Source of the DNA: Thalia democratica
Lineage: Eukaryota
Length of the DNA stretch: 64,000 nucleotides
Assembly: GCA_965202585.1 (NCBI GenBank)
Contig: OZ241829.1
Span: 84,010,001-84,074,000, forward strand
Direction: 5' to 3'
The position numbers and the translations under genes are program-made. The notes under the pieces are model-generated. The model was not told where the DNA came from and did no database searches. It saw only the letters and a program-made list of their open reading frames with translations. Of this stretch, positions 1 to 64,000 are shown in pieces; the first letter of the stretch is position 1; each line of letters opens with the position of its first letter.

Positions 1-3000
1 TTGTAATCACTTTAAAGCATATATTGATTTAACTAGCCTTATTTGATGTTTTTAAAACAATGAGTTTAAAAATTATTTGACTAATACTAATATTTAAGTA
101 TTTTTCTAACTTTTTTTTTAAGCTAATCAAAACATCACTAGGTTTATTTATAGTTAGTTTGAGACATAGTTAGTATGAGCTTATCACTATTTATAAAATT
201 ATATTAAATATATCACATTTGACATAGATAATCACTAAAGATAAGTAATGTTTAAATATTCTTTCCTTTAAAAAACAAAGAAAGAACTTTGTTTTTTTAA
301 TTCTAACAACATAAAAGATCTATAAAGTTTGACTTTTGAAAACTAAGGTTGCTTTGATTTACTGATAAACTAATTTTTGTTCCATAACTTATTCAAATAA
401 CTATTTCAAGTCTCAAAACTCATGACATTTATTGAAAAGATAACTTAATTTTTATTAGTACTTATGTTCAAATTTCAACAAAGTCTTTATAGAAAAATAA
501 AATTAAAAACAAACAAAGTGAACCCGAAATCGCGCTTATTTAAACTTTAATAATTTAATTAATATTTATATACGGATTATTTTAATGTAAAGTTAACTGT
601 AAAAATTTTAACATTAAAAATTTCATACTGCCCAAAACTGCACCAAACACCGTTTACATGACATCAAATCTATTTTTTTGTAAAACGCATTTTCTAAACG
701 GATCGGCTGTAGCAGTAATACTTTTTTTTAGTTCATAATATTATGCAAATAATAAATAGTAACAAACAGATGTGAAATAATAAACTTAAAGTCTTATTCT
801 AAATGTGTATTACACAAAACTTTACAACAAATTACATAAAAATTTTAAAATAAATCAAAACTGTTACCCCTAACCCAACTTACTAAATAAATAACAAATA
901 ATAAAAAGCAAGGATTTAATAATAATAAAATATAACTTTAAAAAAAGTATATATTTTAGCTAATCAGAAGCGCTTGAAGTCAAACAAAAGGTTATAGAAA
1001 ATTGAGAGGTAAGACATCATGTGCTTATAAAAACATTGATTGATTATTAAAATTAACTAACTTGTTTTTTGCTACTATTTACTTAAACGTTTGTTAAGTA
1101 ATTCTATATTTTGCCTAGCTTTCAACAACAACAATTTAAACTTAATATTTATTTTTGTTAGTCTGTTGTTTTTCTTATAGTACTTTAATTAATTTACAGT
1201 CATAAACATTTCGCCAAGCATAAATATCTGACCAAAGCGTGTTTTTAATTTAAGATTTAGCAAAAAAAAATCTTTTTTAAATGTATTTTAAACAAAACTC
1301 TCACTGAACATTGTTATTCAAAAAACAAATCATTTTACTTTGATTTTGATTTTATTTAAGATAAACATTTCAGACTTTTGTAAGCCCGCAAAAACCTGAT
1401 TCCCAACTCTTAAACTTTATATTTTCCACAATAAAAAAATTTAATGGTGTAATTTTATAATAATGAATGCCAATAATAACATATTTTGTATTTGTAAACT
1501 TTAAATTAAACAAAAATAAATAAACAAAAATAAAGTGAATGCAAAATTAAAATAATTATTAAAAAACAGCACATATATTCCAAAGAAACAGTTTGTTGTT
1601 AATTTAAATTTTAATGATAACTTTTTATTGTAAAAAAACAATTATTTTATATTTTAAATGCATTAAATCATTTTAAAAACTATACAAATAAAAAATCATT
1701 AAAAAGAAACTAAGAAATTATACTGTATGTTTTTAAAAAATCAAAAGTGTTGTATAGTGACATATTACGAACGTTTTTATATATTTTACTTATATCTAGT
1801 AAAATCTTAAGATTTTAACACATTGCATAAATAGTTTATTTTTAGTTTGGAAATTTGTTTAGTTATAAAATTGTTTTTTTAATCTTTTTTTTGAATTAGC
1901 TATCAAAATTATATGGAAAGTAATTTTGTTCCCTGTATTTAATTATTAGAACCATATTTATAACTAAGTTACAACTTTAGTTTCTAAAAAGCAGTGATAA
2001 ATAAAGTCCACAAAACTAAAAACCATCATTTTAGATTTGTTAGTGTTTTATATAAAATACGCTTTTTTCAATATCTAACATTATTACCGAATTTTTTGTT
2101 AAAGTTTATGCAAAAGCAAGTTCTCTATTTTTAATAACTGATTACGATCTCCAAAGGTGAGTTAATTTTAAAACCAAAACTAAATGAAAATACACTTGGT
2201 AATATAAAATATTAAAAATCTACGGAAAGCTTAATAAAAACCTTTAAAACCGTACATAATATATGGAAATTCAGTAACTAAAATTATTTTAAAGTATTAT
2301 CAGCTTCTATGGTCATGATTCTATTAGCTTCTATGCTAAACGTTATAATTAGTAAACAATATGTTATAAAGCAAAGTTAATCAGTTTATGAATTAGTTTT
2401 AGATTGTAATAAGGTATAAACATTAATAAAGAGATTAATAGAATACGTTCACGTCTAAAACTAAACATTTTTAATAACAAGCATACTTTTTATTACATTA
2501 CAGAAATACCGCCGTTTAAAGCAAAAACTTTAATTTCACAGCAAACAGGTACTAGCAAATTTACGTATAATTTTAATTTTGTTTTGACACTAAATATTTA
2601 ATAGTCTACTATCTTAAAACTATTAATAGTTTTAAAAACAGTGAAACGATAATAATAGAAAATCATTCCTTTGTGAAAAAGTGATTAATATTATTACAAC
2701 TAAACTATATAAGCTGTTTTTTGCTATAAGTTACTACTTTGCAACTTAATTTTAAAATAGTGTTGTGTTAAACCTCATTTCAACAAGACAACACTATGCG
2801 ACATAAAAAAAAAGTTAGTATTTTGATAAATAAAAATTAACTCTCTTTAATTTGGCATGATTTATTGAGAAAGAACTTAGTTCTCATTTACTTCTTTATA
2901 TAAAAGTCTCAAAATTAAAGATTTCAATTTTGTAAATATAATTTTTAAATATATTTCATTGTTTTAGCTTAAGCGATTTTTTTAATAATTTTTTATTAAA

Positions 3001-3714
3001 CGATGCAATAAGCAGCGCAATGCAACAATAGTTGCACCACTAAAACAGATTTTAAAAATTATTAAGTTAAGAAAAACAAAACAGAAAAGCAGGAAAAATT
3101 TTATTAAGTTATTAAAATTACGTGAGTATAATTGAAAAAAAATGTTAATGTTTGTACTACAATCAATATCTAGTAAAAATACACAATTTAAGACTTTAAC
3201 TATATAGTATATTAAATTTATTATGTTTTCTACTATAAAAGTTCTTACTTGTGACATGAGAATTTAAATTCTTAAAACATTTAAAAAACTAAATCATAAA
3301 ACGTAATATGTATTTCAAAAAAACAAAGATACTTACATAGGTCTTGTTATATCTACAACCCATTTTTAGCTTAATTATAAACTGTTATTGGAATACTTGA
3401 AAACTACTAAAAGTAAATCTTTTTAGATTAAGTTTTGAAAAAGAAAAATTGACTTTGCAAAAAAAAAACTTGTTTATATAAATAAGACCTATATACATGT
3501 TTTTTGGGTGCACGACTATTCAAGTTCTTTCTCATTAGCCCTACAACCATTATCAAAACTGTATCGAATCGTATGTTTTGCGCTAGATATGTTTTCAACT
3601 ACTTAACTAGTAGTTGACATTTCCTTGTCTAACATGACTTTATTACAAGGTAACTCACATGCTATTGTGTTTGAAAACGTAACAGATAGACTAAGTTTTT
3701 TTCTGAACTAGTTA

Positions 3715-3853
3715 TGACGTCACAACTCGGTATGACGTCAGCGTATTTAATTCGACTGTCGTGGCAGCTAAATTTTGCTCGTTTAAATTGACTTTATTTC
3801 GCGGTATTTTTCTCGATAGACTTTGCTTCTTGCCTGAGCTAATTATGACGTCA
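3715..3853. promoter_or_regulatory. Cluster of three TGACGTCA (CRE/ATF) palindromes at the edge of a locally GC-richer island
   Basis: TGACGTCA at 3715-3722, 3733-3740 and 3846-3853; direct repeat ttatgacgtcacaactc at 3712-3728 and 3843-3859. Function is inferred only. Confidence 0.35.
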
Positions 3854-4316
3854 CAACTCATTGTTAGGTTAATACGATTGCATTTGGCGGTTATGGCGGC
3901 TAACCAAATCGTTCGTCCCTTTTATGACTTAAACATTCTAACTCTCTTCTGATTTTATCGCTCATTCCTAAACCCTTGATACTTCCACCACACACTTGAT
4001 ACTTCCTTCGTTTTCCCGAATTTCATCGAAATCGTGTTCTGCTAATTTCAGCTCTTACCCCTCCCCCCCTTTATAACGTTATACGCCTTAATTTCGTTAC
4101 TGGCTGTTACAATCTTTAAAAGATGCTTGCGGTCGGGCTTAGCTAATTGTGGCCAATTTCCTTTCAAAATAGTATTTTCGGTACTCTGTTAAGTAGTATA
4201 CATGGTTGCGCTGTGCGTATATAAGGCAATATAGATTGCACTCTAAATCATACATAAACCCCTCAAATTAAGTTCTCTCCAATGTGTCAGCCTAGCTGTT
4301 CTTAAAAAATGACTTA

Positions 4317-5090
4317 CAGTAACCTCTCGCTTATTTACGCACATTGTGTCCACAGAAAAAGTGCGTAAAGATATGAGAGATCGTAAAGAAACGAGAGGTA
4401 CCAAGTATACTCACTATAATGGCTGTTTTTTAATATTGCTTCTAGTTAAAAGCAGACTGGGCACTTTCCCACTTTTAACTACTTGTTTACTTTACTTATA
4501 AGTATGAAAACAACAGATAAAACTATACATATATTAAAAAAAAAGGATTTGAATTTCTATAAAATAATAATACGAGTAGAAATAATTTTACCATTTTAAT
4601 ATTTAGTAGAAATTATCTTTATTTATATGTGACATATATATTCTATTCTACTTAGCAAATTCAATTTATAATTAAGCATTTCTTTACAATTATAAAATAG
4701 TGTTTATTAATATATAGGGCAAGACTGCTGTATAATTTCTTTGTGTTTTAAACTCTCATTATTTCATTATACTTTCATTATTATACACAGTCATGTTTAT
4801 TTCAGAATTTTGATTTAATCTCTTATTGTTAACAAAATTTCTGATATACTTAGGTACAACTAAATGTTTATCAATTAGTAAAGGAACATAAATTTATAAA
4901 GTCTTAAGATATAGAGAGGTGTGTTAGCATTCAAAAACATATTTTAATTTAAAAATATACATTAAACCTAATTTGTGCAATATTAAAAAAAATTAAAATT
5001 TTCATCTTCTGAATTTTATAGAATTCTGAAATGCGTAACTAAACGAGAGTGCGTAACGTCACGAGTGCGTAAAGATCCGAGAGGTTACTG
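4317..5090. mobile_element. Non-autonomous Tc1/mariner-superfamily (pogo/Tigger-like) MITE
   Basis: Left end CAGTAACCTCTCG..TTTACGCAC and right end GTGCGTAAA..CGAGAGGTTACTG form a ~26 bp TIR with the outer 13 bp perfect. TA flanks both ends; internal GTGCGTAA subterminal repeats; no ORF. Confidence 0.85.
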
Positions 5091-5585
5091 TATATATTTC
5101 CAATAACAGGGTTTTGGTCCGAAACTATTATAAAGGCAAGAACGTATTTAAAATTCAATTCTTTCTTCTAAAACGTGCAATTTTAACATAATATTTTTCC
5201 AAGTAGACTTTATTCGTATACTCAACTAGAATTCTAGAAAACAATAAAGCTGTATTTGGGTCACCATATACTTAACGCAGAAACTTTAATGAAGATATTT
5301 CTGTTCAATGCCAGCTGTAACTAACTGACTGTCATGGACTAACGTGACAATGTGCTTACTTATCACTTCTATGCTGAATATGCCACTTATTTATATACTT
5401 GGCCTGGATTGATAAGATATACTAGTACAAAAACTTTATTTACTAACAATCTCAATTTACTTATCTAAAAAATACTTACTTAACTTATATTGTTGCTTAA
5501 AAAGAAATTAAGCCTGTAAATAGAAATTCACAAATAAACGCGAGCAAATAAGAATTTAAATTAACAAGTAAAATACAACAGTAAT

Positions 5586-6257
5586 GGGTGGGTTTCAATT
5601 TAGCACGAGCGTCACTTTTGCACGAGCGTCATTTTTTCTAGAAGGGACACTTTTGCACGGCGTCACTTTTGTACGAGTGGACAATTTTACACGGCAACTC
5701 TTTTGCACGAGCGTCACTTTAGCACGATGGGTCACTTTTGTACGAGTGGACAATTTTGCACGGAAACTTTTTTGCACAAGCGTCACTCTAGCACGAGGGG
5801 ACACTTTTGATCGAAAACATTTTTTCACAGGTTGAAATTTTTTTTCTGTCACTACCACCCCTTACCCTCGGTCGGTAAATTTTTAATTTCTTTTTTTTAA
5901 TTTTACATACTTTTTTAATTTTCCTTTTTTTCGGGTTTACTTAATTTTATTAGGTATATATTTTTTGTTTTCTATCACTGTTTCCCGAACCCTTATCCAC
6001 AGTTGGTAACATTTTGTTTTCTTTTTTCATTTTATATTAGTTTTTTTTTTCTAGTTTTTATGCTATTTTATTTATTTTATCATTTTCATTTTTACTTTCA
6101 CTGTTACCACTAACCATTACCATCGGTCGGTAATTTATTTTTATTCATTAATCTTGTTATTTTTTTTTCCTTGCTATTTTACAATTTATTTTTCTTTTTA
6201 TCTTATATATTTTTTACTCTGGTGAAAAATTTTGTCGTGCAAAAGTGACCTGTTCCC
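5586..6257. mobile_element. MITE with GGG..CCC ends and arrays of ~17 bp GCACGAG repeats (possibly PIF/Harbinger-like)
   Basis: Starts GGGTGGGTTTCAATTTAGCACGAG and ends GTCGTGCAAAAGTGACCTGTTCCC (imperfect TIR). AAT on both flanks (3 bp TSD); ~12 tandem ttttgcacgagcgtcac-type units at 5600-5810; internal cttaccctcggtcggtaa motifs. Confidence 0.7.
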
Positions 6258-9200
6258 AATAATAATATATTAAATTTTAACTAAATAGATCATCACTAAT
6301 CAACGTATTACAACTTAAAAGTATAATCTAAACAAACACATCGCATTGTTCTGAAATAACAATCAACACAGCAACAAACTGCTAACAACGTGTAGGGATG
6401 CTTGTAAACGAGAACAACCACAATTTAATGCAGTCAAGCGTTTTAAATACCAAAACCTTCACGCTTGGCTAAACTCTCCTCTTTAAATTGTTACAACGTA
6501 TATATTTGTGTATACATTATACATATATAACACCTTTTTGAGGTTTGAACTTTTAACTTTTTAGAGAACTTGAATGGTCGGAGTTTGAATTATCCGAACG
6601 TGCACCCAGTTTAAACTGCTAGTTAAATTAGATAAAATAACTAAACACGAGACTACTTATATTTTTATCTTTAAAAGAACTTTTAAACTTTTACTACCTT
6701 GTGAGATTTATGTTTAGATAAAAAAACTATACATTTTTTATAATAATAAAAATTATTTTAAAATTTATTTTCCACACTTCTTTGAACTAAGACAAAACAA
6801 TTAGTTCAAAGTTAGCTAAAGTCGTATGAACTGATAACTTTGCTTGAATCTTTTAAATAAACTTGAGAAATAAAAATACTTTTTTATTTTAACTAATTCT
6901 AGTCATTTAAATTACGTTTAAAATTATAAACAATTAGTAACTAAAACTACTTAATTAATTATTTAAAAAAAGGTTATAATATTTAAAAGTATGTTGAATA
7001 GATATAAATAGTGACTAAAATTAAAACTAACTTTGTCAGGAATTAAAAAAATTGATAAAAAACCCAATTCTTTATAGTTTGACTAAAGTTGTTTGGTCCC
7101 GGTTAAGGTTTATCATTTACTTATTTGATAAATGATGATAAAAACTAAAACTTATTCAAAATTTAATATTTTTAATTTTGCGCATTTTTTTGGCAGATTT
7201 GAATAATACTAAAGCTCTTAAGATAGATAAGGAAGGTTTAAAGAGTAAACCAGTAAAAGTTTTGAAATAACTCTATCAAATAAATATATTTGACAATATT
7301 TTTTTAAATGCATTTGTTTTATACATGTTTAAATTTACATTAAATAAATAATTACTAAAACTAAAACTTAAAGCGATTTTGCGAGTGAATTAATTGCCTC
7401 TAGTGGCCGAAATAGTATTTGATTTTATAAAAAAAATCAAACAAATTCTATATATTAAAAACATTTTGGTTTAAAATAAACTAGTCTGGCCACTTCTCTT
7501 TGACTTACTGGAATTTGAAATCGCTGTAAATGCGATAAAAATAAACTAAAAAATTAAACTAAACATTAATTGTTCATAATTAATAATTAAATTATGTATT
7601 ACACTTGAACGGATTTGCATATTTACTAAAAAAATAGTTAATTAATGTTATCAAAATTATTGTTATTAAAAAAATGTTATTATTTTAAAATCTAAGCAAG
7701 TAGTAGTTAGTTTTCAAAGTCAAACAAATAAACACAAGTTTTTAAACGTTTTGTTATTTTAAATGTTAACTATAGTTCAAACATTCTAATAATATTACAA
7801 TAAGTACAAAACCAATCATATCTAAGTACGATTTATAATTAGTATGATCAAAAGAAATAAACTTATGTGCTTGTTATGCCAAAGCTAAAAGGTCAAAACA
7901 TTACATTAAAAAAGTAAAAAGTTTTAATAACACTTTACTTTAAGCCAACAAGCAAATAAAAACCACCAATTTTAAAAATCAAACAAGATACAATAAGTTT
8001 AAGTAAAACAAGATTATACCAAAGCATATTTTCGCTTTATTTTTAGCCTGTTACTTTTATCTTGTTAAAACTTGAGAACTTCTACCTTAATAACTTACAA
8101 CAATTTGATTTAACTAAATTTAATCGTGAAATTATAAACATTTTATCAATTTTTTTTCATTTTTTCATTTGAATAAAAATTTTTAAACATTAAGTTAACT
8201 TAAGACAAAAGCTTTTTACCTTATAAATAGTTTCAAATACATTTCGATTGTTCTATGTAACCTATTATTAAGAAAATACGTTTAAAATAACAAAAGAATG
8301 AATTATAGCTAAGAATTTAGTTTAAAACTTATAAAATAGATCAAACAATTAGTTCAGCAACAACTATTCAGTATCCGCCCTAATTATACATATGAATAAT
8401 AAAAAGACATTAAAAAAATTTATATATCTAAACAAAACTAAAACTTTTGCTTATAAATTTTATTTTCGAAGAAAATTATTCTTGTTTGGTATTTAGTTAT
8501 GATTATAATTTGTTATTTAATTAATTGATGAATAAAAACCAAAACTAAAGTTTAATCTAGAATTTTTTTGCTCATTTAAGTTTTGGTTTATACAAGTTTA
8601 AATAATAAACAAAACTAAATCCCTATTATTCTTAAGCATTACATTTCTCTTGATAAATATTGATCAAGTTTATTAAACAAATCATACAAATTAAATACAA
8701 AAAGTTATTTAACTTAAAGATAGACATTATAAGTCAGTTGATTGGACCAGTTTTTAATTTAAAACTGCTGTAAATGCGATAACTAATAATAAAATAAAAG
8801 TATATGACTATTATAATTAGTCCACGAAACTAAATATTGCTTGTTCTTTGAACAAGTTTTTGTTCTTTACTGTCGAGTGTTTCTACTTTTTTTTTTTAAA
8901 TAACTTATATGAAAAATATTTACTACTTTTCAAAAAGCCAATTGGTTTTTAAATTAAGCTTAAATGATAAAAGTTTTTGATGCATAAGATTAAATAATCA
9001 GCTATGACAGAAAAAAAAAGTTTAAAGATTTAATGTAAGATATAAAGTTTGAAAACTTGCACGAACTATAAGTGTAGATGAAATTTCACAACTATCTTAA
9101 AACTACTAAAGTATTTGTTTTTTAGCTAAATTTAGTTTTAATTTGTTTTTAGATACTTATACAGCTTTTGTTTTATTTTTTTTAAATGGTATTGTTTACG

Positions 9201-9585
9201 CTTTATATGTCTCTAGTGGTCTAACTTCTACTTAAACTTTTTCGAAAACTAAAATAAAATATTTTTAGTAATCTACCGTAAACATTGTCGGTTTTTTACT
9301 TTTTTACAATTTTCGACTTTTACTTTAATTTGACATCGCTGCTAATGCGACAATTATAAATTAAACAGCAAAATAAATAAAAATTGAGTATTTGATTACC
9401 TTTTATTGTTCTATAAACGATAATCTCTACGAATTGAAAAGATTAATACTTGCACAGACTAAAAACCAATCATTTTATTTTTATTTTAATCTAGTTTTTA
9501 ATTCAATTAACATTGAATAAAGGTCTTCTAGATCAAATAAAATTGAAAACAATAAGTACGAAATTTATATACAAAAAAATAACTA

Positions 9586-10328
9586 CAGTACTTATTTACT
9601 TATCCTGACACGTTGGGCAAGATATTCTGTAAACATGTACGGATAACCAAAATTCCAGATAAGTACAAAAAATCAGTTTTTTTTATATTAAAATATAATT
9701 TCGGCATATAGTGCAATGCATAATAAAAGTTTTAAAGTAAAAAAAATACATAGTAATTGTGAGTAATATATAATAAAATGATAAACAATTAAGCTAAATA
9801 GTTAGTTTTTAATGGTCTATTTTTAATGGTTAGTGCAACTCGTTTTTATTTTTTAGAACTCGTGTCCATTAACAAAACCTGGTATGTTAAGTGTATCAAA
9901 CTTATATAACTTTTAAAAATTTATATATATAGTCATGCACCTCATCTTAACAAAAAGTGTTTGAATTAATAAGTTTTGTAATATTGTTTGAATTAAAAAT
10001 AAAACATAAAATAACGGTCATACATCCATTTTCTAAATAACTCAGAATTTAGTTACATATAAAAAAATTTGAAAATTTAAATAAAAATCTAAAAGTTATG
10101 TTTTAAATAACATTGTTTTGAAAATTTGTAAACTGACTTACACTACATGCAAAAGTTTTAAAACAAGATAGAATGTAATCTTTAGTAGTTTTATTACGTC
10201 ATAGAAATGAACAAACTTGTAGAATTTATAAATTCACTCGAAAAATTTTTGAATTTTCTTTTGATCGAAACTGTCCGGATAAGTAAGTTAGGATAGGTAA
10301 AGTCAGGATAAGTGAATAAAAAACAATG
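9586..10328. mobile_element. Degenerate TA-flanked MITE (pogo/Tigger-like)
   Basis: Left ta|CAGTACTTATTTACTTATCCTGAC; reverse complement of right end ta|CATTGTTTTTTATTCACTTATCCTGAC; GGATAAG subterminal repeats at both ends. Confidence 0.55.
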
Positions 10329-11379
10329 TATATAAAAAAAAAGTAGCAAACAGCTGGATCAAAAATAAAAGTGTGTTCCTAAACGTTACTACAAAAAACA
10401 TTCTTTTATTGAACAAAAACATTGTGCTATCACACTGAAAAGTCTAGACATGCCCCTGGTAGTCAAAGACCTTGTTATTATTAATACCTTTAAGTAAGTT
10501 GCAACCATATGGTTTGCAGTTGTCATTATTCAAAAATTCTATAGAAATAATAAAACTACAATCAAAGAAAATATTAGCAAAGTAGTTTGTAGATTGACGA
10601 ATGCAAGTTTTTCAATTTCGACTGACTAACATTTAACAAGTTTTGATAAAAACGAACTTGCATCTAAGTCTACTGAAAGCAGTTTTATAATTGAAGTTGA
10701 AAATGTTGAAACGACATGAAAATTAATAAGTTTGGTAGAGATAAACCACAAAGTAAAAATTAAGTATCTAAATTTAATAAAAAATATTTGCATTTGTGTT
10801 GGGGAAAGACAATACTGGTTCATTTATAGTTTTTTATAGTTGTTAGCTTCACTTATTTTTTCCAAGTTTTAAATAAGAAAACATTAGGTAGTTCAAGCTA
10901 GTTCAAGCGTATTCTGTACTAAGTTTTGTTTATAAATAAAAAAAATCAAGTTTCACAAAAAGTCAAACTGTGAGAAACATATAAGTCGTTTTAGTAACAA
11001 CCTTTCTATAAATTTACTTTGAAAGTTTTAGTTTTGGTCTTATATTATAGAAATAAATGAAGAAAATAAATAAAGTCCGATTTTTTTTAATAAAACTAAC
11101 GATAGTAAATAAAAATAGCAGATAGCTGTAGTATTAGTATTCTTTAAAAATTATTTATATAAATAAATGATACGTTTGTGACCGATAGTTTATTTTAACA
11201 AATAAAAACTAAACCAGCTATAATAAATAAAACGTAGCAAGTAGCCATAGTATTAGTAATCTTTAAAAAATATTTTTTAAATAAATAGTACATTAGTGAT
11301 CAATATTACTTACTTAATTATTATTTTGTTATTAAATTTTGTAAGTAAGTTGCAACTCTAAAACGGATAGCTGTCAAAA

Positions 11380-11760
11380 TTGCACGCGCGTACAAAATCG
11401 CTCAAAAATACTTTTGCCTGAAGGGTCACTTATGCACGAGGCACTTTTGCACGGAGACATTTTTGCACAGGTAAAATTTTGTTATATTACTTTATAAACT
11501 TTTTTTATTAATTTTAATTTATTTTTACCATCACTTTTACCCCTAACCCTTACCCTTGGTCGGTAACTTTTTTTTATTAACTTATTTATGGATAAAAATT
11601 ATTAGTTGTTTTTTTATTTTTGTTTTTATTGTCACTTTTTTCATTTTTCTCTTTTTTCTATATATTTTTTACTCTAGTACAAAAATGTAACTCGTGCAAA
11701 TTTGTCTTCGTGCAATTTTGGCTTTGTGTAATTTTGTGCAGTCGTGTAATTTTGTAACCC
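11380..11760. mobile_element. Degenerate relative of the GCACGAG-repeat MITE at 5586
   Basis: aaattgcacg repeats on the left, cgtgcaaatt repeats on the right, and the same internal ccctaacccttacccttggtcggtaa motif; termini eroded. Confidence 0.65.
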
Positions 11761-13196
11761 AGGTCTCAGATTATTAAAAACTTGTTGTCTGATGATAAAA
11801 GAGCTATGATCTAAACTTCATTAAAATTCTAAAAACTTGTTAGAGATAAAAAAAAAGTAAAAAACAATATAAAATGAAAAATATATAGGTTGGTTTAAGG
11901 TAAGACAAATACAGATTCATTTTGAATTTTAATAGTTCTGTTAGCTTCGCTTACTGTTTCCAAGTTTTATATAAAAAAAAATTAGATGTTTTAGCAAGTT
12001 CTGCATTAAATTTTAGTGAGAAAATAAAATATATCAAGCTACAGAACAAAGTAATACAACTTGAACTGTGAGAAAAAGATGAGCTACTTATTAAACAATA
12101 TTTTAAATGTAAAATTTTCTTTGAAAGTTTCAGTTTTAATAAAAATGTTTTCAATTTTTTATTGAATTTTATAATTTTCTATTCCAAAATAAATTAATAA
12201 ATTTCTTACAAAATTTGTTTCAGTATTTCAAAGCATTCAAATTTAAATAACCTTTTTAAAACTTTTCAAATCTAAATACATACTAAATTATAAATCTTAG
12301 ACATTGTTTTCAAGTAGTTTTTATTATAGGTTTTTATTTTGGTATATTCATAGTTGTAATTTTTATTTTATGTTTTTAACAGTATTAGCAACGTATCAAT
12401 TAAAATATTTACTTAAGAAACGCAACAATCTAGTTCCGGTATTAATATTTTAAAACAATTAAGAAATATTTTTTCGAAACTTATACTAAAATCTTGATAG
12501 CTATATGATTTTTTACATAAACGGCCTAAAAATATAAAAACATATTAGTTATTAAAAACAGTTAAAATTACGGTACTAAATTATTAAAATTTATAATTCA
12601 GTAAAATACAACGCTTCTTCCAAATTCTTAAAATCTAGATTAAAGTTTTCGTTTTGAAATTTGTTGATTTTATTTGTTTTTTAGTTTGAAAAGTTTTAAA
12701 ATAAGAACTAAAGATAATTTTCTTTTGATCACTTAAAGACTTAACTTATCTTAAATTATTAATTATGAAAATTTAAAAAATTTAAACTCAGTGATTATCA
12801 TTCTGTTTTAGAAATTTATTTATTTACACAAGCTTTATACTTGCTTCAAAATTAGACATAAATAAAATTTATATCAAAAACCTGCTTATAATTTTACACC
12901 ACTATTATACAAATAACACATTGAAGTATGAATATATTGTGATCATTTAATGACGTAAGTAAATGAGATAAAGAAGTGATAGTTGAGATATTACAAACAA
13001 GATCATAAAAACTTTAAAAAGAAAGAACTTTTAGCTCATGAGAAAATTTAGAGCAGATATTAATATATACGAATATAGGTATATAGAACAAATTATGTTT
13101 ACTTTTATATTAAAGTTTGTTATATTAAATATATCTGAGAGTAAACTGCATATAAATACGTTTCTTGTAAGTTAATAAAAAAGCCTACATTTACGG

Positions 13197-14241
13197 CAGG
13201 GGTCGGCAAACTGCGGCCCGCGAGCACGTTTTTTCTACTTGGATGTGACCCGCGAGAGAAAATTCTGCGGCCCGTGTGGATTTAAATATGGCCCGCTGAG
13301 CAAAGATACAATTTAGGCTAAATTTTTTTCTGTAGTTTAGTTTAATTTGATTGATATCGTTTTAAATCCCTTTAAAACGTTTTAAAATAACTAGAAGACT
13401 TTGCTGCTTAGGCTTAAAATTGTCAAAAAGACCAATGATTTTCTACAAGTTTCATAATAACTTTTATGTTACAACAGCAAGTTAATAGCTGAAAAAATAG
13501 TTTGAGGAATGCTTGGATTCAGTAAGCTATTTATGTGTTACCTATTTAGTGAAAAACTAAATCCAAATGTTTTCCATTTTGTTCAAAAGTAATGCACAGT
13601 AATTAAATAAAATATAGTTTCCATAAAGTTTTAGTATTTTGTTCATTATAACTTACTTTTATAGATCTTTTACCACTATAAGATATATTTGAGTGTACAC
13701 AAAAATATTTAAAACAACATAATAATAACAATTAAGGTTTATTATATTTTAGTTTTGACGCATTTTGAATTTTAGAACTTTTCTGTGCACTTTGAATTAA
13801 TTTTTTTGCACATCAATGTACATAGATGTTTTTAGCCATTTTTAAATCACTTTCTTATTTAATTATTGATTAGATTAAATTTAGTTCAAGTATAATTTAT
13901 TAAGATTATTGTTTCTAGATGTAATATCGAATTGTGTACACAGAAATATTTTTGGTAAATAAAGTTTGTTTCTATGGTTTGCATATTAATAAACCCAGAT
14001 GCTATTTTTTAAAAATACCTATTTAAAATATACTAGATTTAGGTATAGTAAATTAACTAAGTCTACAAATTGTTAATCAAAATAGTTAAAATGCAAGTAG
14101 TTAAGCAATTTAACTATGTCACAAATTCAGACAAAGTCAGAGTAGTTTAAAGACTTTTCAAATTTCATTTCAATTTAGCCCTGCGAAGATTTTTGATACT
14201 TGAAATTTGGCCAGCAAGCACTAACTGGCTGGCGACCCCTG
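13197..14241. mobile_element. Non-autonomous hAT element (Charlie/Buster-like ends)
   Basis: TIR CAGGGGTCGGCA / TGGCGACCCCTG; 8 bp TSD atttacgg / atttaggg (7 of 8 match); GCGGCCC subterminal repeats; no ORF. Confidence 0.85.
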
Positions 14242-17070
14242 ATTTAGGGTGTAACTAACATTACTGGTTGTAGCACTTAAGTTTGTACTATTAAATTTTC
14301 AGACTAAATATTGTTATTAACAAAGTTTTTTTTAATAACAAAGCATCTATTTTTTTATCAAAAAACAGTTATACAATGCAATAAAAGATAGTAAAACACA
14401 CTAATTATTTACTACAACACAACCAAATAAATTTTATAATGTTCCAGGACAAAGTTTCAAGTTTAACATTTAGTGGGTTTGGTGATTTGGTGTAGTCCTA
14501 GTAGTACCGGGGATTGCGCGTTTAAGTTAGGGGGAAGTGAGCTAGAACTTTTAGGTTTCATGTGGGAGCTACTAGGTGAAGAAGATGCTCTGCCTGCGTC
14601 TCTTTTTTCTTCTAAGCGTTTGGACCTTTTTAAACCTAGTATTAGTAAGTTACTTACAATATTATGGAATGGGTTTCCTGAGTTTCCTGAACTCATATCG
14701 TTAATTATAATTTTAATGAAATTATTAATAAACTTAATCAGTATAGTTTAAATGTGAATTTATTCAAGTTAAAAAACACAGCTAAATCTGTATACATTAA
14801 TCTGATTACACAAAACTTCGAATAAACGATAACAAACAAATAAATTCTGATGACAAAAACAGGTGTTATTGTGACAACTAAAAAATTAGAAGTGAAGTGC
14901 ATTTCAAATTTGTTTACATTTTTAGTAAAAGATTACGTGGCCAAGTTAATATTGAACCTCTCGCGCCATCTGGCGGAAATTTTAATAACAAAAATACAAA
15001 TTTGGTTACATTGGTTTTGAAAATTTGTAAACAGTTCTATTTTTAGCTGGAATATCATCTCTTTTAAATATTTTGTCTTTTAAAAACTTCAATCTGTATT
15101 TTTAATAAATTTTTTCACATAGAAAGTTTTGTATTTTCTAATTTGTTAGCAAGTTTAAATTGATATTCGATTACCAATCAAAGCCTTTTAAGTTCTCCTT
15201 GAAAGAAAAATGAATTTTTTAAATTATATAGAGTAGTAAACAAATATATTGTGAGTTTACAACCACAAAATTTGTGTTTTTTGTTTAATTTTCAAAGAAA
15301 TCTCTGCTTTTAAACTTGTTTTACATAATAGAAATATCAAATGTTTTACTTCTATGAACTTTTTTATTTTGTAGTTCATATTCATGACCAAAAGCTTTCA
15401 ACATTTTTTTAGTAATAGAACTACAGCTAATTTTAATTTGAAACAACTTAAACACATTCGTACTGTAACTAAATAAGTAGTATTAATAAAACATTGAAAT
15501 ATTTCAAAAAAATTGAGTAAGTATAATATTTTATGCTGCATGAAAAGTTAAATTTATTAAAATTTACTAAATTAAAATAGTGTTTAGATCAATTGGTGTT
15601 CTGTTGATTAATTAACTTAAAAAACTACAAGTTTACAACTAAAATAGACACTATATATTATATAATTAAGTTTACAAAAAAATCCCATTGTACATAATTA
15701 TTTTGACTTAATGAACCTTTATTACAACTATTAAACTTCAAAACACACAGTTCTAGGCAATTAGTCCTGGACAAGACGTTAAAAGATATCCAAATGGTGT
15801 ACGACTTGATCACCGAATGGTTTTTTGTACACCAGGTCTTCGACCAAATTTTTTAAGCACTCTTTATGTCGTTCAATAAACTATAATATAAAAATACCAT
15901 ACTAGATTTTGAGTATTCATTATGTAAATTAAGTAGTTAATTAAGTTAGCAAATTTTTAAATTTATATTAAAAACTCCTTAAAAATCTACTTAAATATTA
16001 ATAAGAACTTTACTTAAAAGTATGAAAATAAAAAGTGAATCAATATAAATCTGTTTAAATATGTATAACAACAAATCTATTTCAATATGTAGATTGTTGT
16101 TTGTATTTACAGAAAATTTTATACAAACTATCTTACAACATAAAAATAGTAAATATAACTATAATCTTTCCATAAAGTAAAAATACAAATTAGAGAATTT
16201 TAAATATAAGAAATAAATGCAGGTAGTTTTTTATTTATTTAAGTAGATAGATAATTTTTATTGTTCAACTGTATACCAGTTTCACTATTGATCATTTATT
16301 TTAAAGTCAAATTCATTAAATAAATTAACCAGAAAGCAAGTTTCTTATAAAGCAAGCATAAATTTTTAAGATACAGATATATAAAACAGCCACAGTGTGG
16401 TTACTGTCAGACATGTTAAAAAGCTTTGCTTTGTTTACTCAAGCGTGAAATTACTAACTTAAAAAAAACAAAAGTTTATACGCTTCAATGCTGAATTACC
16501 ATAGTAACTATTAGCATTTTATCAACTCTGGTTACTGTATATTCTAGTCAAGACCTTACAGATGAAGTTTCAGAAGTGAATTTATTTATTAGTATATGGA
16601 GTTTATTGTTAAGTTATTTTTTAAAAAAATTTTGATAATTATAACTGACTTTTTGATTATAATTTGAAGCTATCAATTATCAATTTATTTCTACATTGTT
16701 ATAGTATATTTCTGTAGAATTAATTCTTATTTAATAGTTTTGACCACATTTAAAGAATTTTCTAAAACAGTAGTAAGTAAAGAACAAACCTAAATGTTAA
16801 AGTTAAATTAGCCCTGCTGTTTGATTGGGCTTTTTATAAATTGGCCATTTTAGTCATACGACTTTTTTGGTCTTTAAACTGCCTTCTCTCAAGTAAAAAA
16901 CGGAAAAATGTGGATACTCACAACTACTGTCAATTCAATGGGTTAGTGTAAAGAGGTTCCCATCCATTAACAAGCTATCTGATAGATATAAGATAGAGGG
17001 TTAATGAACCAAGTTGTAAGAGTTAATAATTGTTTTGTTTTAGTAATATTTTTCAAAATTTCAATATTAT

Positions 17071-17434
17071 CAAGGCAACTTTACCTGATAACCTGGAATA
17101 ACTATTTAAAACAAAAATCACTTTAAAATCTGGAAAAACCTGGAATTTTAAACAATTTTTACATGTTAAGTAGAAAAATTTTGATATGACACAAAAAAAA
17201 CTACCATATAGATAATTTGGATAACTACCACATTTTTTTGTCATCTTCAAATGTTTTTATTAAAAAACACATTTGAAGTAGCTCTACATTATCTTTTTAA
17301 TGTTTTTGCTCTGTTTAACCCTGTTTTTTTTACCTTGAACTTAGGTTATATAGACCCAAATACAAGTACTTTTTAAACCTGGAAGAAATTTTGAAAATCT
17401 GGAGAAAATTTGCCAAAAGTCAGTGGCAACCCTG
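17071..17434. mobile_element. CAGGGTTGCC-TIR MITE, copy A (left TIR damaged)
   Basis: Right end gtggcaaccctg followed by tattat; internal sequence homologous to copies B-D. Confidence 0.7.
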
Positions 17435-18646
17435 TATTATGCTTAATAAACCAAAATAGTTATTTTTAAATAAAAGTAAATAGTCTTAAAGGCTTTTCAA
17501 ACTTATTAACTATTCTTACATGGTATTAAAAATAGTTTCACTAGTAATTATGATTAAATAACAATTTTTTACAATAAAAGAAAAATTCAACAAATTATTT
17601 TAAATTAAAAGACATATTAATTATGTTAAAGTTTTCTAAACTCTATTAACTCTTATCTTTAATTCTTTATACTGGTAGTAAACAAATTAGAAATAACAAT
17701 TTCAGGTACAAATAACTTAGTTATTGATGATTTTATAGTTTCCAAAATAATGATTTTATTTTCAAAGAAATAGAATTCAAAAATTGTAGAATTCAATGAA
17801 AATATTGGCTTTCATTGATACAGAGTTGCTTAGACTAAAACTAGTTTCAATTTTTTAAGAGTTGGTGAAAATTTCATGCTGGCTTGGGTTTTTCTGAAGC
17901 TTTTTTGCAAATCTCAGGCTAGTTACATTTTAGAAATAAACCTTAATCTATATAACCTTATTAATTTCTGACTGATTTTTTTTAGTTATCTACCAATTTT
18001 TAGTTATTTAGTTCTTTAGTATTATCAAAAAACAATTAAAACTATAAGTATATATTATTTGTTGTTAAGTTATTTTTTAAGTCATCTTCACTAATTATAA
18101 CTGATTTTTTTTATTTTAATACCAAGTAATTAAGTCTTAATTTATTTATACATTATTATAGTATATTCCTGTAGATTTAGTTTCTGTTTAAAAGTCTTGA
18201 TCACATTTAAATTATTTTATAAAACAGTGGTTATCAAAAAGTACACTGCTACGCACTAGTGTACACAAAAATGTTTTGAGGTGCACGAAAATTATTTAGG
18301 GGTGCACAAAATTTCTATGGTTCACACAAAAATTCTTTATACCTTTTTATCACTTTTTTGTTCAAAACACATGATTAAATGTTAAAGTTAAATCTAGCCC
18401 TGGTGTTTAATTGGCTTTTTGTAAATTAACTATTTTAATCATAAGACTTTTTTTGTCTTTAAACTTAACTATCTTGCTTCAAGTAAAAAAAGAAAAAGGT
18501 GGATACTCAAAACTTAATTCAATTCCATGAGTTAGTGTGGAAAGATTTCAGTCCATTAACAAGCTACAACCATGATAGAGGGTTATAAAAGTTTTAAAAG
18601 TTAATAACTTTTTGTTTTAGTAATATTTTTCAAACTTAAATATTAT

Positions 18647-18990
18647 CAGGGTTGCCACTTTACCTGGAAAAACTTAGAATTTGACAATTTAGGTAAAAAA
18701 AAAAACCTGGAAATAAATAAAATATATATGTCAAGTAGAAAAATTTTGGTTTGATATAAACTCTCTACCATATAGATTAAAAAATTCTGTGGTCATCATT
18801 AAACATTATTTATTTTTTTAAACACATTTGAAGTAGCTCTACAAAAATTTTTCAGTGTTTTTATACTGTTTAACACAGTTTTTTACCTTAAGTTTATACT
18901 AAACATAGACCTAAAAACAAGTACTTTTAAAAACGTGGAAGAAATTTTGAAAACCTGGATAAAATTTGCCAAAAGTAAAAGGCAACCCTG
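18647..18990. mobile_element. CAGGGTTGCC-TIR MITE, copy B
   Basis: tattat|CAGGGTTGCC ... GGCAACCCTG|tattat; superfamily not assigned. Confidence 0.85.
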
Positions 18991-19319
18991 TATTATGCTT
19001 AATAAATATTTTTGCCTTTTTTCACTTTTATTTTTTTCAAAGCAAATACTTAAATGTTAAAGTTAAATCCAGCCCTGATGTTTGATTTTGCTTTTTATAA
19101 ATTGACCATTTTAATCATAAGACTTTTTTAGTCTTTAGACTATCTTCCTTCAAGTAAAAAAAAGTAAAAATGTAGATACTAACAACTATTGTCAATTCCA
19201 TTGGCTAGTGTGGAAAAATTCCAGCTCATAAACAAGCCACAACCATGATAGAAGATTAATAAAGTTATAATAGTTTATAATTTCTTGCTTTAGTAAAATA
19301 ATTCAAGTTTCAATATTAT

Positions 19320-19749
19320 CAGGGTTGTAATGTAACCTTACCTGGATACCTGGAAAAAACTTAAAATTTGATAATTTAAGCAAAAATAACTTGTAAGAAC
19401 TTGGAGTTTTAGAAACTTTGACAAATACTGAAACTTTAGAAAAAAAATCATTCAAAAAACTGGAAAAACCTAGTAATTAAAAAAAAAGTTATATGATAAT
19501 TAGAAAATTTTTGATTTGACACAAAAAATCTACCACATACATTAAAGAATTCTGTAATCATCTACATTTTTTTTATTAAAAACATATTTGAAGTAGCTCT
19601 ACAAAATCTTTTCAATGTTTGAATACTGTTTAACACAGTTTTTTACCTTAAGTTTAAACTGAAAATAGACCCAAAAATAAGTACTTTTAAAAAACTGGAA
19701 GAAATTTTGAAAACCTGAAGAAATTTACCAAAAGTCAGTGACAACCCTG
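19320..19749. mobile_element. CAGGGTTGCC-TIR MITE, copy C
   Basis: tattat|CAGGGTTG ... CAACCCTG|tattt; same flanking context as copy B. Confidence 0.8.
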
Positions 19750-20080
19750 TATTTAATTAAAAAATATTTATGCCTTTTTTCTCTTTTTTTTAAGCACATA
19801 CCTAAATTTTAAACTGAAATCCAGCCCTGGTGATTGATTTAGCTTTTCATAAATTGACCATTTTAGTCATAAGACTTTTTTGGTCCTTTAACTCAATTAT
19901 CCTCCTTCAAGTGAATAAAGGTAAAATGTGGATGTTCACAACACAACTATTATCAATTCCATGAGTTAGTGTGGAAAGATTCCTGTCCATTAATAAGCCA
20001 CAACCATGATAGAGGGTTAATAAAGTTTTAATAGTAAATAATTTCTTGTTTTAGTGATATTTTAAAAATTTCAGTATTAC

Positions 20081-20490
20081 CAGGGTTGCCTCTTTACCTT
20101 GAAAAACTTGGAATTTGACAATTTAGGCAAAAATAACTTGTAAGAACCTGGAATTTTAGAAATTTTGACAAATACTGGAACTTTGAAAAATTTATTTAAA
20201 AAAATAGAAAAACCTAGAATTAAAAAAAAAATTACATGTCAAGTAGAAAAATTTTGATTTGACACAAAAAATCTACCATATACATTACAAAATTATGTTA
20301 CCATCTTTTTTTTTTTTGTAAAAAAACACTTTTAAAGTAGCTCTACAAAATCTTTTCAATGTTTTTATACTGTTTAACACAGTTTTTTACCTTAAGTTTA
20401 AACTAAAAAAAGACCAAAAACAATGCCTTTTAAAAACCTTGAAGAAATTTTGAAAACCATAAAACTTGCCAAAAGTAAGTGCTAACCCTG
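20081..20490. mobile_element. CAGGGTTGCC-TIR MITE, copy D
   Basis: tattac|CAGGGTTGCC ... CTAACCCTG|tattat. Confidence 0.8.
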
Positions 20491-20635
20491 TATTATGCTC
20501 AATAAATATTTATGCCTTTTTTCTCTTTTTTATTTTTCTAAGGACATACTTCAATGTTAAAGTTAAATCCAGCCTTGGTGTTTGATTTTGCTTTTTATAA
20601 ATTGACCATTTTAATCATAAGACTTTTTTAGTCTT

Positions 20636-21192
20636 TGTAATGATATTAGCATCTCATTTTCGTATTTTAAAGCGGATGTTGTAAACTGTCTACGCAGATT
20701 TCGTGACGTGCTTCCAGTATTAAAAAAAACAAACATTTTTATTATTTCAAGGAGTTAATTTCATTCCGACGAGTATATATCGGCGTTTGTCTTTCAAATA
20801 AGCGTTAAAGTCAGTTGCAAAGTTATTCTGAGGTACGATCTAGTTACGATTAAGTTTAACGTTTTACTTCAATTATCGAGAATCAAGAAAACGTCTACAT
20901 CGCGGAGTTGATGTTAGTATTTATGTAACTTTACGATTGTTGATACTTTTTATAGATTTTATTTGTGTCGTGATTTAATAGTTTCTTTCTTCAGAACTAA
21001 GAATTATTATTGAAAATAAAGTAAATTGCATTTATTCAAAGTGTGTTTTATTCATAACTTAGGAAATAGTTTTGTAACTTATACTGTTAGTATATTATTT
21101 ACTTCTCGTAAGTATAGCAGTCAGTAAGTTACTGGAGACCACGTAGTTAAGACATAAAACATAAACATCATAAAATAACCTATTTGGTTAAA
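20636..21192 (+). mobile_element. Solo LTR-like insertion (557 bp, 4 bp TSD)
   Basis: Interrupts unit E at gtctt^tagac (intact in unit C) with TCTT duplicated. Begins TGTAA and ends TTAAA (one change from TTACA); internal AATAAA at ~21015. Confidence 0.7.
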
Positions 21193-21264
21193 TCTTTAGA
21201 CTATCTTCCTTCAAGTAAAAAGGAAAAATGTGGATACTCACAACCATATTCCATGGGTTAGTAT

Positions 21265-22136
21265 TGTAACGCCTCTGGCTATAAATTAAATTCAGCAAAA
21301 GAGTTTTCTCTAATTAGGGGTTTTTTGTATTAATTTGTTAACTTTCTAAATTGCCGCCTGAGATTTAAATTATTAGATTTGTGGCAGCACAAGCTGAACT
21401 TCCTATGTGCTAAATTGTGAGTATTGTTATTAATCTCTTATTTTTTAGTTCTATCTCTTAAATTGTAATTTCTAATAAAGTTAAATTGAAGTTAATTTTA
21501 CTGTGGTTTGCATAAATTTGAATAAATAAACTCTGCTGTTGATAAAATTAAATTGAAGTTAATTGTACTTTTGGTTTGCATAAATTTGAATAAATAAACT
21601 CTGCTGTTGATAAAATTAAATTGAAGTTAATTGTACTTTTGGTTTTGCATAAATTTAAATAAATAAACTTTGGTGTTAATACTTCATTATATTGAAATTA
21701 TTTGTAATTTGATTTTACATAAATTTAAATAAATAACCTTTGGTGTTAATAGTTAATTATATTGAAATTATCTGTAATTTGGTTACATAAAATTGAATAA
21801 ATAAGCTTTGTTGTGGATAATTAATTAAGAAGCAAGCTGCTTTTGGTGCTTTTAATAATCTCTGAAATTTACAAATCAACTTTAACCAATTTAAAATAAA
21901 CTAGTGGGCCACACCTAACTCTTGGTATAGCATAATGAGTAATAGATCCAAGCCCCCCAAAAAGGATGGGGTCAAGCCCCCCTACATCATACTTTAGACA
22001 AGGTCAACAACCCCGAAACTCGCTGTAGCCAACGTAACATTGACAGAGGGATCAACAAAAGGGGTGTTGACCCACACTCTTCGCGCCGTAGCCAACCTGG
22101 TCCATCAGACCAACCACAAGCAACGTGCGAAAGATA
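21265..22136 (+). mobile_element. Second solo LTR-like insertion (872 bp) with internal tandem repeats
   Basis: Unit E resumes after it; GTAT duplicated (21261-21264 and 22137-22140). Begins TGTAAC and ends GATA (one change from ACA); ~67 bp tandem units at 21483, 21550 and 21618 plus related units to ~21810. Confidence 0.6.
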
Positions 22137-22595
22137 GTATGGGAAGAATTCTGCCCAATAACAAGCTACAACCAAGATAGAGGGTTAATGAAGTTTTATA
22201 AACTGATAACTTCTTGTTTTTGTTATATCTTTCTAATTGCAAAATTAAAAAAAAAAGATTTAAATAAAAGTAACGAGTGTTAAAAACTTTTTACCAAAAA
22301 TAGTTTCACTAGTAATTACCATTTGAAAATAATTTTTAACTCACAAGAAAACTTAACAAATCATTATAAAAAATAAAATATCATATTAATGTAAAATCTT
22401 TCTATAGTGTATTAACTTTTACCTTTGAATAAATTATAGTATTAGTATTAAATAATTTTAAGGTAACAATTTTAAGACTCAAATATTTCAAACAATTAGT
22501 GATTTTATAGTTTTAAAATTCACAAGCATATTTTCAAAGAAATGTAATTTGAAGGTACATATGGAAGTTAAAGAAAATATTGGCTTTTTTTACTA

Positions 22596-22963
22596 CAGAG
22601 TTTCCTTACACTTAGGCTAGTTTAAACTTTTTAGAGATTTGGTCACAAATTCATACTTGCTTGGGTTTTTTCTAAAGTTTTTTTTCCAAGTCTCAGGCTA
22701 TTCAAATCTTTTTCTTTTTGAATAAATCTTAAGCTAGTAAACTTTATTAGTTTCTGACTTTTTAAACTTCCTTTTTCTTTATGTTATTTATTATTTTCTA
22801 GCTATTTAGTTCTTCTGTTTTAACAAAAAATGTTTAGAGATTTTTTTTTTGTTTAACTGTACATTTTCCAGTTTTTCAACCTTTTCTTATTTTTTTTTCA
22901 AACTCAGGCTAGTTTGATCTAACTCTGGCAAGATCTTTTTTACTCAAAAAAGTGGCAACTCTG
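22596..22963. mobile_element. MITE with CAGAGTTGCC-type TIR (truncated copy at 17821-~17990)
   Basis: Left CAGAGTTTCC (CAGAGTTGCT in the 17821 copy), right GGCAACTCTG; internal ctcaggctagtt repeats. Confidence 0.65.
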
Positions 22964-24166
22964 TTAATATCCAGTTCTAGGTTTTGGTATAAGTCAGGGT
23001 TGACTCATGCTAGTTAAAACTATTCTTAAAAGTACAATCTGATTGGGGATGCTTTTTTGCAAAACTTAAGCAGTTTAAAGCATTATATAGTTGCATTTTT
23101 GTATGCTTTAAAGACTAATATTTAAAAATAAGTGTCTTTTTTAATTTAATTTATCTTTATAAATTTCAACTTTTGAACTTCTCTTGTTTTTTTACTAATA
23201 ACTTAAGATGACCAAAGATAGTTTAACGTATGTTATGCTGAGAATAAGTGAGGTCAGAAAAATCTTTTGAAAATCTAAGATAGCTTAGTGTAATTAGGCT
23301 ATTAAACTAGTTTGAAATTTAAAAAACTCCTTATAATTCAGGCAAGTTTAAGTTTTTTTTTTAACTCAGCATACTTTTAAAATTTTTATAAAATCTTTAT
23401 ACAGTGTAATTCTAAATCTCGAATCACATTTTTTATTTTAGTTTCGACATTCTGATATTTCAAAGCCAACTATGTTTAAATTCTGATTTAAAAACATTAT
23501 TCAAATTTACTATACATATTATTTATTTAAGACTTTTTTAAAGGATTAAAACTCAGGTTGACTTAGGACAATTTAAAGTCATTTAAGGTGGTTATGTTTT
23601 ACTAAAACAGTAGTAACATTCTTATATTTGTTATTAGTAACTCAGACTGATTTTATTTTAGTTTTAAGAAAGGCTTACCTAAAAATTATAAATTTTATAA
23701 AAAAATTATTGATTCTTTTTAATTTAACTTTTAAATTTAAAGAATATCAATTATTACGCTATTTAGATTTTAAAGGTTTCAATTTAAAAATTTTTGTCTA
23801 AAGATTTATAATATAAAAGTTCAAAAATATTTTTTAGTATGGTGTTTTTTTTTTCATAACCAAATGTGTTAAAAAAATGTATTTATTTATTTTCAAAAAT
23901 GTTTTTTTTTTTTAAATTTGGTTAGTTTAAGATCATTTATATTGTTATTTTGATTCAAATAAATTGAAACAGTGTTTTTATGAATATAAAGAGTTAAGTT
24001 TTTTTTTATGTATATAAATACTTTGTTTCATAACTAATTGAGAATTTTATATTTAAACAAATAATCATTTGTTATAGACTAACAAACTTTGTTTTTACTT
24101 TGTATACTTGATCAACAAGCACACTGATAAAAATACTATTACAGACACTTAAGTAATTAAATAAAA

Positions 24167-24913
24167 ATGTCCACTGATATGAAAATGACATCTGATAGCG
24201 AACTATCATATTTCGATGATTCGGACACTTACTCATCAGACTCTAGCTGCGACGAACCAACAACTAAAGTTGCGGACCAGTTTAAAAATCAATGCTTGGT
24301 GGGAGACAAGATTTGCTTCAAGTGCAAGCAGCCGTTTCACTACCCCCTGGAGTGCGCGATGATGAAAGACTGGATGTATAAATGCCAGCAAGAGAGCGAA
24401 GAAGAAAGCGACTCCGACATGAAAAGCGATGAAAAATCTGAAGATAAAGATCAATTCGCGAAGTACTATGACGTGTACGAAAAGCATGAAGAAAGCATTG
24501 CGGAAGAAGGTAAAGTCTCAATGGAAGACATATATGATAGATTCGAAAATCCCAAAGTTGCTGCTGAAGACAAAGATGAGGACGAAGAGATGGAAGTAGA
24601 TGAGATCGCGAAAAGACCGGCTGACTTCATGGAGCGATTGTTTTTGAAAAAGGCCTGCAAAGTTTTGAGAGAGTCTCGCTACTGTCTGATGCAATCCTGC
24701 ATATACGCCTACAATATCACTGATGAAACTCAAAAGATTAGTTTTAAAATAATTACCGATTACTTGCAGATCTCTGTTGAAAAGATCAGTGAGTTTTTGG
24801 AAAACGACGTCCACAAGTTGTCTGATGAAAAGATAAGTAGGGAGATGAATGGAGCTGTTGACTTTTGTGAAAACCGTCGCAAAGCCATCATTGAGTATAT
24901 CAAAGAAAATTAA
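24167..24913 (+). CDS. Intronless Ariadne (ARIH1-like RBR)-derived protein: acidic N-terminus, C-terminal half of the IBR and Ariadne domain; no RING1 or RING2
   Basis: 248 aa open frame. [30 protein letters not shown] aligns with ARIH1 [55 protein letters not shown] with [36 protein letters not shown] with RYCESRRRVLL (ARIH1 sequence from memory). GC about 40% versus <20% in flanks; AAAAATG start context. Confidence 0.85.
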   Translation: [248 protein letters not shown]

Positions 24914-24980
24914 TTTTGCAAGTTATAGACAATTTACAGCAATCGTTTAGTGCTTTTCAAAGTCATTGATTTTAGTGCTG

Positions 24981-24986
24981 AATAAA
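24981..24986 (+). terminator. Candidate polyadenylation signal of the Ariadne-derived gene
   Basis: AATAAA 68 bp after the stop codon; weak evidence in AT-rich DNA. Confidence 0.35.
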
Positions 24987-25461
24987 CTAGTATATTTTAA
25001 TTTGCTTAGTATTAAATATCATTTAAATTTTAACTAAAAAAAAGAAAATACTTTACACTAAAGTTATAAGATTAATAAAAGTAAAACTTAATTTATTCAT
25101 AGTTTCGAATTCCAAATAACTATAATGATATTAATTAGATAAAAATTTATATAACCAAATATTGTTATTATTAAACACTGCCCTTCCAAAAAGTAACAAT
25201 CCTTTTCTTCGAAAAATTCAAAATCGCGCTGAATAGTACAAAGGATGAAATACCTAAAATTGTAGTGGAATATATTTCTATATTTTTAAAACTATAATTA
25301 ATAAAGCTTAAACTTTATAAAATTTAAATCAAACTTACTAAAAATAAAGGAAATAAGTTATAATAATTTTTATAGCTATCTAAAATTGTTTTACAATACA
25401 ATATAATGCTTTTAAACTATATCATGGTAAAATAAAAAAATAGTTGTTTTAGTGTTTAAAC

Positions 25462-25593
25462 GGGAACGGGTCTAAATTGCGCGAAGACAAAATTGCACGA
25501 GGTTACTAAATTGCACGTGGGGACTAAATTGCACGAGAACAAAATTGCACGAGTGTACAAAATTGCACGAAGACTAGTTTGCACGCAGGCACG
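25462..25593. mobile_element. Truncated left end of the GCACGAG-repeat MITE family
   Basis: GGGAACGGGTC terminus matches the TIR at 6257; seven aaattgcacga repeats follow; no right end. Confidence 0.6.
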
Positions 25594-26659
25594 TAGTAGA
25601 AAACAAGTCCTAAAATTCTTATTCATTTTAAACACACAGAAGTTACCTGAAATTTTCCACCACTACTATAACAACAAAATGTATGCATAATAAATTGTAC
25701 TCACCAGTTTTTTACTTTTCCTTCAAAATTTTTGAGTTTTTATAATAAAAAAACATTTAAAAGCCATTACACAATTTCAAAAAGTAAAATTCAAAACTTA
25801 AGTCATTTTGTCTTTGCTTCATACTGGTCGCTTTATATATTCCTAAATATAGTTATTGATGTTAAGTTAGATTAGGTTTGAGTGACATTTAAAAAATAAA
25901 TTTTGATTAAAAGTATTCTGAAACCAAAAATGTGAGTATCACTTAAAATGTTAGATCTTTTCACATCTGTAAAAGTAAAATCTGTTGAAAAAATCAATAT
26001 TTATTCTTTAACTACCTCTTTCTTTGTCAAAATCTTACTGAAGAAAGTATGTAACAAAATTTAGCTTAGTTGAAGAAAGTTTTCCATCATTTACTTCTAT
26101 ATTAGGCCACGTTCAAAAAGTTTTTTACGTCATTTGCTAGGTTATGTTATTTAAACTCTTATTGTCTAAGATTGAGTGTGTATTCAATCCTGGGTCACTA
26201 GCTGTGTTTTTTTTTTTTTGACTTTTGATATAATTTTTTTTTTACATTTCTTAACGATAATGGATCTATCCTTATCCTTTGGAAGTTTTAATTCTGTTCT
26301 CCTTTATGGGAAATGAGCTCTCTTCAATTCTTAACAAATAATTGCTGTTACTAATCTGTTATAGTTTTTGTCTACCATGTGTTTTAAGCTATAACATATG
26401 ATTTTTATCAAATTACATTTTTCAGGTTGAACAGCAAGTTTAATGAATTCTTGGACAAAACCTTTTACGGGCTTTTTTAAAGAACCATTATTTGTAGAAT
26501 ATTCTACACATGTCACTCTTTAAGTGGTAGGCGACAACATAGTTTTTACTTATGTAGCCCCTTTTTTGTAGTTGTTATTAAAATGAAAAGTGTTTTTCCT
26601 TCCTTTTTACGGATTCCTTGTTAATTTTTGGCATTTCACTAAGTTGTTAGTTAAAAAAC

Positions 26660-26810
26660 ATTTTGTAGCAAAAAGCATTGCAAATTCTATTCAGAGCAGA
26701 CCACAGCTGGTGCCATCTTGTTGAAGAGAATTACAAATAGTTTATATTTCCCATTCCTTAACTTCTTTTAGGTTTGAGTTCTAATGCACCAGGATCCGTG
26801 TAAGTTCTAA
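26660..26810 (-). pseudogene. Ulp1/SENP (peptidase C48) fragment, catalytic Cys region
   Basis: Minus strand ...EWEI*TICNSLQQDGTSCGLL*IEFAMLF; Q-x-D-G-x-S-C-G motif. Confidence 0.75.
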
Positions 26811-26869
26811 TCTTTTCAGATCTGGTTTTACAGTTTCAATGAATGTGAATTAATTTATAAATCATATAA

Positions 26870-27060
26870 ACTTGTGCTTTGCATTTTTGACCAGTTTTTG
26901 AAAACAACTCCTTGCAGTTCCAATGTTTGACGCTAGTGTGCTTGTTTTGCGTTTAACAATGTAGTATTGGTTTTTACCTCAAATGATACTTATGAACGAG
27001 TGGAAGACCACAAAATATCCATATGTTACCATTTATTTCATTTTTAAATGGGTAATTTTA
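26870..27060 (-). pseudogene. FLYWCH-like zinc-finger fragment (MULE N-terminal type); second copy ~44060-44260
   Basis: NYPFKNEINGNIWIFCG...YYIVKRKTS...HWNCKELFSKTGQKCKAQV (frameshifted). Confidence 0.5.
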
Positions 27061-27084
27061 AGATCTATATTTTTAATTTTTTAC

Positions 27085-27140
27085 AGATGTTACTAATGTC
27101 ACAATAGCAACTAAATTGGTATATAACCATGCTTTTATCA
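27085..27140 (-). pseudogene. Penelope GIY-YIG endonuclease fragment (copies ~44280-44340 and ~45165-45215)
   Basis: DKSMVIYQFSCYCDISN matches the V-I-Y-x-F-x-C-x-C-D-x-x-Y-I-G start of Penelope-type GIY-YIG. Confidence 0.6.
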
Positions 27141-27389
27141 AATTTCAATGTCTTTTCTTTTCTTTCAGGTTTCAATAAAAAACTTGAGATAAAAGCTATT
27201 TGGTTTGACAACAAAAATGTAGTACATACGTGTCAGCTGTTTAATATTCTCTAAACCAGCAAATGTTTTATTTGTGGACTAAAATTTTTAGATAAATACA
27301 CATAAAGCAGATAGCTAAATAATTTTGAGAAAAATTCATCAACATACCTAATATAAAACTTTTGTTTTTTGTTTCAAACATTATGTTAT

Positions 27390-27720
27390 TATGCTTGAAA
27401 AATGCCAAAAAAAAAGCTTTGAAATCTCCTCTTTTTGAAAGAGTACATGTTTTTACTTCTTTTTTGAAATTTTTTGGTCTGTAGGCACAAAGTTAACTGA
27501 AACGAATCTTTCAAACCATTGATTGAAGATTCATAATTTAATAGTTTTATGCAGTTTTCTGCAGCAGCTATAGTGGAAAACTCGTTACAGTCAGTATTAC
27601 TAAGAAAATATTCAAACCTTGAAACTCGTTTTTTTCTTTCTGCAACTTTGCAAACAGTTTTTGAGTTGTAGTTCCATCTAGTTTTGCATTTAGAAGGAAC
27701 ATTCACTTCTAACGTCTTCA
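27390..27720 (-). pseudogene. hAT transposase fragment (ZMYM1/PRKRIR-like); copy ~45350-45720
   Basis: VPSKCKTRWNYNSKTVCKV...FEYFLSNTD..FSTIAAA...LL....LQK: TRW motif plus the downstream helical region. Confidence 0.65.
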
Positions 27721-28399
27721 TTCAGGTGACTTGAGGATATTAGACCTATAGCTTGCTTAAGTTTTTCTACACGTATATTTTTTGTTTAGATTGTAAAATA
27801 AGCGTTGCAGAGTCTTCAGGTTGAGAGCAATTTTCATGTTCATTATTTATTTATCATCTTTTAAACCCAATATATCATTCCAAATTAAGATTTTTGAGTG
27901 CCCATCAACTGTAATTACTTCAACCAGTTGAAAAAGAATTGATACTTGTAACTCGTTGACTCAACTTCTTTCAAGTCCTCCATAATGTTTTTAAGAACAC
28001 TTCAGAGCAATAAGAATAGTTAAGTTTAATGTTGGTGTGCTGTTATTCCAATCGTAGAGTTTAAATTTATTATATTAACTTCTGTTTAAGTATATCATGT
28101 CCATATTGATGGAGGTGGTAGTCTTATTAGACATGATTACCACATAATAATACAGATTTGAATCTTCTGTGCCACCCTTCAATCTGGTTGTTAGTTGTAT
28201 GTTGGTTGTTTCTAGTTATTTCATTCACATTCAAAAAGTTAAATTGTTTGATAGAAAATGCTTTTAATTCAAATCAGTGGTTGAAATTCGTCGTGCGTGA
28301 GCTCATCTGTGAAGGCCATTTAATTGATCAAGTAGTTTTTTCTTTCTGCACCTTTTTATACTTTGGCAGGTCACGAAGTTATTCCTTAAAAACCGCTTT

Positions 28400-28860
28400 T
28401 TTAGCTAAAAAGCAAATTCTATGCAGAGCAGGCCACAACTGGTATCATCTTGTTGAAGTTAATTTCATAAAAAACACAAAAAAAAAAGTGTAAACTTGAA
28501 CAATTGGGTGTATGAGATGCCATCATTAGTACCTCATCCAAGGTACTCAACGTCAGAATTCTTGAAACCTTGCAAATTTTGCCTGCACCTGACATGTATT
28601 CCATCATTGCCACTATCAAATACCCATGTGCTTTTATGTTTGAGTTCTCTTGCATTAGGATCCGTGCGATTATGTACTTTTGCAAACCAGCTCTCAATAT
28701 TTTTTCTAAGCTGTTTGCAGAATTTCTCATTTAATTTTTAATGTACAGAACTTTATTGTGTTTTTCAAACATAATAAATATCAAATGTTTCTGCCCGTTT
28801 ACAAATCTGTCTAAATTCTTGTTATATACCGAAATTAACCAGTTTTTATCTTCTTTAGGG
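28400..28860 (-). pseudogene. Ulp1/C48 protease pseudogene, the longest copy
   Basis: NWLI...LDRFVNGQKHLI...KHNKVLYI, KFCKQLRKNIESWFAKVHNRTDP...KSTWVFD, then QQDDTSCGLLCIEFA; stops and frameshifts present. Confidence 0.75.
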
Positions 28861-28929
28861 GCCTATCTCTAATTAACTATGTGTTAATTAATTATCTAAT
28901 TAATCTAACTTCGTATTTAAGATGAAAGA

Positions 28930-29240
28930 TATAAAATGTGTAATAATAACTAACACTTTGTTCGTTTCCAATGAAGTTAGTTTACAAAGATGCTCGAATA
29001 TCTCAACCAGATGTTTTAATGTGGTTGAGTTTCCCTACTGTAAAGCTTTCACACTATGTGCAACCTTGCTATTAGGAAAAAAAGGTGAAAATTTGAGTGT
29101 TGTTAGAAGTCCGTCAGAAAAATGGAATAAGACATTTTGATAATAAATTTTATAATTAGTATAAATGTCAAAAAATCCTTTTTTCATACCACACCTTTGT
29201 ATTTTCCTTATAATGTTTTGTCCTAGATGGAACAAGCATC
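28930..29240 (-). pseudogene. MULE (Mutator) transposase fragment; partial copy ~40170-40370
   Basis: FHLGQNIIRKIQRCG (C-x-F-H-L-x-Q motif), then L-P-x-S-K-V...LIEIFEH. Confidence 0.7.
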
Positions 29241-31569
29241 CTGTTATGGTACATGATGGAAATTTATTCTAAATTTAAATGTTATTAATCAATATTAATA
29301 ATTAAAAAGATTTTTGATTAAACTTTCTACAAATCTTATGTTGTTTCTCAAAAATATAACAACTAACTTTGACAGCGTTAATTAAAGCCAATTAAGTTTT
29401 GTTAATTACTTAAGGTTGTTTTACATGGATTAATTTTTTTTAAATCTGTAATCATTCCTGCTTGATATTAGCAAACTTCATCTTATTTTAAGTTTTTACT
29501 CTTTTGGTGCTAAATATAAATAGAGGAACTTAGTTAGGTTACTACCTTTTTTAAGCTCGTTCTCCCATTTTTTTTACCTCAATGTCTAATTCTAGACCAC
29601 TCTCTGATGTCCATTCCGGTTTAGGCCTAAATACTCTCCCGAAATGACCATCTTTTGTGACTAAATACTTAAAGGGTTCATATGATTTGTTCTTCCACTC
29701 AGTTATAGCTAAAAAGTTTTTGAATCTAGTTAACCTTATATGACTTTCATTCACGTTCCATGAAGAGCTTGTTGCAAAGCTAGCCTGACTTCCGTCTGAC
29801 GTTTGTTTTTCTTGAGATAACCATCCAACTGGATTTCAAAGATTTCATTCTTGTTGCCCCTAAGGTTCGCCTTATGACTCATTTTCCGGTTCAACAGTGT
29901 CTCTAGTGCCAATGTTTGGAAGATAGTTCGCATACATAAGGTCTGTTTTATACCTTTTGGCAGTTTCTAAAAAGAATTTACGAATTTCTTTGCTTAGTTT
30001 ATAGGAATTCTGTTTTGTTCTTTTCAACGTTTCACGGCGTAGTAGTTCACCAACAAAGTTCCATCCGGTAATGCTGTATATGTTCCTAGTGGCTTGTCTT
30101 GTTAAAACATAAGGTTTTTATCAACATTTGTTTGCATGATTTCACCTTGAATTGGTGTAAATCTGAAAACCCTTTGAGTACTAACAGTTCAATGAGACAT
30201 AATCCTTTTACATGTTAAACAAATCTTCATCATCTTTTTTACTTCTTAAGATCTCAAAACAGATGTTCATGTATCTCTAAGTAAGTCAAGTTGCATCCAT
30301 ACACGGTTTTCAACCGCTTGCTGAAGTTGGTTATATTGTTGATCCTATATTTTGTCTTTAAAATTTTTTTATCTTGTTAAAACGTTCAAAAATCTCGTTG
30401 ATCAGGTTCACTAGGCTAAACGAAGTTTCGGGAATGGTTACCCGATGATGCGTATAGTTCAGTAGTTGACAATTTGCATCGACGACAGACCTCTTTATCC
30501 GTGCAAAAAGTCTGTATTAGTTATACTATCTGCATTCACATGTTTTTTACAAGAAACTCAAGTGTTGCCGTTTCCCTTTTGCCTCCCAAGCCCAGATAAT
30601 TTTAAGTGTATTTTGAAACCGTGATCCCCATAAATGAAAGTTATTTATGTTGATTAAGACCAAGTTTAAAGTACTATCATAGAAGTTTACACATGTACAG
30701 TTTATACATAACTTAGATTACGGATTTAAATTACCATATTGCCATCGTATGTACGGGAGATAGTATTGTTGTATTTGCGTCTTGCAGTAAAGCTTAATAA
30801 AAAATATTTTACACAGTTAAACCTTGTTTATTGACTTTGGTAGACTTGCTTTTGTGGTTTTGATAGAGGAGGACATTAATACTATTATTAACATCAGCTT
30901 TTCATGTAACTTACGGGAGGAGTACCTTGGGGTGGTGGACATATTAGTCACCATGCTAAATCGTTGGGAAGGTTTTCTAGAGGTTAGCTTTGATACATCT
31001 AGATTAGAGGAAGGTTAATAATTAGGGTCCATGTTTGGTATATTGAGTCAATTAATAAACAAAGTTACGGCAAAGCAATGTAAGCCCATAAATTTATTAC
31101 ATTTTGAAATCAATACAAATAAATTCAAATTTAGAAATATGGCAAATGAGTCGAATATAAAAACTTAGCAGTGAATAGTTAAGATTAGTACCAGCCCTAA
31201 TTGAATTGTATACATTAGCAGTTTATTATGTTTTTTTTTTTTGAGCTGGAAACTAACTGCTGAGTTCAAATTTAACTGTTCAATTCCAAAAACAGAGCTT
31301 GAGTTCCAAACAAGCAACAAGTGGAAATCAAAATGAGTTATAAGTTAACTGATATCACTTACTCAAAACTTAAATACAGGATTTGTAGACACACTTTAAA
31401 GGTAAAAAACAAACACAAACTACAGATCTCTATGTATATATTATTTTAAATTACTATAGTTGTAAACTAAATGTTTTACTATAACTTTCCTGATAACTTT
31501 TTACTTTTTTTGTGTTTCCATTCAAGTTTTCCAAATTATTTTTTTTTCCAATTTTGTGAAAATGCAATT

Positions 31570-31830
31570 ACCAGTTTTTTATACCTACATGTTAACAAAA
31601 AAGTTCTGAAATTTTACTGGTGCTGGTATGTGGAATTCTGCAGTAAACTAGTAACTGCGCTTCTCCAGACACATCAACACTCCCATCCAGATGTATATAA
31701 AACTGATTACATAAACGCAATTTTCCTAAAAGCTGTTCTTTCATATTTTGAGCTACAAGCATGCATCTTCTAGCAATTGTTCTGGCAGACAAAGGAATGG
31801 TATCAATTCGTTTAGCAGCATCATAAGTAA
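31570..31830 (-). pseudogene. hAT transposase fragment (Buster/Charlie, FAM200/ZBED5-like), first catalytic Asp region
   Basis: SARTIARRCMLVAQNMKEQLLGKLRLCNQFYIHLDGSVDVSGEAQLLVYCR matches TI-x-RR...QL...F-x-L-x-LDESTD-x-S-x-x-AQLL-x-Y-x-R. Confidence 0.85.
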
Positions 31831-32407
31831 TTTAGTTATGTTTGTCGCTCAAATCTATTTAATAATACTAAATACTTTTTACTTTCTTTTAAAAAACACT
31901 TTTCTCACTTTGTCACAAATGAAAGAATATTTAACAATTTTACTTCTTTCTACAGTTTTATGTGACTGTGTCTGGTTATAGTTTTATTAGTTTATTTTAT
32001 AAAGAATTGCACATTGAAGCTATTTGGGTCACCAGCTGTGATTTTTATTTTCTAACTCGTAATGATAAATTTAATTTTTACTTTTTTTATAGATAATAGA
32101 TCTACCCTTATCCTTATGAATATTTTAGACTGTTCTTCTTTATATTAAAAAAGAGCTGTCTTGAATACTAATTAGTACGGTAAAGCAAAAAAGTTAATTT
32201 AGATTCTACTTAACATTTTCTCAATAAAGAAGGATAGCTAGTATTTTTACTGTAATGAACAGTTAAGTTTAATACCGCTATTGATAGTAGCATCATTTGT
32301 TTCCTGTTGTTGCTGATCTTCTGAATATATTGACTTTTTAGTACTTTGAATACCAAAATTACCTATAAAATAACAGGTTATTAAACGAAGTAAGAAAAGT
32401 AAAATTA

Positions 32408-34460
32408 CATGAACCTGTAGTTAAATTTAATTTTTTTTTTTTATAGTTTCATAACGTAATGATTTAATAGAATTGAGCATAAAATATTTAGCACGATTTC
32501 CTAAAGTGCTTAAAACAAAATAGATTAAGTTTGGCATTTTATACCACTGAAACAACACCTCTAGCTGTAAAAAGTAAAGGGCTGACTTTTCACAAGCGTT
32601 TTGTATCCCGTGGTTTGAGCAATTTATATGAAAAATATTCTTAAATTTCCATTCTAAAATTGCTTGCAGCCCATTTTGTTTTCCGACTGTGGAAACCGCT
32701 CTATCTGAACCTGGTTATGAAAGTAGTTGAAGCAAAAAATGTGGTTTTTACCAAAAAACATTGTTTTTTTAGAACTTTAGGTCTATAATTCATAAATATA
32801 AAATATTTTGATTGATAAAACACTTTTTACATTGATTTAGAGTTAATATCACAAGGTTACAACTGTATTTAAATAACAAGTTTGATGCAGCAGTATGTGT
32901 ATACTACTCAACCTAAATGAGTACTTCATTCAAATATATTTTGATAAAGTTTTGCGTAATATTGTGGCGATTTCGATTTATATTATTATCTTCTCATTTC
33001 TTTCTGCTGCACCATCTGGTTGGCGGTTTGGCTGAACCCACCTTCTTTTTTGCAAGAATTGCCTCAAAAACTTTGTCCACACAATTAAAATTAAAACAGC
33101 CTTATCCTATTTATTGTTGTCGAAATTCTGGTGTTAGCGTTTTGTTTTCTAGTAAAACAAACGTTTATGTACTGCTTCGTTTTATTACCTGGTTTCGGTG
33201 AGCGTTAGCTGACCTGAAAACATGGCCTACCCCCTATGGTCTTAAACAAGCAAATATAAGTTGCTTCTCTTTTATTAGGCAACAAACAATACACTAAGGG
33301 AACCACTGACCCGTAGCATTTACGAATGATCAATAGTTTTTTAAATTTATTCAATAAGAAAGCTTTATTTTAGCTGGTTTAACTAAGTATTTCATCACCT
33401 TCGATTAAAGATTTGTCTTCGACTACGCTAATAAGAACATCAGTTTCTTTAGCAGAAATAATCTTTTTAAATTTTTCTTCGTAAAATGAGGGCTTGTATC
33501 GTTCCAAACCATGATTTTCATTAGTTGCTTTTTTAACTATTGCATCGACCTTAGCATTGAATGCGTGTTGATAAAAACCTTGTGATCTGTTGTTACCTTT
33601 TTTCTTTTTAAAACTAGTATCCCATTCATCATCTTTATTGAACACGTTTATTTTTTTTTGGCATCTTCGTCAACTCAGTCATGTTAATTGCTTGGTTTAG
33701 CATATAAGTCTCTTGGTCTTTGTTATATATTTTTCTTAGTTTTTTTAAATAACCGTGATAGGTCCATCTTGTATTAACATCGCCATCATCATCTTCTGCA
33801 TGGTCTTTCTTTCTTTTTGTCCATATTTTATGTTTTAAGGAAGAAAACCACGATAGTTTTCAAAAGGATTTAGGAAAGTTAAGAAATTCTAGTTTTTGTT
33901 GAAATACTGTAAAATTTTGCTAAACTATACACGTAAATAATACTTTAAGTTTAACATTCAAACTATTGGTTTAAAACATAAGTATCCGAATTTGAATGAA
34001 AGTCAAATGACTTACAATTAGTCTTGGTATTCTGCCCCTTACCAGAAGGATTATTTTTTTGGCCAAAGCATTTGTTCTAATTTTTTCTAGTAGGCTTCCC
34101 AGTAGATTTTTGTTCTCAATTTGTTTTTCATGAGCAGCTATGACACATGTATCTAGAAAAATATTTTTGAAGATTGCTTATCGAAAAGAATAAACTTCAA
34201 ATTATTTAAGTTATATCAAAGTTGTAATTAACCTGGATTTTAAAAGTTTTTCAGAAAATATTCTGTAACTATAGGCATAATTTATTTGGGTTCTTAATTG
34301 ATATAAAGTTTTTGAAACTTTTTCTATTTTCCATGCTTGCGTCTATTTTATTATTCAAATCTTAGGTAAGCTGTGTAGATTTTAGTAATTTACTAAAAGC
34401 ATTTACATTGACTCGTCTGGTGACGTCATTTTTAGTTTTTGAGTTCATTGAAAATTTAAT
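32408..34460. repeat. ~2.05 kb direct segmental duplication, copy 1 (copy 2 at 53594-55650)
   Basis: Long identical runs between the two intervals (I estimate >90% identity); includes a MULE VPLVYCLLPNK piece and an intron-containing exon pair. Confidence 0.95.
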
Positions 34461-36043
34461 AGAACTGTTTAGGAAGATGGTTGAGTTATCTGTACGTTTG
34501 GTTTACCATCTTTTTTATTTGCAGACGAACTGTTTCTGAGCATTCTGGAACTTATTGCCAAAATGTTCTTCATACTTTTCTTGCTTTTTTAATTTGTTTG
34601 AAATTTTTTTTTATAAGTGCTTCAACAAATCAAACCTTGAAAAAACTAACCAAAAGTTTTTATACAATCAAAAATACCATGCATCAAAATATAAATTTTA
34701 AAACTTTTATGTATTGTAAAAAGGCTGAACAGGTTTTGCTACAAATTATAAACAAAACATGAAGTTAACAGCAGGTACGTTAACAAAAAGTTTCGTTATT
34801 GTTTTTTCGTTATCAATTGAAGCTTTAGCGGTGTTCACCGAAGTACTGTGATCTATTTTCAACAAATTATTAGAAAAGTGCAGAAATTCTTGTACTAAAT
34901 AACCGTACCAACTGTTTTTCTCGCGCTGATGACATTCTTCAAAGCCTCTCCCAGTCCTTTAACTTTTCACATCTCAAAATTTCTACGCCGTCAAAAACTG
35001 ATTGACTTTTATTACTTGGCAGACTAGTACTGTGCTCCTAGTACTTCAGGTTGGGAACAACAAAAGTATTATTAACTTGAGTGACTTTTTGATTTCAAAT
35101 TATTCACTATGTACTTACCAGGGATTACAATTGTGTATAAGTCAATTTTATCTGCTGCTTTTAAAATCTGTCCCATGTTCTTTCAAGTATTTATGGAAGC
35201 TGGATTTGCTGGTTCAATTTTTTAAACAATTTTAAGTGTTGAGCTGTATAATGAAATTAAATAATTAACTTTTTTGTTAAACAGTTTCTACAAATAGTTA
35301 CAAACTGTAACATTTAGCCTAGAGCGCCTTCCTACGTTTCTTGAGTTGTGGGATAACATGCCTTCGATTGCAATACCATTTCTCCGGTATAGGTTCAGAC
35401 CGTAGTTTAAGTTCTTCAAGGATCATCATTACAATACTCTCAAATATGTTCAAGCTGTAGTTTAATTGATATAATACTATTGGTTTTATAAAGACATCTT
35501 GAAATGTTAGGAAATTAAATAATCTTACCTGTTTTTCTATGTTTTTTGCTGTGTTCGGTTTCCACTAAAAAAAGAGAACGTTATTGTGGACTTTATATGT
35601 AAATACAATATTTTAAACTTCCAATCGATTTAACTCTACTAATTTTTCTTTCAGTTTCTATCAACATCGACCTAATGATATTGTTTTTATTTTATTAACC
35701 ATGGCTTTATTTACAAAGCTAAAAGCTTACTTGGTTTTTAACGTTTTCTATTCTGTTCTCCACATCCTAAAAATAACAGTATACTAAAATTATTAAAAAA
35801 CATTCTTTAAATACAAAATAAATATATGCTACTAAATCATAAAATAACCAATGATTTATTAATAATCAGCATTTTAAGAACAAAAAATTCAAAATTACCT
35901 GAATTTTTCATCTTATGTTTTTTACGAGGTTGAGGCACCTAAAAAATGAACATTGTCGCTAAAACAAATGTTTTAAAATTCTACTCAATTAAGGCGTAGC
36001 TTGATCTATATCAGCCGCTGCTAAATATTTTGAAGTGTTTTTG

Positions 36044-36525
36044 ACTCAGAGTTCAATGTTTTCTGTTTTCTAGACTTCCAAACCTCTTCAATAGATAAAG
36101 TTACGTCATATTCTAGTCTCTTTGTCAATGAAGATTTTCAAGCTTGTTTTCAATTACATGACTTTCGTAATAATATCTAGTATATAATATCTATGATACC
36201 ATATATCACTTTTTGTTTGAACCACTCAGAGTTCAATGTTTTCTGTATTCTAGACTTCTAAACCTTCAATAGATAAAGTTACGTTGTATCCTGGTCTATT
36301 TGTCAATGAAGACTTTCAAGCTTGTTTTCAATTACATGACTTTCGTAATAATATCTAGTATATAATATCTATGATACCGTATATCACTTTTTGTTTGAAC
36401 CACTCAGAGTTCAATGTTTTCTGTATTCTAGACTTCCAAACTTCTTCAATAGAAAAAATTTCGCAGTATTCTGGTCTCTTTGTCAATGAAGACTTTTGAA
36501 ACTTGTTTTTAATTTCATGACTTTT
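36044..36525. repeat. 2.7 tandem copies of a 178-180 bp unit
   Basis: actcagagttcaatgttttctg at 36044, 36224 and 36402; the minus strand reads as a decayed peptide (EEVWKSRIQKTLNSEWFKQKVIYGIIDII). Confidence 0.9.
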
Positions 36526-36719
36526 GTTCCTAAACCATATGGTTGGTGAAAAAATAATACATTTGTTATTTAATATATCTAGCATGTGTTTTAAGCTATA
36601 ACAAATGATTTTAATTAAATTACACTTTTCTTGTTGAACAGCCAATTAACAATATAGTGAAAACCCGTAACAGTCAGTGTTACTAACAAAATATTCAAAC
36701 CTATTTTTTACCATTTAAT

Positions 36720-37260
36720 CTTTCACGGGTTATTTTCTGAAAGTCTTCAACGGGCCACAAACAGCCTGTTTCTTCGGCAAGCTCTCTAAGGGTAGTTATA
36801 AAATTAATTTTTCTGAAAAATGTATATTACCCATCAATTTCATTAAAACTTTCAAGCTGTTTCCATTCAGAAGTTTTGAAACCTCCATTTAGGCAGTCAT
36901 AAGAATTTTTATCGTTTTGAAACATGACCCGCTTATCACCATCTTTTGAAAAGTTGAATTTTCAAAACTTTTTTTCAAATTACAAAAATCCTCATTATAA
37001 TTTTTTTTTTGAATCACTGAAATTTGTTGGCAATCATCATATGGCTCGCTCGTGTTTTTCTTATGAAAATGACAATTTTGATATTAACTTTTCTTAATAC
37101 TTTGTCTTTTCTTAAGAAATTATTCGCGAAGCTCCTTTGTTGGCTTAACTTAAATGTGAGTGACCGCTTCTCTTGATAATATTTCCTTAGCGAACTGTAA
37201 GTATTTTGATGCTTAAAATACTGAGTAAAGTTAACGTTCGTTTTGTTTTTTTTTACCATA
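36720..37260 (-). pseudogene. Nudix hydrolase-containing ORF remnant, copy 1
   Basis: MGNIHFSEK..TTLRELAEETGCLWPVEDFQKI (frameshifted Nudix box); homologous to 46070-46560. Confidence 0.65.
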
Positions 37261-37859
37261 TCATTGAAAAAACAAAAACTACTTTTTCAACAAACCTCTA
37301 GTAAAAAGACTTTAGAACTGGTCTCATCTTATTTAAGAAGTCATGGGAAACTTTTATATAATTTAACTGAAGCCTTAAAATTCTCTCAATATAAAGTTCT
37401 AATGCTTTATTTCTACTCTCAGTAGAAATAGCTTTTTAGAGTCCAGGAGTTTTGACGCTTAACAATTAACTGAACATTTTTTTTCATGAACTATACTTAA
37501 AATTAAAATATAATTCAACTGTAATAAATTTAATAACGCGAACTTGAAATATTGATATTTTTGAAGAAATCATGGTTTCTCACCAATAACTTTAGAGGCT
37601 TTGAATGAAATAAACTATCATTAATGTCTTCTTCTATTGACAAGTTAGTCTCCTTAATAAAACTTTTTGTTTTAAAATAGTTTTTTCAAAGACTTAAATT
37701 TTAAAACTCATAACTAGCACAGTTATCTTCAGCAACCTTAGCCTGAATAGTGCCACCTTGATTTTTAAGGATGACTTTGGCTTTTCCATCTTGAAAATCT
37801 ATTGATTTCAGATAAATTTCTGCTATATATATTATGTATAAATAATAGCTATAAATAAA

Positions 37860-37945
37860 AGGTTTGGGTTCTGTTGCATCAGGATCCGTGCGATTATGTA
37901 CTTCTGCAAACTAATTCACAATATCTTGCCTAAGCTGTTTGCGTT
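37860..37945 (-). pseudogene. Ulp1-gene fragment
   Basis: KQLRQDIVN*FAEVHNRTDPDATEPKP, homologous to the ~28670 and ~62560 segments. Confidence 0.65.
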
Positions 37946-39469
37946 TTATATTAAATGGAGAATTGTCTTTTTGAATGCGTTATTATCGCTGAATTTTCTA
38001 TTTTTCCTTATTTTTCGCAGTTATTCTTGCTGATTCATTCTTAATATTGTTTAACATTTAAGTTGAGCTTTTTTAATTTAAACAATAAAGCAGGTTAAAT
38101 AATATTATTTGGAAAACTGACCATCTGATCAGCAATTTCAAGATATTTTTGTTTTCGCCGTTTGCTGACTCCTTTAGAACTTTTCAGTTTCACATCTTTA
38201 GAATGACTGATAAATTACCCACAACTAGTCTTGGAATTCTACCCCTTACCAGAAAGATTCTTTTTTTTGGCCTTAAGCATTTGTTCTATTTTATTTTCTA
38301 GTAGGCTTCTCAGTATATATTTGCTTTCAGTTTGTTATTCATGAGCAACTATGACACATGTATCTAAAAAGGTATTTTTGAAGGTTACTTATCGAAAAAA
38401 TTAAAAGGTTGTTTGTTTTCAAAACCAATTAAATGTGCCATGAATCCATCTGGGCCTTTCTTTTAATTAATTCCATTTAAATTTTGGGTTTTTAAGTCAG
38501 CCCAGGTACACCACGTGACTGGTCCACTTTCTCTATGTACACCATGTGCCTGGTGTAGTAATGTTATCTGTCTTTAAAGCAATTTTAAAAGTTAAAGTAA
38601 ACACAAACTACAGATCTCTATGTATATAACATATAAAATTATATATAAACTAAATTGTTTTAATATTAATTTCCTGATATCTTTTCACTTTCTTTTTGTG
38701 TTTCCATTCAAGTTTTTCCAAATTAAAACCAGGCAAATAGTGATTATTATGACTTTTGCCATTACTCGTAGTATTTAGATTTATTGGTATATTTTTTAAT
38801 TTTAACTTTCTGCCACTGTTTTTCCTTATTTTTCTTCCTCTTTTTTATCACGAATCTTGTTGTTGAGATATTCTAACGCCGCCTTAAAATAACTTATAAC
38901 TTTTTTAGTTAAGTAGTTTAATGTGAACTGAAGTAACAAACATTGTGTTTACATTTTGACATGACAAATAAGTTACTAAAAAAGTGTTTTTTTTGTAATA
39001 TTTATGTTTTCTAAGTTTTTTAGTTTTTGTTCTTTTGTTTAAAACGTTTTGGTAAATGTGTTATGCGTTATCAAACGAGACCTTGTTTTTGTAAGTTTTG
39101 AAATTCTTATAACTCATTTTAGGAATATTTTTCTTAATCTTCATAGGGAGTTTTTATTGATAAAAATAGTTTTTTTTACTTGATTTATTGTATGGGCAGT
39201 AGTCATCAGTTAAAAGGTTTAATTGGATGTCCAAGAAGTTAGTAGAGATTTTACCTGCGTTGATTGTAATATCGAATCCAATGTCTGACAATTTTATTAT
39301 TATGTGGTTTTTTTTTGCAAATATTACATTTTCTTTTGTTTTCTCAGTTTAATGTATCAACGATGCATTATCTGTTTGTTGGATCTCCTTTTTATAAACT
39401 AGCTTCTTTAGAAAATCAATAAATGATTTTTCTCTTTTTTATCAAATTCATTGGCGTGTTCTAATTTAA

Positions 39470-39580
39470 CAACTTTTGTTGTATCATAAAAAAATTTAAT
39501 TGATTTTGCTCAAATATTCTGTTTTATTGATTAGAACAACACCTGAAGTTTTATCAGGTTTGGCTGTAACAATTTTCTAA
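39470..39580 (-). pseudogene. Penelope reverse transcriptase N-terminal fragment
   Basis: KIVTAKPDKTSGVVLINKTEYLSKIN matches I-x-x-K-P-D-K-G-x-G-V-V-I-x-x-K-x-x-Y. Confidence 0.75.
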
Positions 39581-39789
39581 ATCTTTTTAATAATATTGAT
39601 TAAAGTTAAAATTTGGCATTCATCATCTGATTTTTGTTTGGTACTGAAATAGCATAGTTGTGAGCAATTGCTACCAAGTTTGCATTGAAACTTTTTTAAA
39701 CCATTGCTTTCTTTAGTTTTAAGGCTATTTACTTGATTAATAAAGCTTAATAAAAAAATGATTTACTTGGGTTGAAAGCTTTCTTAATC

Positions 39790-39890
39790 AAGTTGGAATT
39801 ATTCCTAAAATTTTTGATTATTTCAAACAATTTAAAATATAACCACTTGCACACGTTGGGTTCTTTACTAAATGTTCTGCAATAGACAAG
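39790..39890 (-). pseudogene. Penelope GIY-YIG C-terminal fragment
   Basis: SIAEHLVKNPTCASGY; longer copy at 52630-52820. Confidence 0.7.
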
Positions 39891-39894
39891 TTTT

Positions 39895-39985
39895 TCTAAT
39901 CGTTCTGGATATACAGAAGATGGAGGTGCAGATAGACATTTCCTTGCAAAGCTTGCGAGATAGGGATATATTTGCTCGGTTTAAG
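39895..39985 (-). pseudogene. hAT C-terminal dimerisation domain fragment
   Basis: SFARKCLSAPPSSVYPERL matches LARKYLS-x-P-x-SSV-x-SER-x-FS. Confidence 0.75.
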
Positions 39986-41049
39986 TTAGGGATATATTTG
40001 CTCGGTTTATTTAAGTTCCACCGTTTGTGACTTGTAATTGTGATTGTATTGTCTTCTTTAGCATGACTTTTAAAATTTACTTCGGTTAAGAAGTTGTTAA
40101 TCTCAGCAACGACCTTGACACATTTTTATATTTTGTGGCTCGTTCTGTGCTTCTTCAGACTAAGAATTTGTTTTGAAGACAAAGTAAAAATTTGTTCGTT
40201 TCCAATGAAGTTGGACAAACTTAGTTTACAAAAATGCTCGAATATCTCAATCAGCTCTTTTAATGTGGTTGAGTTTCCCCATTGTAAAGCTTTCACACTA
40301 TGTGCAACCTTACTGATAGGAAGCAAGTGAAATTATTTGAGTGTTGTTTGAAGTTCGTCAGAAAACTGTGTATTTTTTACAGTGTCTTAATTCAAGTAGA
40401 ATAATTACTAAAACTTACTTGAAATATTTCGATAGATAATTGAATCAAAATTTTGTTTTTCATTTTTCACAACTTAATTTATTTCAAACAAATTTGGATG
40501 TTATTCCTAAATGAGCAAAATGTCTTTCATTGCTCCTGTACATATGTCTCTCCGTTTCGCAGATTATTTGAAACTTTTATTTGTAGCTTTTTCCTTTTCC
40601 CATGCTTGCCCCTATTTTATTCTTCAAATCCTAGATAAGCTGTGTAGCTTAAAGTAATTTACTTAGAGCGTTTACATTGACTCATCTGGTGACGTCATTA
40701 TTAGTTTTATTTTATTTGATGCAATTATTCCTGCTTCTTAAAGTTTGATGTTATTTAAAATTTCAGTTGGGGTCTTTTTGTAGATTGCAGCTATACTACT
40801 CAGTAGTCTTTTGTTATAAAGGTCGATATCAACTTAATATATGTTAGATGTTATGTCAGTTTTGACTATAAACTTGGTTTTTCTTATATTTCTTTAACCG
40901 ATTTTTTTAAAATCATTTTGGTAATGTTATCTGCTTTTCTTAAATTTTAAGCTCTTGCGTAACTTAAATAAATCGTTTTCCGAACTTGCAATTTTACTTG
41001 TTATAGGAACACTTCTCTTTGAGGGGAGTATATTTTTATTACTATCAAT

Positions 41050-41120
41050 TAATTCACTAACACTGAGCCAGCGAGTTGATCCAGGAAATCTGAGCTATTA
41101 AGGAATTCGCTGTTGATTAT
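41050..41120 (-). pseudogene. hAT transposase TRW-motif fragment
   Basis: LRFPGSTRWLSVSELI. Confidence 0.5.
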
Positions 41121-41239
41121 TTTCAATTTTTTGCATACAAAACTCGCCTATGTTGTTTTGTACTACGCCAAAGCTAATGCAATTTTTCTAAAAATTCTTA
41201 ACTGTTTTTTACACAAAATTGTTTTTAATTATTTGGTTT

Positions 41240-41400
41240 GATTATTATATCCAGATATTTTGCTTGCTTGTACGACAGTGTATTTAACATTGATACAATA
41301 GGTCTTAATGGGTAGTGTACTTTATAAACTTTACATGTTCCATACAATTAACCTGTCGATTTACCACCTGTAACTAAGCTATTATGTCGTTCTGTCTAGA
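41240..41400 (-). pseudogene. Penelope reverse transcriptase fragment
   Basis: LYGTCKVYKVHYPLRPIVSMLNTLSYKQAKYLDIIIKP matches LYGLPK-x-HK...PLRPIVS...T-x-x-Y-x-LAK-x-L. Confidence 0.85.
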
Positions 41401-42299
41401 TGAGGGTTAAGGCTTTGTTTTATCATTTCTCTTATGTGTTCAATTCTTCTTATCAGCGGGTGTCTGGAGTTTTTTATTTTGTCTTTTTCTACTAATTTAA
41501 TTTTAGTCTTATCTTTAACAATTCCGGTTCTACTAAGCACAAGGAATTTAAATTGAATAAGAGTTGCTAACTTGATTGATTTTCCAGGTTACTAGACTCA
41601 AAGTTTTAAAACCATGCTTTTTAGGGTATTTTTTTCATTTTTGAGGCTGAAAAGACTGCAGTTTTGTTTTTATCTTTGATAGTATCATTATATTTAATTT
41701 GATGAGCCTTGAATTTTTTGAGTTGCCTTGAACCTTGCAGTAGTTTTCCTTTCGATTTCTTTTTTGATAGCATATATTCTTTAGATTGTACTCAATTTGT
41801 CTTTGTATATTGAGTCGTCACCGTAGAAACCAATCAAAAAAGCAGGATCATGACACAATTATATTAGTACTTGTTTACAAATTTTTCATCAGCTTTTTAA
41901 GGTTATCAATTTATTGAGAATCCATGGTTATATAAAATAATCATATGCTGTTTGATAAGTTATTGTTATCTTAAAGTGAAAATAATTCTCTGTGCGTTAG
42001 CTTTATATAATCATCATCTTTCTTTTCAGCTGTACATACCAACACATCCTGACAGAGAGTAAAAGCCCATAGATGTTCTCTCTATAAGTTGTTTTAAATT
42101 GTTGAGAAGAATGATAAATGATATCTATTTCCCATTCCCTATCAAATACCCATGTGCTTTTAGGTTAATAAATTTTTTGTTACTGCATTTAAAATGCTGC
42201 AATTGTTGTAGTTAAATTAAAGCATTTCATGTAAAACAAATTCTACCTAAATTCTACTCGTAGGAAGTACCCAATATGCCAAACTTCTGATTTTTACTT

Positions 42300-42520
42300 A
42301 AGTCGTTCATTGCCACTTCCTCTCTTTCAGGGTGATTAATGATTTTTCAGATTTGAAAATAAAGCCTCAGCAGCTTGATTGTTTTGTAAGAGTTCTAACT
42401 CTCCAATAATTTTTAACATAAATCCTGTCCATAAAGGATCAATAGGAGCCCACTGTCTCAAGAAAAAGCTTACAAATAGTAGACTTCTTAAATTTTGTAA
42501 ATGTTGGATAATGTTGGTCA
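42300..42520 (-). pseudogene. MULE-like transposase catalytic Glu region, family distinct from 50400; copy ~46960-47130
   Basis: FFLRQWAPIDPLWTGFML...NNQAAEALFSNLKNH (PLW..N-x-x-E-x-x-F-x-x-K pattern). Confidence 0.55.
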
Positions 42521-42569
42521 TTAATAAATTTTGCCATCTTATGTTGAGCAGAGTTCACCATGGATAGGA

Positions 42570-42660
42570 TTCTATACAGAGCAGGCCACAACTGGTGTCA
42601 TCTTGTTGGAAAGAAGGATCAATAATTTTTATTTCCCATTTCTTACATAAATCCTTAACC
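42570..42660 (-). pseudogene. Ulp1/C48 catalytic Cys fragment (a further piece lies at ~42110-42170)
   Basis: KWEIKIIDPSFQQDDTSCGLLCIE. Confidence 0.75.
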
Positions 42661-43059
42661 AGAAACTAATTGATGCTGTGTTTTTTCGTCTACAACAAAA
42701 TAGACTCTATCATACTTAACAGTACCAGATAAATAATCACGGTTTAAATATACAAGAAATTCAGTTAGTCCATTTTTTTTTTGTTACTTGAAGGGAGAAA
42801 AAGCTCTACCAATGAAAATTTTTCTTGAACATTATAATTTCTGTCTTTATAGAGGCTAGTCTTTCCAACCTCCTCTATCATGCTTTCAGTAAATGGAAAA
42901 TTTCGGCAACAAAATCCCATGGCTTTGCAAGTTGATCTGACAATATTAAAATTCAATTGTAGAATACTGCTTTTCAATTTTAATAACAGTTTAATTTCAT
43001 CTGTGGGGAAACTCAAGTATTAATTTTTTGATAATAGAAACTTCTGCAAATTATTAACT

Positions 43060-43400
43060 TCCATATAAATATTATTACATGTAGCCACGAGTAAAATCAG
43101 GAAAAAGAGTTTGTACAGAATTTATGGCAGCTTTCTCGAAATCAGTTATCCACAGTTGTGGTGAAAGCGGCTTTATTTTGTTTAAAGTAGTGAAAAGTCT
43201 GATGTACGTGTCCTGTGATTTATTATGAAGTAAAGCGTACACTAAAAAGGAATACAGGAGATTTTTTATCTAAACTGGTTGCCATGTATGGTTTATAGCT
43301 GGTTAAAATACCTTGTTGATGCAGTACTAAATGTACCATCAGACATTAACTTTTTGCAAGCAAGTCAAGGTTTTTTGAGTCAAAAAAAAATGTTCACGAG
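43060..43400 (-). pseudogene. MULE transposase core fragment (DGTF..TDFE type)
   Basis: LMSDGTFST...FNQL*TIHG...LVYALLHNKSQDTYIRLFTTL...WITDFEKAAINSVQTLFP. Confidence 0.9.
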
Positions 43401-43686
43401 CCTCTACTTCATTACTCTCATTATTTCCAGCCTGACGCTATCGCCGCCTACTCGTCCCCAGAAGACATCCAAGTCTTCTTCCAAGTAGCTTTTTCAGTCT
43501 CTCTAGCATAAGATATTTTGATTTCCTCCTTGTATCCACATCTGAACAAGAATCAAGGCCTATTGTTTTGTTGGTGCTTTTTAGTGTTTCTTGCATTGTC
43601 TCGGAAAAAAACCTAAACATGATTTAAGGATATATTCCAATTACAAGCATATCCTGAATGTACTACAAATGTTTTGGCCAGTGTGC

Positions 43687-43926
43687 TCACCTTCCATTTC
43701 CCGGCAATGCCAAACACGATGTTTGTTTTAAGTTTTCCAAACTTGCAGACTGTGAAAACTGATTATTTTTGAAATTTCTTCCATACAGTTGAAGTTGGTT
43801 TCTGAAACTGATTATCTTACTTTTGACTTTAATGAGGTCTAAGTTTTTACCTATTAAAGTTTTGTTCAGATTGTTGAACTTACCATATAAGTCTGACATG
43901 AAAGCAATGTATATTTTTTTTAACAA
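43687..43926 (-). pseudogene. hAT (Buster/Charlie-like) transposase fragment
   Basis: IAFMSDLYGKFNNLNKTLIGKNLDLIKVKSKIISFRNQLQLY matches LAYL-x-DIF-x-x-LN-x-LN-x-x-LQGK...I-x-x-F-x-x-KL. Confidence 0.75.
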
Positions 43927-46069
43927 GGTTGTCTGCTAATACCTAATCAAATAAAAAATCGTGTTGCATATTTATTTAAGGCGTTGAATTTTAATCTTTC
44001 CACACCTGGATTACAGTTTTGCTGAATATGAATTAATTAACAAAAACAAACAAACCCGCCCTTTGCATTTTTGACCAGTTTTTGAACACAATTCCTTGCA
44101 GTTCCAATGTTCGACACTAGTGTTGCTTGTTTTGCATTTAACATTTTAGTATTTGTTTTTTACCTTAGATGTTATAAATGATACTTATAACTAGTGGAGG
44201 GCCACAAAATATCCAAATGTTACCATTAATTTCATTTTTATAGGGGTAATTTTTAAATCTTTTCGTTTAAATTTTGACACATGTTACTATTGTCACAATA
44301 GCAATTAAATTGGTATAAAACCATGCTTATATCAAGTTTTCAACCACCTCATTTATTTTCAAACATTAAGAATTCAATTTATCTAACCATAAAAATCTAG
44401 AACAAATATTCAACCTCAGTTCTAACGTAGCTCTTAAATACTTGAAAAATTACTTTGTTGTCCAATACAGGATGCATAACAAAACTATAATCGTAGCCGG
44501 TTGAATCTTCAATTTAATAACACATGATTAGTGATTTTACCTTGAATTTTCTCGATAGTTCTTTGTTTTCTTCTAAATTTTTCTTGTAGAAAATCAGATT
44601 GATATCTTATTAAAAGCGCATAATTGAATTTAGTTTGTAAAATATTTTAACATGATATTTACACTGTAGAGAAAATGCCGTTTTTAAAAATAGCACTCTT
44701 TTTGAAAGAGTAGATGTTTTTTACTTCTTATTTATTAGTGTATTCACAGCATTACTTTATTTTAAAATTATGCATGGTTTTTTTTTCTAAAGTTGGTTAT
44801 GATTTTACAGCAGTGTTAAGATAATTGGTTTCTATTAAAAAGTTAAGCCAAAATATTTCTGCTTTATGCACTTGTAATTGATTTCAAAAGTAACCAATTA
44901 TCTTCAATCTATCGTCAACTTGCCTCATCTAAAAATTCGTTGTATTTAGTTATACATTAAAACTAGCCTGAGCTTTTTGTTAGTTAAGATCAGGTAATTA
45001 TCTCAACAAAGCTCAAATACCAATTTGCTTTTCTCCTTTATTTTGCTCTCCTCTTCTATTACTTGTTCTGATTGTCGAATTGACAAACTTAATTGACAAA
45101 AGTATGTTACCATTTATTTCATTTTTAAAGGGGTAATTAATAAATCTATTTGTTAGTTTTTAACTGATGTTACTATTGTCACAATAGCAATTAAATTGGT
45201 ATATATTCATGCTTTTATCAAAAATGTAGTACATACTTGTCAGTTGTTTAATATTCTCTAAATCAGCAAATATTTTATTTATGTATGATATATCTAAGTC
45301 GAATAATCATAAAGCATATAGCTAAAGAAATTTGTGAAATTTTCATCAACATACCTAAAATAAAGCTTTCGCTTTTTGTTTCAAATATTATGTTCTTATG
45401 CTTAAAAAATGCCGTTACTAAACTCTCCTCTTTTTGAAAGAGTTTATGTTTTTTTACTTCTTTTTTGTAGTTTTTTGATCTCTAGGCACAAAGTTAACTG
45501 TAACAAATCTTTCAAACTTTTGACTGAATATTCATCATTTAAGAGTCTTATGCAGTTATTTTCTGCAGCAGCTATAGTGGAAAACTCGTAACAGTCAGTG
45601 TTACTAACAAAGTATTCAAATCCTGTTAGTTACTCGGTTTTCCTTTCTGCAACTTTGCAAAGAATTTTCGAGTTGTAGTTCCATCTAGTTTTGCATCCAG
45701 AAGGAACATTCAATTCAACTACACGTTTTCATTCAGGTCAGACTTAAAAAAGTAGGAATCTGATACAATTTGGTAAAAAAAAATGTGTCTAGTCAAATCA
45801 AACAACAACTGATATCAGCTAAGTCTGTACGCAGTTGATCAAGTTCTAACGTGTAATTATCTTCGTGTATGGAAACAAAATTGGGTTCGATGAATCTTTC
45901 AAACCATTTGTCGTTTGTGAGTTCTACCTCGTCTATCTAAATACTTATCCCATAGGAAAATTCAAACACTGTCTTCCACGGCTTAATAAGACTAACTCTT
46001 ATAGGGTCTTCAAGTTATATTAATCTGAAAAATGTATCCCACAGGAAAATTCGTACACCTTTTTTTTTA

Positions 46070-46560
46070 TCACTGACTTCCACGGATTATTTTCTGCAAA
46101 TCCTCAACAGGCCACAGACAGCCTGTTTCTTCTGTAAGCTCCCTAAGGGTAGTTATAATATTGTAGGTCTCTGAAAAATCTATTTTACCCATCAATTTCA
46201 GTAAAGCTTTCAAGCTGTTTTCATTCAGACGTTCAGAAATTCTGAAACCTCCCATTGAGGCAGTCATAAGAATCTTTATCGTTTTGAAACATGACCCGCT
46301 TATCACCATCTTTTAAAATATTAAATTTTCAAATTTTTTTTTCAACTTACAAAAATCCTTATCACAATTTGTATTTTTTGAACCACTGAAATTTGCCTGC
46401 AATTATCACAAGGCTTGCTCGTATTTTACTTACAAAAATAACAATTGTGATTTACATTTTTCTTAAAACTTCTATCTTTATTGTTGAGATTGTTCGCAAA
46501 GTTCCTTTGTTGGCTTAACTTTAATGTGAGTGAACGCTTCTCAGGATAATATTTATCTTG
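46070..46560 (-). pseudogene. Nudix hydrolase-containing ORF remnant, copy 2
   Basis: MGKIDFSETYNIITTLRELTEETGC versus the Nudix box G-x5-E-x7-REUxEExGU (spacer here is 8 residues); box at ~46119-46190. Confidence 0.7.
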
Positions 46561-49500
46561 ATATCCACATAACTGACTCTGTTTCCTACATTTTAACCAC
46601 AATAACTACTCACCGCGTAATATTTAAAAATTTTACCAATTTAGCCATTCTCATATAGATAATTGTTCCTTAGGTTTCATGTTTTGTTTTTATGAGCTGT
46701 TTCCTGATAGTTTTTACATATTTTGCCAGCTATACTGCTTTAAGAATCTCGTATTATCATATTTAATATTTCATTATCTAGGTATGACTTTTCGAAGAAT
46801 TTTAGTTCATCTATTTTCTCATTACTTTCATCGATTGTTCTCTATTTCCGCAATCCTTTGGTTCCTAACATAGTCCATATAGTGGCAATATAATTCTATA
46901 TAGTATTAAACATAAGTTAGTGATTGCAAGATAAAGACTTATACAAAGAAATAAAGTCGTTCGTTGCCAATTTCTCTCTTTCAGGGTGGGCTAACTGATG
47001 GTTCTTCAGACTTAAAAATAAAGCCTCAGCAATTTGATTGTTTTGTAAGAGATCTACCTCTCAAATAATTTTTAACATAAATCCTGTCCATAAAGGAACT
47101 AGAGGAGCCCACTGTTTTAAGAAATATCTTACAGATAGTGGAAGAAAAATCAATTTTCCTCATTGTTTTTTTGCTAATTAATTTTTTTTGAAATCTTTTT
47201 CAATTGCCTACGAAAAGTATTTTGTCGGTTATTTAAAAGACAATTTTAAACTAATTTGTGTATATATAGATATAATTTATATTTTGTACATATAAATTTA
47301 ACTTAGTACAACTGATTTGCATATAAGAATTCATAAACTTGTGCTACATATATTATTTTCAAAATTTTTTTTAAACCACTTTAGAACTGCAGAATAAAGA
47401 ACTGTTGAAAATTTCTTCTTTCAGTTCTTCCTCCTCCTATAAAATTTTTGTTATTTGAGCTTGTAGGATGATTTATCTACTAGCTATTGCATAACAAGAT
47501 TAAACATTATTTTAGATAATAATTTTTTTATAATATAATAACATAAGTTTTATTTAACTTACCTGAAGTCACCTCTGAACGCATGATGAACAGCAGTTAT
47601 CGTAATCAGCCCTGTACAAGCACACGAAGCAGTTGATGGGCATTACGTTGTCGTTTGTGACCTCGAACTTAATGTTGGTGTCTGTTTCTTGGTTCATACA
47701 AAAAGTTTTTCTTACTTTTATCCAGTTTTTTTTCTAGCTTCTTTTTGTTATTCATAGTAGGATTGCAGGTTTTTTTCCATAACTCTTCAATGATATCACT
47801 TTAAAAATAATCAGATTCATCAATTGTAGGTTTGTATAGATGAAGTCTTTCGTACTCTTCGATTTGTTTTTTTGACGTTTGAGCAGAAGTTATACCCTTT
47901 ATCTTATAAGTTATAAGAGTTATAAGTATCTACCTTGTTTTTTGACTTTGGTAGACCTAGTTGTGTTTCTAAAACAGAACTTTTTGTTTCTTATACAATT
48001 TTTACCTAAATAGTTTTAGGTATATGTAAAGAGTATTCCTTTAGCACAAAAGGTCTGGACAAAACTTATTTCGAAGACTATATTAATATTAAATTAATTT
48101 ATACAAAGGCAACGTCGTTTCACCCAACTGGGATCTTCTGGCCTGCGAAATAAAAAATAAGACGATTGATAACTTATTGATTTGCAAAACAATTTATATA
48201 ATTAATTTTAATAAAACAAACGTTTGTGCACTGCATCGGTTTATTATCTGGTTTCGGTGAGCGTTAGCTGACCTTGTCAAATGAATTCAAAACAGTAAAT
48301 AACATTTAGATATTGGCAGTAATGTGCATCTGAATTCATTGATGCGTAAAAACATAAACATTAAGTAATTGATTTGCTGGTTCTGTTTCTCTGTCGAATC
48401 GCATGTTGAAAGTGTAAGTGTGGTTTACAGGCTATTTACTTCTATATTAGTTTCTTTAAAAGTATGTGTATTTTTTCCTAATATTACAAGGATCTAAATT
48501 GGTTTAAAAAACTTAATTATTATGTAATTCAAAAACTTCTTTTTCTTGCCTCCTTTACCTCTTATTTCGGAGTATTGAAAGTATTTTTCAAACCATTGGG
48601 GATGAGGAAACGATAACTTTCAATTCTCGTTTCCTCATCTTTAATTAAGTTCTTAGTATTAATGAGTAAAAACAGGTATTAAATTTAAAACCAATTTGCG
48701 AATTCATCAAGATCATCAAGATTCTTAAGAACCACTTGGCTGCCTCCAGCTCCTCTTCCGAACTGTCCGGCAAATGGTTGGGGAGAGATACGTTTCAAAC
48801 CAAAAGTTGAAATTAGAGGGGGTCTCCAATACCTGCAGTTCAACTTCAACTTGAATAAAAAATAATTCACGTATTTCTCAATCACGGTGCTGGCTGTGTC
48901 TCTTTTCCTGCTTGCAGATTTTCATACTAATTTGTTTGGCTCATCTCTACATTCCACCTATTTGTCTCATGAGCTTTATTATTATACGTTTTTTATACAA
49001 TAAGTTTTTCAACGGAACTAAATGCACTGCGTCAACTTCTTTGTATGCTTTGTAGTTTAAATTAATTGATTTTTAATCCACGTTTTCAACTATGTAAAAT
49101 GTAACGTTTTTCTCCTTACCTTTTTGTTTTATTTTTATGGTTATTGACTTTTTGCAATTTTTTTTTGTGAGCCATTTTTCCAGGTTGCATGTTTTACAGA
49201 TCTTACCTACACTCTTTAGTTCTCTTATTTAAACTATTAAATCATTTAAATGCATTTTTCCATTGTTGCTTTTAAATTTGATGTGGTCAAATTCTGGTTG
49301 AACCTCTCTGATGAATAATTTCTTCGAACTGAAAGTCCACTTTTGTGTTTGTTGTGTTTATTTTATTTTTCCGCATAAATTGGCAAAACAAGTTTTCAAT
49401 TTTGCATTGTTGCTTAAATAGTTTTTAAACTTTCTTTATTTTTTTCTTGTGACTAATAAAGTAACACTGCCTCTAGCATAAGGTTAATAAATTCAGATAA

Positions 49501-50399
49501 TTGATGCTGAGGAAACTTTATCATTGAAAGGAAATTTTCTTAAAGAAGTTTGATTTTTGTAAAGTTTTGGAAGGGTCATCCTAGGCCTTATCAAACCAAT
49601 AGACGTTTTCGGATAAACACCGGTTCGTAACTGGACATTGTCTTTTGTTTTTGCAGTTACATAGTTCTGACTCTGTTGGTGGTTTTTCGAGTAGCTTTTT
49701 GTTGTGTCCACCAGGGGCATGACATTTTTAATGGGGATTCACATTTTTTTAATTTGCCGCTCAGGTATGCATTTCTTAGGTTTGCACTGCCAGTTAAGTA
49801 CGCAATATTTAGCCGAAAAACTTTCTGTTTAACATGCTTTTTTCTGCTTAGAAAAAAAAACATATAAGTAGTAATAGAAAAATATCAAATTTTTTAAATT
49901 ATTATACTGTATTAAATTTAGATAATTTAAAACTAAAAGATCCAGAAAAAACTTATGAACTTACAAATTGTTTATCAAATCTCAAATCCGTTATTTAAAA
50001 CAAATATATTACATACAGTTTATTAAATTAACGAAACCAACGAAAATTTTATTATGACTAATATAGGTAATTAAAGACCAAAACTTGCAGGTAGTCTTAG
50101 AATATTATGGTCATTGGTTTAAACTTTGAAAAAAAAAACTTTATAAATCTTTAGTATGATACAATACTCAATAAAAATCTTAAGAGTTGTCGAAATCAAA
50201 GTTGCAAGTTATATTTTTTTACTAATAATCATTGTCATAAGATCTGTGGACGACTTCTTCCACAATTGGTTAACTCTCATTTTTCGCCAGTCCTATTAAT
50301 AAGAATTTGTTAATTATAGTGTTTAACACATTTATATTACATTACAAGTGCTTAAAAAGCTCACTTGATGGTTTTGAAACTTTGAAGTTGGATCGAAGT

Positions 50400-51060
50400 A
50401 CGTCTTATCATTTTTTTGGCAGTCTTATTTCATACTGCCTTACTTGCGTCTATTCGGTGTCTTTTCCTTGTCAATTTCAATTCTAACCTTTCGTAACTTT
50501 TCTTCAACTTGACAGAGTGTTATACTCCATTATCTTCCCATTTAATTTTTCAGACGTATCCATGACAAATTCTGTTATTCTAAGTTTCCGTTGATTTGGA
50601 AAAATGTTATGTTTCACCGCTTTAAACCATGATTCAACAATTGAATTTGTTGATCTGTTTCTATCATGGTTTGAATTTAATATATTCGACCATAACTCAC
50701 TAATAGTCATTAAGGTATACAATGAATTCTGGAAGATGAAATTTATTTAACTCACCGGTTTTATAGGCGGTCACTTCTTTTTTAACACTTTCAAACTATT
50801 GAAGGAAGTAATGTTTGAAACTGTTATTTAAAACATTTTGGAAATTTCTATCTAATAAATAAAAGTCCATGTTGTTTATGTTATCTTTCGTTTCTTCTTC
50901 GTCGTTTATCGTGTTTAAACCTTTAAACTTTTCTATCAACTGTTCGTACGCATCTTTAGTTTTACTATTAGATTTTTTTGGATAAATTACAAAACATAAA
51001 TTTTTATAATAAAACAACAGTCAATCAAGTGAAGATGCAGTTTGCATTTTTGCAAACCCA
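50400..51060 (-). pseudogene. MULE-like transposase C-terminal part (catalytic Glu)
   Basis: YYKNLCFVI...KTKDAYEQL, then LWSNIL...RSTNSIVESWFKAVKHNIF. Confidence 0.7.
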
Positions 51061-51449
51061 TGTTGACACAATATTTTCACCTCAGATTGACAAAAGTATG
51101 TCTTAAAGATATTGTCCCCTTCGCATATGTATTATATATATTTTTTATATTGTAATGTCAGTGTGATGCATTTCATATAATTTTGTTTTCTAAAAAAAAA
51201 TTAATATGTGGACAGATTTAGAAAGTCTTGGTTTAGTTTTTAGGCATAATGGTTTTTCTTAGTTTTAATGAAAAAATTTACCTTGATAGGTTTGACATCC
51301 ATTTCTCAAAATTTAATCCCTGCATCTCTAGCTTAATGATTTCCCGGGTTAACCAGGTGAAATTCTTACCCCGTGTTTGGCAAGGGTCGATCCATTTGAT
51401 TCGTTCTTTTTACTCTTCTTAATTAGTTGTTGAATTTTTATTACAATGT

Positions 51450-52223
51450 AGTTTATTTTATAAAGAATTGCACATTGAAGCTTTTTGGGTCACCAGCTGT
51501 GATTTTTATTTTCTAACTCGTAATGATAAATTTAATTTTTATTTTTTTTATAGACAACGGATCTACCCTTATCCTTATGAAGTTTTTAGACTGTTCTTCT
51601 TTGTATTGAAAAAGAGCTCTCTTGAATACTAATTAGTACGATAAAGCAAAAAAGTAAATTTAGATTCTTCTTTACATTTTCACAATAAAGAAGGATAGTC
51701 AGTATTTTTACTGTAATGAACAGTTAAGTTACATACCGCCATTGGTATTAGCATCATTTGTTTCCTGTTGTTGCTGATCTTCTGAATATATTGACTTTTT
51801 AGTACTTTGAATACCAAAATTACCTATAAAATAACAGGTTATTAAACGAAGTAAGAAAAGTCAAATTGCATTGCTAACCTTAGCAGATATTTAAACCTTA
51901 AACTATTCAAAAGAATGTTGGTATAATTAAAAACAGATGACAGAAAAATTGCTGTAACTAACCCGGTATAATTTTTATCTAGCATGTGTTTTAAGCTATA
52001 ACGAATGATTTTAAATAAATTACACTTTTCAGGTTGAACAGCCAATTTTATAAATTCTCGAACAGATTGTTTTGTGCTTTTCTAAGCTTTTTTTTGTAAA
52101 ATATTCTGCTCGTGTCACCTTTAGGTGGTTAGTGACAACATAGTTTTTACTTTTGTAGTCCCACTGAACGCAATCTATATAGAAATTTTTTTCGCCTTCT
52201 GAACTAAAAATTTTGCATGTCAA
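51450..52223 (-). pseudogene. Unidentified multi-exon gene remnant (partial copies ~26270-26520, ~31990-32405, ~36560-36650)
   Basis: IDCVQWDYKSKNYVVTNHLKV...EFIKLAVQPEKCNLFKIIRYSLKHMLDKNY; small exon ttttatag|GTAATTTTGG...AATGGCG|gtatgt. Confidence 0.45.
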
Positions 52224-52629
52224 CTACAAATTGAATTTTGTTTTCCAACATTTTAAGCATACAACCATACACTGCCTTACAATTTTTTAACATAGAATAA
52301 ATGTCTTTTGTCTTGCAAAAACTTTAATAAGGCTTAACATACAAATTTTGGTCAGGAATATCAATTTTCCTACTATTTCAAAATTTAATTTCTTTATCAT
52401 GTTTACAAATATTTCTTTTTACTATTAACACTTCAATTATTAATTGAGTTATTTTTTTTATTGAATAATTTATGCTGAGGTAACTTGATCATTTCTTAAT
52501 CACAGTGCTTGCTGTGTCTCTTTGTCTGCTTTCAGATTTGCATAATAATTTGTTTCATTCGTCTCTACATGCCACCTATTTGCCTAACACATTAACTAAC
52601 AAGTCTAACACATTACTACAAATTTTACT

Positions 52630-52820
52630 ATTTTAAAATATATTTACATTATAACTGTTTGCACAAGTTGGATTATTAACTAAATGTTCTGCAATAGATG
52701 AGGGTTTACATTCATTTAAAACCTGGACTGTTATATCATCTTTCTTATCTGAAAAGCAAAAATTCTCTACACCTATTGGTACATGCTCTTTTATTCTTTT
52801 CCTTAGATGTCTTGCTAAGA
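52630..52820 (-). pseudogene. Penelope GIY-YIG endonuclease fragment
   Basis: LARHLRKRIKEHVP...VQVLNECKPSSIAEHLVNNPTCANSYN. Confidence 0.85.
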
Positions 52821-53593
52821 TGAAGATATAGAAATTATTTTATATTTTATATTTATTGTTCCTTTTTAAAAAATTGTTAATTTCTTACAAATTTCTTAAT
52901 CTTTGAATTAAAGTTCAAGTAGTTGATTTTTATTCAAGATATTACCATTATTAAAATATTTCTTAAACTAGATTTTGACTCAATTTAACTTTCTACAACC
53001 CATTTTAACTATCTACAATCCATTTTAACGAAGTTTCTACTATCTTCTTTTTTATAAACTCCAACTCCCAGGCTTAAGTTGATGCAGTACTTAATATCTT
53101 AAAGTAATTTTATAATAATTAAAGGCACTAAAGGTCTTGTAATCTATTCTTTTTTTACTTAGTAGATGTGCATATTATACACTCTGAAATTTGGGCCTGC
53201 TGGTAAAGACAAGCTGCTTAAGTTGCTACATTTGAACCTTAAAACTTCTAAATAATCTTGGATTTTTTACTAACATGAACCATTGTTCGTTTTTTATACA
53301 GCAAGTTATTCAACGGAACTAAATGCACTGCGTCAACTTCTTAGTATGCTTTGTAGTTCAAAATAAATTGATTTTTAATCCACGTTTTCAACTATGTAAA
53401 ATGTAATGTATGAAATTAATTTATGTCTAACTTAAGTATCTGGCGTTCATATCCTATTTACCATGTAATGGTGAATGATAAACCTAATAAATTTTTTTTC
53501 ATATTTCGCTTAGTTCATCTGTATATTCTATCGTAATAATTTTCGTACGGTGTGGTGAGCTAAAAAACCAGTTATATACAATGGAAATTAGAT

Positions 53594-55650
53594 CATGAAC
53601 CTATAGTTAAATTTAATTTTTTATTTATTTTTATAGTTCCATAACGTATTGATTAAATAAAATTGAACATAAAATATTTAACACGATTTCCTGAAGTGCT
53701 TAAAATAAAATAGCTTAAGCTTGGCATTTTATACCACTGAAACAACACCTCTAGCTGTAAAAAGTAAAGGGCTGACTTTTCACATGCGTTTTGTATCCTG
53801 TGGTTTGAGCAATTTATTTGAAAAATATTCTTAAATTTCCATTCTAAAATTGCTTGCAGCCCATTTTGTTTTCCGACTGTGGAAACCGCTCTATCTGAAC
53901 CTGGTTATGAAAGTAGTTGAAGCAAAAAATGTGGTTTTTACCAAAAAACATTGTTTTATGCAAATTTAAGTATATAATTCATAAATATAAAATATTTTGG
54001 TCGATAAAACACTTTTTACATTGCTTTTGAGTTAATATCACAAGGTTACAACTGTATTTAAATAACAAGTTTGATGCAGCAGTATGTGTATACTACTCAA
54101 CCTAAATGAGTACTTCATTCAAATATATTTTGATATTTGCGTAATTTCTGTGGCGATTTCCATTTATATTATTATCTTCTCATTTCTTTCTGCTGCACCA
54201 TCTGGTTGGCGGTTTGGCTGAACCCACCTTCTTTTTTGCAAAAATTGCCTCAAAAACTTTGTCCACACAATTAAAATTAAAACAGCCTTATCCTATTTAT
54301 TGTTGTCGAAATTCTGGTGTTAGCGTTTTGTTTTCTAGTAAAACAAACGTTTATGTACTGCTTCGTTTTATTACCTGGTTTCGGTGAGCGTTAGCAGACC
54401 TGAAAACATGGCCTACCCCCTATGGCCTTAATCAAGCAAATATATGTTGCTTCTCTTTTATTAGGCAACAAACAATACACTAAGGGAACCACTGACCCGT
54501 AGCATTTACGAATAATCAATAGTTTTTTAAATTTTTTCAATAAGAAAGCTTTATTTTAGCTGGTTTAACTAAGTATTTCATCACCTTCGATTAAAGATTT
54601 GTCTTCGACTACGCTAATAAGAACATCAGTTTCTTTAGCAGAAATAATCTTTTTAAATTTTTCTTCGTAAAATGAGGGCTTGAATCGTTCCAAACCATGA
54701 TTTTCATTAGTTGCTTTTTTAACTATTGCATCGACCTTAGCATTGAATGCGTGTTGATAAAAACCTTGTGATCTGTTGTTACCTTTTTTCTTTTTTAAAC
54801 TAGTATCCCATTCATCATCTTTATTGAATACGTTTATTTTTTTTTGGCATCTTCGTCAACTCAGTCATGTTAATTGCTTGGTTGAGCATATAAGTCTCTT
54901 GGTCTTTGTTATATATTTTTCTTAGTTTTTTTAAATAACCGTGATAGGTCCATCTTGTATTAACATCGCCATCATCATCTTCTGCATGGTCTTTCTTTCT
55001 TTTTGTCCATATTTTATGTTTTAAGGAAGAAAACCACGATCGTTTTCAAAAGGATTTAGGAAAGTTAAGAAATTCTAGTTTTTGTTGAAATACTGTAAAA
55101 TTTTGCTAAACTATACACGTAAATAATACTTTAAGTTTAGCATTCAAACTATTGGCTTAAAAACATAAGTGTCCGAATTTGAATGAAAGTCAAATGACTT
55201 ACAATTAGTCTTGGTATTCTGCCCCTTACCAGAAGGATTAATTTTTTGGCCAAAGCATTTGTTCTAATTTTTTCTAGTAGGCTTCCCAGTAGATTTTTGT
55301 TCTCAATTTGTTTTTCATGAGCAGCTATGACACATGTATCTAAAAAACTATTCTTGAAGGTTGCTTATCGAAAAGAATAAACTTAAACTTATTTAAAGTA
55401 TTTGTAATCAAAGTTGTAATTAACCTGGATTTTAAAAGTTTTTCAGAAAATATTCTGTAACTATAGGCATCATTTTATTTGGGTTCTTAATTGATATAAA
55501 GTTTTTGAAACTTTTTATTTTTTTTCCTTGCGTCTATTTTATTATTCAAATCTTAGGTAAGCTGTGTAGATTTGAGTAATTTACTAAAAGCATTTACATT
55601 GACTCATCTGGTGACGTCATTTTTAGTTTTTGAGTTCATTAATATTCATT
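53594..55650. repeat. ~2.05 kb direct segmental duplication, copy 2; the last ~0.55 kb recurs at 59640-60220 and in pieces at 38200-38400 and 40540-40710
   Basis: Direct sequence identity with 32408-34460. Confidence 0.95.
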
Positions 55651-56374
55651 AGACCTGTTTACAAGGCGAAGCTGATACAACCGACCGAACGCCGTCATGC
55701 TAAAGCAGTTCAAGAAGTAAACTAAGTAGAAAAAACCTCTTATTTGAGAAAACTCTCTAGCGCCATTTTTATATACCTCTTTGTAGGCCTTATGGTTTAA
55801 ATCAATTGATTTTTTATCCACGTTTTTAACTTTTCGTTTTATTGTTATGGTTTTTGACTTATTGCAATTTTATTTTTGTGAGCGAGTGAGAGTCAAACAT
55901 GTTTGTTAAGAATTTTAATAAATATGTAGCATATAAATTCCTTAAGTCTCTCGGCGACAATCGAAAACAACATTTGCGATAAGTGACCAGTAATGCTTTC
56001 CACCTGCAAGCGTCTACCGTGAGGTCTCTACTCAATTCATCTGGACTTTTGTTTTAAATATTTCCACTAAAATAAGTTTTCTCTTTTATAATTGGTATGT
56101 CTAATCAACTCCATCAATTTTTTTTTGTATACCATGCGCTTGGCGTGGTTCACTAACCCCTTACAAAGTACTATCCGGTACTTTCTGTTAAAAGAAAGAA
56201 ATAAATAGCTTATTGTAGTAAAAAATTGCATAATAAAGTTTAATTAAAAATTCTTCGTTGATCAAAGTCTCTAATTTATTTCTATATGCTTTTAAAACAC
56301 CGAAGTTGTTAGCAGTTATTTTTATTTATAGTTGTTCCAATTGATAAATATAAACAAAGACTGCTAAATTTTTC

Positions 56375-56640
56375 TTATAGGTGTACTTTTACTATTTCTA
56401 CAAATGGTCTTAAAGTATATCCTATATATTGGTTGCTCTTATCCTTAGCACTCATATTCGTAGATTTTATCCTAATTGTCACAGTACTGTATCTGTTGCG
56501 AAGTATCTTTTGGATTAATATTTGTTTCGTAGCAAACTTTCCTGTAGAGATCCATGGACATAATATAAAAGCTTGACACACAGCTCCTAGAAGTAAAATA
56601 CTGTAGTCTGTCTCTACGTGTCTTATCACCGCTTTTCCTA
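56375..56640 (-). pseudogene. MULE-like transposase, second catalytic Asp and C-x-x-H-equivalent region
   Basis: KAVIRHVETDYSILLLGAVCQAF...STVTIRIKSTNM. Confidence 0.6.
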
Positions 56641-59600
56641 AATGATTTTAATGCTTAGAGTTTTTTAAAGCAGTTTAATTATAATAAAATCATACCATTT
56701 GAGACTTGCAGTAAATCTTCATTCATTTTGGACAGGAAATGGCACATTGTAACTCTATTTGTATCTCAGAAATTACCAAGGGTGGATTATGCTGGACCTG
56801 TTTAGAAATTTTTTCGAAAGCTCATCGTTTCCTAATAACACATGTAATTGTTTACTTTTATAATTATATTGTTACTTATTTAAACTCTAAAAATGCAAGC
56901 AGTATTGAAGAACAACTTTTAAACCTCTTCTATCATACTTTCAGCAATTTGAAATAAAACTGGTATATACATTAAATTGGTCTGATGATTGTTGTTTTGC
57001 TTCCAATTTTAAAGTTGCATCTTTTCCAGTCCACACACCTCAATATTGAATGAGTACAAAATAATTTAACTCTTATACTCATCAATATGGTTAGTAAATG
57101 TTTCTGTTTTTCAAAAAAAAACCATATATAAAATCCAATTCTTGATAATTATAGACCGGAACTTATTAATTCTTCAGCTGCTTCATAATTACTAAATGGC
57201 ACACTATTTATTCTTACTTTTTGCACTACTGTATTTTAATACGCTGTGTTTTGATACTGAATCGAAAGTTTTTTCAAATCAGTGTAAAGTATTTGGTGTA
57301 AAACGGTTAGTTGAGATTCGAATGAGCTGATGAACTGGTCATAAAAGTGTTAGACATTTTGAAATGTTAAATAGTGAGATCTAATTATTTTTGGCAGGTA
57401 ATTATTAATGTTTCCAATTCTGCCTTAATCATATGAGTGTTTTTTTAGCATTGATGACTTTTTGACTTTCAATTTTTATTTTTAGATAAAATTAAGTTAA
57501 AGTCACACGTATTTGTTAATGGAAAAGTAATAAAATGATATATAGTTCTATCTCGACCAAAACTATTGCAAATTAAGATATCAAGTATTTTTCCATTTTT
57601 GTTAGTTGGACTTTCGATTACTTGAGTTTAAAAATTGTCTGTGCAAAAATCAAGAAAACACTCATTAGATTCATTGTACTCTACACTAGGAGTTGTCCAG
57701 CCTATGTTTTGCACAATATAATTCCCAAGGATATAAAAAAGTTTGTCATTAATAAAAAAACCGTTATTCACTATGTCAATTATCGTTGTTTTTCTAAGCT
57801 AGAACAAGTCATTTTTTTATTTGTTTATTTTTTTTAGCGTTTCTAAATATTTGAGGTTAACCATTGTATAAAATCTTAATTAACTAAATAATGACCTTTT
57901 TAACTTGATTTGCCATTTCTTAACCTTAATATTTAATATTAAGTTACTTACTGTGACCTGTGACAATTTTGTTTTGAAAATTCTTATAAGATAAGAAAAT
58001 TTTGAAAGTTTATAACTATTTATTTAGTTTCCTTCAGTAACAGCTTAATATTTTTTTAAAACCCCTGTCGGCCCTAATTTTGACCTTCGTATGTCTTCTC
58101 AAAGAGTTTTAATTAAATTATTAGGTCAAATTAATTCCTCAACCCTCAGCTACATACAATCTTGTGGATACATTAAATTAATCTGATGATTGTTTCTTCC
58201 AACGTTTAAGTTGCAACTTTTCCAGACCACACACCTCAATATTGAATGAGTGCAAAACGATTTAAATCTTGATAAAAATCAATATAGTTAGTATATATTT
58301 CTGTTTTCCAAAAAAAACTATTATAAAATTTAACTTTTGATAATATATATAGACCGGAATATAGACTTCAGCTGCCTCAAAACTACTTAATGGCGCACTA
58401 TTTAGATTAATGCGAGCATATATTCTTATAATTGTTAACACCTTAAATCAAATCTTTCAATTTGCTCTTTTTACCGTGCACAAAAATTGTTTAGACTTAC
58501 AAAAAATATTTTATTCCTAATAAACTTTTGTCTTTAGTATATCTCGTATTATTGATATAAATTCTTTTATTGAATTAAACGGTCTAGTTTTTCTTTATTC
58601 AATAGTTGATATCTATGAATGCTTATCATTGCAAGGTATGCCTATTATCTAAAGATAGTTGGTAGTATACTGTTAACATTGATACTTTGCATTTGATGGT
58701 TTACTTTTATATGGCTTTTTATTTGCATTGATAATTGCCTATATCATATATTTAATTTATATAGTTTGGTACAAGTCCATTGAGTCAATTTTGTGAAGTT
58801 ACAAAATGAAACATGCAGAAACTAGCAAAGCTTGATCTTAAAGCTATACTAAAAGTTTTAGTAAATTTTATCGCTTTTATCGTTATATAATGTAATGTTT
58901 GCTATTACCAAAGAGTTATTGTCTCCTCTGATGATTCTGTAATTTGTCTGATTACAAATACAAGACACTTCTTATCAATAAATATGTGGAAAATGTGTAA
59001 TTATTATCACTTTTTTTTTACATTGTATTGCTCATAATACTTAACACTTGACAAATTATATACCCAAACATAGTTTTTTGATTTTGTCAATTTTCTCTTT
59101 GTCAACAGGATTTTTTCCACACTGAAAACAAATATCTCTATTTTCTAGTGGTCCACCGCAAAGTAGAAAGTCGAACAAAACTTCTTGTTTGGACTTAATT
59201 GCGTTTATTCATTAAGATTACACTTTTTTTAGGACTTCAAAACTAGTAGATGACTTACCTTGAATATCTCTAATTGTGTGTCATTAACTTGTTCCATTAT
59301 TGTATTCTCGAATAAAAATTTTGAAGCTTATGTTGTCGATGCCTGCTAGCTGTGATATGTGTTTTTTCTTTCTTCGTTATTGTTAATATTTGATAGTAAT
59401 TAAACACAATTAAGACTTAAATATCGTAATAAATGAAAAACACATATCAAAGTATAATAAATGAAAATGTATAATAGAAAAACTAAAAAAACTAAGCAAA
59501 TGTAAACAAAGACTTTTATTCAAGCAACTATGCGATGAAAAGTAATGTAATTGCTCATGCGTAGTATATATAGTGGTTTAATAACTCCTTTTTTGCTGAT

Positions 59601-60719
59601 TCTCTCAATTCAAACAGACCATGTCTGTTAGACTGCTACAATACTGTAAAATTTTGCAAAATTATAAATGTAAATAATATATTAAGTTTAGCATTCAAAC
59701 TGTTGGCTTAAAAACTTAAAACATAAATAAAACAAAGTATCTTAATTTGAATGAGTGTCAAATTACTTATAATTAGTCTTGGAATTCTGCCCCTTACCAG
59801 AAGGATTATTTTTTGGCCTAAGCATTTGTTCTACTTTTTTTTCTAGTAGGCTTCTCAGTACATTTTTGTTCTCATTGTTTTTCATGAGCAGCTATGACAT
59901 ATGTATCTTAAAAATTATTCTTGAAGGTTGCTTATTAAAAAGAATAAACTTTAACTTATTTAAGTTATATCAAAGTTGTAGTTAACCTGGATTTTTAAAG
60001 TTTTTCAGAAAATATTCTGTAACTATAGGCGTCATTTTATTTGGGTTCTTAATTGATATAAACATTTTTTGAAACATTTTCTTTTTTTTTCATGCTTGCG
60101 TCTATTTATATCTTCAAATCCTAGGTAAGCTGTGTAGATTTTAGTAATTTACTTGAAGCGTTTACATTCACTCATCTGGTGACGTCATTATTAGTTTTTG
60201 AGTTTATTGAAAATCATTAGACCTCTTTAGAGAGATATTCGAGCTATCTGTACCTTTTTACCTTTTTTTTTCCGGACGAAGTTCTTCCTAGAATTCTAAA
60301 ACTTCTGGCTAGGTATTGTTTGAACTTTCTTTGCTTTTTTAACTGTTTTAAGTGTTCATTTACTTGAAACAATTATGTTTAAAGCGTAGGCAGATTTTCA
60401 TAATAATGGTCTAAGCTCATGTTAACATGCCACGTATTAATGATATAAATATAAATAAATAAATATATATATTGATTGTTAAGTCTCTTTTCAGATTTTC
60501 ATAATAATTTGTTTGACTCATTTCTACGTGCCATTTATTTGTTCTTATTACTCTTCGTTTAATACAGTATTTTATGAGTACCCACGAATAATCGTCTTAT
60601 ATTTAAAAAGACATGGAGTTAGTAAACCTGTATGTTTAGAATTTGAAATGAGATTTCTAAGTGTTAAACATGTTTTTAGAAACATTTGAAAATAGTAATT
60701 GAAAAGTTTTGATATACCC

Positions 60720-61107
60720 TTTTAGTTAGAGGAAAAAGTCTATCAGCTGTGGTAAGACTTGTTCATGATTGTGCCCGACAGTAACAAACTCGGTAACTGG
60801 AGGTCTGTTATTTTCATTATCTGTAAAAGAAAACATAAGTTCTAATGGTATACTATAAAAATTGAAAAAAAATAGTATGTGATAAACTTATTTTACTAAA
60901 AGTAGGTACTATTGTTAAAGCATAGCCTACCCGCCAAAAACGGGAATAGTATTATGGACGTTTTTTCATTTGGTTTTATAACGCTCCCTGTTGTATCAAG
61001 AAATAACGACATAAACGGTATTTTCTTCATTTGCTCTTTTGTTATGAAAATGCATGTCAGTATACATAGTGATACTGGACGCGTCATAGTTAAGTTGCTG
61101 CATTTAT
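60720..61107 (-). pseudogene. MULE-like transposase, first catalytic Asp (DxTG type), with a 110 bp intron at 60821-60930
   Basis: MQQLNYDASSITMYTD / MSLFLDTTGSVIKPNEK...LAG|gtaggc..ttttacag|ATAAT; the splice restores the frame to ...LADNENNRPPVTEFVTVGHNHEQ. Confidence 0.65.
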
Positions 61108-61550
61108 CTAAAAAATAGTGAATTCTAATTATTTATCCAACAAACTGGAGCTCAAGTTGATGCGGTAACTACTGAATATATTTCTGTATAACTAATTGAG
61201 AGCACTATATATCTTATTAAAATTTCTTATGCTTAAACATTTCAAATACACTCGGAAGTTTTATTAGCTTTTTTTATCATAATCACACAATTATGACTTT
61301 TTAAATCTTAGTTACTATAAAATTTACTTGGTTAGCACGGAACAAACCAATCACAATGATATTTTTCCTTAATCTTTGCCTGTACACCTTGATTTTTTCC
61401 AGACATCACTGGTGCTCCATCATATGTCTAGCAAATTAATTTATTTACATTGTTACCTAAACCTAATTCTAACTCAACAAGTATACAACCTGAAATTCTT
61501 GAAGCTTTCTGGTTTTCTGGTAAGAAAAAAGCCCAAAATCTTTCCATAAC

Positions 61551-61780
61551 TTATTTTTTACTTAATTCAATGACAGTTTGCACGCTTTCTGAAAAATCAG
61601 TTGTATCATCTGGTAAAACAGATACAAATGATGTTTCATTTATTTCATTAATGATCAAATTTTTAAAAACATTTAAACAGATTGATAACAAATCATCTTG
61701 TATTGTATTGCTATGCATCTTGATTGCTCTCTTTTGCATATCTTCAACCATACTAGAAGCAAATTCCAGCAAGCTTTAAT
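61551..61780 (-). pseudogene. hAT transposase fragment (ZMYM1-like), first catalytic Asp
   Basis: HSNTIQDDLLSICLNVFKNLIINEINETSFVSVLPDDTTDFSESVQTVI matches S-x-x-IQN-x-LI...I-x-x-EI....FS-x-x-x-DETTD-x-S-x-x-EQ. Confidence 0.8.
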
Positions 61781-62539
61781 TTGCACTTGAATTTTTTTTG
61801 ATATTCAGTGCTTCTTAACTTGAGAATTTCAGAATGGTCTCAGTACTATTTAAATTTTCTACAAGCTTTTTTGCAAATTGAAACTAAAAATTGTAAATCT
61901 TGCCTTAATGTTCTAGTATGGAACCTTCTTTCGCAAGCATCTCCTATATTTTCTCCTATAGTTTTACAAACATTTGATAGTGTGGGCTATGGCTGTTGTT
62001 GGGCTAAAGCCTCAGGTGGGTCAGGTTGACTTTCTATGGGTAGATTGTCAACCTGACCTTTTTGTTCATACTTTACTTGCAAGTGGGGTGACCTTCTAAC
62101 AGGCTTATGTTTAGGACCCGCTGCGGACAACTTATCTAAGTTGGACATAATAACTACTTTAAAGTGCTAACTTGTAAATTATCAGTAGACACCTGGGACG
62201 TAGCTAGCTCAAAAAAGTTACGAATCTGCAAAAATTAAAATATCTGAATAAACACGTGCTAGCGGGAACATAGAAATTTAAACTACCTCTAATGTTATTG
62301 AACTTAATCTGAAAATATGCAGTTATGTTAATACATCAAAAATGGAATGTTGAGGTACGAGTGATAACTGTATACAAGGCAATTTAATTTGATCCACACC
62401 CCCTATGACTCTTTATGTCTTGCCACTTGTGTAAACCAAGAAAACATTCATTAAACGGTAGGAATTTTTATAGGTAGTTTTAAATATTGGGTACTTTCAA
62501 TTGCATCAATAATTCTGGTTCTATTGCATCAATAATTCT

Positions 62540-62820
62540 GGTTCTATTGCATCAGGATCCGTGCGATTGTGTAGTTCTGCAAACTAACTCACAATATCTT
62601 GTCCAAGCTGTTTGTATTTCAGATTATATGGAATACAATATTTTGTCTAAGCTGTCTGCAAAATTTTTCATTGGATCTTTAATGCATAGAACTTTATTGT
62701 GTTTGTCAAATATAATAAATATCCAGTGTTTCTGCACATTTACAAATCTATCTAAATCCTTGTCAGAGTCCAAAATTAACCAGTTTTTATCTTCATTAAA
62801 AGGAATATTTCTATTGCTTT
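62540..62820 (-). pseudogene. Ulp1/C48 protease fragment, catalytic His and Asp region
   Basis: NIPFNEDKNWLILDSDKDLDRFVNVQKHWIFIIFDKHNKVLCIKDPM (HW..DP); ends in a 24 bp tandem duplication at ~62500-62550. Confidence 0.75.
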
Positions 62821-64000
62821 CCTCTTAAATTAACATTTTTTATTGTTTTTTACACTTGTTTCTAACTGAAAAATTTTACCGCTATCACTGCGACCATTTC
62901 TTGTTCTCCAATTTTTATTGGTGTTTTGTTAATTTCGCTGTCCCGTTCTTGATAACTCAATTCTATTTTATTAATTTTAACTTTCCAAACAGTGTTACAT
63001 TCATTGACCGAGCACACTAAGGTAAGTGAATAGAATTTAGTTATAAGCTTATAGTACGTGCCTTTAAATGCATAACAATTGCAGTGCTTTATTTCAGGGT
63101 GGAATTTTTGTGTGACATCTGTAAATAAAAAAACACAAATATTTTAAACTTTATCTAAATTTAGATCATTAATGTGGCTGATATATTCTATACTTTTTAC
63201 TTTTGTATTATTCAAAGGTAATTTTGTTGTATAACATTTATCTTCTAATTATCTGTGTTAAAATATAAAATAAAACTTGTCTAGTTAAATAAATGGTGAA
63301 ATGTTAACAACTTTCATTTGCATCTGAACATTTAGACAAAGATAAGATATCATCTGTTATTAAAACCATATCATCTCCTTTACACTTTCTTATTGTCTTT
63401 GTAACAGTTTTTGCTAAGCTATCTGATCTATTTCTCCAAATGTATTTAACCTTTTACAATTTTTAAGTAGTTAACAATTATGGTTTAAATCAAAAGCAAG
63501 TTTATACAAAACAAAAACTTTCAAGTTCTTCAGGTTGCTGAGCTCCATGCGGTTCCTACTGTTAAAAAATTAATATATTAATCTACAATATATAAATACA
63601 AGTCGTGAAAGCTTTTTTGATTAATTTCAATAATAAACAACTGTTTTCAAAGTAGTGCATATTCTAAATAGAACATTAAAACTTCTTAGATCTTCTCTAT
63701 CTTTTCAAACCTATTCAATGTGCCTTGCACAAAATTTCTAAAATATATTTGAAAGTTTAAAATTAAACTTTTTCGTTTCGTATACCTTTTTTTTATTCCA
63801 ATTTTTTGTATTAAATTAGAAGGTCTTATTGGTGTATTTATCTAAGCTATGTAAAATCTCATTTTTGTTTATAATTCAAAAAAATCCCTACTCAAATATA
63901 CCCAGTGGTCACTAAGGTTTTATGACGTCATAATGTTTCTGCTTTCACCAGGGAGAATGTTTGTGATGATAATGTGAGCTTTTTTTCTCAGCTACTTTTT

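What the first reader, a model, noticed from the sequence alone, without database searches (positions are those of the whole stretch)
24167..24913. Intact Ariadne-domain-only gene: an RBR ligase stripped of both RINGs (candidate decoy or inhibitor)
Seen: a clean 248-codon intronless frame in otherwise decayed DNA. It runs acidic N-terminus, IBR second zinc site (CFKC..H..C), then a short acidic spacer ([17 protein letters not shown]) exactly where the catalytic RING2 (CPKC..IEK..GCNHM..C) should be, then the full Ariadne helical domain. Established: in ARIH1/HHARI the Ariadne domain masks the RING2 active site, and neddylated cullin-RING ligases relieve this by engaging that domain. Inference: two large in-frame losses (RING1 and RING2) with no stops suggest selection. 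The product cannot be a ligase but could compete for neddylated CRLs or inhibit ARIH-type RING2 in trans. I know of no described Ariadne-only protein class, though I cannot exclude one.
Basis: partly seen in the sequence, partly recalled or inferred. Interest (0 to 1): 0.78.

Follow-up and report, generated by a model that had tools for sequence, protein, structure and literature searches.

The report
RING-less Ariadne ligase relative, intact gene
This is an intact copy of a fast-evolving gene family in a planktonic sea-squirt relative: it descends from Ariadne-type ubiquitin ligases, has lost every catalytic part and can only bind partners, and what it binds is untested.

Summary
Window 24167-24913 (+) is a 248-codon open frame, the only recognisable gene in 64 kb. 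It encodes an acidic, serine-rich N-terminus, the second zinc site of the IBR (C50-x2-C53-x4-H58-x4-C63), a 20-residue acidic spacer where RING2 should be, and a complete Ariadne helical domain. The model aligns to human ARIH1 at Z 15.6, rmsd 2.2 A.

It is not a one-off. The scan already found the same family at other places in this genome (s1-301169, s1-291891, s1-301233, s1-311354). I found eight more loci in marine metagenomes: two intact with the same architecture and six broken.

The RING-less proteins form one clade (100/99), nested among intronless full-length Ariadne ligases of the same lineage. Selection is weakly purifying (omega about 0.5, below 1 at p about 1e-5). The 150 bases upstream are better conserved than the coding sequence.

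The residues that latch the Ariadne domain onto RING2 are replaced in every RING-less member but kept in full-length kin. This argues against trans-inhibition of RING2. Binding to cullin-RBX as a competitor remains the best guess but is untested, and no RNA data exist. I rate it a new variant of a known kind, of moderate interest.

The parts
24002..24166 (+). Conserved 5' flank (putative promoter, outron and 5' UTR) shared by family members
   Evidence: Identity of the window to L001 is 71-80% over -1..-150. It falls to 57-66% by -250 and to chance level beyond. blastn similarity to L008 starts at 24002. This flank is more conserved than the CDS, which is 67% identical to L001.
24139..24144 (+). 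Acceptor-like TTACAG, 22 nt before the ATG (candidate spliced-leader trans-splice site; not tested)
Evidence: The same motif lies at -22 to -26 in L001, L004 and L005, and at -35 (TTTACAG) in the full-length paralogue L003.
24158..24160 (+). In-frame TAA between the acceptor-like site and the ATG
   Evidence: It excludes an N-terminal extension read through this acceptor. L004 has the same stop at -9.
24167..24286 (+). Residues 1-40: acidic, Ser/Thr-rich N-terminus, homologous to the N-terminus of full-length Ariadne ligases
   Evidence: 10 D/E and 14 S/T in 40 residues. It aligns to the N-terminal acidic stretch of P0005 and P0011. AF2 pLDDT is 40-51, so it is predicted disordered.
24287..24391 (+). 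Residues 41-75: IBR remnant, i.e. the second zinc site (C50, C53, H58, C63; nt 24314-24355) plus the helix that follows the IBR
   Evidence: Pfam IBR 25.2 bits. phmmer aligns it to ARIH1 294-334. All four ligands are kept in the intact members. pLDDT is 84-94 for residues 51-80.
24392..24451 (+). Residues 76-95: acidic spacer in the place of RING2/Rcat
   Evidence: The alignment to P0005, P0006, P0011 and P0014 shows the whole Rcat missing. It has 11 D/E in 20 residues. Length varies between members, and omega is not distinguishable from 1.
24452..24910 (+). Residues 96-248: Ariadne domain (switch helix plus helical bundle)
   Evidence: phmmer to ARIH1, E 2e-12. AF2 pLDDT is mostly 90-98. In Foldseek the top 14 hits are all ARIH1, ARIH2 or CUL9. 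VIA-align to 7b5s_H gives Z 15.6, rmsd 2.2 A, 169 residues, model 46-248 to ARIH1 300-546.
24911..24913 (+). Stop codon, at the homologous position in all members that reach it
24914..25041 (+). Conserved 3' UTR with AATAAA at 24981-24986, ending at an A-run (25036-25043)
   Evidence: The 3' flanks of L004, L006 and L001 align through the AATAAA and about 30 nt beyond. blastn similarity to L006, L007, L008 and L009 ends at 25012-25041.

Best explanation
Shown: the ORF is an intact member of a multi-copy, lineage-specific gene family of a planktonic tunicate. The family arose once from an intronless Ariadne-type RBR ubiquitin ligase by loss of the UBA-like domain, RING1, the first IBR zinc site, RING2/Rcat and the C-terminal tail. 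The product (29 kDa, pI 4.5) cannot bind an E2 through RING1 or carry ubiquitin on a catalytic cysteine, so it is a pseudo-ligase. It keeps a disordered acidic N-terminus, one zinc knuckle and a well-folded Ariadne domain. Its frame and its 5' and 3' flanks are kept by weak purifying selection, while sister copies die (birth-and-death evolution). Inferred (about 35-40% likely): it acts as a non-catalytic binder of cullin-RBX complexes. In human ARIH1/ARIH2 the acidic N-terminus and the Ariadne domain engage the cullin and the RBX1 RING. With no Rcat to fold back on, the Ariadne domain would be permanently 'open'. It could then occupy the RBX1/cullin surface and compete with full-length Ariadne ligases and RING-dependent E2s, damping or redirecting CRL ubiquitylation. 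The former Rcat pocket has been re-lined with polar residues (E113, C178, K194, T197), which makes the domain stable on its own.
For: Fold: AF2 pLDDT 81, pTM 0.73; Foldseek top 14 hits are ARIH1, ARIH2 or CUL9; VIA-align Z 15.5-15.6 to CRL-bound ARIH1 (7b5s, 7b5l) against 12.8-13.7 to autoinhibited ARIH1 (4kbl, 4kc9). Family: P0001 (243 aa) and P0073 (246 aa) are intact with the same architecture, and six other loci are broken. Paralogous contigs at 80-95% identity occur in the source organism, with up to 7-8 contigs carrying alternative letters at one site. The listed coding-region indels sum to multiples of 3, whereas flank indels do not. Single origin: the RING-less clade has support 100/99 and sits inside a 100/100 clade with the full-length P0005/P0006 group. 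P0005 has RING1, IBR, RING2 and Ariadne domains by Pfam and is uninterrupted on its contig. Selection: omega is 0.576 for the family and 0.49 for the intact trio; 2dlnL is 18.8-18.9, p about 1.4e-5 against omega = 1. The chance of no stop is 0.3% or less at d >= 0.2. The 5' flank is 71-80% identical against 67% for the CDS. CRL logic from papers. The acidic N-terminus is required for cullin binding in cells (PMC3817463). The Ariadne domain binds CUL1-RBX1 on the same RBX1 RING surface as the E2 UBE2D, and an 'opened' ARIH1 blocks UBE2D and UBE2R2 reactions (PMC7904520). The position of the CUL1-contact residue W452 is an invariant aromatic (F154) in the family.
Against: There is no expression evidence: no RNA run holds the locus. 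The UBA-like domain that binds NEDD8 is lost. The position of the RBX1-contact residue D497 (severe when mutated in ARIH1) is Y, P or C in the family and already H or Y in the lineage's full-length ligases. N486 and I489/I490 are not kept either. Omega of about 0.5 is high for a protein with a conserved partner. Six of nine known loci are dead. Pfam's Ariadne model (PF19422) does not reach threshold on this protein.
Confidence: 0.45

Rival explanations
1. It is a trans-acting inhibitor of the catalytic RING2/Rcat of full-length Ariadne ligases. The free Ariadne domain would clamp onto their Rcat as the cis domain does in autoinhibited ARIH1.
For: An excess of isolated human Ariadne domain partly blocks Ariadne-deleted HHARI in vitro (PMC3817463). 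The equivalents of E431 and E503 are mostly kept (E114, E205). Full-length paralogues that could be targets exist in the same lineage.
Against: That trans-inhibition needed F430/E431/E503. In all RING-less members F430 is Glu, Y476 is Cys, E492 is mostly Lys, Q495 is Thr, Ala or Met, and R420 is Val or Glu. Full-length relatives, including the closest ones, keep a hydrophobic residue at 430, Tyr at 476 and Gln at 495. The model fits the open, CRL-bound conformation better than the latched one.
Confidence: 0.1
2. It has no function. The family spreads by duplication or retroposition and its copies decay; the window copy simply has not been hit yet.
For: Six of nine loci are broken: L002, L005 and L006 by frameshifts, L008 by two nonsense codons, and L007 and L009 by 5' truncation plus a frameshift. 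Omega is about 0.5. There are no RNA data. The surroundings are gene-poor and rich in repeats.
Against: Three copies that differ at 20-34% of coding nucleotides keep the same start, stop and frame. Simulated neutral change leaves an open frame in 0.3% or fewer of cases at d >= 0.2, before counting indels. Omega is below 1 at p about 1e-5, also in the intact trio alone. Zinc ligands, E113, C173, C178 and many core residues are invariant. The 5' flank is more conserved than the CDS. GC3 of 0.49 in a 27% GC background has not decayed.
Confidence: 0.2
3. It has a new function unrelated to cullins. The re-lined former Rcat pocket (invariant E113 and C178, plus C173) and the zinc knuckle would bind a new partner, possibly in a genetic conflict (virus, transposon or germline), which would explain the fast evolution and copy turnover.
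For: The replaced latch residues are not merely relaxed: they are fixed to new invariant residues across divergent members. Omega is high and the family shows birth-and-death turnover. CRL-contact residues of human ARIH1 are poorly kept.
Against: Polar replacement of an exposed hydrophobic pocket is expected for simple solubility after loss of Rcat and needs no new ligand. No partner is known. There are too few sequences to test for positive selection at sites.
Confidence: 0.25

Closest known systems
ARIH1/HHARI and ARIH2/TRIAD1 (Ariadne subfamily of RBR E3 ligases)
   Same: It shares the acidic N-terminus, the IBR second zinc site and following helix, and the Ariadne domain. The fold match to ARIH1 is Z 15.6 and to ARIH2 Z 15.5. 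phmmer to ARIH1 gives E 2e-12.
   Different: It has no UBA-like domain, no RING1, no first IBR zinc site, no RING2/Rcat with its catalytic Cys, and no C-terminal tail. Latch residues F430, Y476, E492 and Q495 are replaced.
Lineage-specific intronless full-length Ariadne ligases (P0005, P0006 and related environmental proteins)
   Same: These are the closest relatives: a 100/100 clade and 34-39% identity. They share the insert after the switch helix, F at the W452 position and H or Y at the D497 position. The gene is likewise intronless, with an acceptor-like TTTACAG before the ATG.
   Different: They keep RING1, the full IBR, RING2 with the catalytic motif, and the latch residues.
Isolated human Ariadne domain used experimentally (HHARI-ARI; Duda 2013 as cited in PMC3817463)
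   Same: It is a free Ariadne domain without catalytic parts.
   Different: It is a laboratory construct, not a natural gene, and it works through F430/E431/E503, of which F430 is lost here.
Pseudo-enzymes of the ubiquitin system (for example RING-less or inactive TRIM 'pseudoligases')
   Same: It is a catalytically dead descendant of an E3 family kept as a gene.
   Different: The parent family is different. I found no paper describing a RING-less Ariadne protein. ESM Atlas holds ~200-aa clusters annotated with only the Ariadne Pfam domain in plants and chordates, but these may be gene-model fragments.

Membership tests
RBR E3 ubiquitin ligase (Ariadne subfamily) | RING1 that binds the E2~ubiquitin | tested here: not met
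   No RING Pfam hit even at E <= 10. The alignment shows the whole RING1 region of P0005, P0011 and P0014 absent.
RBR E3 ubiquitin ligase (Ariadne subfamily) | Complete IBR with two zinc sites | tested here: not met
   Only profile positions 25-65 of 65 match, at 25.2 bits. Site II (C50, C53, H58, C63) is present, while site I is reduced to one orphan Cys, C43.
RBR E3 ubiquitin ligase (Ariadne subfamily) | RING2/Rcat with catalytic cysteine | tested here: not met
   It is replaced by the 20-residue acidic spacer 76-95. There is no IBR_1 or IBR_2 Pfam hit, unlike all full-length kin.
RBR E3 ubiquitin ligase (Ariadne subfamily) | C-terminal Ariadne domain | tested here: met
   phmmer to ARIH1 437-545. 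AF2 model and fold search: Z 15.6, rmsd 2.2 A, 169 aligned residues. Pfam PF19422 itself does not reach threshold.
RBR E3 ubiquitin ligase (Ariadne subfamily) | UBA-like domain that binds NEDD8 | tested here: not met
   No UBA_ARI1 hit, and the region is absent in the alignment.
RBR E3 ubiquitin ligase (Ariadne subfamily) | Autoinhibitory latch residues of the Ariadne domain (ARIH1 F430, E431, E503, Y476, E492, Q495) | tested here: not met
   E431 and E503 are kept. F430 is E, Y476 is C, E492 is K and Q495 is T, in all or most RING-less members. The residue list is from PMC7904520 Supplementary Table 1 and the mapping.
CRL-binding Ariadne proteins (works like) | CUL1/RBX1 contact residues (ARIH1 W452, D497, N486, I489/I490) | tested here: inconclusive
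   W452 becomes F, an invariant aromatic. D497 becomes Y, P or C. N486 becomes T or Y. I489/I490 are variable. The lineage's own full-length ligases already differ at D497 and N486, so co-evolution with the lineage's RBX or cullin cannot be excluded.
Expressed protein-coding gene | Transcript or peptide evidence | not testable with these tools
   No RNA run holds the stretch. The only holders are two sets of DNA-type contigs from one sample.
Processed retrogene | Poly(A) tail, target-site duplications, 5' end at the mRNA start | tested here: inconclusive
   The unit ends near an A-run at 25036-25043, about 50 nt after the AATAAA, and 5'-truncated copies exist (L007, L009). However, the copies include about 150 nt upstream of the acceptor-like site, and no flanking direct or inverted repeats were found.

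The most novel reading that the evidence does not exclude
The family encodes natural, constitutively 'open' Ariadne-domain caps for cullin-RBX complexes. These would be endogenous competitors that shut out both Ariadne ligases and RING-dependent E2s. They would be kept in several fast-turning-over copies because they take part in a conflict, for example with viruses or mobile elements that hijack CRL-ARIH ubiquitylation. That would be a new class of CRL regulator, built by dismantling an E3.
Probability: 0.15. Interest if true: 0.8.

Novelty: new variant of a known kind. Interest (0 to 1): 0.5.

Why it matters
Ariadne ligases work hand in hand with cullin-RING ligases, which together handle a large share of regulated protein turnover. 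This protein keeps only the parts of an Ariadne ligase that dock on cullin-RBX complexes. It would therefore be a ready-made natural probe, or inhibitor, of that E3-E3 partnership. It also shows how a multi-domain enzyme can be stripped to a regulatory module and still be kept by selection. The family gives a natural experiment on the Ariadne domain: the residues facing RING2 were replaced once RING2 was lost, which independently supports the latch model derived from human ARIH1. If the protein proves unexpressed or partnerless, it is simply a decaying lineage-specific duplicate.

Tried and rejected
- **RNA evidence:** The look-up of sequencing runs found no RNA holder. Read laying could lay only DNA-type contigs of one sample, so neither expression nor trans-splicing could be tested.
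- **Contig joints:** joints that skip 24015/24019 to 25279/25474 rest on 21-25 nt sides in AT-rich repeats at 80% likeness. I did not use them as evidence for an empty site or a mobile unit.
- **JGI metagenome scan with the family profile:** 265 pattern hits, none confirmed.
- **Rfam on the whole window:** nothing.
- **Transposon ends around the gene:** only short AT-rich chance pairs.
- **Other copies in the window:** none by tblastn or blastn.
- **Neighbouring ORFs:** no Pfam family reaches its threshold. One hit, PHA01746-like at 23.4 bits, is sub-threshold and taken as chance.
- **Horizontal or viral origin suggested by the GC contrast:** rejected, because the gene nests inside a clade of the lineage's own Ariadne ligases.
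- **Origin by retroposition of an exon-skipped mRNA:** could not be tested, because the closest full-length relative is itself intronless.
- **Search of earlier findings by sequence:** blank.
- **Site-wise positive selection:** not attempted, because three intact and three partial sequences are too few.

Full report
**1. Observation**

The frame at 24167..24913 (+) is open for 248 codons from an ATG.
- It is the only ORF with recognisable homology in the window. Only three other ORFs reach 110 aa, and none of the ten longest others passes a Pfam threshold.
- From flank composition, about 1e-4 such frames are expected by chance in 64 kb.
- The gene is a GC island: 0.357 against about 0.27 in the flanks, with GC3 of 0.49.

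**2. Anatomy**

- Pfam sees only the last two thirds of an IBR (25.2 bits, residues 27-63) and no RING, RING2-type IBR_1/IBR_2, UBA_ARI1 or Ariadne model.
- phmmer against PDB aligns residues 40-80 to human ARIH1 294-334 and residues 134-247 to ARIH1 437-545.
- An alignment with full-length relatives from the exhaustive search gives the full picture:
  - Residues 1-40 match the acidic N-terminus of full-length Ariadne ligases.
  - The UBA-like domain, RING1 and the first IBR zinc site are missing.
  - Residues 41-75 are the second IBR zinc site (C50-x2-C53-x4-H58-x4-C63) and the helix that follows it.
  - The whole RING2/Rcat is replaced by a 20-residue spacer with 11 acidic residues.
  - Residues 96-248 are the Ariadne domain, starting at its first ('switch') helix and lacking only the last ~12 residues.
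- AlphaFold2 with this alignment gives pLDDT 81 and pTM 0.73. The N-terminus is disordered, and the knuckle, helix and bundle are confident.
- The 14 best Foldseek matches are all ARIH1, ARIH2 or CUL9.
- VIA-align gives Z 15.6, rmsd 2.2 A over 169 residues to the CUL1-RBX1-bound ARIH1 Ariadne domain (7b5s_H). Autoinhibited ARIH1 scores Z 12.8-13.7.

**3. It is a family, and the scan has seen it before**

Earlier notes report RING-less Ariadne genes at other places of this same genome, a planktonic tunicate: s1-301169, s1-301233, s1-291891 and s1-311354. They also report an intronless full-length Ariadne ligase, s1-311457. These were leads; I tested the family claim independently.

Protein searches found relatives only in marine environmental assemblies. 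I read nine loci in all, counting the window.

| Status | Loci | Detail |
|---|---|---|
| Intact, same architecture | window (248 aa), L001/P0001 (243 aa, 48% identical), L004/P0073 (67%) | Same start and stop |
| Frameshifted | L002, L005, L006 | Frameshifts |
| Nonsense | L008 | Two nonsense codons in an otherwise preserved frame |
| Truncated | L007, L009 | 5'-truncated at the same point, plus a frameshift |

Some frameshifts could be errors of 2-3x coverage assemblies. The nonsense codons and the multiple shifts are unlikely to be.

In the source organism's own contigs, many pieces at 80-95% identity lie on the ORF. Up to 7-8 contigs carry alternative letters at one site. The listed coding indels add up to multiples of three (+1, +2 and +3 in one contig; -3 in another), while flank indels do not. 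This is a birth-and-death family.

**4. Origin**

A maximum-likelihood tree of the Ariadne domain puts the six RING-less sequences in one clade (100/99). That clade lies inside a 100/100 clade with full-length ligases known only from the same kind of samples (the P0005, P0006 and P0008 groups).
- P0005 has RING1, IBR, RING2 and Ariadne domains by Pfam. It scores as an ARIH1/ARIH2 relative at 235 and 221 bits.
- P0005 is encoded without interruption on a contig with AT-rich flanks.
- The RING-less form therefore arose once from a lineage-specific intronless Ariadne ligase.
- Because that relative has no introns, I could not test whether the two clean deletions follow old exon borders.

**5. Selection**

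- A codon model gives omega 0.576 for six sequences and 0.49 for the three intact ones. Both are significantly below 1 (2dlnL 18.8 and 18.9, p about 1.4e-5).
- Pairwise estimates range from 0.35 to 0.77 by method.
- The spacer is not distinguishable from neutral. The switch-helix half of the Ariadne domain is the most constrained (omega 0.28).
- Neutral substitution alone would leave the frame open in 0.3% or fewer of trials at 0.2 substitutions per site. The intact copies differ at 20-34% of coding nucleotides.
- The 150 nt upstream of the ATG are 71-80% identical between the window and L001, more than the coding sequence (67%), and similarity vanishes beyond about -250.
- The 3' UTR through the AATAAA is also shared.
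- All members have an acceptor-like TTACAG 22-26 nt before the ATG. In the window and L004 an in-frame TAA lies between it and the ATG, so no upstream exon can extend the protein through that site.

Together this indicates a maintained transcription unit under weak constraint. Expression itself is untested, because no RNA run holds the locus.

**6. Mechanism**

The lost parts are those that bind the E2 (RING1), carry ubiquitin (Rcat) and bind NEDD8 (UBA-like). Ligase activity is therefore excluded on established RBR mechanism.

What is kept overlaps the elements that dock human Ariadne ligases on cullin-RING ligases:
- The acidic N-terminus is required for cullin binding in cells (PMC3817463; see also the preprint 10.1101/2025.02.01.636034).
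- The Ariadne domain clamps CUL1-RBX1 on the same RBX1 RING face that E2s use (PMC7904520).
- In that work an 'opened' ARIH1, but not the autoinhibited protein, blocked UBE2D- and UBE2R2-dependent reactions.
- A protein with no Rcat to fold back on would be permanently open. This agrees with the model fitting CRL-bound ARIH1 best, although that difference in Z is modest.

I mapped the mutational table of PMC7904520 onto the family.

| ARIH1 residue | Role | RING-less clade | Full-length relatives |
|---|---|---|---|
| F430 | Latch on Rcat | Glu in all | Nearly all hydrophobic |
| Y476 | Latch on Rcat | Cys in all | Tyr in all but one (Phe) |
| E492 | Latch on Rcat | Mostly Lys | Mostly Glu |
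| Q495 | Latch on Rcat | Thr, Ala or Met | Nearly all Gln |
| R420 | Latch on Rcat | Val or Glu | Arg in canonical forms; lost (F/L/M) in the closest kin |
| W452 | CUL1 contact | Phe, invariant | Trp, or Phe/Trp in the closest kin |
| D497 | RBX1 contact | Tyr, Pro or Cys | Asp, but His or Tyr in the closest kin |
| N486 | RBX1 contact | Thr or Tyr | Asn, or Thr in the closest kin |

Conclusions from the table:
- The trans-inhibition of RING2 shown for the isolated human domain needed F430/E431/E503, so that model is disfavoured here.
- The CRL-competitor model is not contradicted but is only weakly supported at residue level.
- The new residues E113 and C178 are invariant across divergent members. 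This fits either polar re-lining of a pocket exposed by the loss of Rcat, or a new binding site.

**7. Verdict**

It is one intact copy of a lineage-specific pseudo-ligase family already met elsewhere in this genome.

I give about 0.9 to this descriptive reading. The binding-partner mechanisms share the rest as follows:
- CRL cap or competitor: about 0.35-0.45.
- New partner: 0.25.
- No function: 0.2.
- Rcat trans-inhibitor: 0.1.

I found no paper describing a natural RING-less Ariadne protein. Short 'Ariadne-only' clusters in the ESM Atlas may be fragments. I class it as a new variant of a known kind, of moderate interest pending expression and binding data.

Noticed in passing
window 25468-25603 and 5599-5829: These are short tandem arrays built on a TTGCACGAG-containing unit, with periods of 17-18, 34 and 51-69 nt. 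The first array starts about 550 nt after the gene. Contigs of the source sample pile up on it to a summed depth of about 4e5, against a few hundred on the gene, so it is a very high-copy satellite.
   Followed up: partly
window 36044-36524; 21473-21828: A 178-nt tandem repeat (2.7 copies, 91% matches) and a 68-nt tandem repeat (5.2 copies, 86%).
   Followed up: no
window 26000-64000: AT skew is persistently negative (T over A on the + strand), from about -0.05 to -0.22 across almost 40 kb, unlike the first 25 kb. This could be a long run of one-orientation repeats or a large transcription unit on the minus strand. No Pfam hit was found in its longest ORFs.
   Followed up: partly
window 25379-25458; L007 2153-2229; L009 980-1056: A second 80-nt patch of 73% similarity lies about 310-340 nt downstream of the gene unit in the window and in the two 5'-truncated copies. 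At least some duplications therefore carried more than the 1-kb unit.
   Followed up: no
L003 186-1709: This is the intronless full-length Ariadne ligase (P0005, 507 aa) closest to the RING-less family. It has a TTTACAG 35 nt before its ATG, and its Ariadne domain already lacks the RBX1-contact Asp of ARIH1 (D497 is His).
   Followed up: partly
L008 162-929: This family copy is 61% identical to the window protein over the full length. Its frame is preserved but it has two nonsense codons, one in the acidic spacer and one at the position of E205 (the ARIH1 E503 equivalent). It looks like a recently dead copy.
   Followed up: yes
window 28422-28730 (-): A 103-aa ORF has a sub-threshold Pfam hit to PHA01746-like protein (23.4 bits, cut-off 24.4). 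It is probably chance.
   Followed up: no

Follow-up and report, generated by a model that had tools for sequence, protein, structure and literature searches.

On the evidence of its sequence, the last 38 kb of the window (the whole 64,000-nucleotide stretch of Thalia democratica DNA that was analysed) is a strand-polarised archive of short coding slices, derived from MULE, hAT, Penelope-like and other genes. The block would most likely work as a one-strand piRNA source locus, a candidate role to which we give a probability of about 0.4. Unrelated families agree in orientation after duplicates are removed, so that an RNA read from the plus strand would be antisense to all of them. We infer transcription of the block, its direction and the production of any small RNA from this arrangement.

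Extent and content of the polar block

The first-pass annotation placed a one-strand mosaic of transposon fragments at 25700-64000. The polar mosaic is confirmed with adjusted limits: skew and G+C put its start at about 26,000 and its end at about 64,300, some 300 bp beyond the window. Both edges are sharp, G+C being 0.29-0.31 inside the block and 0.19-0.25 in the surroundings. AT skew is negative (T over A on the plus strand) in 74 of 76 500-bp bins of the block as against 22 of 48 bins in positions 1-24000, and it extends to block sequence that carries no identification. Plus-strand dinucleotides are biased in the block (TC 2186 versus GA 1479, TT 6837 versus AA 4586), the minus strand being purine-rich. 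The features of the window are as follows.

24161-24910, plus strand: intact Ariadne-like ORF of 250 aa, with its end 1.1 kb short of the block on the upstream side
25468-25585, no strand: minisatellite of AAATTGCACGAG-type units between gene and block (TRF)
26000-64000, minus strand (the sense of all identified fragments): strand-polarised mosaic block (AT skew, G+C, direct repeats)
26292-26507, minus strand: L025-type MULE slice, duplicating part of 51486-52344 (MULE library, self-comparison)
27527-27715, minus strand: 63-aa slice (RWN motif region) of a dispersed hAT-like family of 610-646-aa ORFs
28132-28258, minus strand: second L001-type MULE slice, from a downstream exon (tblastn 2e-12; blastn 78% over 109 bp)
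31478-31858, minus strand: hAT-superfamily transposase slice, DUF4371 region (phmmer; tblastn on minus only)
31988-34471, no strand: 2.5-kb segment with direct duplicates at 51449-51871 and 53585-55661 (94-96% identity)
33235-33345, minus strand: L024-type MULE slice (tblastn; 69 bp at 90% DNA identity)
39550-39561, minus strand: KPDK motif piece, a putative N-terminal Penelope motif (motif only)
39750-39980, minus strand: weak hAT C-terminal dimerisation domain piece (Pfam PF05699, E=0.0067, 16.6 bits, below cut-off)
41183-41522, minus strand: Penelope-like slice with LYG..PLRPIVS motif (motif; dispersed copies)
43078-43413, minus strand: L001-type MULE transposase slice (Pfam MULE 6.7e-7; tblastn E down to 5e-31)
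43699-43908, minus strand: further hAT-like slice, aligned to residues 399-479 in a relative of 547 aa (found by a single query, E=3e-5)
45402-45722, minus strand: diverged local duplicate of the 27.4-27.7 kb composite (self-comparison)
46073-46312, minus strand: module with a Nudix-box-like motif (copy at 36733-36945; local blocks only)
51486-52344, minus strand: interrupted L025-type MULE pieces, residues 199-373 of a 647-aa ORF (MULE library)
54421-54509, minus strand: L024-type MULE slice, local duplicate of 33235-33345 (MULE library, self-comparison)
61335-61775, minus strand: hAT-like slice of a different lineage (hAT library match)
62651-62809, minus strand: slice of a low-copy family of ORFs of about 510 aa (copy at 28692-28856)

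About 16 coding-sense sites from at least seven lineages could be verified, and all of them lie on the minus strand with none on the plus. The lineages comprise three of MULE type and at least two of hAT type, together with one Penelope-like lineage and the family of about 510-aa ORFs. The original count of more than 30 recognisable fragments was not reproduced, and Pfam alone, applied to stop-free pieces, sees two transposon matches on the minus strand and zero on the plus. That every coding fragment reads on the minus strand nevertheless holds: Pfam searches of 150 plus-strand pieces and searches with the MULE and hAT libraries found no coding fragment on the plus strand, let alone a number comparable to that on the minus. 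Agreement among seven lineages gives a two-sided p=0.016, and skew is negative in 12 of 12 runs of at least 400 bp that are single-copy within the sample (p=0.0005), so the shared orientation, as had been argued, survives de-duplication.

The slices are about 70-380 bp long and end abruptly inside parental exons. The L001-type slice at 43078-43413, for instance, is 80% identical in DNA to its parent over 330 bp and stops within a parental exon at a CxxH motif. The hAT slice at 31478-31858 has 238 phmmer relatives at E<=0.001, of which the full-length ones bear Dimer_Tnp_hAT, DUF4371 and a Spin-doc zinc finger. The slice at 61335-61775 shares 73-86% identity with a degraded family and 35-37% with the 610-646-aa ORFs; part of it (61554-61775) matches these same ORFs about 590 bp upstream of the match of 27527-27715, a slice that is itself joined in frame to unrelated sequence. 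A plus-strand ORF at 61432-61776 is an antisense-frame artefact with no deep relatives. The Penelope-like slice has dispersed DNA copies in both orientations in the genome and over 100 matches at the protein level, of which many fall in ORFs of 799-846 aa and some form inverted pairs. As first noticed, and as seen by motif, the minus strand carries the LYG..PLRPIVS piece before the KPDK piece; with KPDK on the 3' side, the order is non-native. Intact parental ORFs exist for the Penelope-like (799-846 aa), hAT-like (610-646 aa) and MULE (401 aa) slices, which are 76-90% identical to them, and no slice exceeds about 90% identity to any dispersed copy compared.

Some names given at first reading were not confirmed: 'Ulp1' (the family of about 510-aa ORFs) and 'Nudix' have no support in Pfam, PDB sequences or the Atlas, and 'GIY-YIG' has none in Pfam, the one library searched for it. 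Twenty selected pieces yielded nothing useful in single Pfam scans at E<=5, and Rfam and tRNA scans gave no match. A word-based protein search with a 110-aa piece returned three unnamed short proteins, which belong to no Pfam family.

Duplication and its possible part in keeping polarity

The block belongs to a set of at least four related blocks inside 300 kb, one of them inverted, which have short modules in common (median 137 bp) in shuffled order. The flanks were sampled in alternate 10-kb pieces. The sampled block DNA amounts to 104.6 kb, of which at least 67 kb is non-redundant polar sequence. In seven of seven sampled sister segments the orientation of the homology agrees with the sign of the skew. 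Repeats among the related blocks are 99.5% direct (116,890 aligned bases direct, 536 inverted), compared with 74% in neighbouring DNA, where 26% is inverted, and the 29 internal repeats of at least 150 bp in the block are all direct. The related blocks share almost nothing with the intervening DNA; the block and 154 kb of neighbouring DNA have only about 1.6 kb in common. Another copy within the sampled block DNA exists for 59% of the block; these copies include collinear duplicates of 2 kb (91-96% identity) and many shuffled modules (72-90%).

The duplicated unit is larger than the block. The upstream region, the gene and the block form an old segmental duplicate as a whole, and copies of the Ariadne-like gene at C5:84090723 and C5:84184751 each lie upstream of a sister block. 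The gene-to-block distance in these two sister units is about 6.5 kb and at most 8.8 kb. The gene-then-block layout is one ancestral event in three copies. The minisatellite between gene and block is hyper-abundant, with a word depth of about 5e5 in three DNA runs as against about 50-100 for unique DNA. Sister blocks also hold, on the sense strand, pieces of a LINE endonuclease, RVT, a host-like RRM and Kelch; once these are added, 11 lineages are co-oriented (p about 0.001). In the sister block L044 the plus-strand ORFs belong to no family; they overlie a minus-sense LINE, in its G+C-rich 5' region.

Direct repeats with collinear stretches, the hallmark of a segmental or tandem duplication array, are thus present, and the strongest alternative to a piRNA source builds on them. 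An old founder, polar by chance or made so, would have been enlarged by tandem and segmental direct duplication, unequal exchange and homology-directed repair; with all repeats direct, recombination cannot invert the sequence, and polarity would be kept without function. The duplicated fraction of the block, its collinear copies and shuffled modules, the great excess of direct alignments and the copying of upstream region, gene and block as one unit all agree with such a history, as do a closed repeat repertoire without recent insertions and a near-symmetric substitution pattern. We nevertheless consider it somewhat unlikely as the full account: it leaves the polarity of the founder unexplained, along with that of the non-redundant sequence, and seven to 11 or more unrelated lineages agree. 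Zero opposite-sense insertions occur in more than 100 kb, against the inverted quarter of alignments in the neighbours. The non-duplicated runs are polar too, and their polarity is not explained by a duplication array.

Candidate piRNA source and rival origins

That the fragments lie overwhelmingly in one orientation is what is expected of a uni-strand piRNA cluster; strand bias of fragments is an accepted sequence criterion for flamenco-like clusters (PMC10643416), and piRNA-sized RNAs from repeats have been reported in a salp (PMC5174732). In the pathway proposed here, local direct duplication would have enlarged and reshuffled the slice archive. Plus-strand transcription would start at, or read through, the Ariadne-like gene and yield one long transcript, to which all the archived slices would be antisense; this might then be processed to piRNAs that aim PIWI proteins at transcripts of those families with intact genome copies. 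The position and strand of the gene fit the read-through layout of mosquito clusters; its own poly(A) signal, an AATAAA about 70 nt past the stop, counts against the candidate role, as does the single ancestral origin of the three gene-then-block units.

Several further observations weigh against the candidate role. Plus-strand AATAAA signals are no rarer in the block than expected (68 observed, 54-62 expected). Base changes that took place within the blocks show little strand asymmetry and imply an equilibrium AT skew of -0.04 (CI -0.135 to +0.048), compared with the observed -0.149. It follows that the skew is mostly inherited and bears no footprint of long-term one-way transcription. The asymmetry of A>G versus T>C is only marginal (p=0.017 before correction), and control DNA shows the same trend. 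No recent capture or young insertion was seen in the block, which, with the scant sequence in common with the neighbours and a best dispersed-copy identity of about 90%, argues against the open 'TE trap' that had also been suggested. The polarity of the host-like RRM and Kelch pieces is not predicted by selection for transposon silencing alone.

An RNA-templated origin, in which a Penelope-like or LINE reverse transcriptase switched templates between mRNAs and duplication followed, appears unlikely, despite much that suits it: coding-derived content throughout, the raised G+C and purine-rich minus strand, DNA-transposon slices taken from exons only, co-oriented host-like RRM and Kelch pieces, a skew inherited rather than made in place, and an abundance of intact-ORF reverse transcriptases in the genome. 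Opposed to it are the lack of A-rich tails (neither A nor T is enriched where modules end, in sets of 289 and 303 ends), a Nudix-like piece without a parent outside the blocks, and an RRM parent that is uninterrupted over the match. The slices span no parental intron position, so that intron loss is not demonstrable. We know of no template switching across tens of kb. A template-switch chimera would hold all its pieces in mRNA sense, and would be compatible with a later piRNA role.

More speculative still, and in our estimate improbable, is that the blocks are a distinct genome compartment: one-orientation archives of short transcribed slices (from transposon, host and possibly viral mRNAs), written by RNA-templated or homology-directed copying, not by the usual insertion of transposons, with antisense guide RNAs as their read-out. 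If true, a tunicate would possess a memory system that is both acquired and heritable.

It is very improbable that the block is an intron or untranslated part of a long plus-strand host unit that tolerated only antisense insertions. An excess of T over A is the usual mark of the sense strand of introns, which the block fits, and a plus-strand gene lies just upstream; yet the upstream ORF is complete with its own poly(A) signal, no exon or domain was found in the 150 plus-strand pieces, and the DNA beyond the block is AT-rich without signs of exons. Orientation bias in introns is, moreover, moderate and not total. A single composite mobile element or an assembly artefact as the cause of the one orientation is scarcely credible: some modules do recur in fixed pairs across several blocks, but modules otherwise turn up in shuffled order, mostly inside 300 kb, no long collinear copy lies outside the local region among the scored matches, self-comparison finds no repeated terminal sequence, and independent short-read unitigs (two samples, two studies) run from the gene across the block's edge into its first 4 kb and bridge several module junctions at 95-100% identity.

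Relation to known one-strand clusters

As in the flamenco and flam-like unistrand piRNA clusters of Drosophila (PMC10643416; PMC10495008), tens of kb of decayed transposon fragments lie nearly all in one orientation, and growth was partly by local duplication. In the flam-like loci the bias is limited to Gypsy elements under selection (PMC10643416): Gypsy-type endogenous retroviruses account for it, often as pieces of kb size, and some captures are recent. The salp block, in contrast, draws its slices mostly from DNA transposons plus a Penelope-like element, its polarity covers all sequence and host-like fragments, and no recent capture is present.

The mosquito read-through core piRNA clusters (10.1101/2022.08.22.504762) start within a few kb downstream of a same-orientation gene, an expressed one in the mosquito and a matter of sequence layout here. 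The transcript of such a cluster is antisense to the fragments stored in it, as a predicted plus-strand precursor would be to those of the salp block. The mosquito clusters are noted for viral fragments, of which none was verified in this window. Aedes aegypti likewise has co-oriented mosaics of unrelated fragments, in its case unidirectional arrays built from viral and LTR-retrotransposon pieces, whose origin has been discussed in terms of recombination in the course of reverse transcription (10.1101/127498); unlike them, the salp block has no flanking LTR elements, no A-tails or other reverse-transcription marks, and parents that are mostly DNA transposons.

Literature searches on piRNA clusters in tunicates and on genome assemblies of salps found no cluster-level study. 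Should small RNAs confirm the candidate, unistrand piRNA source loci would be described for a first time from a pelagic tunicate. Their architecture would be unusual as well: the slices are very short and coding-only, polarity is total, and the repeat repertoire is closed to the neighbours. If instead the blocks are silent, they would be a clear case of passive upkeep of polarity in arrays of direct repeats only. In either case, T>A skew, raised G+C and sharp edges together offer a cheap, annotation-free way to map such blocks genome-wide.

Composition and coding sense of the block

The window (G000:C5:84010001-84074000, G000 being the Thalia democratica assembly and C5 the chromosome) is 1.65 Mb away from one end of its 85.7-Mb chromosome, in an AT-rich genome of 802 Mb, and it contains no runs of N. 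The block is a compositional domain with sharp edges, one at about 26,000 and the other some 300 bp beyond the window end; its G+C fraction is 0.27-0.33, as against 0.19-0.23 in the following 6 kb. Of its 76 500-bp bins, 74 have a negative AT skew on the plus strand (mean -0.12), as compared with 22 of 48 bins (mean -0.01) in 1-24,000. Because TC outnumbers GA (2186 versus 1479) and CT outnumbers AG (2365 versus 1713) on the plus strand, and a skew of -0.064 persists when homopolymers of at least four are excluded, the asymmetry is more than one of homopolymer runs; the minus strand of the block is purine-rich along its full length, resembling an mRNA-sense strand. At 36044-36524 the block contains a tandem repeat with a unit of 178 bp (2.7 copies, 91% identical).

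Open frames by themselves differ little between the strands, and the strand was therefore called by homology. Every stop-free piece of at least 42 aa was scanned with Pfam: the 139 minus-strand pieces yielded one match to MULE (6.7e-7) and a weak one to the hAT dimerisation domain, and the 150 plus-strand pieces yielded none. A library made from the ORFs of 30 MULE loci in the same genome matched six sites in the block, belonging to three lineages and on the minus strand only. Two plus-strand matches to this library do not represent a plus-strand MULE, since the queries were antisense ORFs of the library loci. The pieces and matches assigned by the further searches are the following:

27392-27721, minus: piece whose residues 3-65 match a dispersed family of 610-646-aa ORFs, present in both orientations genome-wide
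31478-31858, minus: hAT library match
31595-31831, minus: piece used as phmmer query
43699-43908, minus: hAT library match
61335-61745, minus: hAT library match
61554-61775, minus: piece with 35-37% identity to the same 610-646-aa ORFs, about 590 bp upstream of the match of the 27392-27721 piece, and 73-86% identity to a degraded family

The phmmer search, against 1.84 billion proteins, returned 238 relatives, the full-length ones containing Dimer_Tnp_hAT, DUF4371 and a Spin-doc zinc finger; 150 hAT relatives served as the library for the three hAT matches, all minus, and the hAT assignment of the first-pass annotation is thus borne out. A 115-aa plus-strand ORF overlapping 61554-61775 was rejected as coding: it matches DNA-level paralogs only, never the 610-646-aa ORFs, so that minus is the coding sense at this site. 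The Penelope-like motif piece matched more than 100 dispersed copies, many within 799-846-aa ORFs and some as inverted pairs. In total, about 16 sites of at least seven lineages were verified on the minus strand and none on the plus strand, in agreement with the earlier claim that the fragments all read on one strand. Two of the names given to them were not confirmed: the piece called Ulp1 is a 53-aa slice of a low-copy family of ~510-aa ORFs, a C48 peptidase not being confirmed by Pfam, PDB sequences or the Atlas, and that called Nudix has a Nudix-box-like motif and is a piece found in local blocks only. A near-threshold match to PF21017 (PHA01746-like protein; 5.4e-5, 23.4 bits where the cut-off is 24.4) at 28422-28730 on the minus strand adjoins a copy of the slice of the ~510-aa ORF family.

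Short length and abrupt ends characterise the slices. A MULE slice of 69 bp is 90% identical in DNA to its family; a second, of 330 bp and 80% identity, stops within a parental exon that extends 45 bp more to a GTAA intron start, so that the breaks coincide neither with exon borders nor with the ends of elements. In one 110-aa frame, a hAT-like slice continues in phase into unrelated sequence.

Duplication and the sister blocks

All 29 internal repeats of at least 150 bp in the block are direct. It is one member of a family of blocks: among samples from its flanks on the chromosome, those at 84.098-84.164 Mb and 84.194-84.204 Mb have the skew and G+C of the block, and 83.91-83.94 Mb has the opposite skew; homology orientation agrees with the sign of the skew in seven of seven sampled segments. 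When 104.6 kb of block DNA is oriented by skew, 99.5% of the alignment is direct (116,890 aligned bases versus 536 inverted), as compared with 23,244 direct versus 8,012 inverted in 154 kb of non-block control DNA. The blocks have many modules in common, in shuffled order (median length 137 bp, identity mostly 75-90%), together with a few 2-kb segments that are collinear (91-96% identity). In a genome-wide DNA search with 38,000-47,999 the closest relatives were the neighbouring blocks and contig C71, and dispersed copies are known for only a few modules. The upstream region of the window is collinear at 70-80% with the region preceding the third block, and the Ariadne-like gene has 93% copies ahead of the second and third blocks; the gene/block units are old segmental duplicates.

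Duplication does not explain the polarity, but only preserves and multiplies it, because 41% of the window block is single-copy within a sample covering half of the neighbouring DNA at C5 83.8-84.27 Mb, non-redundant polar sequence amounts to at least 67 kb, all 12 single-copy runs of at least 400 bp have negative skew, and several verified slices fall within single-copy runs (e.g. MULE at 43.1-43.4 kb, hAT at 61.3-61.8 kb). On the sense strand of the sister blocks Pfam identified RRM_1 (twice), Kelch, LINE endonuclease and RVT_1, as against a single low-complexity match, below cut-off, on the antisense strand; with RRM_1 and Kelch, the polarity extends to host-like gene pieces.

Within one sister block, C5:84120079-84120696 on the minus strand (L043:6079-6696, in a sampled segment) holds an intact frame of 206 aa that includes an RRM domain (7e-9). 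Copies at 83-85% identity occur in the inverted block and on C1040, and the frame is 49-52% identical to ~590-aa frames at 83.8 and 84.6 Mb of C4. In a second sampled segment, C5:84140152-84141900, minus strand (L044:6152-7900), is the 5' part of a LINE, comprising a G+C-rich leader and an endonuclease in a 191-aa open frame; it stops abruptly where homology to window position 52630 starts and lacks its 3' part, the reverse of the usual 5' truncation. Contig C71 (25-96 kb) carries the modules of the blocks as well, in inverted orientation at 25-35 kb and in direct orientation at 72-75 kb, with an Ariadne-like gene copy (93%) at 95 kb; it represents the other haplotype or else an additional duplicate of C5 83.9-84.1 Mb. 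Six copies of the Penelope-like slice at G000:C4:40947518-41068567, about 20-30 kb apart, in a single orientation and with short frames, probably mark another polar array sharing this module.

Origin of the polarity

Three runs containing the stretch, from two samples and two studies (the second sample a few per cent divergent), have DNA-typical depths throughout, from the gene across the spacer into the first 4 kb of the block, which supports the assembly for 24,000-29,999. Substitutions confined to a single module copy, 1,186 in all, are near strand-symmetric in pattern; the sole differing pair is A>G at 0.0210 versus T>C at 0.0161 (p=0.017, uncorrected), a trend that control DNA shows as well. 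Since the substitutions imply an equilibrium skew of -0.044 (CI -0.135 to +0.048) versus the -0.149 observed, the skew is mostly inherited from the source sequences, rather than generated in place. AATAAA is not depleted on the plus strand of the block (68 observed versus 54-62 expected). Block and non-block DNA have four alignments in common, about 1.6 kb in all, and no slice is closer than ~90% to its dispersed copies among those compared; the block has not been acquiring the repeats with which the DNA around it is filled.

The co-orientation of at least 7-11 unrelated lineages, together with polar single-copy and unidentifiable sequence, requires a cause. There are two candidates. Selection may have acted within a one-way transcription unit like that of a piRNA cluster, or the block may have an RNA-templated origin in which mRNA sense was retained. 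Selection in such a transcription unit, which is of a known kind and fits the upstream gene, would be the likeliest reading (probability about 0.4). An intact plus-strand Ariadne-like ORF ends 1.1 kb upstream of the block, the layout of mosquito read-through clusters, which counts as one ancestral observation only; AATAAA occurs about 70 nt past its stop. Unlike a textbook transposon trap, however, the block is totally polar, host-like pieces included, its content is coding-only and in very short slices, and its repeat repertoire is closed, with no recent captures. In Drosophila flam-like loci, orientation bias is limited to elements under selection (PMC10643416). These differences keep two other readings alive. 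Passive preservation of polarity, without function, in a direct-repeat array is less likely; the repeats are indeed direct, and duplication leaves the polarity of single-copy sequence to be explained. Still less probable is the RNA-templated origin, in which the slices would keep mRNA sense; module ends carry no A or T tails.

Repeats flanking the upstream gene

Between the gene and the block, at 25468-25585, is a minisatellite of AAATTGCACGAG-type units, the number of which varies among many contigs. Its word depth of ~5e5, versus ~50-100 for unique DNA (three DNA runs), makes it a member of a hyper-abundant repeat family. Upstream of the gene, where the skew is zero, an array of direct repeats, each ~700 bp long and 70-84% identical, occupies 16587-22830 and is related to non-coding sequence flanking MULE loci of the L001 type. 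MULE-flank matches in 13-22 kb number three, and each runs opposite in direction to the block.
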